Source of the DNA: a virus
Lineage: Duplodnaviria; Caudoviricetes
Length of the DNA: 54,649 nt
Direction: 5' to 3' (one strand)
IMG/VR virus record: IMGVR_UViG_3300012890_000076
Location: 1-54,649 of that record
The translations under genes were made by a program, and so were the position numbers. Below the pieces are notes generated by a model. That model worked only from the letters and a program-made list of their open reading frames with translations, had not been told where the DNA came from and made no database searches. Below, one piece after another: positions 1-54,649 of the stretch (position 1 is its first letter; each line of letters starts with the position of its first letter).

Positions 1-1449
1 TCATGCCGCCTTCCGGACCTTCCGCCCTCCCCTGCCCATCGCCTCGCGGGCGCCTTCCATGTGGTCGGTGGCGTGGTGCCCGTACCGGGTCTGGATCATC
101 TCGACCGTCATGCCGACGTAGCCCGAGAGCTCCCACAGGTCGGTTCCGGACTGGACGCCCCACGTCACGGCCGTGTGCCGGAGGGAGTGCCGGACCACGT
201 CGTCTCCGAGGCCGAGGTCATGCACCAGGTTGGCGAAGGCCTTCTTGGTCGAGCCGACGGGCTTGCCCTGCCATTCGACGACGTAGCGCTGCTTGAGGAC
301 GTGGTGCCAACGCCACAGGTGCGCGACGAGGGCGTCCGGCATCCGGACCGTGGGTTGGCGCTTGGTCTTCTTCGCCGCGGCGCCGAGCGCCTTGCGGTGG
401 AACAGCGCCACGCGCTTTTCCACAGGAACCTCGTGCCGGCGCTCGTACTCGACGCCGTCGACCGTGACCCGGTCGATGCGAGATTCCGTCACGGTCTCGG
501 TCCGGAGCTCCATCCACGGCTTGCCGATCTCGGGGATGAACGACGCGTTGCAGATGGGTCCGGAGCGGGTGCCGGTCCGCAGCGCCACCAGGATGAAGCG
601 CGCCAGGTGCCGGGATGGGCGCCGCGGCGTGACGTAGGTCTCGCCCTTCCGCACGCCCCGGTGGATCGTCTGGACCTCGCGCTTGATCCATGCGGCCCGC
701 ACCAGCCGGGCGGCCTCGGACTTTGTGAGCCACCGGTCCCGGGGCTCGGCCTTCGCCGGCAGGGTCACACGGACGGCGTCGCGCGTCAGGCCGTCGCGGA
801 CCGCGTCGTTCACGGCCGCGCGCAGGTCCTCAAGCTCGCGACGGGCCCCGCCCTCCCCGACCACGCGCTCCTTCGTGGGCTTCGAGTGGCCGCGGCGGGC
901 GGGCTTGCCGTCCTTGCCGGTCCCGAGGCGGGCATGCGTCTTCCACGGGGTCCCAACCCGGGACGTGACGTAGGCCTTGCAGGTGGCGCTATCGACGTCG
1001 TCGAGGGTGCGCTCGCCCCACCATTCGAGGAGCGTCATCACGCGCTGCGCGAGTTCCTCGTACCGGGCGACGCCGCCCTTGAGCTCGCCTGTCTCGGGAT
1101 CGGGCACGCCCTTCTTGGCGTCGAGGTATCGGGACAGGACCTCGGCGACGAGGACCTCCCCGGCCGGCCGCCCCTTGCGGACGGGCGTGGCCTCGACCGC
1201 GGCGATGGCTAGGCTGTCCTTGTAGTCGGCTAGCTGCCGGAGCGCTTCGCGTTCCGGGCCTTCGCCAAGGCCGCAGTCAGTGCTGCGGACCTGCCGGCCT
1301 GAGTGGAGGATGATCCAAACGCCACCACGCTCGATGCCGTCGGTCCCGATGCGGCCGGGTCGGTACCAGAGGTACGGCTCCCCCCGTCGTCCGACCCCGA
1401 GCTTGCGGGGTCCCTTCTTTCGCTTCCGCTCTGCCACGCGTCCCTCCAT
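1..1449 (-). CDS. int: Tyrosine recombinase / phage integrase
   Basis: LRTGTR (catalytic R), HSLRHT (HxxR), LSGYVGM...RYGHH (catalytic Y). Confidence 0.95.
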   Translation of the reverse strand: MEGRVAERKRKKGPRKLGVGRRGEPYLWYRPGRIGTDGIERGGVWIILHSGRQVRSTDCGLGEGPEREALRQLADYKDSLAIAAVEATPVRKGRPAGEVLVAEVLSRYLDAKKGVPDPETGELKGGVARYEELAQRVMTLLEWWGERTLDDVDSATCKAYVTSRVGTPWKTHARLGTGKDGKPARRGHSKPTKERVVGEGGARRELEDLRAAVNDAVRDGLTRDAVRVTLPAKAEPRDRWLTKSEAARLVRAAWIKREVQTIHRGVRKGETYVTPRRPSRHLARFILVALRTGTRSGPICNASFIPEIGKPWMELRTETVTESRIDRVTVDGVEYERRHEVPVEKRVALFHRKALGAAAKKTKRQPTVRMPDALVAHLWRWHHVLKQRYVVEWQGKPVGSTKKAFANLVHDLGLGDDVVRHSLRHTAVTWGVQSGTDLWELSGYVGMTVEMIQTRYGHHATDHMEGAREAMGRGGRKVRKAA

Positions 1450-1640
1450 GCGCGCAGTTGCCGGCGCGACACCTCGATGAGACGACCGCGACGGGTCACC
1501 GGAAGCTCGCCCCGCCGGATGGCGCCGCGGAGGTCCGCGACGCTGTAGGCGGGGAAGGCGCCCGTGGGCTCACGGATCTCCGGCGCCCACCGGGCGAGGT
1601 CGAGATCCATGGGCGCGTCCTCGTGGGCCATCGCGGCCAT
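1230..1640 (-). CDS. Probable excisionase-like DNA-binding protein overlapping the int 5' end
   Basis: LRGAIRRGELPVTRRGRLIEVSRRQLRAW resembles the Xis/HTH_17 winged helix; lies immediately upstream of int; start chosen at MAAMAH. Confidence 0.6.
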   Translation of the reverse strand: MAAMAHEDAPMDLDLARWAPEIREPTGAFPAYSVADLRGAIRRGELPVTRRGRLIEVSRRQLRAWRDAWQSGSERRDPASSGSDDGGSRTSGTDPAASGPTASSVVAFGSSSTQAGRSAALTAALAKARNAKRSGS

Positions 1641-1777
1641 CGAGGATCGCCCTTCCGACAAGTCCAGGGAGACGATGAGTTGGTAAGTCGCGGTCATCGT
1701 GGACAGAATCGTCAATCCTTTGGTCGGGCGCAATGAGATCGTGGGTCGGTGGTTAATCGCGTTCCCCCGTGCGTCGG

Positions 1778-2392
1778 TCAGCGCATGTGCGACGGGATCC
1801 GCCACGGATGCATCTCGACCCTGTTCGAATACCTCTCGTCCCTGTTCGAATACCTCTCGTCCCTGTCCCACACCGGAACATGGGGGAACTCGTCGGGGCG
1901 CTCGTTGACGATGCGCCAAACGTCGTCGGCAATGATCGTCGGGACCCTGGTCCGGTCGATCACCTTCGTCCCGGCAATGTGCATGACGTACCCCTTGGCG
2001 AGGAGCGTGTTGGCGTATCCGCCGTCGAGGTCGGTATCGAACGTTCGCAGCCGGTAATGCCTGAGGTAACCGAGGATCTGGCGCTCATCCTCCGTCAGCG
2101 TGGGAATGTCTCCGAGGAACTTTGCCTCCCACGCGAGCCGGTCCTGGCGCCTCCTCCACCAGGCCCATGCCGCCTGGACCCCGCGCTGGCAGACCGTAGC
2201 GAGAGACGCCGCCGACAGGGCCGCGAACCCGAGGGCGACGGCCCCGACGGCCTGGACCATCCAGGGCTCCAGGGGCGGCAGGACGCCGACCTTGCTCAGG
2301 TACAGGTACAGGGCGGCCGCAAGGGCCATGAAACCGGTCTGCCAGCCTGTGGCCTTCAGGATGTCGACGAACTTCGCAAGCGCTTCCAACAT
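1778..2392 (-). CDS. Superinfection exclusion protein B (SieB)-like membrane protein
   Basis: Two N-terminal hydrophobic helices, then LTEDERQIL...LLAKGY, the layout I recall for the SieB family. Confidence 0.6.
   Translation of the reverse strand: MLEALAKFVDILKATGWQTGFMALAAALYLYLSKVGVLPPLEPWMVQAVGAVALGFAALSAASLATVCQRGVQAAWAWWRRRQDRLAWEAKFLGDIPTLTEDERQILGYLRHYRLRTFDTDLDGGYANTLLAKGYVMHIAGTKVIDRTRVPTIIADDVWRIVNERPDEFPHVPVWDRDERYSNRDERYSNRVEMHPWRIPSHMR
1819..1866 (+). repeat. 21-bp tandem repeat (2.3 copies) CCCTGTTCGAATACCTCTCGT
   Basis: Exact copies at 1819-1839 and 1840-1860; encodes RDERYSN twice in the SieB-like C-terminus. Confidence 0.95.
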
Positions 2393-2466
2393 GCCGGAAT
2401 GGTAAGCGCGCCCTGGCCCCGGCGCGATGGCAATGGCCCGGGCGTCCACACTCTCCATGGGGACCG

Positions 2467-2712
2467 TCAGGCCACCGGCCGCCGCTGCCGGGCGAGGCAG
2501 GCCTGGTAGACGGCATGCTCCGTCGCCCGGCGCAGTGCGGCGGGGGGCAGGTCCGCCGACGGCAGGTCACCCGGCGGGATCGTGACCGTCTTCCCGTCGT
2601 GGAGGCGAAGCCACAGGCCGGCGCCGTCGGGCAGGTCGGCGACCGCGACGACGCAGTTCGGGAGGGTGTGGGTGAGGGCCTGGACGTCCGCGTTCGACAG
2701 GGAGGCGGTCAT
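2467..2712 (-). CDS. Hypothetical phage protein
   Basis: ATGA overlap with the upstream gene; GC-rich third codon positions. Confidence 0.65.
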   Translation of the reverse strand: MTASLSNADVQALTHTLPNCVVAVADLPDGAGLWLRLHDGKTVTIPPGDLPSADLPPAALRRATEHAVYQACLARQRRPVA

Positions 2713-3578
2713 GCGCGCCTTCGCCTCCAGACGTCCCGGGACACCTCTTGGAACGGCTCATCCGATCCGACTGGGCGCATGTAGATGCCGCCCATCCTAA
2801 AACTGTGGGTGGCCAGAATGGGTCGCTGAGGGCTCTCGTCCGTTGCGATGTCCACCGGCACACGCTCGATACTCCCGCTGATCTCGACCGACGGCTCGTC
2901 ATCGATGGTCAACATGTCGAGCAATTCAGTGGCGGACCACCGGGCGACCCCACGCGCCTCAGGGGATGCGGCCTGCGTGTCGACGCCGATGGCCACGCGG
3001 TCGCTCAGGAGGGGCTCCTCGGTCCACGGGATCGCCCTCCAACGGATGGTGGGCGTAGAGAACATCCCCTGCCGCGCCTGGCGTAACGCCTCCCGGACCG
3101 CGTCCCTGGCCGCCTTGTGCCTGGCCTTCACGGCCTCAAGGACCTCGGCCGGGGCCTGGTCCTCACGGCACACGTAGCCGTTCGGCGCGACCACGATGCC
3201 GGTCTCGCCGTTGAAATCCAATTCGTGCCCGGCGGCCTTGAACGCCGCGACGAGGGCCTTGAGGCGGCGGGCGGCCTTGCCCCCGACGGCGCTGTTGCCC
3301 TTGCCGTTGGCCATGATCACGCGGCACGACCGGATGTCGAGCGTCGCGCGGGACATGCCGGCGGGATCCCGGAGAGACCAGATCGAATCCCCCGTCATCT
3401 CCTCCTCGCCGGCGAGGCGTCCATAACCATAAGAGTGGCCCCTGAGGCAGTGACCCATGTGGGCGCCCTCACGGTCCATGGCCTGCCGGGTCATGAGGCG
3501 GACGACGAGCCAGCCGTCGCCGGCGTCAACGTGGTCGACGGTGCCGGCGAGCCCGGCGGAAGTGGAATGCTGGGTCAT
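2709..3578 (-). CDS. PcfJ-like domain protein
   Basis: LMTRQAMDREGAHMGHCL...IWSLRD...RATLDI...GKGNS matches the PcfJ-like pattern (EG..M.HC). Confidence 0.7.
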   Translation of the reverse strand: MTQHSTSAGLAGTVDHVDAGDGWLVVRLMTRQAMDREGAHMGHCLRGHSYGYGRLAGEEEMTGDSIWSLRDPAGMSRATLDIRSCRVIMANGKGNSAVGGKAARRLKALVAAFKAAGHELDFNGETGIVVAPNGYVCREDQAPAEVLEAVKARHKAARDAVREALRQARQGMFSTPTIRWRAIPWTEEPLLSDRVAIGVDTQAASPEARGVARWSATELLDMLTIDDEPSVEISGSIERVPVDIATDESPQRPILATHSFRMGGIYMRPVGSDEPFQEVSRDVWRRRRA

Positions 3579-4384
3579 CCGAGGTCTCCAAGTGCGGCCG
3601 CGTCCTCGTCGGACAGGGCGTCGTCTTCATCCGGGGCGGGCTGCATGGGGAGCGGCGGCCGGTGCGTCGCGTCCCACCGGGCGGAGTAGGCGACGGCTTC
3701 AAGGTGCCTCTGCCAGTCCCGCTGCGCGCGAGGCTCCATGGCGTGATGGGCCTCGATGACCATGGGGCGGATCGCGAGGATGGTCTGGGGCAGCGGCGCG
3801 TTCGGCAGGGCATCCCGCCAGATGCCGGCGTCCGGTGCCACCGCGTCGGGCCGGAGGATGATGATGTCGTTGACGAGGGCCTCGATGGCCGTGTCACGGG
3901 ACAGGGCCTCCCTCCTCCGGATTGTGGCCCTCGTCTTTTCCTGGGCGGCCCGCTTCCGGTTGAGGGCTGCTTGCTCGCCGTCGGGAAGGCCCCGGATCTG
4001 GCGCGCGTGCCCCCTGCCGTCTGTCTCATACCAAGGCTGCCTGTCCGGCAGCGTCCATACGTACCGGCCGCCCTCGACAGATTCCTTGAGGAACCCGAGG
4101 CGGACACCCCACGAAAGGGCATTGCCTGCCCGTTCGGCCGTGAAGGCCGGAGTGTGCCGCTCGGATGGGAACCGGGCGGCGAAGGCCGCGACCGCGTCGG
4201 AGACGTGCAGCTGATCCCGACCCTCGAACAGGATGATGATCTGATTGTTGACGCGCTCGGGCCACCGGCCGTGCCGATCCCCGAAATTCGGCTTGGCATA
4301 GGCCTCGGCGAACGCCTGTTCGGGCGTGCGGCCGCTCAGGTGGGAATAGTCCGGCTTGTCGTAGCGGGGGCGGTACCAGGCCAT
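3575..4384 (-). CDS. Hypothetical phage protein
   Basis: AGGAG RBS before MAWYRP; ATGA coupling to the downstream gene. Confidence 0.7.
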   Translation of the reverse strand: MAWYRPRYDKPDYSHLSGRTPEQAFAEAYAKPNFGDRHGRWPERVNNQIIILFEGRDQLHVSDAVAAFAARFPSERHTPAFTAERAGNALSWGVRLGFLKESVEGGRYVWTLPDRQPWYETDGRGHARQIRGLPDGEQAALNRKRAAQEKTRATIRRREALSRDTAIEALVNDIIILRPDAVAPDAGIWRDALPNAPLPQTILAIRPMVIEAHHAMEPRAQRDWQRHLEAVAYSARWDATHRPPLPMQPAPDEDDALSDEDAAALGDLG

Positions 4385-4407
4385 GCGGCTCTCCTGTCCG
4401 AGTGAGG

Positions 4408-4572
4408 CTAGTCGGCGGCCTTGCCCGGCATCAGGGGGGCGGCCGCCCTCGCGACGCGGTTGGCCTGCCGGGGCGTGAGGCCGTGCATCGCGGCGCGGAT
4501 GGCATGCGGATCCGCATGCGCCAGGGCCTCCGCCAGGCGGGCGGCCCGGACCCGGACCTCTGCGGCGGTCAT
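4408..4572 (-). CDS. Small hypothetical protein (MTAAEVRV...)
   Basis: TGATG-coupled start at the end of the upstream HTH gene. Confidence 0.5.
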   Translation of the reverse strand: MTAAEVRVRAARLAEALAHADPHAIRAAMHGLTPRQANRVARAAAPLMPGKAAD

Positions 4573-4781
4573 CACGCGCCCCGGATGGGCACGAAACGCT
4601 CGATCCGCCTGAGGTCGAGCGCGGCGAGGACGCGCTCGCCCATGGCCCTCCGGCCATGAAGGATGTCGTTGAGGTTCGCCTGGCTGATGCCGGCGCGGAC
4701 GGCGAAAGCCCTCTGCGAACCTGCGTCCCGGATCGCCTGAGACAGGCGGTGCCGAACGTCGTCGCGAGTGAGGTCGGTCAT
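4572..4781 (-). CDS. Cro/C1-type HTH protein
   Basis: GSQRAFAVRAGISQANLNDILHGRR is an XRE helix-turn-helix; 69 aa. Confidence 0.8.
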   Translation of the reverse strand: MTDLTRDDVRHRLSQAIRDAGSQRAFAVRAGISQANLNDILHGRRAMGERVLAALDLRRIERFVPIRGA

Positions 4782-5218
4782 GCCGTCCTCCGGGCGCGGA
4801 ACGCCTCCAACCGGGCGGCCGCGGCGGCGATGTCGGCCGGCTTGCGGGAGGCGCGGGGGTAAGTCCCGCCGTGCTCCAGCACGAGCGTCCGCACGAGGTA
4901 TTCCCCGAGGCCGTAGGCGCGGGCGGCATACGTGACGCCGCCGAGTTCATGGACCGCTGCCACGACCTCGCGCTGCTGCTCCGCGCTCAGCGTCCGCTTC
5001 GCCGTAGCCGCCGGGCCGCCCACAGTCATCGCCCGGCCCTGAGACACGAGGCGGCCGACCTGCTTCCGGTCGAGCCAGCCGTAGCGCTCCGCGAGGAGGT
5101 CGAAGTCGAGCTTGAGGGAGAGCTCGTAGACCCTCCTTGGATCGGGCGCCCGGTAGATCCGGGCGTCTAGCATCCGCTCGGCGACGTCTCGCGTGTAGGT
5201 ATTGTTACGTACAGGCAT
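4778..5218 (-). CDS. Hypothetical, possible HTH DNA-binding protein; first gene of the leftward early operon
   Basis: GGVTYAARAYGLGEYLVR is HTH-like; GAGG RBS upstream. Confidence 0.6.
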   Translation of the reverse strand: MPVRNNTYTRDVAERMLDARIYRAPDPRRVYELSLKLDFDLLAERYGWLDRKQVGRLVSQGRAMTVGGPAATAKRTLSAEQQREVVAAVHELGGVTYAARAYGLGEYLVRTLVLEHGGTYPRASRKPADIAAAAARLEAFRARRTA

Positions 5219-5365
5219 TGACGAATCGTTCCCTCATCCGCGTTCGAGGGAATGTTAGCCTGGACGATCCGGATTTCCAGGGGGATCGGCACCGATCACG
5301 TAAATAGACTCGTTGAACGCTGTTCAGACGAGAGCTTGCTTCGTACCCCCAACAGGAACATACGA

Positions 5366-5414
5366 TTTCAACAACGGTTTCAACACCAGGCTTTTGTTGA
5401 AATAGGTGTTGAAT
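5366..5414. promoter_or_regulatory. Four-box operator-like array in the AT-rich divergent control region
   Basis: TTTCAACA at 5366 and 5378, inverted TGTTGAAA at 5395 and TGTTGAAT at 5407; symmetric with 12-bp period. Confidence 0.7.
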
Positions 5415-5483
5415 GAAATCGCTTGGCGCCCGGTTCGACCAGTGGCAGACTTCCCTTGAACGCGGATAAGGGAACTCGATACG

Positions 5484-6359
5484 ATGCCTGAGCACGATGA
5501 TACGCAGACCACTGCCCCCCAGGTCTTCGACCGGGCCCCCGAGGCCTTCGGGCTCGTCTGGGAGTACGCTCGCAAGGTGAAGGGGGAGCGCGAGCTCTTC
5601 ATCGCCCGGGGCGACACCCCGGAGTACACAGAGGCCTATCGCCGGTGCCGCCAGGAGCTCCGGGACATCGGCTTCTCCAATGCCGAGCCGTACTGGGGCG
5701 ACACGTTCACGGGCACCCGGCCGTGCTTCTGGATGACGGCCGCCGGCTGGAGCCCCGCCGCCGTTGAGGCCGTCGAGGCGCTGGTGCCTGTCCGGCGCCG
5801 GGAGGTCGAGGAGCGCGAGGCCGCGTGGAAAGCGGAGCGCGAGGCCCGCGAGGCGGCGGTGGCGAGGGCGAACGAATCGCTCATCGAGGATGCTAAGGCC
5901 GCCGCCCGGCGTAGCCTTGGCACTCGGCGCTGGTCCTGGGTCAGGCCCGTCGACATCGAGGAGGCCGAGGGGCTCATCACAGATCCTGGGCTCGGCATCC
6001 CGGGAGCGCGCAGGCTCCTTGACCTCGTGAAGAGGGCGTCCGCCAACGTCGCCCGGACGGAACAGAAGATCACGATCGCCTACGAGCCCGAGCTCGCCCG
6101 GGCAGGGGACGCCGACGTCCGCGCCGCCGCGGTGGAGGCCCTGGCGCACGTCACGGCCTTCGACGCGGACCGGGCGGCTCACCGCAATGACATCGGGTGG
6201 TCCCGCGCCACGACGCTCGCGGGCCACGTGCTCACCGGCAAAGGTGACCTGGACGCGACGGCGGCCTCGCACGCGCTCCGCATCCTCCGCATCCACCACG
6301 GGCAAGTGCCGGCCGCCCTGCGCGCCCGCCTGTTCGGCGACCTGGCGGTGGCGGCGTGA
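5484..6359 (+). CDS. Hypothetical phage protein
   Basis: 291-aa ORF with RBS, GTGA-coupled to the MTase; C-terminal DADRAAHRNDIGWS...GHVL motif. Confidence 0.8.
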   Translation: MPEHDDTQTTAPQVFDRAPEAFGLVWEYARKVKGERELFIARGDTPEYTEAYRRCRQELRDIGFSNAEPYWGDTFTGTRPCFWMTAAGWSPAAVEAVEALVPVRRREVEEREAAWKAEREAREAAVARANESLIEDAKAAARRSLGTRRWSWVRPVDIEEAEGLITDPGLGIPGARRLLDLVKRASANVARTEQKITIAYEPELARAGDADVRAAAVEALAHVTAFDADRAAHRNDIGWSRATTLAGHVLTGKGDLDATAASHALRILRIHHGQVPAALRARLFGDLAVAA

Positions 6360-7282
6360 GCGCCGAGGTCCTCACCATGCCGGCGGGCGTCCCCCGCCGG
6401 CCGGCCGTCCGGTGGCTGGGCTCGAAGTGGCGGCTGACGCCGTGGATCTTGGAACACCTGCCGCCGCACGAGCTCTACGTCGAGCCCTACGGGGGAAGCG
6501 CCAGCGTCCTCCTGCGCAAGCCCCGGTCGCCCATCGAAGTCCTGGGCGACCTCGATGATGAGCTCCTCTGCCTCTACCAAGTGCTCCGGGACCCGGACAT
6601 GTCCGCGCGCCTGCGCCAGGTGTGCGAGCTCACCTGCTTCTCGGACGCCGAGTTCCGCCTTGCCATGCGGCGCCTGCCGGCCGACGCGGATCCCGTCGAG
6701 CGGGCCCGCCGGATGGTCGTTCGGCACGCCATGCAGGTCTCCCCCGACGTCCGGGGCGAGACGATGGGAACCGGTTTCCGCCGGTATTCCGGCATGCTCA
6801 GGCGTGTCGCGGCGGTGGACTGGACGAGCTATCCGGACGCGATCCCCGAGATCCATGCCAGGCTCAGGGGCGTCATCATCGAGCGGTCGCCGGCCGTCGA
6901 GACGATCCGGCGGCATGACCGCGTCGGAGCGCTACACTACGTCGACCCGCCCTACGTCCACACGACGAGGTCCGAAGCCCGTAAGGGCTACTGCCACGAA
7001 ATGACGGACCTCCAGCACCGCGACCTGCTCGACTGCCTGCTGGATCTGAAGGGCGTGGCGGTCGTGTCCGGCTATGCCTCGCCCCTCTACGATGAGGCCC
7101 TGGCCGGATGGCGCCGCGTCACACGGGAGGTCACGGATCACGCACGCCAGTGGAGAACCGAGGTCCTGTGGATCTCGCCGACGGCGGCCGTGGCCGAAGC
7201 GACGTCGCTCATGATGACCGGCCCCCGGCGCCCGCCGCGCCCGCCGGTGAAGATCCCGGGTCAGACCGCCTTTGCGGTCTAG
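6356..7282 (+). CDS. Solitary D12/Dam-class DNA N6-adenine methyltransferase
   Basis: RWLGSKW, YVEPYGGSASV (motif I), YVDPPY (motif IV). Confidence 0.93.
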   Translation: MSAEVLTMPAGVPRRPAVRWLGSKWRLTPWILEHLPPHELYVEPYGGSASVLLRKPRSPIEVLGDLDDELLCLYQVLRDPDMSARLRQVCELTCFSDAEFRLAMRRLPADADPVERARRMVVRHAMQVSPDVRGETMGTGFRRYSGMLRRVAAVDWTSYPDAIPEIHARLRGVIIERSPAVETIRRHDRVGALHYVDPPYVHTTRSEARKGYCHEMTDLQHRDLLDCLLDLKGVAVVSGYASPLYDEALAGWRRVTREVTDHARQWRTEVLWISPTAAVAEATSLMMTGPRRPPRPPVKIPGQTAFAV

Positions 7283-7689
7283 GCGGCCTTGGGGCGGACC
7301 GTCAGGACCGCCTCATACCCGCAGGCATCGAGCGCCGCGAGGAGGCGGGCCATGCCCCATCCCTCGAACCGCTCGCCTCGGATCTCGGAACGGATTTTGG
7401 GGGACCGGACGCCCTGGCCGAAGGAGGCCGGGGTCGCTGAGGGTATCCGCTTCTGGATCTTCCGGAGGGCCCCGGGCTTCTCGACTTGCCCGGCGACGAG
7501 GGCCGCGAGAGCGTCCTCCATCGAAGCGGCGGCCCGTTCGCCCGCGGCCGCGTCATAGCGCTCAATGATGACCGTCCCGGTCACGCGCGCGGCCCGCTTC
7601 GTGCGGACGACCAGTCCCGCCAGCGCCCGGCAGATGCGGGCATGCTCCGGGTAACGCGCCTCTTGCGCGTAGGCAGTTGCGGTCGGCAC
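7279..7689 (-). CDS. XRE-family (HTH_37-like) transcriptional regulator
   Basis: C-terminal IRGERFEGWGMARLLAALDACGYEAVLTV typical of HigA/HTH_37-like proteins. Confidence 0.55.
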   Translation of the reverse strand: MPTATAYAQEARYPEHARICRALAGLVVRTKRAARVTGTVIIERYDAAAGERAAASMEDALAALVAGQVEKPGALRKIQKRIPSATPASFGQGVRSPKIRSEIRGERFEGWGMARLLAALDACGYEAVLTVRPKAA

Positions 7690-7775
7690 GAGGGCTCTCC
7701 CGGGGGGAATCCCCTAGCGCATGAATGTAGCCGTGTAAGTGACTGACACAATGGGGGAATACCCTCAGGGTTGCA

Positions 7776-8111
7776 TTATGCAGCCATCGAGGGGGAACGA
7801 ATTGCGGAACAACCCGGCCGAACCGCGGTTGTCTTGCCCATTTGCCGGGGCCGGACGGGGCTTCCCGAGACCGCGATGGTGACCGGGATCCCGAGGGACT
7901 GGGCCACGTCGATGAAGGTGGCGGGGCTCCAGCGGATGGCCTCGGGGCCCTCCATGAGCTTCCAGCGCTTGTGCCGGTTAAAGCACCGCCCGGTCAGGGC
8001 GGCGACCTCGTCGTTGGTGAGCTTGCGCTCATGGATGACGCGGATGACCTCCCCGTGGAGGTGGTCGCGAACCGCGTTGAGGAGGGCGCCAGCCCCGGAC
8101 AAATCGCTCAT
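7776..8111 (-). CDS. XRE-family (HTH_37-like) transcriptional regulator
   Basis: IHERKLTNDEVAALTG...RWSPATFIDVAQSLGIPVTIAV. Confidence 0.6.
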   Translation of the reverse strand: MSDLSGAGALLNAVRDHLHGEVIRVIHERKLTNDEVAALTGRCFNRHKRWKLMEGPEAIRWSPATFIDVAQSLGIPVTIAVSGSPVRPRQMGKTTAVRPGCSAIRSPSMAA

Positions 8112-8183
8112 GAGGTGATTGTCCCCACGAGGACGGAGACCTCAATCCTTGTGGCGCGTCCGCTTCCCCCGTGGATCGGAACT

Positions 8184-8219
8184 TGTGCGCCCGACGTGCG
8201 ACCGACGGTGGGCGCACGC
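8184..8219 (+). repeat. Motif C, 36-bp element TGTGCGCCCGACGTGCGACCGACGGTGGGCGCACGC
   Basis: 35/36 identical to the reverse complement of 31249-31284. Confidence 0.9.
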
Positions 8220-8224
8220 TTCGG

Positions 8225-9133
8225 TCACTGCCCGTACAGCACCGTGCTGAGGCTGACGCTCCCGGGCACGGCCGCCTTCGCAACCACTTCCACGAGGCTG
8301 TCCGGGGACACGAACGTCTGCGCCTGGGCGACCGTGCTGAAGGTCGCTTTGGTGGAGTTGGCCGCGAATGACATCGTGCCGATGACTGCCCCGTCCACCT
8401 TCACGTCGAAGGCCACCGCGGCGGGCGCCGCCGGGGTCATGCGGGCGAGCGATCCCACCAGGCCGGACGCCAGGAGCGTGAACCGGGTCACGACCGTGCT
8501 GAGGACGGCGTCGCCGGCCGCGATGGGGCCCTTCCACCGCTCGCGCAGGTCGCGGGGCGTCGAGACGGACACGCGCTGCCACGAGAAGGAGTTGCTGGGC
8601 GCAGAGGTCGGGCCGACGTCGTCGAACGCCTGCCAAAGCGCCTGGTCGCCGCTGGGCGTCGTGTACGAGACCACCGCCCCCTTCGAGTAAGCCGCGTCGG
8701 GGTTGAAATTCCCGGCGTACGTCTGCGCGTCCGTGCCGCCCATTGCGGCGAGCGCCAGGCGGTTGGCGGTGACGTCGGTCGAGAGGGCTGCCGCCGCAAC
8801 GTGGCCCACGAGAGTGATGTACGAGGACCTGGTCGCCGGGACGTAGAACATGTCGCCGGTGTCATACCGGGCGCCGACGATCCTGCCCTCCGGACGCCAC
8901 TTCCACGGCGCGGCGGGGAGCGGGATGGTGGAGAGCTGCCGCCCTGTGGTGGAGGTCAGGTAGAACGAGCGCCCATCGGCCGCCATGACGCGATCCGCGA
9001 CGCCTTCGGCCTGGAGGCCCATGTCCTCAAGGCGAAGGATTCGGTTCCGGAGCCAGCGCATGGAAGCGGCGACGACGTTGGCCTTGAGGGGCTTCGTGCC
9101 GTCCCAGTCGGTGAAAACGTCGGGCGTGCTCAT
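8225..9133 (-). CDS. Putative tail/receptor-binding protein with CBM5/12-like carbohydrate-binding repeats
   Basis: Last gene of the tail operon; FNPDAAYSKGAVVSY...W and ARYDTGDMFY repeats. Confidence 0.6.
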   Translation of the reverse strand: MSTPDVFTDWDGTKPLKANVVAASMRWLRNRILRLEDMGLQAEGVADRVMAADGRSFYLTSTTGRQLSTIPLPAAPWKWRPEGRIVGARYDTGDMFYVPATRSSYITLVGHVAAAALSTDVTANRLALAAMGGTDAQTYAGNFNPDAAYSKGAVVSYTTPSGDQALWQAFDDVGPTSAPSNSFSWQRVSVSTPRDLRERWKGPIAAGDAVLSTVVTRFTLLASGLVGSLARMTPAAPAAVAFDVKVDGAVIGTMSFAANSTKATFSTVAQAQTFVSPDSLVEVVAKAAVPGSVSLSTVLYGQ

Positions 9134-9471
9134 GGGACGATCTGGCCTTTGACAGGGAATGTTGAGACGCCGGCGAAGGGGTCACCGGGAGCGCCCGCGA
9201 CCTGTTTGAACGACAGGATCTCCAGGCTTCCGCCGGGGGCATCCGGCTGAACCCTGGGCTGCTTAAGCTCCACCGGCAGGGCGGGGGTGATGATCCGCTC
9301 GCCCTCCTTCGTCGCGGTCGCGGCGTTGTTGCCGCTGAACAGGTTTGCGGTCTGCGGCGCGTTCGCCTCGGTCGTCGGCGAGCCGTACGTCGGCAGTGCC
9401 GGGTTCGGCCCGGGCGCCCCGGCGACGTCCTGGATGAGCGAGACGAGAGGGTCGGTGGACTTGGCCATCAT
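9130..9471 (-). CDS. Hypothetical tail-region protein
   Basis: ATGA overlaps on both sides; start MMAKST. Confidence 0.65.
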   Translation of the reverse strand: MMAKSTDPLVSLIQDVAGAPGPNPALPTYGSPTTEANAPQTANLFSGNNAATATKEGERIITPALPVELKQPRVQPDAPGGSLEILSFKQVAGAPGDPFAGVSTFPVKGQIVP

Positions 9472-11558
9472 GGCTCTCCCTGGTCGGTGAGGCGGATGCC
9501 GCGCGGGCACCACACCATGTCCGCGATGACGGTCCCCTTCCGGTCGACGACTGGCGCCACGACGAGCGGGCGCATCGCGAGCTCGACGTCCGTGTCGCCG
9601 AGGCCGTCGACGCTCATGGGGTCCTGTGCGGTCGCCGCGAGCGTCTTCCACTTGGCGATCTGCTCGTCGGCCTGGTTCCGCTTCCGGTAGCTGCCGCCGA
9701 GCGAGTAGCCGGGGTCCGAGAGCGCCGCCGGGTTCACGTTGAGGCGCAGGTCCTCCATCGCGAGCGTCCATTCGATGTCGGGACCGGCCGTGAGGTGGGG
9801 GGTGCCCTCCTCGACGTAGCCAGACTCGACGTACCCAGGTGCCACGTAGCTGCCGGCCGAGGCCTCCCTGGCCACGCCCTCGATGCCGGTGCCGGTGGGC
9901 ACGGCGAGCGTCAGCGTCACGGTCTCGCCGTCGTCACCGTGCCACCGCTCCTCGGCGCGCATGAGATAGCCGATGACTGGCTTGAGCTCGTCGGTGTCCT
10001 GCCTGCCGGGCAGCAAGATACGGATGGCGTCGATGAGGTCGAGGTCGACGCCGCCGGTCAGGTCCAGGAGATCGGCACGCTGCGCGGTGACGGTGACCGT
10101 CCACTCCATGAGCCTGTCCAGCCCGACCACGGCCATGCGCAGGAGTTGGTTCGCGATGGTCCCGCACCCACGGATGGTGGGCAGGAACTCGACGGCGGCC
10201 GGGTCGGCGAGCGCCGGCGCCACGTCCAACGGGATCCAGCGGGGATCGCGGACGCTAGTGACCGTGCCGGCGCTGAACTTCCCGACGGACTGGGATAGCC
10301 AGAACCCCGTGAGGCCGTCCACGCTCGCGCGGAATGCCTGGCCGCCCATGAGGACTGTATCGTCGCGGTTGTAGACCCGGTCGTCCTCGAACGGCCCGAG
10401 GCCGGACAGGCCCTCGATGCCGTGGGGGTCGCTGATCTGGACGTTCCCAAGGTCGACGAAGTCCACGACGCCCGTGGCGCCCGGCTGGATCGGGAACCTC
10501 AGCACGAGATCGAGGACCTCGCGGAGGGGTTGGTTCCACGAGTACGTCGCGAGCCAGGTGTCGAACAGGAACCGCTTGCTCTTGAGCCGGACGCTCTCCG
10601 TATGCCGCTGCGTGAACACCGGCCCGTACAGCGTGTCCGTCCTGGTGGTCGGCGGCGTCGTGTTGAGAAGCGTCTGGACGTAGCTGATGCGGCGGTACTG
10701 GACCTCCCATGCCCGGCCGGTATCGAGGGCCGCGGTCTGGCTCTCATACGTCCGGACGCCAGGCTGGCCGATGCTCCAGCCCGCGTTCTGGCTCAGGCCG
10801 CCGCTGCCGCTGCTGCCATAGCCGGTGAGGCTGGTGACTTCCCCAATCCAGGGACCGATGTTGCACGTGCCCCGGGCCGCGATGTTGAATGCCGAGATGA
10901 GCTTGCACCTGACCTCGCGCACTGCCCCCTTACCCGGCGTGACCTGGAGGCTGTCGGGGTCATAGACGTCGGCGATGTTGAGGACGCGCCGGCGCGTGCG
11001 GTGCATCCGCCAGGTCATCGCGTGGGTGACCGGATCGCAGTGCCAGTAGCCATGCCGCGTGAGGGGGATGCTGTCGGCGAGATACTCCAGGCGGCCCCTG
11101 AGGCGGTCCTGGTAGGGCAACTGCTCGGCGGTCGGGTCGGTGTCCCGAAGCGTCCCGTCCTCGTCGTACTCGCTCGGAAGCGGCACGCCGATCATGCCGG
11201 CGGCGACGACCTCCTTGGCGTCACGCACGGCGTCCGCATCCGGCGAGCATTCGACGTTGAGGGTGATGGTCTCGCCCGATACCGCCGGCGGCAGGCTGCG
11301 AATGGTCCCACGGCCGAGGATCCGCATCCCGGCAAGCGTCCCGTCGTCAGACTCGACGAGGGCACAGTAACGGGTCTGACCCGTCTCCCAGAGCTCCCAC
11401 CCCGGATTGTCGAGATCGACCGTCAGGTACGGCAGACCGTCGCGACCGCGGTTCCGGACGAACGACATGACTAGGTCGTCGGTGCCCTCGTCGTAGAGCA
11501 TCGCCTGCGTGATGGGCTGCTGAACGTCGTCCAGCCAGATGAGGTACGGCAGCGTCAT
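9468..11558 (-). CDS. Putative tail tip/hub protein
   Basis: About 696 aa, two genes after the tape measure; ATGA-coupled start MTLPYLIW. Confidence 0.7.
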   Translation of the reverse strand: MTLPYLIWLDDVQQPITQAMLYDEGTDDLVMSFVRNRGRDGLPYLTVDLDNPGWELWETGQTRYCALVESDDGTLAGMRILGRGTIRSLPPAVSGETITLNVECSPDADAVRDAKEVVAAGMIGVPLPSEYDEDGTLRDTDPTAEQLPYQDRLRGRLEYLADSIPLTRHGYWHCDPVTHAMTWRMHRTRRRVLNIADVYDPDSLQVTPGKGAVREVRCKLISAFNIAARGTCNIGPWIGEVTSLTGYGSSGSGGLSQNAGWSIGQPGVRTYESQTAALDTGRAWEVQYRRISYVQTLLNTTPPTTRTDTLYGPVFTQRHTESVRLKSKRFLFDTWLATYSWNQPLREVLDLVLRFPIQPGATGVVDFVDLGNVQISDPHGIEGLSGLGPFEDDRVYNRDDTVLMGGQAFRASVDGLTGFWLSQSVGKFSAGTVTSVRDPRWIPLDVAPALADPAAVEFLPTIRGCGTIANQLLRMAVVGLDRLMEWTVTVTAQRADLLDLTGGVDLDLIDAIRILLPGRQDTDELKPVIGYLMRAEERWHGDDGETVTLTLAVPTGTGIEGVAREASAGSYVAPGYVESGYVEEGTPHLTAGPDIEWTLAMEDLRLNVNPAALSDPGYSLGGSYRKRNQADEQIAKWKTLAATAQDPMSVDGLGDTDVELAMRPLVVAPVVDRKGTVIADMVWCPRGIRLTDQGEP

Positions 11559-12109
11559 GCCAGCACGACCAGCGTCAGGCCCCAGCCCTGGCGTCCCTCG
11601 ATCTCGGTCATCGTGCCATCGTCGATGGCCAGGACCTGACAGGGATAGATGGGCCTGTAGCGGACAATGACGTCGGTCCCCGGGATCGAATCGATCGTCA
11701 CAGTCTTCCCGACGACGGTGACCGGCACACGGGTATTCGTGTCGGCACGGTGCGCGATGACCGCATATCCGGACGCCTTCTTTGCGTCCGGGCACGGCGT
11801 GTAGCGGAGCACCACGTTCGTCAGGCCGGCCGGGATGACGGCGCCCTGGAAATGGATGGACTGGAGGAGGACGGGATCCCGAACGCGCAGGTGCTCCCAG
11901 CCCGGCGGCAAGCGATCCTTGCAGGTCAGCGTGATCTGGTGGATGCGCAGGTGCCTGGGACCGAAGATCTTCGGCACGCCCCGCCAGGTCGTCTTCACGG
12001 TGTGCTTCTGGAGGTCCTCGTGGGCCTCCTCGATGCCGAGCTCGGCGCCCGCCGCGAGGGGGACGCCCGAGATGCGGGCCCGGGTGTGCCAGGGAATCTG
12101 GGTGGCCAT
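11555..12109 (-). CDS. Putative distal tail protein
   Basis: Directly downstream of the tape measure; beta-rich 184 aa. Confidence 0.6.
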   Translation of the reverse strand: MATQIPWHTRARISGVPLAAGAELGIEEAHEDLQKHTVKTTWRGVPKIFGPRHLRIHQITLTCKDRLPPGWEHLRVRDPVLLQSIHFQGAVIPAGLTNVVLRYTPCPDAKKASGYAVIAHRADTNTRVPVTVVGKTVTIDSIPGTDVIVRYRPIYPCQVLAIDDGTMTEIEGRQGWGLTLVVLA

Positions 12110-12112
12110 CGG

Positions 12113-15100
12113 TCAGGTTCCGAAACGGTTGGAAGCGGCCCGGGCGCGGGCGAGTGCGTCTTGGTCCATGTAGCCAGGCACCCGGGCGGTCTCGCCGTCG
12201 GCCGACTTGAGCTCGAACACCACCGGCACGGGCGGGATCTGGCTGCGCGGGCCGTCGTACGCCGGCGGCTCCGTCCGAATGGGGCTCGGGGGCGGCGCGA
12301 CGTAGGCCTGGGCGAGGATGTCCGGGCGGCCGCGCTCAGCGGCGAGCGTCCGCTCCCACTCGACGGCGGCCTGGGCGCGCTCCCGGGCAAGCTGGTTCCC
12401 GAGCGGGGAGGCCCCGCCGACCTCGGCGTTCCGGGCGAACTGTCCCTCGACCTCCTTCAGCTTGCCGTCCGTGTCGTTGACCCAGTCGGCGAGCTTGCCC
12501 GTCCAGTCCTTGAGGAAGCTCAAGGGGCCGTCGTTCTGGGCGAGCTTGTAGACGCCCACCCCGCCGGCGACGCCGCCGAGGATGGCCATGCCCCAAGGCG
12601 TAGCGGCGAGCGCGCCGACCGCCTGGAGCTTCGTCAGGAGCCCGCCCAGCGCCGCCGTCAGGCCCCCAACCGCGGTTGCGGCGCCACCCGCCCCGGCGGA
12701 CACGGCCCCGCCGAGACCGAGGAATGCCGCGATCCACTTGAGCGGCTTCATGACCACGCCGAGAGCCATGCTCAGGCCGCCGAGCGTGCCGGTAAGCTTG
12801 AGGAAGGCCAGGAAGAAAAGGGCGCTCTCAAGGTTGATGCCGGACAACCCGACGATGGCGAACATCTGGTCGTAGACGGCCCTGAACCAGCCCCAGCCCT
12901 CCTTCGCGGCGTTGGCTACGAACAGGAAGCTGTCGGCGAGGCCCTTGGCATTGCCGAAGTTGAGGCCATCGAGCGCCGCCTGGGCGTCCTTCGCCGGCGC
13001 GCCGATCTGCGACCACACCAACGCGACGTCGGCGCCGACCTGCTGGAACCAGATCTGCCAGTTGCCGATGTAAGCCTTGAGGTCGTCGAGCGACTTCATC
13101 ATGCCGGCGAATGCCTGGCCCGGGCCGGTCATGGCCTCGCGGTCCCCGGCCCACACGGCGCCGAGGTCGGCCCACACGCGCCTCACGTCGTGCACGAACG
13201 TGATGACCTTCTCCTTGGCCGCCGGGATCCAGGCGAACTGATAGGACCCGACGTCCTGGTCGTTGCCGGTCAGCGCCGCCTTTAGCTCGAACGCCAGGCG
13301 CTGCGCCTGCGGGATGACCGCCGCGATGCTGTCCCGGATCTTGAGGAGCCACGGGAACTCGGTGACCTGCTGCCGGTCGTTGACGGCCGCGTAGAACACC
13401 TCGCCCGCGAACCGGCCGACGGCGCCGATGGCGGTCCGCAGCTTGATCAACCACGGGAACTCGGTGACCAGGGCATCGTCGCCGCCGATGGTGAGGATGA
13501 CCTCACGCGCCAGCCGCCCGGCCGCGAACAGGCCGGTCTGGAGATGCTTGACCCAGGGCATCTGGACGTTCGCGATCTTGTCCCCGGACATGGCGGCGAA
13601 CAGGGTCTTGACGGATGGCCACGCCTTCCGGGCGAGGTAGCCGATCCACGTCAGGCCGTTCCGGACGTCGATAAGCCACCGGTGCTTGATGTTCGGCTGG
13701 ATGACGATGCTCTGCATCTCGACGCCGGCCGCCTTGGCCGCGGCCTGGACCTTGGCGGTCTGGGTCGCGACGTCGCCGACGCTGTCATAGACTCCGTCCC
13801 AGCCGCCCTTCACGAGGACGTACAGGTCCGCCGTGTAGCTCAGTAGGGTGTCCGACCCGCGACCGAACGCGTTCGCGACGATGCCCCTGTAGTCGTTCAC
13901 GAGCTCCGCCAAGATGCGGAACGTGGTCGCGATCTGGGCGGACGAGCCGCCGGCAACCGAGTTCATGAACCCGGTCCAGGAGTCCTTGAAGTCAGAGACG
14001 CCACGGCGGGCGTTGTCGAGGGCGCCGATATCCCGCTCGTCGAGGAACGTGCCGGACCGCTGCATGCGCTCCTTGGACTTCGCCAGGAGGTCGGTGTCGG
14101 CCGCCAGGGCCTCGAACAACGGGATCAGCTTGGCCGCGTCGTCCTCGCCGAACATCTGGCTGAGGAACGCCACGCGCTCGGACGAGCCGAGGCGGTTGGC
14201 GGACTGGATCACCTCCAGGAGCGCCGCCTGCGTGCTCTTCACGTTGCCGGCCGCGTCGGTGGCGGAGATGCCGAGGCGTGAGAAATACTTGCCCAAGTCG
14301 CTGTCCGGCGACGTCGCGACGGCTTTCAACTGACCCTGGAACTGGATCAGCGACCCACGGATATCGTCGACCTCGATGTTGTACTTCTTCGCCGCCCCGA
14401 CGAGGGACTGATATGTGTCGAGGTCGAGGCCCGAGGACCGCGACGCGTTGACGATCTGGGCGCTGCGCTCGCTCGCGTCGGAAACCGCCTTGACCGTAAA
14501 TGCGGTCGCCCCGCCGGCCGCGGCTGCCCCGAGGGCCCCGCCCTTGAGCGCCGTGCCGGTTCCGATGCGGGCGACCGACGCGGCGCTGCGGGCCGCCGTC
14601 GTGCCGACGCGTGCCAACATGGACACCGCCGCCCCGCCGAGGTGAAGGGTGAGCTTCGAGGCGGCCGCAAATGCGGACGCGCCGATGCTGGCCACCGCGA
14701 GTGATGCCTTGGTGGCGGTCGAGGTGATGGTCGCGACCCCGGAAGCGGCGGCGCCGATGCCGCGGCCGGTGCCCGTGACCAGGCCGACGGCGAGCGCCCG
14801 GCGGGATGCCACCGTCTTCTCTCGCTCCTTCGCGACGGCCGCGGCCTCCTTGGCGGCCTGCTTCTCGGCGGCGGCCGTGGCCCGGGCCGCCTTCTCGGTC
14901 GCGCGGACGTCGTCGAGCTTCTGGCGCCGGGCGTCGCGATCTTGCTTGTCGGCGGCCCGGTCGGCAGCGCGACGGTCGCGGTCGGCCTGGCGATCCGCCT
15001 TGTCCGCGTCCCGCTCCGCCTTCCGCTCCGCGTCCCGTTCGGCCTTCGCCAGCGTCGCTGCGGCCTTGTCGTCCGCCCGGCGCTGGGCCGCGGCCGCGGA

Positions 15101-18100
15101 GGCAGCCTGGCGGTCCGCCTTATCGGCCGCGCGCTCAGCGGCACGAGCGGCGTCCCGGGCGGCACGGTCAGACTCCCGGGCGGCCTTCTCGATGGCCCGG
15201 CGCTCAGCGGAGGTCTTAGCCGCGGCGAGGCGCTCGGCCTTATCCGCGGCCCTCTCGGCCGCGCGCGCGGCGTCCCGGGCGGCACGGTCGACGAGCCGGG
15301 CGGCCTTCTCCTCCGCGCGCAGCCGGGCGGCCTCGGCCGCAGCGGCCTGGCGCTCGGCCTTCTCGGCGGCCCGCTCCGTCTCACGCTCCTGGGCGCGCTT
15401 CGTCCGCTCGGCCTTGTCGGCGGCGCGCTGGGTCGCGGCGCGCTTCCGGTCGGCGGCGCGCTCCTCACGATCCGCCTGGCGGTCGGCCTCACGCTTGGCG
15501 GCGATGGCTTCCCGAGCGGCACGCTCCTCAGCCTGAGCCGCCTTCCGGGCAGCCGCTTCAGTTGCCTGCCGGCGCAGGTCCGCCTCGCGCTCGGCGATCC
15601 TCGTCATCTTCTTTTCGAGGGCCTCGCGCTCCGCGATCTCCTCCCGGGCAAGGCGGACGCGCTCCGCCGCGGCGACCTCGGCCGCGGCGACGGAAGCCTT
15701 CCCGTTCGCGAGCTCGTTGCGGTACGCGGCGGTCGCGGCCTTAGCGCGCTCCAACGCAATAGTGCGTTCAGCCTTCGCAGACTCCAGCGCATCCATCCTG
15801 GCCCGGGCCTGGGCCTCGGACGCGACAGGCTTGTTGTACGCCTTCTGGGCGGCGTCTTGGCGGGTCTTGGCGGCCGCGGCGAGGGCGGCCGCATCGTCGG
15901 CAGCCTGTTTCGCGCGGGCCTCACGGGCGGACGCCGAGGCCCTGGTGTCCCCGATGTGGGACCGGGCCTCGTCCTCCGCTTCGCGAAGGATGCGGGCGTT
16001 CTCGCGGGCCGACAGGATGGCGGCCTCGCGCACGCCCTTCGCGTCGGTCGGCTTCCGGATGGCCGGGGCCCGGGCGGCGGCCGCACGGATCTCAGCCTCC
16101 TCCATGGACACGCGCGTCAGGGCCCGCTCCAGGGCCTCCCGGCGCAAGGTCTCCTGCTCGGCCGCATGGATCGCGGCGGCCGCCTCCTGCTCGTCCAGCC
16201 GGGTCCGGATGGCCGCTTGAATGCGGGCTTCCTCGGTCATCCGATCTTCGGAAACCTTGCGGACACGCTCCTCATCGAGGCGCAGGGCCGCGGCCCGGCG
16301 CGCCTGCTCTTCGGCCCTGGCCTCGGAGCCGATCCCCTGCTCGGCGCGTAGCTCGGCCCGGCGCGCGAGGGCGGCCTCGACCGCCTGGCGCCGGGACGCG
16401 AGAGCCTGGCCCCTGAGAGCCTCGTCCCGCTCGTCGTCCGGATTGAGACCCTTCACCACCCGGCGGGCCCCGGCGGCATCGGCACGTGCCAGGGCGAGCC
16501 GCTGCCGGGCGACGGTGACGGCGGGATCCTCCCCGACGCGGGAGGGCTGGGCCTTCGCCCGGACGGCGACTTCGGCGACGACGGCCCGGGTGACGGTCTT
16601 CTCCAGCGCGATGCGCTCGGCCGCGGCGGCACGCTCCGCGCGGACCTGGAGCATGGCCTCGCCCTCGACGGCGGCCGTGGCCGCCCGGGCCGCCGCGTAG
16701 GCATCCCGGACACGCTTCCGGTAATCGAGGGCGCGCATGACGGCCTGGCGCCGGTCGCGCGCCGCCTGACGGAGTTCGGCCTCGCGATCCTGCGCGGTCT
16801 CGGCCTGTCCCTCCGGACCGGCGGCCCATGCCTGGGTCGCGAGGAGCTCGGCCTTCTGCTGGCGGGCCTTGGCCCGGGCATCGAGGAGGGCGGAACGGGA
16901 TCCCCTCGTCAGGTCCGCATTGCGGTAACGGGCGAGGCGGGTGTCCCTGTCGCCGGGCATGTCGTCCTCGACGCCGGCGACGCGCGCTGCGGCGACGGCC
17001 GCACGGACCCGGGCCCGGGCGGCGAGGCGCTGCTCGACGAGGGCGCGTCGCTTGGCTTCGTATTCGGCCATGCCGTCGGGACCGAGGTCCTGGTCCCGGC
17101 TCATGGCGCGGACCTCGCGCCACGGCTTCCTGAGGGCTGCCAGGTCGGTCCGGGCGTCGGCACGACGTCGGGCCTCGGCCGTGGCATAGACCCCGTCGGT
17201 GGCTGCCGCGCGTGCGACGGCGGCGGCACGTAGCTGGATCTCCTCGGCCCGACGCTCCTCAGCCTGAGCGGCGGCACGGGCGGCACGGGCCTCATCGGCG
17301 GCGGCCTGGGCGGCGGCCCTCTCGGACGCCTCGCGCTCACGGTTGATCCGCGCGTCGACAACGGCCTGAGCACGTGCGGCCGCAGCCTCCCGGGCGGGTG
17401 CGTCTGCCTGATCGAGAACGCCCTTGGCCGTGGCGGCGGCGCGGGCATCGCGCAGCCGGGCTCGGGCCGCGAGGGAAGCCTGGGCTGCGGCGACGCGTTG
17501 GTCCCGGGCGGCATGTGCCGCGGCGAGGGCCTCGTCAGATCCGTCCCGTGTGTAGTCCTCAACCGCCAGCCTGTAGTCGACACGGGCGCCACTCGACGCG
17601 CTTCGGGCGGTCTGCATGTCGGCACGGGCAGACTGCACGCCGGCGATGGCAGCCTTGCCCCCGGCCGGAAGCCGCTTCTTCGCGGCCTTGGCCTCGGCCA
17701 TGACGCGGACGTCGATCTGCTCCTTGGTGACGGCCGTGAGCTTCCGCTGGAGGGCCTCCTGCTCGCGCTCGGCGGCCTCGGCGACGGCCACCATCTCGCG
17801 GGCGGCCGCCTTCTCGGCGCGGAGCTCGGCACGGTCTTGGAGACGGGTCTGGACGGCGGCCCGGCGGGCGGCGGTCGCGGCCTGCAACTCGTCGGAGCGA
17901 GCCATGGCCTCCGACATGTCGGCGTTGTCGAGAGCGCCCCGGGCCTTGCGCTGGTTGACCCGCGCCAGGTCCGCGCGCCACTTGCCGGCGGCCGCCAGGT
18001 TCTGGGCCTCCTGGACCCGCATGGCCGCGGCGGCCCGGGCGGCATCGGCGGCCGCGCGGGTCGAGTTGGCGGACGACGCCGAGGTGGCGCTGTCCATGCC

Positions 18101-18202
18101 CTTGAGGACGCGGGCCGTCTCCGCGAAGTCGCGGCGGATGACATCGAGCCCCGCGATGCTGAAGTTCGCCCTAAAATCGGCGACCTCCTTCCTCATCGTC
18201 AT
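12113..18202 (-). CDS. Tail tape measure protein (2029 aa)
   Basis: Follows the tail chaperones; Ala-rich helical; core SGLDLDTYQSL...FSRLGIS...MFGEDDAAKLIP; W/FPW-spaced repeats; Gly/Ala hydrophobic stretches. Confidence 0.9.
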   Translation of the reverse strand: MTMRKEVADFRANFSIAGLDVIRRDFAETARVLKGMDSATSASSANSTRAAADAARAAAAMRVQEAQNLAAAGKWRADLARVNQRKARGALDNADMSEAMARSDELQAATAARRAAVQTRLQDRAELRAEKAAAREMVAVAEAAEREQEALQRKLTAVTKEQIDVRVMAEAKAAKKRLPAGGKAAIAGVQSARADMQTARSASSGARVDYRLAVEDYTRDGSDEALAAAHAARDQRVAAAQASLAARARLRDARAAATAKGVLDQADAPAREAAAARAQAVVDARINREREASERAAAQAAADEARAARAAAQAEERRAEEIQLRAAAVARAAATDGVYATAEARRRADARTDLAALRKPWREVRAMSRDQDLGPDGMAEYEAKRRALVEQRLAARARVRAAVAAARVAGVEDDMPGDRDTRLARYRNADLTRGSRSALLDARAKARQQKAELLATQAWAAGPEGQAETAQDREAELRQAARDRRQAVMRALDYRKRVRDAYAAARAATAAVEGEAMLQVRAERAAAAERIALEKTVTRAVVAEVAVRAKAQPSRVGEDPAVTVARQRLALARADAAGARRVVKGLNPDDERDEALRGQALASRRQAVEAALARRAELRAEQGIGSEARAEEQARRAAALRLDEERVRKVSEDRMTEEARIQAAIRTRLDEQEAAAAIHAAEQETLRREALERALTRVSMEEAEIRAAAARAPAIRKPTDAKGVREAAILSARENARILREAEDEARSHIGDTRASASAREARAKQAADDAAALAAAAKTRQDAAQKAYNKPVASEAQARARMDALESAKAERTIALERAKAATAAYRNELANGKASVAAAEVAAAERVRLAREEIAEREALEKKMTRIAEREADLRRQATEAAARKAAQAEERAAREAIAAKREADRQADREERAADRKRAATQRAADKAERTKRAQERETERAAEKAERQAAAAEAARLRAEEKAARLVDRAARDAARAAERAADKAERLAAAKTSAERRAIEKAARESDRAARDAARAAERAADKADRQAASAAAAQRRADDKAAATLAKAERDAERKAERDADKADRQADRDRRAADRAADKQDRDARRQKLDDVRATEKAARATAAAEKQAAKEAAAVAKEREKTVASRRALAVGLVTGTGRGIGAAASGVATITSTATKASLAVASIGASAFAAASKLTLHLGGAAVSMLARVGTTAARSAASVARIGTGTALKGGALGAAAAGGATAFTVKAVSDASERSAQIVNASRSSGLDLDTYQSLVGAAKKYNIEVDDIRGSLIQFQGQLKAVATSPDSDLGKYFSRLGISATDAAGNVKSTQAALLEVIQSANRLGSSERVAFLSQMFGEDDAAKLIPLFEALAADTDLLAKSKERMQRSGTFLDERDIGALDNARRGVSDFKDSWTGFMNSVAGGSSAQIATTFRILAELVNDYRGIVANAFGRGSDTLLSYTADLYVLVKGGWDGVYDSVGDVATQTAKVQAAAKAAGVEMQSIVIQPNIKHRWLIDVRNGLTWIGYLARKAWPSVKTLFAAMSGDKIANVQMPWVKHLQTGLFAAGRLAREVILTIGGDDALVTEFPWLIKLRTAIGAVGRFAGEVFYAAVNDRQQVTEFPWLLKIRDSIAAVIPQAQRLAFELKAALTGNDQDVGSYQFAWIPAAKEKVITFVHDVRRVWADLGAVWAGDREAMTGPGQAFAGMMKSLDDLKAYIGNWQIWFQQVGADVALVWSQIGAPAKDAQAALDGLNFGNAKGLADSFLFVANAAKEGWGWFRAVYDQMFAIVGLSGINLESALFFLAFLKLTGTLGGLSMALGVVMKPLKWIAAFLGLGGAVSAGAGGAATAVGGLTAALGGLLTKLQAVGALAATPWGMAILGGVAGGVGVYKLAQNDGPLSFLKDWTGKLADWVNDTDGKLKEVEGQFARNAEVGGASPLGNQLARERAQAAVEWERTLAAERGRPDILAQAYVAPPPSPIRTEPPAYDGPRSQIPPVPVVFELKSADGETARVPGYMDQDALARARAASNRFGT

Positions 18203-18218
18203 GGCGGGGGCTCTCCTG

Positions 18219-18635
18219 TCAGTCGGTCCGGGCTCGGACCCATGCCTCGTACGCCTTGGGATCGGCGCTCATTCCCGCCATGACGGCGGCTGCGATCCGG
18301 GCCTGCTCCTCCCCCTCCTGCGCGACCTTGACCGCCGTCAGGGCCCGGACCTCCGCCATGGACAGGTTCCATGCCGAGAGGCCGATGCCGGTGAGCGAGA
18401 GGGCCATCGTCATCTCGACGATCCGGATGAACTGGGCGCGCCGGGGGTCCCGGATTACCGGGGCTTGCGGGCCCTGGGCTTCGGCTTCGTCCTCGTCCTC
18501 GCCTTCGAAGCTGTCCTCGTCGAAGGCGTCGGCGTCGGCTTCTGCGAGGACCCGGTCGCTGCCTCCCTCTTCGCCGCCGCCTGCATCGCCGCCATCGGCC
18601 GGCTCTTCATCGAGCGGGCGACCGCGCCGAAAAAA
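18219..18635 (-). CDS. Tail assembly chaperone gpT-like segment, expressed by -1 frameshift from gpG
   Basis: Open -1 frame from the slippery site to just before the tape measure; AWNLSMAEV motif. Confidence 0.7.
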   Translation of the reverse strand, partial: FFRRGRPLDEEPADGGDAGGGEEGGSDRVLAEADADAFDEDSFEGEDEDEAEAQGPQAPVIRDPRRAQFIRIVEMTMALSLTGIGLSAWNLSMAEVRALTAVKVAQEGEEQARIAAAVMAGMSADPKAYEAWVRARTD

Positions 18636-19060
18636 CGCTCGGGGTCGTCTCCCCACGACCCGTACTCGACCGTGTCGAGCGCGACTTCGAGTTCCTCGAT
18701 GGGGCAGTCCGCGATCCAGTCACGGAGCTCCTCGTTGCCGGGGTGGCCGAAGGAGATCGCGAGGAAGGCCGCGTTCGCCTTGAGGGCGGACTGGGCCTGG
18801 GCCTTCTGGAACGCCGCGGCGTCCGGCAGGACGGTGGGCTCTTCGCCCGCCTTGGCCTGCTCGGTCGCGATGGTGATCTCGGCGCCGAACGCGTAGAGCG
18901 CCTGCACGGACGGCAGGGCCGCCACGTGCTCGGTGTACTGCGCCACGGTAACCGGGACCCACGGGATCTCCATCCCGCGGAGGACGACGATGCCGCCCTT
19001 CGCGGGAGTGACCTGGAGGCCCGCCTTGAGCTCGGCGAGCGAGAGGAGCGTACGCGCCAT
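18455..19060 (-). CDS. Tail assembly chaperone gpG-like
   Basis: Lies between the major tail and tape measure genes; contains an in-frame slippery heptamer. Confidence 0.8.
   Translation of the reverse strand: MARTLLSLAELKAGLQVTPAKGGIVVLRGMEIPWVPVTVAQYTEHVAALPSVQALYAFGAEITIATEQAKAGEEPTVLPDAAAFQKAQAQSALKANAAFLAISFGHPGNEELRDWIADCPIEELEVALDTVEYGSWGDDPERFFGAVARSMKSRPMAAMQAAAKREAATGSSQKPTPTPSTRTASKARTRTKPKPRARKPR
18629..18635 (-). other. -1 ribosomal frameshift slippery site T TTT TTC
   Basis: Minus strand GAG CGT TTT TTC GGC is X XXY YYZ in the gpG frame; a -1 shift enters ORF 18219..18656 (FFRRGRP...). Confidence 0.75.
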
Positions 19061-19064
19061 GGGC

Positions 19065-19892
19065 TTAGGCGGCCGAATCGACGAGGTCGACCAGGTAGCC
19101 GTTCTCGCGGCCGGTGGGCTGCGAGTAGTCGGCCTCGATGGTGCCGGAGACGCTGATCTTCACGACGTCGTTGCCGTCCTGGATCATCTGCACGTCGCCG
19201 CCGTCGCCGCCGAAGGCGAGCTGCGGGATGATCAGCTTCCGGTTCACGCCGCGCAGGTTGTTCTGGCGCATCATGAAGCGGCCGCGGAAGAACAGGCTCG
19301 ACAGGAGGTCGTAGGCCGAGACGCTGGCGGCGGCGGTCACGGCGGGGGCCGTGAAGGTGACCTCAACGTCCTCGTTGGCCTCGGCGCCCTCGGGCCACGA
19401 GGTGATCTGGATGGTGCCGGACTTGCTGTCGTGACGGTAGGTCAAGGGCGAGACGACCTCGCCGCCGATCTCGACGCTGGTCACGACGGTGTTGATGAGG
19501 CCGGCGTGGGCAGCCTCCTCGACGACGTTCGCGCCACCCTTGAGCTCCAGGATCTCCTGGAGCATGGCGCCCCGGAAGGTCTGGGTCTTCGAGGCGACGG
19601 CGTCCTGGGTGTAGGGGCGCTGGTTCGCCATGAACGCCAGGCCCATGCCCAGCTTGTTCAGGTTCGAGAACTCGATGTCGACCATCCCGCTCTGCTCGGA
19701 ATAGTCGGTCGCGATGATGGGACGGCCCGGGTCCTCGGGGGTCCGGATCTCGCTCTTGGTCGAGCTCTTCTTCCACGACAGGGTGGCATGCCCGAACTGG
19801 GTGTAGCCGGCCTGGCCGAGAAGCTGAAAGCCACACTGCCCGGCGGGCTTGAGGAGGCCATTGGCGGAGAGCGGCTTGTAGATCGTGCCCAT
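19065..19892 (-). CDS. Major tail (tube) protein
   Basis: Position before the chaperones; strong AGGAGG RBS; beta-rich 275 aa. Confidence 0.8.
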   Translation of the reverse strand: MGTIYKPLSANGLLKPAGQCGFQLLGQAGYTQFGHATLSWKKSSTKSEIRTPEDPGRPIIATDYSEQSGMVDIEFSNLNKLGMGLAFMANQRPYTQDAVASKTQTFRGAMLQEILELKGGANVVEEAAHAGLINTVVTSVEIGGEVVSPLTYRHDSKSGTIQITSWPEGAEANEDVEVTFTAPAVTAAASVSAYDLLSSLFFRGRFMMRQNNLRGVNRKLIIPQLAFGGDGGDVQMIQDGNDVVKISVSGTIEADYSQPTGRENGYLVDLVDSAA

Positions 19893-19904
19893 CGGGGCCT
19901 CCTG

Positions 19905-20366
19905 TTATTGACGCGAAAGGATCGTGCCCGGGTCGTTTTCCGAGCTCACGAAGGGGACGACGAACGCCAGGTGGAAGCCGCCCTGCGACCCCTTCTCGGA
20001 GGCGAAGGTCTGCGGCTGCGAGGACACCAGGCGGATGTCCTCGATCTCGATGCCCAGCGCGGCGGGATCGCACAGCGCGGCGCGGGTCTTGTTCGCCAAG
20101 TCACGGCTTTCGAGGCGGAAGGTGTCCAGGCCCTCGTCGAGGACGATGAGGACGTCCATCTTCTGGTGGCGCTCGATGAGGCGCTCGCCCGGCTCGCTGC
20201 CGTGGTACTCGCGCACGTCCTCGGCGCCGATGCCGATGACGCAGCACGGCAGGTACTTCTCCGGGATCGGGAAGTCCTCCGGCCCGAGGACGCGCTTGAA
20301 CTCCGGAACGGCCGCCTTGATGCGGGCCCGGAAGGCGTCCTCGATGATCGTGAGTGCGTCGGACAA
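19905..20366 (-). CDS. Putative tail terminator/completion protein
   Basis: 153 aa immediately upstream of the major tail gene. Confidence 0.6.
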   Translation of the reverse strand: MSDALTIIEDAFRARIKAAVPEFKRVLGPEDFPIPEKYLPCCVIGIGAEDVREYHGSEPGERLIERHQKMDVLIVLDEGLDTFRLESRDLANKTRAALCDPAALGIEIEDIRLVSSQPQTFASEKGSQGGFHLAFVVPFVSSENDPGTILSRQ

Positions 20367-20409
20367 CTGGCTCTCTCGCTACGTGCGAGAGGGAGATTCC
20401 GGGGTGGCC

Positions 20410-20430
20410 CGTGGCCCGTGCAAGGTCACG
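20410..20430 (-). promoter_or_regulatory. Motif A copy (CGTGACCTTGCACGGGCCACG), putative late promoter/operator
   Basis: Exact 21-mer, intergenic, upstream of the tail genes. Confidence 0.75.
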
Positions 20431-20459
20431 CCCCGCGTGCGGCCGACGTGCGCCCAACG

Positions 20460-21020
20460 CTACTCGGCGCGGGCCAGCGTCAGCTTGCGCCAGAGGCCCT
20501 GCCAGGCCTCCACGGCGAGCACCTGGTAGGTCTCGCCCGCGACCACGATGGTGGCGGCCCCGGAGGTCCTGCGCTGCCGAAAGCGGAACACGGTCGATTG
20601 GGTCAGGGCGGCGATCTCGTCGCCGTCCTCCAGATCCTCCAAGGCAAGCTGTCCGGCGACCGCCAGCTTCAGGGTGGCTGTGTCCGCCTTTGCGGTCACA
20701 AGCTGCGGCTGCTTGAGCTGAAGCTTCACGAGGCCACCGCCGTCATCGAGGGCGACGTGGATCTCCCAAAGTGCGCCCTCGGCGTAGATCATGTCGCCGA
20801 TCTCGACCTCGGGCGCGGCCGCCTTCTCAATGGATGCCAGGTCCTCGGCATCGAGCATGGGGACCTCCCCATCCATCCGGGACCGGACGAGCTCGGTCCG
20901 GATGAAGGTGGCCCGAAGGGAGACCGTGCCATGGGCGCGGCTCTCCAGGAGCGCGGGCCCCGACGCCGGGTGGGCCATGACCAGCGTCCGGGCGAGAACG
21001 GCAAACAGGGGCGAGGTCAC
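20460..21020 (-). CDS. Putative head-closure/head-tail joining protein
   Basis: Position between head and tail genes; two short beta-barrel-like halves (gpFII-like). Confidence 0.5.
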   Translation of the reverse strand: MTSPLFAVLARTLVMAHPASGPALLESRAHGTVSLRATFIRTELVRSRMDGEVPMLDAEDLASIEKAAAPEVEIGDMIYAEGALWEIHVALDDGGGLVKLQLKQPQLVTAKADTATLKLAVAGQLALEDLEDGDEIAALTQSTVFRFRQRRTSGAATIVVAGETYQVLAVEAWQGLWRKLTLARAE

Positions 21021-21559
21021 GGGACCGGCTCCAGAATGGCGTCGACGTCCGCCTTAGTCGTCGCGGTGCCGGCGACGATGGCGAGGAGCGCCTGGCCCTC
21101 GCGCACGAAAGCATCCCTGACGTGCCGGCCGACGGCGACCGCCACGGCCTGCATGGTCGCGGCGTCGATGGTCACCGGGCCAGCCATCGCCTTGAACACG
21201 ATGGGGCTGTCCCGGTCCACGAGCGACAGGGCGTAGGCCCGGTCGATCAGGCCCTGGCTGTCGCGGTCGGTCCTGATCGTCAGGCCACCGATCTCGATGC
21301 CGGCGGTCTCGATTTCGAAACGCCGTGTGGCCGCATATGCGGACAGGTCGGAGGTGACGGGGACGGCGCCCGGGGCGGTGCGGTCCACGGCCGTCAGGCC
21401 CTCTGGGGCCGGCGTCCCGACATAGGCCGGGCCGTCGGTCCAGGCGAGGGCCAGGCCGGCCCAGGATGGGTTGGCTAGGGCCCTGGCAAGCGCCCCTTCG
21501 CCGTCGCCTGCGTCGGCGATCACGGTCGAGAGGGAAGGGTCGAGAACGATCAGGCGCAT
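21017..21559 (-). CDS. DUF4376-like fibre-associated protein
   Basis: YAATRRFEIETAGI...IRTDRDSQ...AVGRHVRDAF pattern. Confidence 0.75.
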   Translation of the reverse strand: MRLIVLDPSLSTVIADAGDGEGALARALANPSWAGLALAWTDGPAYVGTPAPEGLTAVDRTAPGAVPVTSDLSAYAATRRFEIETAGIEIGGLTIRTDRDSQGLIDRAYALSLVDRDSPIVFKAMAGPVTIDAATMQAVAVAVGRHVRDAFVREGQALLAIVAGTATTKADVDAILEPVP

Positions 21560-21570
21560 GGCGGGAGTCC

Positions 21571-23022
21571 TTAGGCGGCGAGGAGGTCGACGACCTCAGT
21601 CCCGTTCGCGTTGCGGGTCACGTTCCGGAAGGAAATGGCGAACCTGTCCCCGGTGATCTGCTCAACGGCGGAGACGGTGACGGCGTCCGCGGGCGTGAAG
21701 CCCGCCACCCCCGCGCCGACGTTGAACGTAAACGTGGAGACCACGGTGAAGGGGGAGGTCCCGATGGCCGCGTTGGGGTCGATGGACACGACCGTCCCCG
21801 TCATCGTGGCGTTGGCCGCCTTGGTCAGGATCAGCGCCCTGGTCGGTCCGAGGGGGAGGATCTCGATGGCGGCCACGCCAAGCGCCCCAACGGTCGAGAA
21901 CGACCCGACGACGGAGAGTGCGTTCGTCGCCGGATTGCGGCGGATGAGCCAGGTCCCGTACTGAGACCCGGACGTGAAGGCGACGATGGTCAGGCTCTCG
22001 GACAGGCACGTCACGCGCGGGCTGCCGGCGATGGACACGCCGAGGCGGAGGCTGGTGACGACCCCGGCACCCGCGTCGTCGGCATGGACCAGGGAGACGG
22101 TCGCCTGGCCCCCGACGAACCCGGTCGCGGAGCCTTCCTGTAGCATGACCAGCATGTCGACCGCGCAGCGGTCGACCATGAGGCTGTATGTCGACACGCC
22201 CGCGGCGAGGTATCGCAAAACGCGGAACGAGGAACCCGGGCTCCGCTCCCCGACGTCGAGGATCGGAGCCCAGCCGGTCGCGGAAGCGGCGACGTTGGCA
22301 TAACGGGCGAGACCATAGCCATTGAGCCCAACGGGGAACAGGCGACGGCGATGACCGTAGGACGTCCCGACCGCGCCCGCGCCCCCGCTCGCGCTTGAGG
22401 TATGGTTGACGGTTCGATCAGTAACCGACGTGATAGTATTGGTCGCAGGGTCAAAGCTAACGCTGACGGTGACGCCAATGAAGATGAAGTTGTCGGACGA
22501 GTTTTGACCGTAATACTCAACCTTGAACGCGGTGTCAGACAGTCTTAGACCGCCGAACATGAGACCGCGATTGATGTTGTACGATCCGGCAGGGCCAAGG
22601 TTCGGGCCGATCAGGGACGTGGAGAGCTGCGTGGGCGCGCCGGTCGTGGCGTCGACGGAGAACAGGGTGACACGCGCGAACGGCTGTGTCTGGGCGCTGG
22701 AGATATTCTCCGACGCGACGACCGCGAAACGGGTCGGGGTGAGCCATACGATTCCGGCGCGGCCGTCCGAGTCCAGACCGACGCCGGGGAACGTGGCCAT
22801 GCCACGCGAGACCGCGGCTCCGGGGGTCGCCAGGGCTGAGATGGGGAACGCGACGGGCGGCGCAACGAGGCTCATGCCGGCGGGCTTGGCAACGCCCTCA
22901 AGCGCCGTCAGCCGGGCGGCGGTCGAGACGCGCCGGGCCTCAAGCTCGGCCGTCAGGACGTCGAGCTTGGCAATGAGTTCCGCGGGGGCGACGGTGCCGG
23001 CGAAGGTTGGGATGGCTGTCAC
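21571..23022 (-). CDS. Putative virion fibre/spike protein (beta-rich, S/T/G-rich)
   Basis: Short N-terminal coiled coil plus propeller-like body; adjacent to the DUF4376-like gene; central lower-GC segment. Confidence 0.5.
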   Translation of the reverse strand: MTAIPTFAGTVAPAELIAKLDVLTAELEARRVSTAARLTALEGVAKPAGMSLVAPPVAFPISALATPGAAVSRGMATFPGVGLDSDGRAGIVWLTPTRFAVVASENISSAQTQPFARVTLFSVDATTGAPTQLSTSLIGPNLGPAGSYNINRGLMFGGLRLSDTAFKVEYYGQNSSDNFIFIGVTVSVSFDPATNTITSVTDRTVNHTSSASGGAGAVGTSYGHRRRLFPVGLNGYGLARYANVAASATGWAPILDVGERSPGSSFRVLRYLAAGVSTYSLMVDRCAVDMLVMLQEGSATGFVGGQATVSLVHADDAGAGVVTSLRLGVSIAGSPRVTCLSESLTIVAFTSGSQYGTWLIRRNPATNALSVVGSFSTVGALGVAAIEILPLGPTRALILTKAANATMTGTVVSIDPNAAIGTSPFTVVSTFTFNVGAGVAGFTPADAVTVSAVEQITGDRFAISFRNVTRNANGTEVVDLLAA

Positions 23023-23030
23023 AAGGGTCC

Positions 23031-23234
23031 TCAGGAGGTGGGCAGGACGGAGCCGTCCATGCGCAGGCGGGGATCGTCGAGGCGGACGCCGGGGTCAGTC
23101 AGACGCCAGGCGCCGGCGGACGGGACGGTGACGGCGGCGGTTCTGCCGGTGGACAGCCGGACGAGAACGGTGGAGGGGCCCGTGCGCTCGGCGCCCACGA
23201 CCCGGGTCGGCGGCGGGCGGTAGTCGCCGATCAT
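23031..23234 (-). CDS. Small hypothetical virion-region protein
   Basis: ATGA-coupled, GAGG RBS. Confidence 0.55.
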   Translation of the reverse strand: MIGDYRPPPTRVVGAERTGPSTVLVRLSTGRTAAVTVPSAGAWRLTDPGVRLDDPRLRMDGSVLPTS

Positions 23235-23605
23235 GCCTCGCCCCCAACGGTGGCGGCCGCCAGCACGCGCAGGTCGAGGTCGCCCTGCGCGTCTGCGATG
23301 ACGACGAGGTCGGCCTGGGCGGCGTCGGGGAGGAGGAACGTCCAGACGCCCTCCGGCAGGGGGAACAGGGCGGCGCGCATCTGGTCGGGCGTCTTCCCGG
23401 CGACCTGGCCGCGGTGCCCAACGTAGAGCGTGCGCAGAGCCGGGACGACGAGCATGACGACGCTGGCCGCGGAGGCCAAACCGGCGTCGAGGCTGCGGGC
23501 CTCGGTCGCCTTCACGGCCACGGCCGAGGCATGGCCCCCGAGCGGGAAGGCCTGGACGGCAGCGCCGCCTTCGTAAACGGCGGCTGAGACGTACTTGTCG
23601 GCCAT
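23231..23605 (-). CDS. Hypothetical virion-region protein
   Basis: First ORF after the capsid terminator; GAGG RBS. Confidence 0.65.
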   Translation of the reverse strand: MADKYVSAAVYEGGAAVQAFPLGGHASAVAVKATEARSLDAGLASAASVVMLVVPALRTLYVGHRGQVAGKTPDQMRAALFPLPEGVWTFLLPDAAQADLVVIADAQGDLDLRVLAAATVGGEA

Positions 23606-23617
23606 GGGCCCCTCGAT

Positions 23618-23651
23618 GAGAAAGGGCCCGCCCGGGGTGCGGACGGGCCCT
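23618..23651 (-). terminator. Rho-independent terminator after the major capsid gene
   Basis: Minus strand AGGGCCCGTCCG-cacc-CCGGGCGGGCCCT followed by TTCTC. Confidence 0.7.
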
Positions 23652-23678
23652 CGTTTCAGGACGGATGGAGGGCGGCGC

Positions 23679-24719
23679 TCACTTGAGGCGAGCGTACTTC
23701 TTCAGGCTGTTGGGGCCGATGACCTTGACCTTGATGACGGCGCGCGGACGGGCCATCAGGTTCAGGAAGCAAGCCTGGAGGAGGACCTCCTCGCCCTTGC
23801 CGTGCTTCGTCGGCTCGATGGACACGTACATGTCCAGCGGGTTGCCCCAGAACTCCTTCATGTCGGACGGGCCGACGACGGAGCGGGCCTGGCCGGGGCC
23901 GACCGGCGAGAAGTACATGAACTCGTCGGAGACGAACCCATCGGTGGTGCCGTTGGGCAGGGTGTACCGGGCACGACCGTAGGAGGCGAGGTCGACCGCC
24001 TCGGACATGCGCACGCCCTTGCGCTTGTCGATGGACTGAAGCTGCACGTTCAGAGGGTTCTGGGCGGCAGACTCGACCTGCTTATTCAGGCGCAGGTTGG
24101 CGTGGGCGTTGCGGCCGGCGACGGCCACGTAGCGGTCCGCGGCCATGGCGCCGAGCTCGTCCTCGGACTGCTCCATGAGCTCGATGAACGCCTCGGTCGC
24201 GTTGAACTTGGCGTCCGTGGTGTCCCACTCAAGCACAATCTGCTCTTCGCCGAGACGCTGGAAGATGTCGATGACGAGCGAGCCGTCGTCGTCCAGCACC
24301 TTGCCTTCGAGCCAACCCTTGGCGCGCTGGAAGCCCCGGGTGTGGACCATGCTCTGGCCCATGGGAGCCAGGATGGCGTCGCGGTGCGCCTGGAGGGTGA
24401 TCAGGTTGGTGCTGCTGGTCTCGCGACGGTTCAGGACCTCACGGTTCTGGATCGTATCGCGGAGCTCGTAGACCGGGATCGGGATCTTCACGGTGTGGCG
24501 CTTCGAGCGATCCTGCACCGCCGCGTCGCCGCCGCGGGCGGTCACCGGCACCAAGCGGACCGTGCCCTGCTCGATGTCGATCTGGATGTCCTCGGTCACC
24601 GAGACGGTCTCGGTGGCGGGGATGAGGGTCTGGATGCCCGTATCCACGAACGGCATCTTGTTGACCGCGTCGGTCATCGTGACGTTCGAGAAGGGGTCGT
24701 TGCTGAACACGTCGGACAT
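23679..24719 (-). CDS. Major capsid protein, lambda gpE family
   Basis: FSNVTMTDAVNKMP, LVPVTARG, GKVLDDDG...DIF, C-terminal RPRAVIK; 346 aa after the decoration gene. Confidence 0.9.
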   Translation of the reverse strand: MSDVFSNDPFSNVTMTDAVNKMPFVDTGIQTLIPATETVSVTEDIQIDIEQGTVRLVPVTARGGDAAVQDRSKRHTVKIPIPVYELRDTIQNREVLNRRETSSTNLITLQAHRDAILAPMGQSMVHTRGFQRAKGWLEGKVLDDDGSLVIDIFQRLGEEQIVLEWDTTDAKFNATEAFIELMEQSEDELGAMAADRYVAVAGRNAHANLRLNKQVESAAQNPLNVQLQSIDKRKGVRMSEAVDLASYGRARYTLPNGTTDGFVSDEFMYFSPVGPGQARSVVGPSDMKEFWGNPLDMYVSIEPTKHGKGEEVLLQACFLNLMARPRAVIKVKVIGPNSLKKYARLK

Positions 24720-24745
24720 TGCCGTTGCTCCTGTCGCGGCCGCGC

Positions 24746-25147
24746 TCAGCGGGCCCGGAAGATGATGCCGCGGGCGGCGGCCGCCTCGGCGATGGCGTCG
24801 AAGAGATCGGCCGTCTCGGCGGCGTCGGCTCCCACGGGGAAGTCGATGCGGTCCGAGACCACCTCTGCGTCGCGGCAGAGGTTGGCACCCAGCACGCGCT
24901 CACCGGGGGCGCCCGCCTCGACCTCGGCGACGAGGAAGCCGGCGAAGGTCTGGGTGGCGGGGACGGCGATCAGGCCCGCCCCGGCGGGGACCACCGCGCC
25001 GGCCGCGGTGCGGGCGAGCGGGGTGGACGCGCCGTACCGGGTGTCGGGGGTCAGCTTCACGGTCTCGTAGGACCGGTCGCCGAGGTCGGTGAGGATGAAG
25101 TCGGCGTCGCGGTGACGCTCTTCGATGCGGTAGGTCTCGGTGCCCAT
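24746..25147 (-). CDS. Head decoration protein (gpD-like)
   Basis: DFILT...RSYETV...RDAEV...ARGIIFR; between protease and capsid. Confidence 0.8.
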   Translation of the reverse strand: MGTETYRIEERHRDADFILTDLGDRSYETVKLTPDTRYGASTPLARTAAGAVVPAGAGLIAVPATQTFAGFLVAEVEAGAPGERVLGANLCRDAEVVSDRIDFPVGADAAETADLFDAIAEAAAARGIIFRAR

Positions 25148-25160
25148 GACGGGAGATTCC

Positions 25161-26219
25161 TCAGTTAGCCTGGCCGGCGCGGTGAGCGACGTAGGCGGAG
25201 CGGGTCAGGAGGGCGGGCTTCTGGGCTCCACCACCCGAGGATCGGGTGACGGAGATCTCGCCGCCGCTGGTGGCGATGGCCGAGACCGCGACGGTGCGGA
25301 GCTCCTCGACCGAGGCGCCGCCGGCGGCGAGGCCCTCGAAGTCCGCGATGCGGCCGTTCCGCTGCGCGACGCCCCGGAGCGCGTCGACCTGGGCCTTGCG
25401 CGCCGCATCCACGGCCGGGGTGGCGACGGGGAGCACGGGGGCGGACCGCTGCGACAGGCGGGCCTCGGCGGACGCCAGGGCGGAACGGGCGGCGTCGACC
25501 TCGGCCTGGATGGCGGCGACGTCCTCGACGACCGGGGGCGTCACGACGGCATCGGGCACGATGACGGGAGCGGTGATCTCGGCGGGGGTCTTGTCGGTCA
25601 CGTCGGTGGCTCCTGAGCGGATGCGCGCGGTGTTGTCCGCGGGGACGGCCACAAGTGACGCCTCCCGCGGCTTCCACCGCTTGATGGTGATGAGGGGGAC
25701 CTGGCCGGCGCGCAGGCTCATGGACTGCTCGACGATGTCGAAGCCCACGGACACGGACCGGATGATGCCGTCCGCGATGTCGGTGGCGATGTCCTTCACG
25801 CCGTCCCGCTGGGACAGGCGGCCCGTGCAAACGAGGGCGCCGCCGTCGAGCCGGGCGCTCTCGATGACGCCCACGATGGCGTCGAGCGCGTAGTAGTAGT
25901 GGGAGTTGAGGATGGACGCGCCGACGAGTTGGTCGAGCTCCTCGGCGCCCCTGATGTCGAGCTGCTCCTCGACCGCGTGCCAGCGGGCGTACTCGTCGCC
26001 GTCAGCCTGGTAGTAGCGCTCGGACTTGACCGGCTTTCCGGACGCGAGCGTGAACTCGAATGTGCGGGTCTCGGGATCGAAGGAGGACGAGGAACCGGCG
26101 CCCGAACGGGTCACCAGGTCCCCGTCCCTCAGGCCGCGACGGACCGTCGGCGCGAGGGGCGCCTTGGGGGTCGTCGGGGTCTCGGGAACGGTGGTGGACA
26201 AGGACGGGTGCTCCAGCAA
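25161..26219 (-). CDS. Prohead maturation protease (HK97/U35-type) with C-terminal scaffold region
   Basis: ILNSH, IRSVSVGF, EASLVAVPAD motifs. Confidence 0.88.
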   Translation of the reverse strand: MLEHPSLSTTVPETPTTPKAPLAPTVRRGLRDGDLVTRSGAGSSSSFDPETRTFEFTLASGKPVKSERYYQADGDEYARWHAVEEQLDIRGAEELDQLVGASILNSHYYYALDAIVGVIESARLDGGALVCTGRLSQRDGVKDIATDIADGIIRSVSVGFDIVEQSMSLRAGQVPLITIKRWKPREASLVAVPADNTARIRSGATDVTDKTPAEITAPVIVPDAVVTPPVVEDVAAIQAEVDAARSALASAEARLSQRSAPVLPVATPAVDAARKAQVDALRGVAQRNGRIADFEGLAAGGASVEELRTVAVSAIATSGGEISVTRSSGGGAQKPALLTRSAYVAHRAGQAN

Positions 26220-26242
26220 TTTCTGAAGCTTCCGGGGCCGGG

Positions 26243-26263
26243 CGTGGCCCGTGCAAGGTCACG
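26243..26263 (-). promoter_or_regulatory. Motif A copy upstream of protease/capsid genes
   Basis: Exact 21-mer in a 58-bp intergenic gap. Confidence 0.75.
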
Positions 26264-26277
26264 CCTGAGAGGTCCTC

Positions 26278-27909
26278 TCAGACCTTGTCGTCATCCAGCA
26301 CGCTGTCCTCGCCGGAGGCGGCGTCGACGATGTCGCGCTCGCGGGTTTCCTCCGCCTCGGCCTCCGCGAGGACGCGCTGGGCCACGGGGGTCTCGAAGGT
26401 GCCCCGGGCGGCACCGGCCACCAAGCCGAGCGTCGCGGCCCTGGCAGCCGCCTTCGCGGCGCGGCGGTCGCGGACCTCGGGGCGGATCCCGAACATGCTG
26501 GTGGTGACGGTGTCGGGATCGATGATGTTCGCGTCGATGGCCTTGAGCATGCCCGCGATCTCCTGGCTCTGCCGGGTGATCTGCATGGCGGGCCACTGCC
26601 ACTCGCACATGTAGGCCTCCCACAGGGGACGGCCGGGCGGCGGGGTCCATAGCCCGACGGCGACGGCGGCATCGACGAAGTCGACCCGGGACGGATTGAA
26701 GAACTGATGCTCCAGCATCGAGTGCTCGATGTCCGCCTTGCGGCGCATGCTGATGCCGGCGAACGACATGGCGCGCTCGGTGATGCTCTCGACGTCACCG
26801 GTGACCTCGTGGACCGGGGTGCCCATGCCCGCGCAGAGGTAGAGCAGGTTCAGCCTCACGGTCTGCTGGAAGTTGGCGTTCGGGGGCGGCTGCATCATCT
26901 TCGCCTTCACGCCCGCAGGCAGGCGCCCGATCATGCCCGGCGACATGACGATGTCGTCGATGAGCGACCGCATCTCCTCCTCGTCCGGTCCCTCCTCACC
27001 GTCCGGCAGGTCCTCCTCCAGCATGATGGAGAGGTACTGGGAAGTGAGCATGTTGCGGATGTTGGCGTCCTCGAACTCGAAGTTCTTCAGGGCGCGCAGG
27101 ATGCCGGCCGCCAGCGGGACGTCGGGGCGGACGGCACCGGTCTCGGAGGGCACGTGGATGTGGTAGAACTCGTTGGCCGGGACGCGGGTCTGCTCCAGCG
27201 GCACGAACGACCCCATGGGGTCGGAGGTCCGGGGATGCCGGTTGTAGGGCCAGTAGGCGGCCCTGCACTCAATGGGGTCGAGCTCGACGCCCTGGATGAC
27301 GCGGCCACCCGGGGCGATCTGGTTCCCCTCCGACTGGGTAACGTTGTTGCCGGTGGTCAACTGCTGGCTCGACAGGGTCTGGAACTGCACCGGCACCAGG
27401 AGGCCACGCTCGGGCACCAACGACCCGTCGCGGAGCCTCTGCACCCGGCGGGTCCGGCGCCGGATCATCCCCTCGCCGTCGAGGAGGTAATCCCGGTAGG
27501 TGTCGTTGCGGATGAGGGATCCGAGGTCCTGTCCGCCGCGGGCGTCGAACCGGGCAGAAGCCATGCAGTAGAGGTCGTCGAGCTCGGGGTACTTGGACAC
27601 GGGCACCGGGCCCGTGCTGACCATGAGCTCGCACGTCTTGTTGATGAGCGACTTCACCCAGTTGTCGTTGCGGTACTGGTTCCTGACCAGGTTCTGGCTA
27701 GGACGCATGTACCGGATGGCGTCGTAGGGCCCGAGACTCTGGGTCTGGGGCACCAGGCCTGAGGTCGATGCCGCCAGATACGCGGGTTGGACCCGGCGCT
27801 GGGAGGGGGCCGTCCCGAAGCTCGTGGCCGAGCGGGTGCCGTCGGGCGCGAAGACGCCGCGGATCGCGCTGCCGGCGCGTGCCAGAAGGCCGGGGGGTGG
27901 TGCGCGCAT
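26278..27909 (-). CDS. Portal protein, lambda family
   Basis: RNQYRND, LLDGEG, IQGVELD...AYW...HP, GMIGRLPAG, EVTGD. Confidence 0.9.
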   Translation of the reverse strand: MRAPPPGLLARAGSAIRGVFAPDGTRSATSFGTAPSQRRVQPAYLAASTSGLVPQTQSLGPYDAIRYMRPSQNLVRNQYRNDNWVKSLINKTCELMVSTGPVPVSKYPELDDLYCMASARFDARGGQDLGSLIRNDTYRDYLLDGEGMIRRRTRRVQRLRDGSLVPERGLLVPVQFQTLSSQQLTTGNNVTQSEGNQIAPGGRVIQGVELDPIECRAAYWPYNRHPRTSDPMGSFVPLEQTRVPANEFYHIHVPSETGAVRPDVPLAAGILRALKNFEFEDANIRNMLTSQYLSIMLEEDLPDGEEGPDEEEMRSLIDDIVMSPGMIGRLPAGVKAKMMQPPPNANFQQTVRLNLLYLCAGMGTPVHEVTGDVESITERAMSFAGISMRRKADIEHSMLEHQFFNPSRVDFVDAAVAVGLWTPPPGRPLWEAYMCEWQWPAMQITRQSQEIAGMLKAIDANIIDPDTVTTSMFGIRPEVRDRRAAKAAARAATLGLVAGAARGTFETPVAQRVLAEAEAEETRERDIVDAASGEDSVLDDDKV

Positions 27910-27910
27910 A

Positions 27911-28198
27911 TCAGTAACCGATGTCGTGGGAGGGCCGGGTCCACCGGATACGGCGGCGTGCCTTGTCGACCTTGGGAGGCGGAGGGGGCCGCGGCGTGCC
28001 GTTGATCTCGGCGATCCGGCAGCGCATCTCCCAAATCGAGTAGCGGGCGCTGTCGGGGGTCATGAATTGAGCCCCGCCACCTGGACCGGTGATCTGGACC
28101 GCGCCGGCCGAGACCTGAGACTGGAGATGGTCGATGCCGGCACGGCATCGTTCCTCGCTCCATTCCGCGTAGGTGTTCCAGGTCGCCATCGTCACCAT
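27911..28198 (-). CDS. gpW-like head-tail joining protein
   Basis: Small gene between terL and portal as in lambda; SAGAVQI pattern. Confidence 0.6.
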   Translation of the reverse strand: MVTMATWNTYAEWSEERCRAGIDHLQSQVSAGAVQITGPGGGAQFMTPDSARYSIWEMRCRIAEINGTPRPPPPPKVDKARRRIRWTRPSHDIGY

Positions 28199-30489
28199 CC
28201 GAGGCCGCGATGGAGGACGCCATACCGGCGCTTGCCCTCCCGCACCGGGGCCTCGGCGGCGTTGGGAGGTCCGCCCCGGGGCTTGTCACCCGAGATGCGC
28301 CGGACGCCTGAAAGGCGCGGCGCCTCCGCCGGGGACGGCGCAGGGCGAGGTTCATCCCGCGAACCGTCCGGCTCCACCCGTGGCCCGTGCAAGGTCACGG
28401 GATCCGCCGCGGCCCGACGTGCGCCCGACGCCGGCACGTTGTCCGCATTTGCGGTCACAGGCGGCTTTGGGCGGTTCCGCTTCTTCCGCATCGGCATCAC
28501 CTCCGGGTCGAGCGACATGGCGTTCCTCGATTTCGTGCTCTTGGCGCCCTGCCAGATCATGGCCGCGAGGGAATAGACGACGCAGTCCAGCACCTCGTTC
28601 GAGACATGGTCCTGCCCGGGCGGCTTGCCCCACCAGCAGATGTCCGCGTTCGCCGGGTCGTGGTGGAGGATCTCGGCGGTCAACTGCTGGAAGAAGTCGG
28701 TGCCCCGCAGGGTGCCCGAGAACCGGAACGAATAGGGCTGCCCCGGTTCGATGCGCAGGCAGTCGTCGATGTGGTCCTTGAGCCCCTGGGTGCCGACGTA
28801 ATCGAAGTCGATGCCACCGCTCTTGTCCGCGTTGCGGGGGCGCTTGGTGATCGGCTTGGCCCGGTTCTGGCGGTAGCCCTTGGCCTCCTTCCGCCCCTTG
28901 AACGGGATGATCTTCCGGCGCTTGCTCTCGCGCAGCCGGCAGAACGCCAAGGCCTTCTGGGTCAGGTAGCCGATGTCGACGCCCACGCGGGACGGGTACA
29001 GGACGGTGCCGTCCGGCTTCTCCCACCCCTCGTCCAGCATGGCCCAGATCTGCCGGGCGGCGTCGGGGCCGAACGGGTCGATGGGCTCCCAATCCTGGTG
29101 GATCTCACCGTCGTCGTCGACGAGCTCGATGGCGGTGCGGTCGATGATGCGGCGGCCGAGGATGAACTTCTCCTCGTTCCGGCCGACGCCCGTGAACACG
29201 GCCTCGTGGCGAGGCAACTGGTTGCGCCGGTGCGAGCCCTCCTGGGTGTCGATGCCGACGAGGATCTCCTGGACCTCCTGCGGGCACGGGGCGTCGAAGT
29301 CCTCGCACCGAGCCTCAAGCTCGTCGGGATCCGTCTTGCCCTCGACCTCAGGCGTGTAGGGCTTGGCCAGCCACAGGTTGACCCAGTTCTGTCGGCGCGT
29401 CGGGTCGCGAAGCTGCGCCCGGTACTCCTTGATGATCTCGGCCCACGCGGACTGCGGATCCTTGGAATGGATCGCCCACGAGTAGATGCCCCAATGCCCC
29501 TCGTCCGCCGTGTCCGCCGCCGTGGCGACGATCTCGCCGGCCTCCATGACGTCGTTCTTGGCGATGGGCTCCGAGAGCCACTTCTTGCACCCGGCGCACT
29601 CGTAGCCGATCTCGACCGCCTTCCCGGCGTCGTCGCACCTGAACTTGAGCCCCGGACCCGGAATCTCGCCCTTCACCCCGGCCTGGCTGACGTTGGGCAG
29701 GAACTCCTGCGGAGGGGCGTCGCAGCATGGGAAGGGGGCCATGAGCACGCCCTTGTCGGACCGCTCCCACTCCAGCGCGACGACGCAGTTCGGGGTCGTG
29801 GGCGTGCCGCCGGCGTAGACCTTCGGGTCGAAGTACTCGGCCGCGCGCCGGGCGGCGAGCTCGATCTTGTTGCCCTCGGACCCCTTGCCCTTGGCGAGGA
29901 AGGCCGGGTCGCCGGTCTCGTCGGCTGCCACCAGGTAGCCGCGGATGGCCTTGAAGGCGGCGTCGATCTGCACGCCGCGAAGCTGGATGACCGCCCCGTT
30001 CGCCAGGTAGATGTCGGTCCACGCGTCCTTGACCTCGGCCCCGGCCGTCTCGCGGATGAGGTGCCGGAGCGACGTCGACGCCTGAAGGATCGGCTTGAGC
30101 TTCTTGTCGTGGAAGTCCTGCGCGTCCGGGATCGTCCTCTCGTAGAAGATGACGTCCTGGGCCTCGTAGCAGGCGAAGTAGAGGAGGAGCAGCGCCAGGA
30201 GGAGCGAGGAGCCCGCCCGGGGGGGCTTGAGGTAGACGACCCGGCGGACGCCCTTCTTCTGGAAGGCGCGGGCGATGGCGCGCTGGATGACGTCCAGCAC
30301 CACGGGCCCGGGGCGAGACCCGTTCGGGATGACGCAGTTACCCTCGATCCACGCGACGATGTCGACGTAGGGGTTCGGCACCAGGTGGGTGCAGGCCTCG
30401 ATGAGGTTGTCGCAGAAGGCCTCGAAGCCGGGGAGCGCGAGCTCGACGACGGCGGCCCGGACCTCGGGGCTAAGCTCGACGGGTTGCAT
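28192..30489 (-). CDS. terL: Terminase large subunit, lambda GpA family
   Basis: KPPRAGSS Walker-A variant, AADE Walker B, GGTPT, GIDTQ, QLTAE, NEVLDCVVYSLAA. Confidence 0.93.
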   Translation of the reverse strand: MQPVELSPEVRAAVVELALPGFEAFCDNLIEACTHLVPNPYVDIVAWIEGNCVIPNGSRPGPVVLDVIQRAIARAFQKKGVRRVVYLKPPRAGSSLLLALLLLYFACYEAQDVIFYERTIPDAQDFHDKKLKPILQASTSLRHLIRETAGAEVKDAWTDIYLANGAVIQLRGVQIDAAFKAIRGYLVAADETGDPAFLAKGKGSEGNKIELAARRAAEYFDPKVYAGGTPTTPNCVVALEWERSDKGVLMAPFPCCDAPPQEFLPNVSQAGVKGEIPGPGLKFRCDDAGKAVEIGYECAGCKKWLSEPIAKNDVMEAGEIVATAADTADEGHWGIYSWAIHSKDPQSAWAEIIKEYRAQLRDPTRRQNWVNLWLAKPYTPEVEGKTDPDELEARCEDFDAPCPQEVQEILVGIDTQEGSHRRNQLPRHEAVFTGVGRNEEKFILGRRIIDRTAIELVDDDGEIHQDWEPIDPFGPDAARQIWAMLDEGWEKPDGTVLYPSRVGVDIGYLTQKALAFCRLRESKRRKIIPFKGRKEAKGYRQNRAKPITKRPRNADKSGGIDFDYVGTQGLKDHIDDCLRIEPGQPYSFRFSGTLRGTDFFQQLTAEILHHDPANADICWWGKPPGQDHVSNEVLDCVVYSLAAMIWQGAKSTKSRNAMSLDPEVMPMRKKRNRPKPPVTANADNVPASGARRAAADPVTLHGPRVEPDGSRDEPRPAPSPAEAPRLSGVRRISGDKPRGGPPNAAEAPVREGKRRYGVLHRGLGW
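28379..28399 (-). promoter_or_regulatory. Motif A copy inside the terL 3' end, upstream of gpW/portal
   Basis: Exact 21-mer. Confidence 0.7.
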
Positions 30490-31084
30490 GGTCGCGCATG
30501 GCCTGGTCGACGGCCTTGGCCCCCTCGCCGAGGGCGCCGGCGCAGTAGCCCTTGGCCTTGTCCCGCCAGCGGTCCACGAGGTCCGGGGGGAAGCCGGCCA
30601 TGTCCCGGCAGATTCGGTCCGGGATCGACATCACGGCCTGGCGGATGATGCCGTTGGCCCGCTGCTGCGCCTCGACCATGGGGGCCCGGGGCACCAGGTC
30701 CTTGAGGCGCTCGCCGACCCGGGAGAACCGGTCCATCGCCTGCGCCGCCTTGTTGGGATCGGTCATCCCCATCCACCCCTCGAAACCGCCGGCGACGGCC
30801 TTGGGGGCGTTCTTGACGGCGTCCGTCCGGGCCTGGGTCTCGCGCCAGTCGATGAACTTGCGGACGTCGATGTGGTAGCCGACCCCGTGCCAGCCGTCCT
30901 TCTCGACTGGCAGCCCCTTCCTGCGGATCCACTCTGAGAGGGTGTCCCGGTGGTAGCCGGTGATCTCGGCGAGCTCGACGATGTTGACGACCCGGCCCTT
31001 GGGAGCCTCGTCCGCATTTGCGGTCACGGGTTCGCCGGCGAGGTCCTCGCCGTCCCGAATGCCGGATCCCGTCCCCTCAGCCAT
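30470..31084 (-). CDS. terS: Terminase small subunit, Nu1-like
   Basis: VNIVELAEITGYHRDTLSEWIRRKGLP...YHIDVRKFIDWR winged HTH; overlaps the terL start. Confidence 0.88.
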   Translation of the reverse strand: MAEGTGSGIRDGEDLAGEPVTANADEAPKGRVVNIVELAEITGYHRDTLSEWIRRKGLPVEKDGWHGVGYHIDVRKFIDWRETQARTDAVKNAPKAVAGGFEGWMGMTDPNKAAQAMDRFSRVGERLKDLVPRAPMVEAQQRANGIIRQAVMSIPDRICRDMAGFPPDLVDRWRDKAKGYCAGALGEGAKAVDQAMRDHATRRA

Positions 31085-31248
31085 GCCCTCGTTTCCGCAT
31101 TCCAAAACCGACGTCCGCATTTGCGGTCAGTGACTTGGCTCCGATCCGAATGCGGAATGCGGAACCGATTTGAAAAAATTCACACTCAGCGAGGTGTCAC
31201 GGGCGAATGCCTCCCCGCACGCCACAGGGGGCCTCTGGGGTCCCCATC

Positions 31249-31284
31249 GCGTGCGCCCACCGTCGGGCGCACGTCGGGCGCACA
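31249..31284 (-). repeat. Motif C copy, inverted relative to 8184-8219
   Basis: GCGTGCGCCCACCGTCGGGCGCACGTCGGGCGCACA. Confidence 0.9.
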
Positions 31285-31457
31285 GCCTGGGGGTCGGGAG
31301 GATGCCATCCGGCATCCCCGCTGCCCCCGCGCGCATCGCGCCGCCCTCTACATCTTCGGCCCCCGGGTGATGGATCGGACCTGCGTCCCCGCACGCTCAT
31401 AGGCCGCGTGGGCTGAGGCAGGCCGCCTCCTGTGTGATGCCAGGGTCGGCAGGGGGG

Positions 31458-31478
31458 CGTGGCCCGTGCAAGGTCACG
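31458..31478 (-). promoter_or_regulatory. Motif A copy upstream of terS
   Basis: Exact 21-mer. Confidence 0.75.
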
Positions 31479-31480
31479 AG

Positions 31481-31747
31481 GCCCATCCCCATCCCCATGC
31501 GCCCCATGCCCCATGGCCCCATCCCCATGGGCATCCGCACTCCTCATGGCCCATGGCCCATCCCCATGCGCCCCATGCCCCATGGGCCTATCCCCATGGG
31601 GCATGGGCATGGGCACCGACGCCATGGGCCTCATGGGCTAAGTCTTTGATATTGCGCCATGCGTCCCATCTGGCCCCATGGGCACGCCATGGGCTTTCAT
31701 GGGCATGGGATGGGGCACCATGGGGCATGGGGCGCATGGGGATGGGC
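31481..31747. repeat. CCCAT/ATGGG repeat array; putative packaging (cos/pac) region
   Basis: About 22 CATG; 29-30-bp unit at 31488-31516 and 31556-31585, exact inverted copy at 31718-31747. Confidence 0.85.
31639..31651 (-). promoter_or_regulatory. IHF binding site
   Basis: Minus strand TATCAAAGACTTA matches WATCAANNNNTTR; the only AT-rich patch in the array. Confidence 0.75.
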
Positions 31748-31753
31748 TGTACT

Positions 31754-32716
31754 TCACCGGCGCTTGATGGAGGTGGCGCGATAGATCCGGCTCATCTCCT
31801 GGGAGATGTGGGCGGCTCGCGTGATGTCGCCCCGGGCGTTGGCCGCGTCCCTCTGTGCCTTGAGTGTGGCGATGCGGGCGTCGGTCGCCTTGCGGCCCGC
31901 ATGCCGGATGTTGTTGGCGAGCTCGTTGGCCATGAGGTCCGGGATGGCCCGTCGGGCCTCGGCCACGGCGCTTTCGAAGGGGCGCTGCATGATGGGCTGG
32001 TAGTCGGCATGTGGGATCTCGATGAGCAGGATCCGCGGCCTGTCCAAGTTGACCACCTTGGTCGGGTCCTTGACCTTGCCCTTGCCGTTGATGAACCGGG
32101 ACCGCTGCGTCCCGGCATCCGTGACGGGCGCGCGCACCCTGGGCGGGCGCGCGATGTACCCCTGGAGGCGCGTGCCCCCGGCGTCGATCTCGCCTTTGTA
32201 GACCCCCCACCGGCCCGGGACCGACCGTTTGGCGTACACCCCGGAGGCGTTGCGGATGAGCCTGGCCATGGTCGACCCGGGCAGGTCGCCGGAGGCGTTG
32301 GGGCGGATCCCCTGCGTCCGTTCCAGATTGTCCCAATGGGGAACGAGCACACGGTCCTGCGCGAGGCCGACGTCCCCCGGCAGGCGCCGGTTCCGGTTGT
32401 CGCCCATAGCGTATTTCAAGACGGCGCTCTGGCTGTCCAGGACGTACGCCTCGGCCTCGACCTCCCCCGGGGAGCGCCCCTTCCCGAGACTCCTGCGGTA
32501 CTGCCACCCCTGGAGCATCCAGGGTGTCGGGCGGTCGAAGACCTCGCCCGTGGCCGCCCGCATGTTCTCCGTGACCGTCTTCGCGGACTGGTCCGTGACC
32601 CATGCCGAAGCACGGACGAACTTCGAGTACGAGGCCTCGGAGACATACTGCTCCTCCCATGCCGCGATTGCCTCGCGGAGGTCGGAGAGCAGGACCATGT
32701 CGTAAGCGCTGGGCAT
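31754..32716 (-). CDS. Conserved phage morphogenesis-type protein (gpZ-like, FDRPTP motif)
   Basis: VFDRPTPW motif recalled from lambdoid genes upstream of terminase; basic; GGAGGAG upstream. Confidence 0.65.
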   Translation of the reverse strand: MPSAYDMVLLSDLREAIAAWEEQYVSEASYSKFVRASAWVTDQSAKTVTENMRAATGEVFDRPTPWMLQGWQYRRSLGKGRSPGEVEAEAYVLDSQSAVLKYAMGDNRNRRLPGDVGLAQDRVLVPHWDNLERTQGIRPNASGDLPGSTMARLIRNASGVYAKRSVPGRWGVYKGEIDAGGTRLQGYIARPPRVRAPVTDAGTQRSRFINGKGKVKDPTKVVNLDRPRILLIEIPHADYQPIMQRPFESAVAEARRAIPDLMANELANNIRHAGRKATDARIATLKAQRDAANARGDITRAAHISQEMSRIYRATSIKRR

Positions 32717-32738
32717 AGCCGGATGGGGCGGTCTCCTC

Positions 32739-32759
32739 CGTGGCCCGTGCAAGGTCACG
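32739..32759 (-). promoter_or_regulatory. Motif A copy at the head of the leftward late region
   Basis: Exact 21-mer. Confidence 0.75.
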
Positions 32760-33052
32760 AGGCCCTAGGGAGGTCGCCACGTGGCCCTACGGGATGGATG
32801 TGGGCAAACCCCTGTTCCAGGCCCACGACGGCCGATGCCGGGGGCCTGGGAGGCTACGCCCTGTCCCTCCGGGAGGGGATCCTGAGCCTTCGGCCCTGGA
32901 AAGGGTTGGGAGGCGATCCGGGGCTTCGCCCTGGCCCTGCCGGGGGATGGCGACCCTGGAAACGACGACGCCCGCCCCGGTTTCCCTGAGGCGGGCGTGT
33001 GTCACCCAGACTTGTGGCTCAAGCTCAGGCCCAGAGTCTCTCGACCCTGCCC

Positions 33053-35125
33053 TCAGTGTAGGCGCCGGCCCTGCACGTCACAAGGGCTGGGGCGGTCGGG
33101 AATGATACTCACCGGGAAGCACCGCCGACCGGTCTCCATCTCCCAGGCGAGGCTGAATTTGGCATCGGCAACGGCCTCCCGCTCACGGTCGGAACGGTCC
33201 CAGTACGAGGTTCGGATGCCTTCCCTACGGTCCTGGCGATGGAGAGCGTGGATGGTTCGGGTGTGGTGCTGGATCAGGTCTTCGAGGCGGGCGACAGGGT
33301 CTCGGAGGAAGGCGGGGACGGCCTTCCGGGGCTTGGATGGGGCCGGGGGAACCTGGGTAGGATGGGGCCGGGTCGGGGCCGGGTCGGCAGGCAAGACCAG
33401 CCCTAGAATAGCGTGACGCGGACCGTGCATCTGCTCGGACGCATCCTCCATGGCGGCGGCCTGAGGAAGGGCTTCCGCCTCTGTCTCGACAGTCTCCGGA
33501 CCGGTGTAGACGACGCCGCCAAACCCGATCTCGACCCGCTCCAGGTATGCTGCCGCGGTGTTGCGCGAGCATCCGATGACCTTCGCGATCTCGGTGATGG
33601 TGAGCCCCTCGACGAACGCCAGGTTGAACGCAAACTTGCACACGACCTGATCGAGGCGAGCAAGTTCCTCGCGGCTCTGAGAGCCCTTGGCGGCCCGGCG
33701 CTTCCGCTGGCGCTCGGCCGCCGTCATCGGCGCGCGGGTGGGATCCGCCGGGCGGAGTCGCACCAGGCCAAGTTCGGCCGCGAGGGCCTCGGTGATGCCG
33801 ATCTCGTCCACGATGCGCTGCGCGCCGTATCCGTAGACCGTCGACCGGGTTCCGTCGCCCCATGATGAGGTCTCGCCCGCCTCGTGCCGGCGAAGGCGCT
33901 TCTCGACAGGCACGAGGTAGGAGACGAGGTCCTCAAGGGTGAGGCCGTCTCCGACGCAGTAGTCCGCAAGGGCCTCGGCCCACGTCCGGGCATCGCCACC
34001 GGCACCCGCGGATGCCCATGCCGAAGCGACGTGATGGGCCATGAGGCAGCGGCGGCGGATGCCGGCGAGGCCTGCCTGGCCATGATGGGCGGCGACGCGC
34101 AGGAGTTCGTCCGCGACCTGCGCATAGAAGCCATTGCCGGAACGAATCGGTCGTGCCGCGCGGACGGGGCGCCCCTCGGCCACCGCCCGGGCCTCGCGCT
34201 CGGCCTGTTCCGCCTTGCGCTCAGCGATCTCCTGCCGGGTGTAGGGCAGGACAACGTTGGCGAAGTCCTCGAAGTCGAGACGCTCGACGTCGTGCCAGGA
34301 GGCGGGCCACAGGAGCCGGACGAGGGTCCCGGACTTCTCGTTGATCGTGCCGGCGATGCGATGAACGCGGGGCATGTCGCCCACGGTCGCGTCGAGGTCC
34401 ATGCCAGTCCAGAGGGCGCGGAGCGCGTCCGCCTTTGCGGTCACGCGCTCCGCATCTGCCCGGAGGTTAGTGCGGAAGGTCATGCCCCAGAACGATTGCA
34501 GCGCGCGCTTGACCCGCACTGCGGTTCTGGCCGGGAGGGGGTTGAGGCTGAGCCAGACGCCCCAGATGCCACGGCCCGAGGAGAGCACGTAGGACGGCCT
34601 GGGGATGCCGGCGGCGTCGAACCGGGCGAGCAAGATGCCGGCGATCTCCTCCGGGTCCATGCCGTAGTAGGCGGACTTCGGCGTGATCTCGCAGTCGAAC
34701 CATGCGAACGCGTTGATGCGGGCGAGACCGTCGTTGACGCGCGTGTCGTTGAACCTTTGGAGCGAGACGTGCGTGGCCTCGAAGGTCCGCAGCACCTTGC
34801 GGACGTCCCTGGGGCGGCAGGAGATGGATTTCTTGAAGTCGTAGCCCATGAGCGTGAGCAGGTGCCGCCCGTTCTTGGGGTGCAGCACCGACAGGTGGGC
34901 GAGCATCGCCTCAACGTTCGCCACCGGCGCGCGCAGGCCTTCGGTCTCCTCGGCATCGAGGAGAAACGCGGGCAAAACGGGCGTGGGACGGTGCTGGAGT
35001 TGCAAGGGTATCTCTGGGCTTGCGGGGAGCCACCACCCGCGTCGTTCTTCCAATGTACGCTTGGCGATGCCTGCCACAAGCCCCGACCGCGCTTCCCTAG
35101 GGCCCGAGGTTAACGTCGGGGCCAC
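33053..35125 (-). CDS. Plasmid-type replication initiator: RepB'/AEP-like primase domain plus C-terminal HTH
   Basis: WFDCE, PSYVLSSGRGIWGVW, DMPRVHRIAGTINEKSG; EGLTITEIAKVIGCSRNTAAAYL HTH; start uncertain. Confidence 0.7.
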   Translation of the reverse strand: MAPTLTSGPREARSGLVAGIAKRTLEERRGWWLPASPEIPLQLQHRPTPVLPAFLLDAEETEGLRAPVANVEAMLAHLSVLHPKNGRHLLTLMGYDFKKSISCRPRDVRKVLRTFEATHVSLQRFNDTRVNDGLARINAFAWFDCEITPKSAYYGMDPEEIAGILLARFDAAGIPRPSYVLSSGRGIWGVWLSLNPLPARTAVRVKRALQSFWGMTFRTNLRADAERVTAKADALRALWTGMDLDATVGDMPRVHRIAGTINEKSGTLVRLLWPASWHDVERLDFEDFANVVLPYTRQEIAERKAEQAEREARAVAEGRPVRAARPIRSGNGFYAQVADELLRVAAHHGQAGLAGIRRRCLMAHHVASAWASAGAGGDARTWAEALADYCVGDGLTLEDLVSYLVPVEKRLRRHEAGETSSWGDGTRSTVYGYGAQRIVDEIGITEALAAELGLVRLRPADPTRAPMTAAERQRKRRAAKGSQSREELARLDQVVCKFAFNLAFVEGLTITEIAKVIGCSRNTAAAYLERVEIGFGGVVYTGPETVETEAEALPQAAAMEDASEQMHGPRHAILGLVLPADPAPTRPHPTQVPPAPSKPRKAVPAFLRDPVARLEDLIQHHTRTIHALHRQDRREGIRTSYWDRSDREREAVADAKFSLAWEMETGRRCFPVSIIPDRPSPCDVQGRRLH

Positions 35126-35291
35126 TTGAGGGCCTGAAGCCCCCGATCTGGCGTTAGGAGGGGCATCCGGCGCCGAATCGGTGATGCCATTCTCGCCGGT
35201 TCCGACCCGCGGGGGAACGACATGAGCGGCGACCCTGGTGGCGGTCGACCGACGCGGCTCTGCTGGAGGCTCACCCGCCGGAGCCCGCCCC

Positions 35292-35612
35292 GTGTCTCAC
35301 GTCTCATCCCACCGCGCCCACGCCACCGATCATTCCGTTCGCCGGTACGCCGAGCGCCTCCTCGGCCTCGATGCCGAGGGCCTCGATGACCCGGCCGCCC
35401 TCGCGCGCGCGCATGCGCAGGGGATCGACTGTGAGGCGGTACGCCGGCACCTGGCGTCCCTCGGGGGCGTCATCCTCGCGGCCGGCATGCGCTCGGGCGT
35501 CGTGGTCGTGCCCGCCGACCGCATCAGCCTGCGCGTGAAGGACGGCAGGGTCGTCACCATCGTCACGGCACCCGTCCGCCGGCCCACGCGCCATCTCCGC
35601 CGGGCGGCGTGA
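35292..35612 (+). CDS. Small conserved phage protein (TDHSVRRYAER...GRVVTI)
   Basis: H..RY.ER / VVT pattern of RelE-fold-like phage proteins. Confidence 0.6.
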   Translation: MSHVSSHRAHATDHSVRRYAERLLGLDAEGLDDPAALARAHAQGIDCEAVRRHLASLGGVILAAGMRSGVVVVPADRISLRVKDGRVVTIVTAPVRRPTRHLRRAA

Positions 35613-35628
35613 CCTTGCACGGGCCACG
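35608..35628 (+). promoter_or_regulatory. Motif A copy, plus orientation, upstream of the lysis cassette
   Basis: Exact CGTGACCTTGCACGGGCCACG. Confidence 0.75.
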
Positions 35629-35645
35629 GGGCGGGGCGTCCGCTG

Positions 35646-35897
35646 ATGAGCATGAAGGCCGCCGCCGGCGGCAGTCGAGCCTCCTCAGTGTCAGCCGAGA
35701 TCATCCCCTTTCCCCAGCGTGAGCACCGCTTCGATTCGCCGTGTGCGGATCCCGCTACCTGCGGCAGCGTGTTCGAGATCGTCAGTGCCGGCACGCGTGC
35801 CGTCGTCTGCACCCGCTGCGGCAAGGCTGCCGTGATCGACGCCGCCCTGGAGGAGCTCGACGCGGCAATCGCCGCATCGGAGGCCTCCAATGCCTAA
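35646..35897 (+). CDS. Small Cys-rich (zinc-ribbon-like) protein
   Basis: CADPATC...CTRC; overlaps the endolysin start. Confidence 0.55.
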   Translation: MSMKAAAGGSRASSVSAEIIPFPQREHRFDSPCADPATCGSVFEIVSAGTRAVVCTRCGKAAVIDAALEELDAAIAASEASNA

Positions 35898-36426
35898 CCT
35901 ACCCACCGCATACGCCTGGCTCTCCAAGGAGACCGGCCCCCGCGTCCTCATCGAGGCCCTCGCCCTGTTCGGGACGAAGGAGACCCCCGGGACCGCATCG
36001 AATCCCGCCATCCTGGCCTGGGCGAAGGAGGTCGGCGTCGCCGGCGCCTACGTCAACGACGGCATCGCATGGTGCGGCCTGTTCGTCGCCACGGTGGTGA
36101 AGCGCGCCGGCTTCGAGCCGGTGAAGAACCCCCTCTGGGCCCGCAACTGGGGCTCCTTCGGGACCCCGGCCGCCAAGCGGTCCCTCGGTGACATCCTGGT
36201 GTTCGAGCGCGAGGGCGGGGGTGGCCACGTCGGCCTCTACGTCGGCGAGGACGACACCTCCCTCTACGTCCTGGGCGGCAACCAGAGCGACCAGGTGTGC
36301 ATCACCCGCATCGCCAAGAGCCGCTGCATCGCCGCCCGGCGGTGCCCCTGGAAGCTGGCGCAGCCCGCCAACGTCCGCCCGATCCGGCTCGCCGCCGGCG
36401 GCGCCCTCTCCACGAACGAGGCCTGA
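35890..36426 (+). CDS. Endolysin, TIGR02594/NlpC-P60-like peptidase
   Basis: NPAILAW, IAWCGLF (Cys), GGGHVG (His), VLGGNQSD. Confidence 0.88.
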   Translation: MPNLPTAYAWLSKETGPRVLIEALALFGTKETPGTASNPAILAWAKEVGVAGAYVNDGIAWCGLFVATVVKRAGFEPVKNPLWARNWGSFGTPAAKRSLGDILVFEREGGGGHVGLYVGEDDTSLYVLGGNQSDQVCITRIAKSRCIAARRCPWKLAQPANVRPIRLAAGGALSTNEA

Positions 36427-36427
36427 G

Positions 36428-36565
36428 ATGGACGCCGAGACGAAGTCCATCGAGCGCCAGATCCTGGAGATCCGGCTCCGGCTGCTCCTGTCCCGTTGCG
36501 AGGGCAATATCGTCCGCAAACTGGAGGCCGCCCGGCTCCTCTGCAAGCTGGCGAGGCTCGCGTGA
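36428..36565 (+). CDS. Small hypothetical protein in the lysis cassette
   Basis: Fills the gap exactly; GTGA coupling to the next gene. Confidence 0.45.
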   Translation: MDAETKSIERQILEIRLRLLLSRCEGNIVRKLEAARLLCKLARLA

Positions 36566-36981
36566 CCGCGCTCCTCGGCCTGCTGGGCTCCGGCCTCGGA
36601 CCCGCCGGCATCGTCGCCGCCCTCGTGGCCGCGACCGTCGCCGCGTGGGTCTACCTCGGCCGGGCCGGGGCCATCGCGGTCGCGCTGCTCGGCCTGGTGC
36701 TGGTGGCGTATGTCACCGGATCCCACCAGGCCACCACGGCCGCCAGGCTCGGGACCGCATATGCGGACACCGCCCGGGCCATGGCCTCCCTCGTGGAGGA
36801 GCGCCGTCAGGTCGCCGCGGCCGCCACCATCGCATCCGCCGACGCCCGCCGGGCCATGGCGGCCGAGGACGAGGCGGAATCTTCCGCCAAGCGCCTCGCG
36901 GAGCTTGAGGCCTGGCTGTCCGCATTTGCGGACACGCCCTGCGCCACGGCCGACGACGCCCGCCGCCTGAGGGAACTGTGA
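36562..36981 (+). CDS. Putative inner-membrane spanin (Rz-like)
   Basis: N-terminal TM segments, Ala-rich coiled coil, C-terminal Cys. Confidence 0.65.
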   Translation: MTALLGLLGSGLGPAGIVAALVAATVAAWVYLGRAGAIAVALLGLVLVAYVTGSHQATTAARLGTAYADTARAMASLVEERRQVAAAATIASADARRAMAAEDEAESSAKRLAELEAWLSAFADTPCATADDARRLREL

Positions 36982-37271
36982 TGCGCAAGCGCCTCCTCGC
37001 CCTCGTGCTCCTGATCGGCCTGACGCTGGGTGCCTGCACCCCGACGTCCGCCCCCGACCTCTCCACCCTGCCGGCCCTGCCGCCGGTTCCCGCCGACCTC
37101 GCGGCCTGCTTCGCGCGGGCCTTCCCCGAGATCCCGGATGCCGCCTTCGGGCGCGCCGCCGCGGTCCGGATCATCGCAACCGCCAAGCTCCTCGACCGCG
37201 CCAAGTCGGCATGCGGCGGGAGGGCCCTCGCCTGGATCGCTGACGTCCACGCCGAGTACGGGAGACACTGA
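36981..37271 (+). CDS. Putative outer-membrane spanin lipoprotein (Rz1-like)
   Basis: MRKR plus hydrophobic stretch plus LGAC lipobox; Pro-rich mature part. Confidence 0.75.
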   Translation: MRKRLLALVLLIGLTLGACTPTSAPDLSTLPALPPVPADLAACFARAFPEIPDAAFGRAAAVRIIATAKLLDRAKSACGGRALAWIADVHAEYGRH

Positions 37272-37272
37272 C

Positions 37273-37722
37273 GTGGACGCCATCCTCACCGGCCTCGTGG
37301 GCGACGCCAAGCCCCTCGCCATCATCGCCGGCATCCTGGGCGCCATCCTCCTGGCATGGCCCTGGATCAGGAAGAACTTCCGCGAGATCTCGGACGCCGA
37401 GGCCATCCGCGTTGCCGGCGACGCCCTCCGCAAGGAGATGGGCGAGCTCCTCGACAAGGAACAGGCCAAGGTCGTCACCTTGACGGCGAGCCTCGACGAG
37501 GCATCGACCCAGATGCGGTCCCTCCGCGTCGAGAACGGCGGCCTTCAAGCCGAGATGACCGCGCTGCGCCGCGAGGTCCGGGCGATGGTGCGCATGTGCC
37601 TGTCCATGCGCCGGGCCATGCAGCGCGCCGTCGACACCGGCGACGTCTCCCCCCTGCGTCTCTGGCTCGATCTCAACCCCTCGGACGAAGACGAGGCTGA
37701 TGCGGCGAGGCCGGCCGCGTGA
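37273..37722 (+). CDS. Single-TM coiled-coil membrane protein (holin-like candidate)
   Basis: LAIIAGILGAILLAWPW followed by coiled coil; GGAGA RBS, GTG start. Confidence 0.55.
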   Translation: MDAILTGLVGDAKPLAIIAGILGAILLAWPWIRKNFREISDAEAIRVAGDALRKEMGELLDKEQAKVVTLTASLDEASTQMRSLRVENGGLQAEMTALRREVRAMVRMCLSMRRAMQRAVDTGDVSPLRLWLDLNPSDEDEADAARPAA

Positions 37723-37904
37723 CGCCCTCGGCCGCCCTGCTCGCCCTGGCCTGCTACGTGGCCGCCCCGGCGCCGTCCGTGAATGCGGACGTGCTCGCGG
37801 CGCTGCGGGGCGAGCCTGTGCCGGGGCCGGCCGCAAAGGCGGACGTCGCCGTGGCCATCCGGGCCGCGGCCGCGCTGCGCAAGGGGGACCGTCATGCCCG
37901 TTGA
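37719..37904 (+). CDS. Hypothetical protein
   Basis: GTGA-coupled small ORF. Confidence 0.45.
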   Translation: MTPSAALLALACYVAAPAPSVNADVLAALRGEPVPGPAAKADVAVAIRAAAALRKGDRHAR

Positions 37905-38064
37905 AACCGCCACCCGCGCCGTCATCGAGGCCGCCAACGCGCTGGTCTCATGGCGCCGCTGGTACCTCGAACTACCTGATGACCGGCCCCTGCCGGAGGA
38001 CCTGGCGGCCGCGCTGGAACGGGCGCTTGCCGCCCTCGATGCCGCCGAGGCCTCCCATGTCTGA
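37894..38064 (+). CDS. Hypothetical protein
   Basis: GGGGA RBS, overlapping chain of ORFs. Confidence 0.55.
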   Translation: MPVETATRAVIEAANALVSWRRWYLELPDDRPLPEDLAAALERALAALDAAEASHV

Positions 38065-38287
38065 CGCGGACCCCTGCCGCAGGAATCTGACCCCGGTCGA
38101 AGAGGCCCGCTTGTTCGCGAAGGACGCGATCAGGGCCGCCCGGGCCTCCTGGTCGTCGCCGGCGTCGGCCGACCACGCCATGCTTGCCGTATTCGCCATC
38201 CTCGCGGCCGACGCCCTGTTCCCGGAGCTCGTCTCGGACGTGTCGGCGAACGATGCGAGTAATGGGCACCTAACCGCAGATAGGTAG
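38057..38287 (+). CDS. Hypothetical protein
   Basis: GAGG RBS, overlapping chain of ORFs. Confidence 0.5.
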   Translation: MSDADPCRRNLTPVEEARLFAKDAIRAARASWSSPASADHAMLAVFAILAADALFPELVSDVSANDASNGHLTADR

Positions 38288-38380
38288 CAAACGCGCCGAC
38301 CTGGACGGTTCCGATACCCCCTGGTGACGGTCAACCGCGCGGGTGAGCCTGTTCCCCTGTAACAGGATCAGGGGACGACG

Positions 38381-38776
38381 ATGACACTCAAGGAGCTCGA
38401 CAAGGCTAAGGCTCTATCCGAATGCCGCAGGCTGCTTCTCCACAAGGCGGGCATGTTGGATGCCGAAAGGCCCGCGGCCTCGATGCTGCTGGGGTACACC
38501 TTCGACGCCGATGTGTGCGACGTCCTGCGCCGGACCCTGGCCGGCGAGTTCCGTCGCCTCGCCGGCGTAGCGGAGACCCGCCTGCGCGAGCTCGGGGTCG
38601 TCTTCCCGGGAGACGCGGTGCCGGGCGTCGAGGCGGACAAGGAACCCGATCCGGTATGGCCTGCAGGCTGCCGGAAGCGAGGGACCTGCACTCGTCACGA
38701 GGCCTGCATGTACACGAACTGTGTGCACGGCGGGACGGACATCAGGGCCGCTGTCCACGCGGCGCACGCATCCTGA
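38381..38776 (+). CDS. Hypothetical protein with C-terminal Cys cluster
   Basis: CRKRGTCTRHEACMYTNC. Confidence 0.6.
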   Translation: MTLKELDKAKALSECRRLLLHKAGMLDAERPAASMLLGYTFDADVCDVLRRTLAGEFRRLAGVAETRLRELGVVFPGDAVPGVEADKEPDPVWPAGCRKRGTCTRHEACMYTNCVHGGTDIRAAVHAAHAS

Positions 38777-38779
38777 CCC

Positions 38780-39343
38780 ATGCGCGACCGCCGGACCCCC
38801 GCCGAAGCGGCTGTGCTTCGCGATGCCGTCCTCGACCGCTGGGCCGCCGGCGTCTCGGGCACGCTTCTGACCGCGGCCCTCGGGCTCAACCCGTCGCACG
38901 TCTCCGTCATCCTGTACGATGCGCGCCGGCGCGGCGACCCCCGCGCCGGGTTCCGCTACGCCGTCGCCGGCCGCATCCGCATGTCCGCTCCGCCGGAGCC
39001 CGTCCCGGCCCCGGAGCCCATCGTCGTCGACGTCCCCCGCATGGCCCTGCTGCGCGCCTGCCAGGCCGCCATCCCCGGGAAGGACGGCGAGCGTCACCGG
39101 CGCGAGGCCATCCTAGATGCCTGGCACGCCGGCATGGACGCGCCGCAGATCGGCGCCACGCTCGGCATGCGCTGGAAGTCCGTTGGGATGGTCGTTCAGC
39201 GGGCCCGGGCTAGGGGCGACCGCCGCGCCGTCCGCCGCCAGCATGATTGCCGGGACGGCCTCTCGGTCTCGTACCGGCGCACACTCGACCGCCTCGACCG
39301 GCGCTACGGCGTCATCGCCTCGATCCAGGAGATCCACCCATGA
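38780..39343 (+). CDS. Tandem-HTH protein (two GcrA-N-like repeats)
   Basis: LDRWAAG...ARRRGDPRA and LDAWHAG...ARARGDRRA internal duplication. Confidence 0.65.
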   Translation: MRDRRTPAEAAVLRDAVLDRWAAGVSGTLLTAALGLNPSHVSVILYDARRRGDPRAGFRYAVAGRIRMSAPPEPVPAPEPIVVDVPRMALLRACQAAIPGKDGERHRREAILDAWHAGMDAPQIGATLGMRWKSVGMVVQRARARGDRRAVRRQHDCRDGLSVSYRRTLDRLDRRYGVIASIQEIHP

Positions 39344-39594
39344 GCCGCCGAATCGTTCCGTGGGACACCCTCATCGCCGGACGGCCCGCCCTCGCGGACT
39401 GCCCCCGCAACGGCGTGACCGCCATCCTCTATGACACCGACGAGCCCAGTGTCCTGCGCGGCCTGCTCGACGGCGGCCGGGAGGTCCTCCTCCTCGACCT
39501 CAACGACCGGCCGGAGATCGATGGGCCCGTCGTTGGGTTCGGAAATGTCGACGCGCGCCTGCGGGCTGCAGTCCTGGCGCTGGGGTCGGCATGA
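39340..39594 (+). CDS. Hypothetical protein
   Basis: AGGAG RBS, ATGA coupling. Confidence 0.55.
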   Translation: MSRRIVPWDTLIAGRPALADCPRNGVTAILYDTDEPSVLRGLLDGGREVLLLDLNDRPEIDGPVVGFGNVDARLRAAVLALGSA

Positions 39595-39857
39595 CCAGGC
39601 GCTCCTATGTCCGGGACGTGTGGATCCCCGAAAGCCGGTCATTCCTCGTGCTCGCCTGCCTGACTATCGCCGGCGTCACCGCCCCGGACGTCCCGGGCAT
39701 CGCGGCGCAGGGCCTCGCCTACCTCGGGGCGGCCGTCCTGTGGGCGGGGTTCCTCATCGTCCTGCGGGGCCTGACGTGGACGCCGTGGACGGCAGAGGCC
39801 CCGACCGCATTTGCGGACAATGTCGTGCCCCTGCGCCCGGGGCCGGACGCCGGTTGA
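39591..39857 (+). CDS. Small two-TM membrane protein
   Basis: Two hydrophobic segments; ATGA coupling. Confidence 0.55.
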   Translation: MTRRSYVRDVWIPESRSFLVLACLTIAGVTAPDVPGIAAQGLAYLGAAVLWAGFLIVLRGLTWTPWTAEAPTAFADNVVPLRPGPDAG

Positions 39858-39978
39858 AAGTCCAGCAGCGGAAAAACGAATCGGTATCCTGAGACGTGGC
39901 CCCTCGCCTGAGGGGCGGCCCCCGGCGGTGCGCTAACACCGGCATCGGGGGCCTGACCGCACCAGGGAATCACCCCCC

Positions 39979-40833
39979 ATGTCGGCTTGCACGCAGCTTA
40001 CCACCACCTCCACGCCCCGTCCCATCGTTTCCCCGGTCGACGGCCGGCCGGTCGCCGATAGCCGCGACGTCGCTGCCTTCTTCGGCAAGACGCACCGGTC
40101 CGTCCTCCAGACCATCGACACCGCCATCGCCGCGGAGCCCGACCTGGCCCTGCATGATCTTATGCAGGGGTCCTATACGGTCCCCGAGACCGGGCCGCAG
40201 CGGCACCGCAGGTTCCTGCTTACGCGGGACGGGTTCAGCCTCATCGCCATGGGCTTCACCGGCGCGACGGCCCTGAAGTGGAAGCGGGCGTACATCGCCG
40301 CCTTCAACGCAATGGAGGCGGAGCTTCGAAACCGCCCGGTCGCGACCCCGGGCATCAACGTGCGGGATCCCGCGCAGTTGACCGCCATCACCCTGCAACT
40401 CATCCAGGTGAACCAGGAACAGGCGCGCGAGCTCACCGTCATCCGCGGCGCCCTCGCGTCCAGCGAGACCCAGGTGGAGCTCCAGGCGCCGAAGGTCGCC
40501 GCGTTCGAAGACCTCATGGACGACCGAGGGTTGTGCAGCCTCTCCAACGTGGCGCGCCTCCTCGACGCCCCCCAGGCAAAGTTCTTCGCCTGGCTCAGGA
40601 AGCGGGGGTTCGTGTTCGATCAGGGCGACAGCGTCCTGCCCGAGGGCAAGCTGAGGAAGCAGGGGTACTTCCGGGTCAAGCTCATCAAGCTCGGTCGCAA
40701 CAAGCACGTCGAGCAGACCCTCGCCACTAGGGACGGCCTCATGTTCCTCCGCACCAGGTGGCTCGTCAGCGACGAACGTAAGACGCTTGAGCTCGCCGGG
40801 GTGTCCCCGCAGGCGCGCCTCCCGGGAGTCTGA
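39979..40833 (+). CDS. Rha-family regulator fused to an ANT/KilAC antirepressor domain
   Basis: DSRDVAAFFGKTH, LTRDGFSLIAMGFTG...WKRAYIAAFNAME (Rha); APKVAAF...FFAWLR...GYF (ANT). Confidence 0.92.
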   Translation: MSACTQLTTTSTPRPIVSPVDGRPVADSRDVAAFFGKTHRSVLQTIDTAIAAEPDLALHDLMQGSYTVPETGPQRHRRFLLTRDGFSLIAMGFTGATALKWKRAYIAAFNAMEAELRNRPVATPGINVRDPAQLTAITLQLIQVNQEQARELTVIRGALASSETQVELQAPKVAAFEDLMDDRGLCSLSNVARLLDAPQAKFFAWLRKRGFVFDQGDSVLPEGKLRKQGYFRVKLIKLGRNKHVEQTLATRDGLMFLRTRWLVSDERKTLELAGVSPQARLPGV

Positions 40834-40866
40834 GAACCTAGCGGGGGAATGGGTAGCTAACTCCGG

Positions 40867-41400
40867 TTAGCTGCCCAACGCCTCCTGCCGGGCGACCTCG
40901 GCCGCCTCGGCCCGCGCCTTCTCGGCGCCGCGCACGGACCGGTATTGGATGCCGCGGAAGGTGACCCGCTCCCACCACCCCCAGCCCCGGATGACCACCG
41001 GCTCGGCGAGGACCTTCGCCTCGATGGCGTCGGCCCTCTCCCATGCCGTCATCGGCCGGACGCACTTGTTCAGCCCGGCCCTCCGGCCGACGTCGTCGTA
41101 CGCATCCGCGTAGCCCGCCTCGTAGACCCGCTCGGGATCCCCGCCAGCATAGAACCGCCCGGTCGTCTTGAGGACCGGATCGAACGGCGCGTGCGCCTCC
41201 AAGGCCCGCCTGAGCGCGTGCACCTGCGCCAGGCGCCCGGCGTCTGTGGCACGGGTATCCGCTTCGGCGAGCCGGAGACGATGCTCCAGGTCCTCGGCGC
41301 GCGTCCGCCACCGGTCGACCGCCCGCTCGTAGATCCTCACCGCCGCGCCGTGCCCCTGCGCCATCCCAATGGCCCGATAGTCCAGTCCCTGAACCTGCAT
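40867..41400 (-). CDS. Hypothetical protein
   Basis: 177-aa ORF with GGAGG RBS. Confidence 0.65.
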   Translation of the reverse strand: MQVQGLDYRAIGMAQGHGAAVRIYERAVDRWRTRAEDLEHRLRLAEADTRATDAGRLAQVHALRRALEAHAPFDPVLKTTGRFYAGGDPERVYEAGYADAYDDVGRRAGLNKCVRPMTAWERADAIEAKVLAEPVVIRGWGWWERVTFRGIQYRSVRGAEKARAEAAEVARQEALGS

Positions 41401-41536
41401 CTCACCCTCCGTCTGATCTCACGTCGCCGAGTCTAGCTAAGCCCGCAGCCCGGCGAATCCCCCCCGACGCACAAAGCCCAGGGACAACTCCGATGGTGGC
41501 CATCTCGTACTTGTACCGAATAATGGGACAAACCCG

Positions 41537-41565
41537 TTGACAGCACGTTAAGGCGGTCATACATT
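41537..41565 (+). promoter_or_regulatory. Sigma70-type promoter
   Basis: TTGACA-17 nt-TACATT; imperfect palindrome TTGTACC-N7-GGGACAA just upstream (41511-41531). Confidence 0.75.
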
Positions 41566-41601
41566 CCAGTTCAAGGCGGACAGGCCGCCGGAGAAAAGAC
41601 G

Positions 41602-41751
41602 ATGACCGAGACCCTCACCACCACCGCCGAGACCCTCACCACCGGCTCCAACTGGGTCCTGGCCGGGGTCCTCCCGGACGCCGCCCCCCAGCCGGAGACC
41701 CCCGCCTCCGACGAGCCCTTCAACCCCCTCGCCGGCCTCGACGAGGCCTGA
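41602..41751 (+). CDS. 49-aa acidic peptide (not in the ORF track)
   Basis: GGAGA RBS; MTETLTTTAETLTTGSNWVLAGVLPDAAPQPETPASDEPFNPLAGLDEA. Confidence 0.55.
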   Translation: MTETLTTTAETLTTGSNWVLAGVLPDAAPQPETPASDEPFNPLAGLDEA

Positions 41752-41889
41752 GACCAAGTGCCGGGGCACCCGCCCCGGCCCTCCCCACGGCCGCTTCCCT
41801 CTTTCCGGCTGGTCCCGGAAACACCTCGGAGGCGGTCGTGGCGAGGGCCGAAAACAGGCCTCACGCTGATCCAGGAAGGACCTCGACTG

Positions 41890-42249
41890 ATGACGAAAAA
41901 GGAGCTCGACGCCTACGGGCGCGCAATGTTCGGCCCCCGCTACCAGCCCAAGTTGGCAGCGATCCTGGGGCACTTCCGCGGGAAGCCGATCGAGCAGTCC
42001 CAGATCTCGAAATGGGTCTCCGGCCCCGATGGTCAGCGGGATCCGCCGCCATGGCTCGACCAACTCGTCATCCGGTCGGCCATCCAGATGAAGCATGAGC
42101 GCGCCATGCAAGCCGAGGTCCTCGGGCAGATGATCGACAATCACTACGAGCAGCGCTGGGCCGAGCGGGGGACCCACATCCCCGAGGAGTGGAAGGGCGC
42201 CACGGACGCCGACTACGTCGACCCGGAATCCCTCACGAAGCCCGAGTGA
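41890..42249 (+). CDS. Putative HTH regulator
   Basis: GRAMFGPRYQPKLAAIL...QSQISKWVSG; AGGA RBS. Confidence 0.65.
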   Translation: MTKKELDAYGRAMFGPRYQPKLAAILGHFRGKPIEQSQISKWVSGPDGQRDPPPWLDQLVIRSAIQMKHERAMQAEVLGQMIDNHYEQRWAERGTHIPEEWKGATDADYVDPESLTKPE

Positions 42250-42405
42250 CCCGCCCCGGGGTGTGTGGAATTCACACACCCCCCGACCTCCCGCCAGCCG
42301 CCCCGAAGGGGGACGCTGGCCGGGGGCCGATAGGTCACCCGCCCGATCCCCTTGCGGGACCCCATCAACCGCCGGCGATGCCGGCACCCCCAAGGACCCA
42401 TTCCA

Positions 42406-42630
42406 ATGAGCACCAAGGAAGCCCTCATCGTCCAGACGATCCACCCGAGCGTCGGCTACTCGGTCCACGTCGAGACCTGGGACGAGCGCGGCCACGACAA
42501 CACCGGCTGGAGGCACCAGGCCCCCCTGAGCGCGGAGGGCGCGGCCGCCGTCATCGAAGCGGAGCGCCGCTGGTACGAGGTCCACGGCTACGACGTGGAG
42601 GTCACCGACCGCGCGATCAGCCTCTCCTGA
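42406..42630 (+). CDS. Hypothetical protein
   Basis: AAGGA RBS. Confidence 0.6.
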   Translation: MSTKEALIVQTIHPSVGYSVHVETWDERGHDNTGWRHQAPLSAEGAAAVIEAERRWYEVHGYDVEVTDRAISLS

Positions 42631-42734
42631 ACCATCCGCCGGGGCCCCGCGCCCCGGCCTCCTTCCCGACGCCTCTCGCGGGGGCGCCGCGACGGGGGCC
42701 GGCATCCCCACCATCCACCCACCAGGAGCACATC

Positions 42735-43073
42735 ATGCAGACGTCCATCTTCGCCGCCCTGCCGCCGCCCCTTGCCATCCTTGCCATGGAGCTGCTGTGG
42801 ACCAGCGCCGCCGACTTCCAGTGCGCCGGCAACGACTTCGTTCGGGACGACATCAGAGCGAAGTCGAAGGTCGCCGCCGAGAAGGCGATGCATGCCGCGC
42901 TCAGTCTCTCGGATCTGGCCACGAACCCCGCTTCGCGGCGCACGCTCGACGAGGCTCTCGCTCTCGTCCGGGCGCTGTACGAGCCCTGCCTGATCCAGGA
43001 CCTCACCAACGCCGACAAGGCCGCGCGCGCTTGGCTGTGGACGCGCCCCGACCTCGCCACCCCCACCGCCTGA
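42735..43073 (+). CDS. Hypothetical protein
   Basis: AGGAG RBS. Confidence 0.6.
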   Translation: MQTSIFAALPPPLAILAMELLWTSAADFQCAGNDFVRDDIRAKSKVAAEKAMHAALSLSDLATNPASRRTLDEALALVRALYEPCLIQDLTNADKAARAWLWTRPDLATPTA

Positions 43074-43171
43074 GACCCGGGGCCTCGTGCCCCGGCCTCC
43101 CTCCAGCCGCCCGTGACGGGGCGCCTGGACGGGGGCCGCCCCCCCCGCCACTCCATTCCGGAGACCCTTCC

Positions 43172-43735
43172 GTGACCTCCTCGCCCATCACTCCCTCGAC
43201 GCCCCCCGCGCCCCTCGGCATCACCATCATGCAAGCTACCCGCCTCAAGGGCTGGATCGCGCTCGATGCCAGTTCCGATGTCGTCGGCCACGCGCCGACG
43301 GAGGACGACCTGCGCGCCACGCTCGGGCACGTCCCGGGCATCTCGTTCATGCCGTGCCACCTTTTCGAGAGCCCCCTCCCGGAGGAGCGGACCGGCACGC
43401 GGATCGTCGACGGGTACTTCGACCTCAAGGCGGTTCGCGCCTTTCCGGAGGACGCCCGGGCCGCGACCGCGCGTCTGCCCGGCCGCCTGCGCGTCCTGCT
43501 CGCCGGCGTCGCGGAGATTGCCTCCCAGCCGGACATGAATGGTCACGCGCCGGTCTGGGCGCTGGCGTACTGGACCACCACGGCGGAATCCGCTGTCGTC
43601 GCGGACCTGCGGACGCTGCGGGATCGCCGGCTCGTGGACTACCGCCTCCGCCCGGAGCCTGAGGCCTGGCTTACGCCCTTCGGCCGGCAGGTCGCCCGCC
43701 TCGTCACCGCCTGGAGGCTCCCGCATGCCCGCTGA
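43172..43735 (+). CDS. Hypothetical protein
   Basis: GGAGA RBS, GTG start. Confidence 0.55.
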   Translation: MTSSPITPSTPPAPLGITIMQATRLKGWIALDASSDVVGHAPTEDDLRATLGHVPGISFMPCHLFESPLPEERTGTRIVDGYFDLKAVRAFPEDARAATARLPGRLRVLLAGVAEIASQPDMNGHAPVWALAYWTTTAESAVVADLRTLRDRRLVDYRLRPEPEAWLTPFGRQVARLVTAWRLPHAR

Positions 43736-44303
43736 GACCCCTGCCCAGCACTTCGCGAGGATCGCGAAGCTGACCGCCGAGCGCAAGGCGGCGGCCGAGG
43801 TTGAGGGCACGCCCCCGAAGGCCGAGCGAGTGCTGCCCCGAGTGGCCGCCCGGCTCGCCGCCGAAACGGAGGCCGCCCGGCACGGCATCGGCGGCAATGG
43901 CGCGCCGCCCCTGGAGCCGAAGCCTCGGCCGCAGATGTCGCGTCGCTGGCGCCTGTCGATGCTCTCGATGTCGATGTACGGCGAGAGGTTCGGGGGGGAG
44001 ATGGCGCACGCCATGGACGTCAGCGCCCGAACGATGCGGCGTTGGATGAACGAAGGCGACGCCATCCCGGACTACGCCATGGCGAACGCGCGCGCGGCGG
44101 GCGAGGCTCAGATCCGTGCGATCCAAGCCGCCCTCGACCGTCTCGACGACCTGCCGCCCGGCGGGAAGCCGGCCGCCCCGGCGGTTGCGGATCCCGCACC
44201 GGCCGCGCTGGTGGACGAACCGCCCGCGAAGCCGGCCGCCCCTGCGAGGGTCGTGGACCCCCGCCAGGTCGACCTGGAGGCCTACATCGCCAGCCTGGGC
44301 TAG
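43725..44303 (+). CDS. HTH-containing protein
   Basis: MYGERFGGEMAHAMDVSARTMRRW, similar pattern to 41890..42249. Confidence 0.65.
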   Translation: MPAETPAQHFARIAKLTAERKAAAEVEGTPPKAERVLPRVAARLAAETEAARHGIGGNGAPPLEPKPRPQMSRRWRLSMLSMSMYGERFGGEMAHAMDVSARTMRRWMNEGDAIPDYAMANARAAGEAQIRAIQAALDRLDDLPPGGKPAAPAVADPAPAALVDEPPAKPAAPARVVDPRQVDLEAYIASLG

Positions 44304-45523
44304 ACCCGCCGGTCAGGGCTCACAAGGGGCAGGCCCCAGATATCGGTGATGCCCGGCACGGCAATCCACGTCCGGGTCCGGACGTCCTCGACCTGCGACC
44401 GGAACGCCTCGCCGGCGGCCCCGCTCAGCGCGAATCTCAAGCGGGCTCGGAGACGCGCGTCGGCAGGCCGAGCCGCGAGACGGCCGAGTGCACGCTCGAC
44501 ACCACCGCCGATTGATCGTCCACCGCCGTCGTGAGCTCCGCCAGCACTTCCAGGAGCGACCGCTCCGCCGGCGCTTCGTCCGGCGCCAGCGCCGTCACGA
44601 GGGCCTCCAGGAGCCTGCGCACGACCTTTAGCTCCTGCCCTATTTCCTCGTTCGTCATGTCCGTCTCCGTGATGCTGAAGGGTGAGGCCCGCCAGGCGGT
44701 CGCGGACCACCCCGGCGGGAATGCGTGAACCGTCCGCGCGCCGGGCGGCCGCTCCGACGAGGCGGGTCGCGAGATGCGCGGTCCCGGTGCTGTCGACGAC
44801 GACCGGACCGGACCGCCCCTCCCGGAGGTCAAGGCCGCGGGCTCGGAGGGCAGCCAGGAATCCTTCGCCGTCGGCGCTTTCCCGCCAGGCTGCCAGGGCG
44901 GCCGCACGCAGGTCATCGAGGCTGACCCCGGTCCGCTCTTGGATCAGGCGTTCCTGGGGGCTCAGGCGGGCCACCGGCCGGGCGGCCGTCGTCGTCCCAG
45001 AGGCCTCCATCCAGTCCGCCACGTCGTCCCGGCCCTGCTCGCGAAGGGCCTTCACGATGCTTCGGGAATGCTTCGACGGCGTAGGGCCCGGCATGCCGTG
45101 CTCGAACTCCACGATCCTGGCGCACCGCTCGCGCCGGGCGAAGTCGAACCCGACGTCGACGACGTTCCCCGACGGCTTCACGAGGCTGTACACGCGGTGC
45201 TCATGCCGGCGGCCGTGCTTGACGTGAACGGCCCCGCACATGGGCTGCGCGGCGAGCCCGAACTCCTGCTCGAACAGTGCCCAGAAGCGCCGGCGCGCGC
45301 CGTCGTTGTCCGAGATCTGCAAGTCGGGGTCACAGTGCACGTGGTAGCAGGGGCGGTCCGTCCGGCCGCCGAGCGACAGGGCGACGAGCTCGCGAACCTG
45401 ACCGATCAAGTCGGGGGAGCCGAGGCCCCGGGGCGCGAGGACGATGACCTCCTCGTTCTCGTCTTTCAGGAGATGGCGGGCGAGAGCGTCGCCGCCCACG
45501 CCCCTCATGGCGCCGCTGATCAT
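44300..45523 (-). CDS. Relaxase/mobilisation nuclease (HUH, MobA/VirD2-like)
   Basis: CYHVHCDP (motif II), FEQEFGL, HVKHGRRHEHRVYS (3H motif III). Confidence 0.85.
   Translation of the reverse strand: MISGAMRGVGGDALARHLLKDENEEVIVLAPRGLGSPDLIGQVRELVALSLGGRTDRPCYHVHCDPDLQISDNDGARRRFWALFEQEFGLAAQPMCGAVHVKHGRRHEHRVYSLVKPSGNVVDVGFDFARRERCARIVEFEHGMPGPTPSKHSRSIVKALREQGRDDVADWMEASGTTTAARPVARLSPQERLIQERTGVSLDDLRAAALAAWRESADGEGFLAALRARGLDLREGRSGPVVVDSTGTAHLATRLVGAAARRADGSRIPAGVVRDRLAGLTLQHHGDGHDERGNRAGAKGRAQAPGGPRDGAGAGRSAGGAVAPGSAGGAHDGGGRSIGGGVERALGRLAARPADARLRARLRFALSGAAGEAFRSQVEDVRTRTWIAVPGITDIWGLPLVSPDRRV
44437..44658 (-). CDS. Small ORF nested out of frame in the relaxase 3' part (MobB/MbeD-like position)
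   Basis: GGAGA RBS before MTNEEIGQEL; amphipathic helical 73 aa. Confidence 0.5.
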   Translation of the reverse strand: MTNEEIGQELKVVRRLLEALVTALAPDEAPAERSLLEVLAELTTAVDDQSAVVSSVHSAVSRLGLPTRVSEPA

Positions 45524-46173
45524 TGTTCGGCCGCCGGGTAGCGGACGGTGATCTTCGCCTGGATGGCGCGGTCGAGGCGGGCTTGAGCCGGGCGCCCGGC
45601 GTCGCCGACGATGATTTCCAGGCGATGCCGCATGTCGGCCTGCCATGCCTTGACGTCGACCAACGCCTTTCGAGCGTCACCGGCCTTGGCCCGGAGGCTC
45701 AGGATCGACGCGTGGATGACGTCCCACTCGTCCATCACGCGACTTGCCGGGGCGTTCAGACCCACGACCATGGGGACTAGCGCGGCACGAACCGCGTCGA
45801 GGCCGGCGAGGACCTCCTCCACCTTGCCGGTTCGGGCCGGTGCGTAGAGGCCGCCGATGTCACGGACGAGCCCAGCAAGAACCGCCAGGTCGGCATCTGG
45901 GATGCGCTGCCGGGGGGCGGACACACGGTCCGCCGCAGCCTCGACGCCGAGGGCATCCGCGACGAGGTTTCGGAGGAAGGCACCGTCCGTGACGCCGGCG
46001 CGCTTCGCCGCTTCCGTCAGGGCCGACCGGAGGGGGCCGGTCAACCGGACGTCCACCTTGCTCGCGAGCTTGCGGTAATCGGGCGCCGCAGGCTGGGGTC
46101 CACGGGGCGGAGCCCCTGGCAGCGAGACCCCCTGCAAGGGGGGCGATTGGAGGTCGGCGTGTCCGACCGCCAT
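45520..46173 (-). CDS. MobC-like ribbon-helix-helix relaxosome accessory protein (start uncertain)
   Basis: VDVRLT...LTEAAKRAGVTDGAFLRNLV RHH; ATGA-coupled to the relaxase. Confidence 0.7.
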   Translation of the reverse strand: MAVGHADLQSPPLQGVSLPGAPPRGPQPAAPDYRKLASKVDVRLTGPLRSALTEAAKRAGVTDGAFLRNLVADALGVEAAADRVSAPRQRIPDADLAVLAGLVRDIGGLYAPARTGKVEEVLAGLDAVRAALVPMVVGLNAPASRVMDEWDVIHASILSLRAKAGDARKALVDVKAWQADMRHRLEIIVGDAGRPAQARLDRAIQAKITVRYPAAEQ

Positions 46174-46258
46174 GGCTGGCTTACACTCCATTTCACTACT
46201 CCTGATGCATGAGATGTCGGACGACGACTGTCGGACGGCCGTTTGGACCCTGCTGCCG

Positions 46259-47020
46259 CTACTTCGGCCCCGGGGGCGAGTAGGTCTCGACGTCACCGTC
46301 CTTGGCCTCGGCGGTGGTGCTGGTGACGGGGGTCGTGACTGACGAATCGGTCGCCGCGTTCGTCGCGGTCTCGGTGCCGGTGCTGGCCTTCCCGCCGGTC
46401 CTACGAGCGAGCCTCTCGATCCTCTCACGGGCGAGCTTGGCGAGGCCGGCGACGACCTCGGCGGGCATCTCAAGGGCGGGCGGGACAGGCTCCCCGTGGC
46501 GCTTGGCCTCCGTCCTGGCCTTTGTCACGGCGATGTCACCCTTCTCCCAACTGTCGAGGTCCGTCGTGGTCCTGGACAGGAGTTCGGTGCGAAGGGCAGC
46601 TAGGCGCACCGGCGTCATGCCGTCTCCGACGAGCGGCAGGCTGACGCCGGCGTAGCGGCACGCCCGCATGTACTCAGCCGTCGGGCCACCAACGATGGCC
46701 TCAGCCGCGGTGACGCTCCGGGGGTCTATGTGCAGCCCGCTCGACCGGTTGTGCGCCCGGCCAATCAGACGGACGGCGTCTGCGAAACGGACGTCCTCGG
46801 CGGCCGACTGCTGCTCGGCGATGACCGCCGCGTTGCGCGCGTCCCGGGCGGCCTGTTCCTGAAGGAACGCCGCGGCGCGCTCGGGCGAGACACCCGGGTC
46901 GCGGACCGTCGGACGGCGTCCGACAGGCTTGTCCGACCGGCGGGACGGGGGACGGGCCGGCGGCGCGGCCGGCGCGGGGGAGGCGATGAGACCGAAGAAG
47001 GAGAGGATGATCCTGAGCAT
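46259..47020 (-). CDS. Hypothetical protein upstream of the mob genes
   Basis: MLRIILSFFGLI start; low-complexity C-terminal tail. Confidence 0.6.
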   Translation of the reverse strand: MLRIILSFFGLIASPAPAAPPARPPSRRSDKPVGRRPTVRDPGVSPERAAAFLQEQAARDARNAAVIAEQQSAAEDVRFADAVRLIGRAHNRSSGLHIDPRSVTAAEAIVGGPTAEYMRACRYAGVSLPLVGDGMTPVRLAALRTELLSRTTTDLDSWEKGDIAVTKARTEAKRHGEPVPPALEMPAEVVAGLAKLARERIERLARRTGGKASTGTETATNAATDSSVTTPVTSTTAEAKDGDVETYSPPGPK

Positions 47021-47123
47021 GGTGGGCAATCCCTGAATGTCCGACATCCATGGATTGTCCGCGCCGGATTGCTCGTCGCCAGTCGAAACGGCGCGGACCC
47101 GAATCTTTTGTGCCGTCGGCCTC

Positions 47124-47172
47124 TGTGCGCCCACCGTCGGCCTCGCATGGACGCACGTCGGGCGCACGTCGG
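47124..47172 (-). repeat. Expanded motif C copy
   Basis: GTGCGCCCACCGTCGG...GCACGTCGGGCGCACGTCGG. Confidence 0.8.
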
Positions 47173-47183
47173 TACCTGGCGAT

Positions 47184-47198
47184 GAACGGATTATGAAC
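47184..47198 (+). promoter_or_regulatory. Alphaproteobacterial LexA box GAAC-N7-GAAC
   Basis: GAACGGATTATGAAC with AT-rich spacer in a divergent intergenic region. Confidence 0.6.
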
Positions 47199-47317
47199 AA
47201 AATCGCCCCGAGGCCCGCTCGGACCCCGAACCGGGGTTCATCCGGGGGTGTTTCCGGGCCGGCCGAAACGAATCGGTCGAGGGCACGGGGCGCCACTGGT
47301 GACGTGCAACGGCGGGG

Positions 47318-47668
47318 ATGACGATCAAGGCTCCATCTCTCGGGAGCCCGCCAATGATCACGGCCACGGATACGACGACGCACGAGGACGGCAGTCAGAC
47401 GGTGAAGGTGCGGACCACGCGCCCGGCCGGTGTCAGGCCGTTCTACTTCGACCGCTGTGCGCCGACCTATCCTTTCGGCACTGACACCCGCGTCACGGCC
47501 GGCGTGGTCTACGCGACCGACGAAGCGGCCGCCCGTGAACAGTTCCGGTCCGTGTTCGGAAAGGAGATCGCGGAGGTCGACAAGCGGTACCGCTTCCTCG
47601 ATCTCGCGACGGTCACCGACCGGCCGCATGGGAACGTCGCCGTCGTGACCGTGAGGGATCGGGCATGA
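47318..47668 (+). CDS. Hypothetical protein
   Basis: First gene of an ATGA-coupled three-gene operon. Confidence 0.6.
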   Translation: MTIKAPSLGSPPMITATDTTTHEDGSQTVKVRTTRPAGVRPFYFDRCAPTYPFGTDTRVTAGVVYATDEAAAREQFRSVFGKEIAEVDKRYRFLDLATVTDRPHGNVAVVTVRDRA

Positions 47669-48072
47669 CCGAATCCGACATTGACGCCCTCGCGAGCCAG
47701 GTGGCGGCCCTCACCCCGGAGGAGACGCAGGCCCTGGAGCGGACCGTCGCGGGCCTGCGCGCCGAGCGTGCCCGGGTCGAGGAGGAGCGCATCGCCTGGC
47801 TGCGGGCGTTGACCGACGAGGAGGCCGTCGACCATGCGCTCGTGAAGGCCTCCGGGGACGAGGTCCAACTGGACGAGACTGAGGTGCTCGCCACGCTGAA
47901 GGACGCCGGCTTCGTCCGGGGCGTGACGCTGGAGGGGGCCTATCGCGCCGGTTACGTGCGCGGGGGCTACGACGCCTCCAGGGGATCCCGCGACATCTCG
48001 GAGGAGGATGACGACGATTACCTGATGCTCCGCCATCGCGACCTCACCCTCCTCGCGAGGAAGTCGCCATGA
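47665..48072 (+). CDS. Acidic hypothetical protein
   Basis: ATGA coupling on both sides. Confidence 0.65.
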   Translation: MTESDIDALASQVAALTPEETQALERTVAGLRAERARVEEERIAWLRALTDEEAVDHALVKASGDEVQLDETEVLATLKDAGFVRGVTLEGAYRAGYVRGGYDASRGSRDISEEDDDDYLMLRHRDLTLLARKSP

Positions 48073-48296
48073 GCCGGGACAACCCGACCCGCGCGCAGGC
48101 CGTCCGTGAGGCCCTCGCCGAGGCCGCCCGCGAGGGGCACCAGGTCGCCCCCGCGGTGGTGGAGATCATGGGCCGGTACGTGCGCGAGGAGCTCACGGCC
48201 GAACGGATGGTAGCCGAGGTCCTGAGCCTGGACCCGGCCCTGGCGGCGGCAAAGGAGGCTAGTTGCTTGCGTTCAACGTCCCGGTCGGCACTCTGA
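48069..48296 (+). CDS. VbhA/FicA-like antitoxin
   Basis: RAQAVREALAEAAREG...RYVREELTAE matches the VbhA family pattern. Confidence 0.7.
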   Translation: MSRDNPTRAQAVREALAEAAREGHQVAPAVVEIMGRYVREELTAERMVAEVLSLDPALAAAKEASCLRSTSRSAL

Positions 48297-48306
48297 GTTG
48301 GAAGGA

Positions 48307-48762
48307 TTAGCGGTAGTAGCCGTACAGCGCCAACGTCCGCATACACTTTGGCGCCAATGCGTCAGCGGTGGAGTCCAGCATTGCCATAAGGCCTATCGTT
48401 CCATCGGAGCCGGCATCACCCTTCGCAAACAGCTTGAAGTCCTCATCCTTGCTCTCAGCACACTCCTTGCCTGAGAAAACAAACTTACCGTCCGACAACT
48501 CATAGCCGTCAGCCTCCACAACTTGTTGGATCCAGTCGCCCCTCCAAGTTGCACGCACGCCACGAGCCTTCAGATCAACGCGCCGATGGGCCCTTTTGGT
48601 ACAGAACTTATCGACAATCGACTGCATCGAGGCAGTCTGACCGCGCATCTCGGAGACCATGCAGGTTTCGTAATCCTGCTTGAAGACTGGACCTAGCAGG
48701 AATGCTGAAGCCGCTACGCCGGCGGCTGCGCCAAAGCCAAGCGTCAGCCACAAACCACGCAT
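48307..48762 (-). CDS. Lower-GC membrane-anchored hypothetical protein (moron)
   Basis: N-terminal TM, four Cys, AGGAGG RBS. Confidence 0.7.
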   Translation of the reverse strand: MRGLWLTLGFGAAAGVAASAFLLGPVFKQDYETCMVSEMRGQTASMQSIVDKFCTKRAHRRVDLKARGVRATWRGDWIQQVVEADGYELSDGKFVFSGKECAESKDEDFKLFAKGDAGSDGTIGLMAMLDSTADALAPKCMRTLALYGYYR

Positions 48763-48817
48763 CGAAACCTCCTTCGGTTCTTACGGAGAGGCTGGAGTTC
48801 AGCGACAGACCTGAGTG

Positions 48818-49084
48818 TTAGGACGCATCATAGGTGCGCCCGCGTATATCGAAACGACCCCGGTCGTTTTTACGGAATGGTGTCAGTGGGTCTCGATCAA
48901 TCGACCGGCTTAGCGAGGCATGGAGCGTTTTCTCCGGCGTCTGGCCTTCCGACTTCAAGAGATCGAGACGCCTCGCCCACCGAATGATTTCGCCGCAGGT
49001 CATGGGCTTGCGTGATTTTTCGAGCACGATGATCGCGAGGTCGTTGAAGCTGGATTTACGGACACGATACTTTTTCGAGACCAT
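48818..49084 (-). CDS. Stand-alone HARE-HTH (HB1/ASXL/restriction-endonuclease winged HTH) protein
   Basis: AIIVLEKSRKPMTCGEI...GQTPEKTLHASLSRSI...F...RGRF. Confidence 0.75.
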   Translation of the reverse strand: MVSKKYRVRKSSFNDLAIIVLEKSRKPMTCGEIIRWARRLDLLKSEGQTPEKTLHASLSRSIDRDPLTPFRKNDRGRFDIRGRTYDAS

Positions 49085-49178
49085 CGATCGACATCCGATC
49101 CGGTGCAGGGCAGCGTCAGCTTACCCCGAATCAGTCGAGCGGCGAACGGGTGGCCGCACAGGTTCACACAGCCCGTTC

Positions 49179-49919
49179 ATGACCCAGCCGATAGATCCAA
49201 AGATCCAAATCCTGGCCGAGAAGGTCATCGCTCAAGGTGCCAATAAGCGAGCCATCGCCGTCTTGAAGGTGCTGCTCGACAAGGGTTCAATATCTACGGA
49301 CGACATACAGGCATTAGGCTACAACCACCCTCCACGCGCCATCGGCGACGTACGGGATGCTGGAATCCCGATTATTACAGGGTCCAGCACGTCTACCACC
49401 GGGAAGCGGATGGCGGTCTACATGTTTGGCCAACCTGCCGATATCCAGGAAGGGCGCGTTGGCGGCCGGTCGGCGTTTCCGAAAGCCTTTAAGCAAGCGT
49501 TGTTGAAGGCGTACGGATCTCAGGATCGCATTACCGGAGCGACACTCGATGAGCGCGTGCTGACTATCGACCACCGGGTGCCGTACCGCATCGCCGGGGA
49601 CGCCGGTCTTTCGGACCATGACGTGAAGGCGTACATGCTCCTTGACGCATCGAGCCAACGGGCGAAGTCCTGGTCATGCGAGAACTGCCCCAACATGGCA
49701 CCATCGCAACGCAAGGCCGCGGTTTGCGCAACCTGCTACTGGGCGTTCCCCGAGGTCTACGAACACATCGCGACCCAGCATGTGCGACGCACCGACATCG
49801 CTTGGCAAGGTGAAGACGTGGCTGTCTATGAGGCGGTCAAGGAGAAGGCGGCTGCCCGCCGGATGAGTGTAGGCGACCTTCTGAAGGTAGCGGCACGTCA
49901 GATCGCCAAGAGCTCTTGA
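49179..49919 (+). CDS. HNH Type II restriction endonuclease, SphI-like
   Basis: LGYNHPPRA, IDHRVPY, RAKSWSCENCPN, CATCYWAFPE; resembles my recollection of R.SphI (not searched). Confidence 0.8.
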   Translation: MTQPIDPKIQILAEKVIAQGANKRAIAVLKVLLDKGSISTDDIQALGYNHPPRAIGDVRDAGIPIITGSSTSTTGKRMAVYMFGQPADIQEGRVGGRSAFPKAFKQALLKAYGSQDRITGATLDERVLTIDHRVPYRIAGDAGLSDHDVKAYMLLDASSQRAKSWSCENCPNMAPSQRKAAVCATCYWAFPEVYEHIATQHVRRTDIAWQGEDVAVYEAVKEKAAARRMSVGDLLKVAARQIAKSS

Positions 49920-50806
49920 ATCGGACGCTCGCGACGGATGATACCTTCGCGGACGTTGCCGATCCCAGGTGACAAGTAAAGGCTCTCGACCGTCACTTCC
50001 GACCTACCCACCAGCGTGGCTTGGCTTGAGACACCTGCGTGCAGAAGCAGCCGCGCCAGCCCGAGTTCCGTCGGGAGCGGGGGCCCATAGGTCTTCTCGC
50101 CTGTCATCCCATCATAGGACAGTGCGAAGCGGAGACTACGAAGCCGATAATCATGTAGGCCTTCGACCAAACGCTCTGGGTTGAGCCCCTCAGCGTAGCG
50201 CTTGTCTCTGCCGAGCGTCGTCCCTGCATAGGGGGGATCCATATAGACAAAGTCGCCAGGTGCGGCGTCGGCCGTCGTAGCCAACCAATCGCCAGGCCTG
50301 ATCTCGATCCTTCCCTTCAAGAGCGCGGATGACCCGATGATGGCGGCCGCCATCTTCTCGGGCCGCATCCCCAGACGACGTTTGTCGACCGACTGGGTCA
50401 TCTTGCCGTGCCTGTTAAAACGAACGGCGTTCTTCACGCACCGGGCCACCAGGTAGAGGAGGTCCACTGGGTCCTGTTCGGTGTTGTACCGCTCTCGAAC
50501 ACGATTGAAGTAGCCAAGGTCGTTTGGCACCTCAATCTGACCTTCCCAAACGCTACGATACTGGGCAGCGGTCTCACGGGGATGGTCGACAATAGCCTTC
50601 CACAGCTCGCATATCGGCACCAGAATGTCGCCGATGACGAAGCGCTTGGCGACGTTGTTGTGTGCAGCCCACAGGGTCATAGCGGCAGACCCAGCGAAAG
50701 GCTCGTACCAAGTTTCGATGCCTGACCTGGGCACGTGCTCGCCGATCAATGGGGCGAGGCTGCGCTTGGAACCTTGGTAAGGGATTGGGTGCGGTAGCCT
50801 GATCAT
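49898..50806 (-). CDS. Cognate D12-class N6-adenine methyltransferase
   Basis: PYQGSKR, EPFAGSAA, YMDPPY; convergent with the REase and overlapping it by 22 bp. Confidence 0.92.
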   Translation of the reverse strand: MIRLPHPIPYQGSKRSLAPLIGEHVPRSGIETWYEPFAGSAAMTLWAAHNNVAKRFVIGDILVPICELWKAIVDHPRETAAQYRSVWEGQIEVPNDLGYFNRVRERYNTEQDPVDLLYLVARCVKNAVRFNRHGKMTQSVDKRRLGMRPEKMAAAIIGSSALLKGRIEIRPGDWLATTADAAPGDFVYMDPPYAGTTLGRDKRYAEGLNPERLVEGLHDYRLRSLRFALSYDGMTGEKTYGPPLPTELGLARLLLHAGVSSQATLVGRSEVTVESLYLSPGIGNVREGIIRRERPIQELLAI

Positions 50807-50998
50807 GAGCCCAACCCTATGCACTAAAGGGGGCGCCCAGGAGACCCCAAATCATACTGTCCCGCATTCGTTAACGACATGGTTACCGTGGCAGCTTGCG
50901 TGAGAATGAGCGGACCGGTTGGCTTGACACGACGCCGCGAAGCGCCAGAGAAGGTGGAACGTCAGAGGCTTGCGGATGGCCGCGTCATAGGATGGTGA

Positions 50999-51211
50999 AT
51001 GCATCCACACTCCAGAGAACAGCCTGAGCGGGATCGGCGATGCACGTTCCTCGGCCGCGGCTTCGCCTTGATCCGCGGAGACAGAATCGCACTCAAGGTC
51101 TGCCCAGAGTGCTCCCAGTGGAATGACCGCAAAGCAGCTGAGACGGGCACTTGCCACTGGTGCTGTTACGAACCATTGCTGGCCGACGTGCAGCATGAGC
51201 CGCAGACCTGA
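50999..51211 (+). CDS. Small zinc-finger-like protein
   Basis: CPEC...CHWC. Confidence 0.55.
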   Translation: MHPHSREQPERDRRCTFLGRGFALIRGDRIALKVCPECSQWNDRKAAETGTCHWCCYEPLLADVQHEPQT

Positions 51212-51330
51212 AACTTTGAAACTATCTGGATGCAGCGCGAGCAGGCGCGGGACGCCAATCTATCTTCTGGCACAGCCCACCCTGGCCTTGGACTATCTCG
51301 CACCCATATTCCTCGCTTCAACAGTGAGGA

Positions 51331-51540
51331 ATGCCCATGATCATCAAGTCCGCCATATACAGCCCCCCGTCAGCTGAACTCCCATTCCTCGCAGTGGCCG
51401 TTGACGGCAAGGGCGAGGTCATCGTCGCGAAGGCGGTGAAAAGCATCGTCGAAGGCGAGCAAGTCCTACGAGAAACAGCGCGGGAGCTGGCAGAGATCTA
51501 CAAGGATCGGGGGGCAACCGCCTGGGAGCAACCAATCTAA
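51331..51540 (+). CDS. Hypothetical protein
   Basis: GAGGA RBS; 69 aa. Confidence 0.55.
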   Translation: MPMIIKSAIYSPPSAELPFLAVAVDGKGEVIVAKAVKSIVEGEQVLRETARELAEIYKDRGATAWEQPI

Positions 51541-51654
51541 CGACCAGCGCGGTCGTTAGTTTGATCAGGACAGTCCGGGAATCATAGAGCCTTGCTGCCG
51601 GCTCGCGATGCGGCCGATGGAGTTCTGCTCCCGACGCATCGAGGTAACTGAGCC

Positions 51655-51987
51655 ATGAAGATCTGGAACGTGGACGGGTACAAGCTGCGCGACCTCGTGG
51701 CTCGCGCCTTCGCGACAACCGATGCCATCGTCGCGAGCGGACAACCCCCCTCGGCGGCGATGGCGGACATCTTCAGGAAGGTCGATTTGGTTTGGGGCGT
51801 CTGGCCCCAAGTGATTTCGCCTTCAGGGGGTCGCGTCGCAATCCTCAAAGGTGAGGGCAGACTCCTGCTTATAGCGCAATCGAAAAATGCCAAGGCTGTT
51901 CGAGAAGCGGTGTTTCGGTTCCGTGATGAGACGGAAGCCGAGACCGCTTGCCAGATCTACGGCGACGACCGATCTCAGGCCGCGTGA
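51655..51987 (+). CDS. Hypothetical protein
   Basis: GAGG RBS; 110 aa. Confidence 0.55.
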   Translation: MKIWNVDGYKLRDLVARAFATTDAIVASGQPPSAAMADIFRKVDLVWGVWPQVISPSGGRVAILKGEGRLLLIAQSKNAKAVREAVFRFRDETEAETACQIYGDDRSQAA

Positions 51988-52003
51988 CCTCGCACGGGCC
52001 ACG
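51983..52003 (+). promoter_or_regulatory. Motif A copy (1 mismatch) pointing toward attR
   Basis: CGTGACCTCGCACGGGCCACG. Confidence 0.65.
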
Positions 52004-52154
52004 GGGGCCGTGCGAACAAACGGTGTCCCGACCAAAGGACGACCAAAGAATGGCCGTGAATTGAGGTGGACGAGAGTGGATAGCGGGGAAACGGGCGTAC
52101 CCGTTTCCCTAGGGGAACAGAGGGAAACGGGCATAGAAGCGCGGTTCGGTCCCC

Positions 52155-52201
52155 CGTTCGGGACGTGGGGGTCGCAGGTTCAAATCCTGCCACTCCGACC
52201 A
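52155..52201 (+). other. attR core: 3' half of tRNA-Pro(CGG)
   Basis: CG-TTCGGGA-CGTGG anticodon loop, GCAGGTTCAAATCCTGC T-arm, CACTCCG-A-CCA acceptor end; no D-arm upstream. Confidence 0.88.
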
Positions 52202-52552
52202 GCACCACCAAGACCCGGTCTTTTCCCGAGATCACTCAAATTTCGAGAACTTGTTCGCGCGCGCGGGACACCCGGGCCGAAGCGCTCCACTGCATGCCCA
52301 GCGACGTAGAGAGTTCAGGCGGTCGCCGGTCCTCACCCTGCAAAGGTTCGATTCTCGGGTCGACGGAAACACCGCGCGCGTGTCCGGTTGGACTGGCTCG
52401 ATCGCGCGCCGGGCCGGATGGGAATCATCAGCCGGACTCCGGCATCGCGCATACGGAAGATTCAGCTCTCCCTCGCATCCTTGGTGAGATCGGTCCTCGG
52501 CATTCTCACGATGCCCAGGCGAGCGTGATCGGCGAAGGGTGATCGGACAAGC

Positions 52553-54649
52553 GTGACGGATTTATCGGACGGATCCGTCACGCAACTGACGGTGGACGGT
52601 GACGCCGATCGCTTCGGACCCCGTGCGCACGGCATCGCAGATTGGCCCTTCGGACCATCCCGTTCCGCTCTCGTCGATCCACCTTTGGCGAATGGCGCGT
52701 GGCCGCGGTTGCGCATCGTGACGCTGGTCCAGCAGCCGTGCGACGGGCTCGCCGCTACCCGGGCCTCCGTGGAGGCGCAGGGCTATCCGAATCTCCGACA
52801 CAACATCGTTCCGCGGGCAGATGGCGCAGTTCGGTTGCCCCTCTTCGTTGCGGATGAAGGGTACGACGCCCTCCTGATCCTCCAGCCGGGCGACCTTCTG
52901 GCCCCGGACGCACTCGCCGCCCTCGGCCTGCAATTCCTGCTCAGTGGCGCCGACGTCGTCGTTGGCCTGCGGGTCGTCTTCGATGCGGGACCGCTCGGTC
53001 TCGACGCAGTGGCAGCGCCCCCGGGGACGCTCGTCGATCCCGCGCCTCCGGACGGGCCGCTCGCCCCCTTCACCGGCGGTGAGGCTCTACTCAAGCGCTC
53101 CTGCGTACAGGCCGCCGGGGGGCTCGACCCGGACGCGGCACATCCGGTTGCCGCCCTTTGGCCGCGGCTCGTCCGTCAGGGTGCGGTGCTCACACGGGTG
53201 GGCCGACCGGTGCTCCTGCACTCTGCGCCGGGCCACGCGGCGCCCGCGATGGGTTCTGGCCTCTCGATAGCCAACCTGACCGACCAGGGTCCTCTCGGCG
53301 GCGCCGGGATCGCCCACCGGCGCCTGTGCGATGCGCTCGCCCTCGCCGGCCACACCGTCAGCGATCACTGCCTCGCGGCGGAATCGCCGCCGGTGGCGGC
53401 CGAATGGGTCGAGCGGTTCCCGCGGACGGAGCGCACCCTGTCGCAGGGGCGCTACGATCTGATCCTGGCGGGCAACCTGCACGGCACGACCCGCCGCACC
53501 ACGATCCTGGGGCGGCTCACCCGAGCCGTTCCGGTCGCCGCCGTGCTGCACGACCTCTTCCCCGTCACCGGGCGCTGCGCCTCCCCGTCCGGCTGCCCCA
53601 TCATCCCCGAGGGATGCGACGCCCGCTGTCCCTCGCCCAACGCCTATCCGCAGTTGCTGCCCCAGCGGATTGCCAGCGTTTATGCCGAGAAGCAGGCGAT
53701 CCTGGCCGAACCCGACGGACCGCTCCTGCTCGCCGCCTCCGCTTGGACGGAATCGGCGGCGCGCGCCTTGGCGCCGAGGGAGACGCGGGTCGATCGCATC
53801 GACCTGGCCTTCCCGACGGGCGTGTTCCGTCCGCGCGCGCGCGCGGCCCTGCGGCGCGAACTCGGTCTGCCGGCCGATGACGTCCTCGTCATGTTCGCCG
53901 CCGTGATCGCGGACGCGCCCAGCAAGGGAACGGCCGAGCTGACCGCGATCCTGCGCGGGGCTGCCCGGCCGGGGCTCCGTTTCGTCGTCGTCGGACGGCT
54001 CGACGATCCGGATTCTCTCGGAATTCCGGATCTGATCGCGGCGGGTCCGATTGGTGACGAGGCGACGCTGGCAGCCTGGTATGGTGCCTGCGATCTCTAC
54101 ATCACCGCGAGCCGCCAGGAGACGTTCGGACAGACACCCGTGGAAGCCGGGCTGTGCGGAACCCCAACCATCGCCTATCGCGCCACCGGTCTGGCCACCG
54201 CCGTCGTGGACGGGGTCTCGGGCCGCCTCGCGCCACTGGAGGCGGGCGCCCTTGAAGAGGCCCTCCGCGCGCTAATCGCCGATGCTCCCGAGCGCCGACG
54301 CCTGGGAGCCCTGGGACGGATCGCCCTGGAGAGCCGCAACAGCCACGCCGCCTGCGCGATGCGCCTGAACGACGTGTTCGTCGCGCGAGGTATCCTGCCG
54401 GCCGCGGCCGGGACCGGACGGGTCCGCTTCGCGCCGGAGATGCTGTCGACCTTTGCCATGGCACAGGATGGTGCGCCCGGACGGACCGGCCTGATCCCGA
54501 GCGACGCCTCGCGGGTGGTCCGCCTCGCCCGGCGGACCAAGCATGCTCTCGTGGGACGCGACATGCCGCCGTGGCTGCGCCGGATCCTCTACGCGGTCGC
54601 GACGCTGCGCAGGATGCTTCGGCCGGCGACTTGCCGAGAGGTTCGATGA
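52553..54649 (+). CDS. Host glycosyltransferase (degenerate GT2-like N-terminus plus GT4 domain)
   Basis: GGAGIAHRRL, VLHD, SRQETFGQTPVEAGLCGTP (ExFGxxxxE). Confidence 0.88.
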   Translation: MTDLSDGSVTQLTVDGDADRFGPRAHGIADWPFGPSRSALVDPPLANGAWPRLRIVTLVQQPCDGLAATRASVEAQGYPNLRHNIVPRADGAVRLPLFVADEGYDALLILQPGDLLAPDALAALGLQFLLSGADVVVGLRVVFDAGPLGLDAVAAPPGTLVDPAPPDGPLAPFTGGEALLKRSCVQAAGGLDPDAAHPVAALWPRLVRQGAVLTRVGRPVLLHSAPGHAAPAMGSGLSIANLTDQGPLGGAGIAHRRLCDALALAGHTVSDHCLAAESPPVAAEWVERFPRTERTLSQGRYDLILAGNLHGTTRRTTILGRLTRAVPVAAVLHDLFPVTGRCASPSGCPIIPEGCDARCPSPNAYPQLLPQRIASVYAEKQAILAEPDGPLLLAASAWTESAARALAPRETRVDRIDLAFPTGVFRPRARAALRRELGLPADDVLVMFAAVIADAPSKGTAELTAILRGAARPGLRFVVVGRLDDPDSLGIPDLIAAGPIGDEATLAAWYGACDLYITASRQETFGQTPVEAGLCGTPTIAYRATGLATAVVDGVSGRLAPLEAGALEEALRALIADAPERRRLGALGRIALESRNSHAACAMRLNDVFVARGILPAAAGTGRVRFAPEMLSTFAMAQDGAPGRTGLIPSDASRVVRLARRTKHALVGRDMPPWLRRILYAVATLRRMLRPATCREVR

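Follow-up and report, generated by a model that had tools for sequence, protein, structure and literature searches.

Families of short repeated sites have been described in several phages and other replicons. The stoperators of mycobacteriophages L5 and Bxb1, the C1 operators of P1 and the conserved inverted repeats of phiC31 are single sites of 13–17 bp, which are present in 14–30 or more copies and are bound by the immunity repressor. Phased arrays that are bound cooperatively by small proteins include the 11-bp iterons of R1 parC (bound by ParR), the heptads of the omega repressor, and the P2 Cox and 186 Apl boxes. Repeated boxes also occur at packaging sites, such as the R sites of lambda cosB (bound by gpNu1), cosQ, and pacL and pacR of SPP1 (with G1P). 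The invertible segments of Mu (G/Gin), P1 (C/Cin) and Salmonella (Hin) are 1–4 kb long, carry alternative tail-fibre ends and adjoin a serine invertase gene; the crossover sites of such invertases measure about 26 bp with a 2-bp core. REP elements occur in hundreds of chromosomal copies in enterobacteria.

Here we describe a repeat family, motif C, in a prophage sequence of 54,649 nt (the window, WIN in comparisons). Like the stoperator-type families, motif C is a short phage-specific sequence at several intergenic sites, early as well as late, near promoters and operon borders, and relatives have their own versions; unlike them, it comprises five loci, each an array of an 11-bp unit, and the immunity-like switch of the phage (5366–5413) uses another box. 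As in the parC, omega, Cox and Apl arrays, the units are about one helical turn apart, occur in mixed orientation and in numbers that vary by locus, and lie over or beside promoters. In contrast to the parC, omega and Cox systems, the window revealed no gene of the ParM/ParR, ParA/ParB, RHH or Cox-like kinds, and the prophage is integrated (integrase at 1–1449). The copy L2 (31249–31284) resembles cosB, cosQ and pac in that repeated boxes, one of them inverted, lie by a conserved block upstream of terS/terL, but further copies lie far from terS. Together with L1 (8184–8219) it forms inverted repeats of a few tens of bp that bracket a segment including tail genes, as in the Gin, Cin and Hin systems; here, however, the segment is 23 kb long and spans the whole virion module, no invertase is present and there are extra copies. 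Finally, the imperfect GC-rich palindromes of 35–40 nt just past stop codons, in mosaics of either orientation, recall REP/BIME elements, whereas the collections searched contained no other copies of motif C.

The prophage and its repeat family

The window holds a lambda-like cos prophage of a Methylobacterium-type alphaproteobacterium. An actinobacterial phage, our first guess from the GC content of 70%, was ruled out by the terL homologs, which are found in Methylorubrum, Methylobacterium or Bosea. The terL product is 72% identical to that of a prophage of Methylorubrum sp. DB1722 and 26% identical to that of the closest cultured phage; the group of temperate phages from alphaproteobacteria to which it belongs is almost unstudied. 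The terS/terL pair is of the lambda type (gpA family), with terS (30470–31120, minus strand) encoding a small terminase with a helix-turn-helix (HTH) motif (phrog_57, E 2.5e-13; HTH_17). The last gene of the tail cluster (8225–9133, minus strand) is tail-fibre-like, based on a weak profile match (phrog_7049, E 2.4e-4) and a 50% identical homolog in the related phage G001. The only recombinase seen is a weak tyrosine-integrase match at 1–1449.

The unit of motif C is 11 bp long (consensus GTGCGCCCGAC), and the full element holds two direct units and one inverted unit. L1 (8184–8219; TGTGCGCCCGACGTGCGACCGACGGTGGGCGCACGC on the plus strand, with units GTGCGCCCGAC and GTGCGACCGAC and the inverted unit GGTGGGCGCAC) is non-coding by GC3 and gap analysis, and falls within the 113 nt that separate the tail-fibre-like gene from the XRE-like g10 (7776–8111, minus strand). 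It ends 5 nt short of the stop codon (8225), and begins 5 nt past this codon in the sense of the tail gene. L2 (31249–31284), inverted relative to L1, is located in the 633-nt gap upstream of terS, at 128–164 nt from the terS start (31120) and 175 nt downstream, in sense, of a copy of the late-promoter-like motif A. L1 and the reverse complement of L2 agree at 35 of 36 bases, with the sole difference (A vs C) at position 18, and share 18 nt as their longest unbroken identity; the repeat listing gives the pair as 36 nt, 97% complementary and 23029 nt apart. L3 (47110–47172) is an expanded array in the orientation of L2, in a 297-nt non-coding gap between the divergent genes 46259–47020 (minus strand) and 47318–47668 (plus strand), where the gene start was set by homology and no GC3 signal is seen. 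Its CGTCGG boxes lie at 47114, 47135, 47156 and 47167 and are spaced by 21, 21 and 11 nt; L1 and L2 each comprise three consecutive 11-bp units.

Two shorter copies were identified within the virion module. The copy at 20437–20459 consists of the direct units GTGCGGCCGAC and GTGCGCCCAAC without an inverted partner (20437–20458 matches two units with 2 mismatches), and starts directly after the stop codon of gene 20460–21020 (minus strand); 6 nt separate it from the motif A copy at 20411–20430, which is downstream of it in sense. The partial direct copy at 28408–28430, with an exact unit junction CCGACGTGCGCCC at 28414–28426, is found inside the terL open reading frame, in its non-conserved 3′ tail, 8–14 nt upstream, in sense, of the motif A copy at 28380–28399. 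These results bear out the first-pass annotation of this DNA, which had described a 36-bp inverted pair around the virion genes, identical at 35 of 36 bases and placed past the stop of the last tail gene and upstream of terS, as an element built from an 11-bp unit; the expanded copy that it had placed at 47124–47172 is real and extends further, and so are both of its partial copies.

The longer arrangements, and not the unit as such, are overrepresented in the window. Two tandem units (22 nt, at most 3 mismatches) gave 3 matches against 0.01 expected, and the unit junction CCGACGTGCGCCC (at most 1 mismatch) gave 7 against 0.83, a number reached in 0 of 100 shuffles. The single 11-mer is not enriched by itself (8 matches vs 6.06 expected; 23 of 100 shuffles reach 8), and neither is the 8-mer GTGCGCCC (13 vs 7.76). 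A chance origin of the repeats is excluded. Four of the five loci are non-coding, within the 9.7% of the window outside the working gene list. Motif C shows two features of an operator or binding-site array, with several significant copies in non-coding, promoter-proximal DNA and helical phasing.

Arrays in related phages

The comparison rests on two usable relatives, G001 and G002. G001 is syntenic with the window (35 of 59 working gene calls matched, 36–84% amino acid identity). Scans of the viral contig collection with the single proteins of terS, terL and g10 returned no relatives or G001 only, and a further candidate, G005, added by a pattern scan for motif A, proved unrelated (62% GC, no tblastn matches, no motif C). 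A 14-mer repeat graph on whole records was dominated by GC-rich low-complexity matches.

G001 lacks motif C; where the window has its tail-end and early divergent arrays, G001 has 11-bp-phased boxes of its own (GGNCCATNNGCGG). The gap between its tail-fibre gene and g10 holds 5 of these boxes where 0.14 are expected (0 of 200 shuffles reach 5), its early divergent gap 4 where 0.04 are expected, and the runs, as read from the sequence, extend over approximately 9–10 consecutive 11-bp units. Near terS, G001 has a single box, which is not significant alone (1 vs 0.23 expected; 39 of 200 shuffles). A third private element was seen in G002 as three exact 21-mers, of which one lies upstream of terS and another closes the late cluster on the minus strand; each of the three starts no more than about 10 nt from a stop codon and has a T-rich run after it. 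The elements of the window and of G002 have the core CCGACGTGCGC in common. For the coincidence of junctions across relatives we estimated a rough P of about 0.03 (16 gaps of 90 nt or more), a modest value because only two usable relatives are available. Direct observations are the repeats with their phasing and non-coding placement, as well as the private arrays that correspond to them in relatives.

Beside L2, a three-way alignment revealed a block common to all three phages (31130–31247, minus strand), containing a GGGGWCCCC palindrome, CGTGCGGGGAGGCATTCGCCC and TTGTGAAATTTT. This block is a candidate for cos or for a leader region. At its 5′ edge is L2, which directly abuts the part that is kept in the relatives (GATGGGGACCCC … CGTGCGGGGAGGCATTCGCCC), and conserved CCGCATTC repeats lie between the block and terS.

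Outside this record, no copies of motif C beyond chance were found in the viral, genome, metagenome, plasmid and phage collections, in scans that may omit near-identical records. The viral contigs gave 0 matches, the metagenome contigs 1 partial match, and the plasmid and phage collections matches at E 0.2–0.7 only. Seven tandem 11-mer loci were found in the genome contigs, none in Methylobacterium; all five with scanned flanking reading frames adjoin unrelated housekeeping or ordinary genes (for example glycerate kinase, 6PGD, MoxR and asparagine synthase), and we treated these arrays as chance tandem repeats. An Rfam scan gave 0 families at the gathering score, and the portion of the literature on Methylobacterium prophages covered by our search held nothing on such repeats.

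A putative binding array at operon junctions

We favor, with moderate and about evenly balanced confidence, a reading of motif C as a family of 11-bp boxes in helical phase, specific to this phage lineage, that forms a putative binding array for a fast-evolving, sequence-specific DNA-binding protein. Several protomers of such a protein would occupy one face of the helix. The arrays are placed at non-coding control junctions, at the end of the tail operon, before the XRE-like g10 and g9 (L1), in the leader between motif A and terS (L2), and in the divergent region from which a replication-like operon runs leftward and an early operon rightward (L3); the two-unit sites are directly upstream of two internal copies of motif A. 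Binding by a protein, its identity and a regulatory outcome are what we infer from this arrangement. The effect would likely be cis-regulatory or architectural, such as repression or a roadblock at operon borders, possibly with bridging from site to site, and the inverted orientation of L1 and L2 would be incidental to it. The first-pass annotation had suggested looping operators or iteron-like sites, and the 11-bp phasing, the non-coding placement and the lineage-private arrays agree with this suggestion; its Rep-specific form is weakened by the comparison with G001 (see below).

Profile searches (Pfam, PHROGs, NCBIfam) yielded no binder for motif C and left most candidate genes unnamed, and an Atlas look-up of the reading frame adjacent to L3 (46259–47020) gave no usable match. 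The conserved HTH proteins g10 and g9 were rejected as binders, because they are too alike between phages (83% and 75% identity to G001, respectively) to explain different boxes. Variation between phages is seen in the recognition helices of TerS and of g5. The immunity-like switch, in the divergent region of g6 and g7, has boxes of its own (TTTCAACA(A/C)C), one of which is also present in G001; since this switch uses other boxes, motif C was rejected as the main repressor operator. Further points against a binding array are the sharp boundary of the L1/L2 match at 36 nt, which also fits a copy-and-paste cassette, the single, non-significant box near terS in G001, and the stop-codon and T-run setting of the G002 elements, which resembles gene-end or terminator modules.

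If the arrays bind a protein, they would constitute an unrecognised regulatory layer in these alphaproteobacterial temperate phages. Its divergence is faster than that of the immunity-like switch or the late-promoter-like motif, two features that the window and G001 have conserved. Given more relatives, lineage-private cis sites at conserved positions could provide a handle on the cognate protein through co-variation. As a speculative extension, to which we assign a low probability, each lineage of this Methylobacteriaceae prophage family may carry a private 11-bp-phased "address label" at three shared junctions (the tail operon end, the late leader by cos, and the early anti-defence/replication control region), read by one fast-evolving protein, possibly TerS acting beyond packaging; bridging would then couple packaging, late transcription and early/replication control, and would set up a lineage-specific compatibility group separate from that of repressor immunity.

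Near L3, the sequence GAACGGATTATGAAC (47184–47198) fits the alphaproteobacterial LexA form, GAAC-N7-GAAC; with 1 match against 1.27 expected, it is not significant and was rejected as a LexA box.

Other explanations for the repeats

The sharp bounds of the 36-nt identity between L1 and L2, with unrelated flanks on either side, would also suit a neutral or selfish repeat cassette without a dedicated function, for example a REP/BIME-like insert, a palindromic element of miniature type, or the outcome of slippage and gene conversion, which would build up in the few gaps of this phage family that tolerate insertions. In line with this, L2 looks, when compared with G001, like added sequence beside a shared GCGCACGC, the G002 element is a mosaic with one sub-part inverted between loci, and the same 11-mer occurs in chance tandem arrays of unrelated genomes. 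However, none of the five collections held a copy outside this record, and neither target-site duplications nor a transposase or RAYT-like gene were found. The strict 11-bp phasing over 6–10 turns in two phages is not a known feature of REP elements, and relatives with different sequences use the same junctions. We regard such a cassette as rather unlikely, although a family borne by the host may exist.

A structural hairpin in RNA or single-stranded DNA, which would act as a terminator (factor-independent or -assisted), an attenuator or a 3′-end stabiliser at gene ends, appears unlikely as well. On this account L1 would end the tail operon, L2 would be a leader terminator like lambda tR′, and each phage would homogenise its own hairpin. 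L1, L2 and L3 do contain an 8-bp GC stem (GTGCGCCC/GGGCGCAC), so that the internal hairpin noted in the first-pass annotation is present as a stem, but its fold is not above that of shuffled sequence. Seven of eight RNA contexts folded no better than shuffles (z +1.1 to −1.6), among them L1 in the sense of the tail operon (z +0.2) and L3 (z −0.1 to −0.3); the exception is the L2 context (−34.1 kcal/mol, z −2.4; 3 of 200 shuffles as stable). The positions of L1, 5 nt past a stop codon, and of the 20437 copy, directly past one, would suit a gene-end element, as would the G002 elements, which follow stop codons and precede T-rich runs, and G001 has a GACCCC…GGGGTC hairpin at the position of L2 and CCGCGG palindromes within its arrays. 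No terminator-like sites were detected in 7000–9500 or in 30500–33200, though, and no T run follows L1, L2 or L3; the combination of a stable GC stem-loop with a U-tract that marks an intrinsic terminator was not found. No transcript ends at L3, which has divergent gene starts on its two sides, and the partial copies (20437 and 28408) lack the inverted arm and cannot form a hairpin because they contain direct units only. Moreover, the loops of L1 and L2 differ because the two lie in opposite orientations on one transcribed strand, which counts against a hairpin.

The placement of L2 against the block that is kept upstream of terS in all three phages, and the presence of a private element copy upstream of terS in each, would also fit recognition boxes for the small terminase, with L2 as a cosB- or cosQ-like accessory site within cos and the other copies secondary. 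The recognition helix and wing of the TerS HTH differ in all three phages (YHRDTLSEW, FDRGTLSEW and WDRGTIDAW), and phased direct and inverted boxes are known from the R sites of lambda and the pac boxes of SPP1. Against this, motif C copies lie 23 kb and 16 kb from terS, and G001 has its large arrays at the L1 and L3 positions and one box near terS. The conserved CCGCATTC repeats are at least as good candidates for cosB, and the window and G002 have the core CCGACGTGCGC in common but are not the two phages with the closer TerS helices. We find it distinctly doubtful that motif C consists of TerS sites. A Chi-like polar element was also considered, as all five loci in the window flip orientation at the putative cos; this idea was dropped because the boxes of G001 do not.

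It is very improbable that the repeats are sites for a relaxase-like or Rep protein, either iterons or MOBQ-type nick sites with GTGCGCCC as the core of the MOBQ oriT consensus, which reads NWACCNNTAAGTGCGCCCTYNN (PMC3832669). L3 is found at the head of a leftward operon that holds a reading frame (44300–45646, minus strand) with a weak match to the MobA/VirD2 nuclease family (PF03432, E 1e-3, 19.8 bits; cut-off 24.6), and its spacing of 21–22 nt is iteron-like. The motif C copies, though, match this consensus in the 8-mer alone and not in the flanking bases, and the consensus NWACCNNTAAGTGCGCCCTYNN was not found beside an inverted repeat together with a cognate relaxase. A search of PDB sequences gave no match. 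G001 has a homolog (82% identical over residues 42–333) and no intergenic cluster of GTGCGCCC, with 4 scattered sites, and G002 has the CCGACGTGCGC core and no homolog; the close similarity of the relaxase-like protein in G001, whose arrays differ, weakens the Rep-specific reading.

Recombination sites for inversion or exchange of the 23-kb virion module, proposed in the first-pass annotation as an on/off switch, or the ends of a transposon-like cassette, are the least probable reading and scarcely credible, even though two inverted 36-nt copies, of a size typical of transposon or invertase-site repeats, sit exactly outside the block from terS to the tail genes. No Resolvase-family gene (PF00239) was matched at E ≤ 1 in six frames, with a control search positive in 13 of 14 genomes, and no transposase was found in the window; transposon ends were rejected, as the flanks of L1 and L2 also show no target duplication. 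The geometry of 8-bp arms around a 17-nt spacer matches no known recombination core, neither hix/gix sites (12-2-12) nor those of tyrosine recombinases, 18 nt of unbroken identity is short for RecA recombination, and a third copy and two partial copies are present besides the pair. Three marks of invertible segments were not found, namely a serine invertase gene, a short segment bearing alternative tail-fibre ends, and crossover sites of about 26 bp around a 2-bp core. A search of sequencing runs yielded a single DNA run and no RNA run. In the contigs of this run, in which rare forms would be invisible, 30666–31846 is crossed colinearly over L2, and the lone joint on the opposite strand corresponds to the 36-nt repeat. 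Both G001 and G002 are colinear with the window; the virion module keeps its orientation relative to either flank, and no breakpoints occur at the L1 and L2 sites. An invertible 23-kb virion module is not supported, and a long inverted pair that brackets a virion module need not mean that the module inverts.

Copies and placement of motif C

The inverted 36-nt pair reported in the first-pass annotation is present: L1 (8184-8219) reads TGTGCGCCCGACGTGCGACCGACGGTGGGCGCACGC and the reverse complement of L2 (31249-31284) differs from it at one base (97% complementary over 36 nt in the repeat search, arms 23029 nt apart). In both L1 and L2, three 11-bp units follow directly on one another; the first two are direct (GTGCGCCCGAC) and the third is inverted, and it pairs with the first to give the hairpin noted before. 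The expanded copy, originally placed at 47124-47172, proved longer; this array (L3, 47110-47172) has CGTCGG boxes at 21-, 21- and 11-nt spacing, with at least four boxes in one helical register. Both partial copies, noticed at 20437 and 28412-28430, were recovered as two units with two mismatches (20437-20458) and an exact junction copy (28414-28426). They contain only direct units and, read in the direction of the local genes, lie 6-14 nt upstream of copies of a separate repeat, motif A.

In the window, two tandem units (22 nt, ≤3 mismatches) match three times (0.01 expected), and the unit junction CCGACGTGCGCCC (≤1 mismatch) seven times (0.83 expected; 0 of 100 shuffles reach seven), the match at 37041 probably being due to chance. 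Neither the single 11-mer (8 matches, 6.06 expected) nor GTGCGCCC by itself (13, 7.76 expected) is enriched there, and the signal therefore resides in the arrays rather than in the word. Non-coding DNA makes up 9.7% of the window under the working gene list, and no coding signal was found in the gaps carrying L1, L2, L3 and the 20437 copy; the 28408 copy falls within the terL ORF, in a 3′ tail that is not conserved. L3 is flanked by divergent gene starts, 46259-47020(-), whose start was set by homology to the related provirus G001, and 47318(+). We favor, with moderate confidence, the reading that motif C is a putative array of sites, placed at operon junctions, to which a rapidly evolving DNA-binding protein would bind, perhaps with a regulatory effect. 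Systems to which motif C can be likened are stoperators, P1 C1 sites, parC iterons, lambda cosB and REP elements.

Private repeats in related proviruses

The related proviruses G001 and G002 matched 35 and 23 of the 59 working gene calls, respectively. G001 is fully syntenic with the window; motif C was not found in it, and GGNCCATNNGCGG boxes are present in three places instead. Five lie between the homologs of the tail fibre gene and g10 (0.14 expected; 0 of 200 shuffles reach five) and four in the early divergent gap (0.04 expected), both arrays being runs of approximately 9-10 consecutive 11-bp units. The third place, just upstream of the pre-terS motif A, has a single box, which by itself does not reach significance (0.23 expected). 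For the coincidence of the two large arrays with L1 and L3 we roughly estimate P ~0.03, based on 16 gaps of ≥90 nt. In G002, GTGCGCACAAGTGTGCACAGG occurs as three exact copies embedded in a longer mosaic, an element that shares the core CCGACGTGCGC with motif C. The copies are located upstream of terS, where the minus-strand late cluster ends, and in the portal-protease gap; every copy starts within ~10 nt of a stop codon. Different private repeats are thereby found at equivalent junctions in the three related prophages.

That motif C is a neutral or selfish cassette is unlikely; it may still belong to a family carried by the host chromosome. The 22-nt two-unit pattern had no match in the viral contigs collection and seven in the genome contigs collection, none in Methylobacterium; flanking ORFs were scanned at five of these seven loci, and the neighbouring genes at all five are unrelated, being housekeeping or ordinary ones. 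The unit plus inverted-unit pattern gave one partial match in the metagenome contigs collection, and blastn of the 45-nt element against the plasmid and phage collections returned only matches with E 0.2-0.7.

A block upstream of terS (31130-31247) is shared by all three proviruses and may be a cos site or late leader; it contains a GGGGWCCCC palindrome, CGTGCGGGGAGGCATTCGCCC and the AT-rich sequence TTGTGAAATTTT. L2 lies at its 5′ edge, where the sequence is unrelated in G001 and G002. Between g31 and motif A, a dense CCCATGG-rich array (31488-31747), in which units of 29-30 nt occur twice directly and once inverted, is restricted to that gap; the equivalent G001 gap is only ~290 nt and is without this array. 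Directly beside the G001 early array are three tandem 26-nt repeats (GGCCGCAACGCAGTGGAGGACGGCAA; about 2110-2200 of L017, the same provirus), with Tad2-like (anti-Thoeris) and ArdC-like anti-restriction genes downstream (2482-2985 and 3600-4457).

Structure, candidate binders and inversion

Structural hairpins at gene ends are quite unlikely to account for motif C. When eight motif C contexts were folded as RNA (z +1.1 to -2.4), only the L2 sense context stood out, with 3 of 200 shuffles equally stable; neither flank scan revealed terminator-like sites, and no Rfam family matched.

Among candidate binders, the recognition helices of TerS and of g5, a small HTH protein, differ between the window, G001 and G002. 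Motif C as TerS boxes, a special case of the binding array, is improbable. Just downstream of L1, the genes g10 and g9 appear XRE-like by eye, with a weak HTH_37 match for g10 (E 0.17) in support; their identities to the G001 counterparts, 83% and 75%, mean that they cannot account for the different boxes. Rep or relaxase sites, another special case, are very improbable: the MOBQ oriT consensus quoted in PMC3832669 has GTGCGCCC as its core, but the relaxase-like ORF (44300-45646(-)) has an 82% identical counterpart in G001 and none in G002. The match of this ORF to the MobA/VirD2 nuclease domain is weak and falls below the Pfam cut-off. AAGTGCGCCCTC (20769-20780, opposite strand within gene 20460-21020) matches 12 bases of the MOBQ consensus core, probably by chance.

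The proposal that L1 and L2 allow inversion or exchange of the 23-kb virion module is highly unlikely to hold: six-frame translation of the window contains no Resolvase-family domain, gene-family searches of it revealed no transposase, target duplications are absent from the motif C flanks, and in G001 and G002 the module has the same orientation up to both flanks, with no breakpoint at the motif C sites. A third copy and two partial copies also fit poorly with a two-ended invertible or transposable unit. In the only run with this DNA, one 1181-nt contig spans 30666-31846 colinearly, which is weak evidence against inversion because contigs cannot reveal rare forms; the sole joint between opposite strands in its contigs is the 36-nt repeat itself. 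In the best-supported reading, rearrangement does not depend on L1 and L2 being inverted relative to each other, and their orientation plays no part in it.

Other repeats and prophage setting

The window has seven copies of the imperfectly palindromic motif A (sense CGTGACCTTGCACGGGCCAC) against 0.01 expected (20411-20430, 26244-26263, 28380-28399, 31459-31478 and 32740-32759, +; 35608-35627 and 51983-52002, -). Each of the seven points in the same direction as the genes downstream of it (major tail cluster, protease, gpW/portal, terS, g31, lysin and glycosyltransferase), and copies are near-identical in G001 and diverged in G002. It looks like a late promoter or activator site, perhaps used by the 690-aa sigma-r4 protein (33053-35125). 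The AT-richer, immunity-like divergent region between g6 and g7 (5366-5413) has its own four boxes, TTTCAACA(A/C)C, two direct and two inverted, one of which (TTTCAACAAC) is present in G001 too; it looks like a lysis-lysogeny switch. The palindrome TCCGCAWWTGCGG occurs 21 times in the window on both strands (3.0 expected; for example at 14665, 21331, 28442, 31011, 31114, 36755, 36919 and 39804) and also in G001, and may be an operator family for one conserved HTH protein. The alphaproteobacterial LexA box has the form GAAC-N7-GAAC; its single match in the window (1.27 expected by chance) is GAACGGATTATGAAC at 47184-47198, immediately past L3 and ahead of the rightward operon.

The window corresponds to an entire IMG/VR provirus record (CheckV completeness 69%, GC ~70%), with genes called by codon-position GC. 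Pfam and PHROGs identified a minus-strand virion module of the lambda type, with terS (30470-31120), gpA-family terL (28192-30489), lambda-family portal, prohead protease, gpD-like protein, E-type capsid protein, major tail protein, tape measure (2029 aa) and a weakly matched tail fibre (8225-9133). Other genes are an integrase-like ORF (1-1449), a CHAP lysin (35890-36426) and a Rha/ANT gene (39979-40833). For terL, the best relatives belong to Methylorubrum (72%), Methylobacterium and Bosea, whereas that of the nearest cultured phage is 26% identical; the host is accordingly a Methylobacteriaceae-type alphaproteobacterium. At 48000-52000 the GC fraction drops to 0.60; this island, likely cargo, contains a second D12-class adenine methyltransferase (49898-50824) and adjoins a VbhA-like ORF (48069-48296). 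An 87-nt tRNA-Ala called by ARAGORN within the glycosyltransferase ORF (53759-53845) is probably false. The tape-measure gene contains three 120-nt tandem repeats of 64-100% identity (15060-15419).
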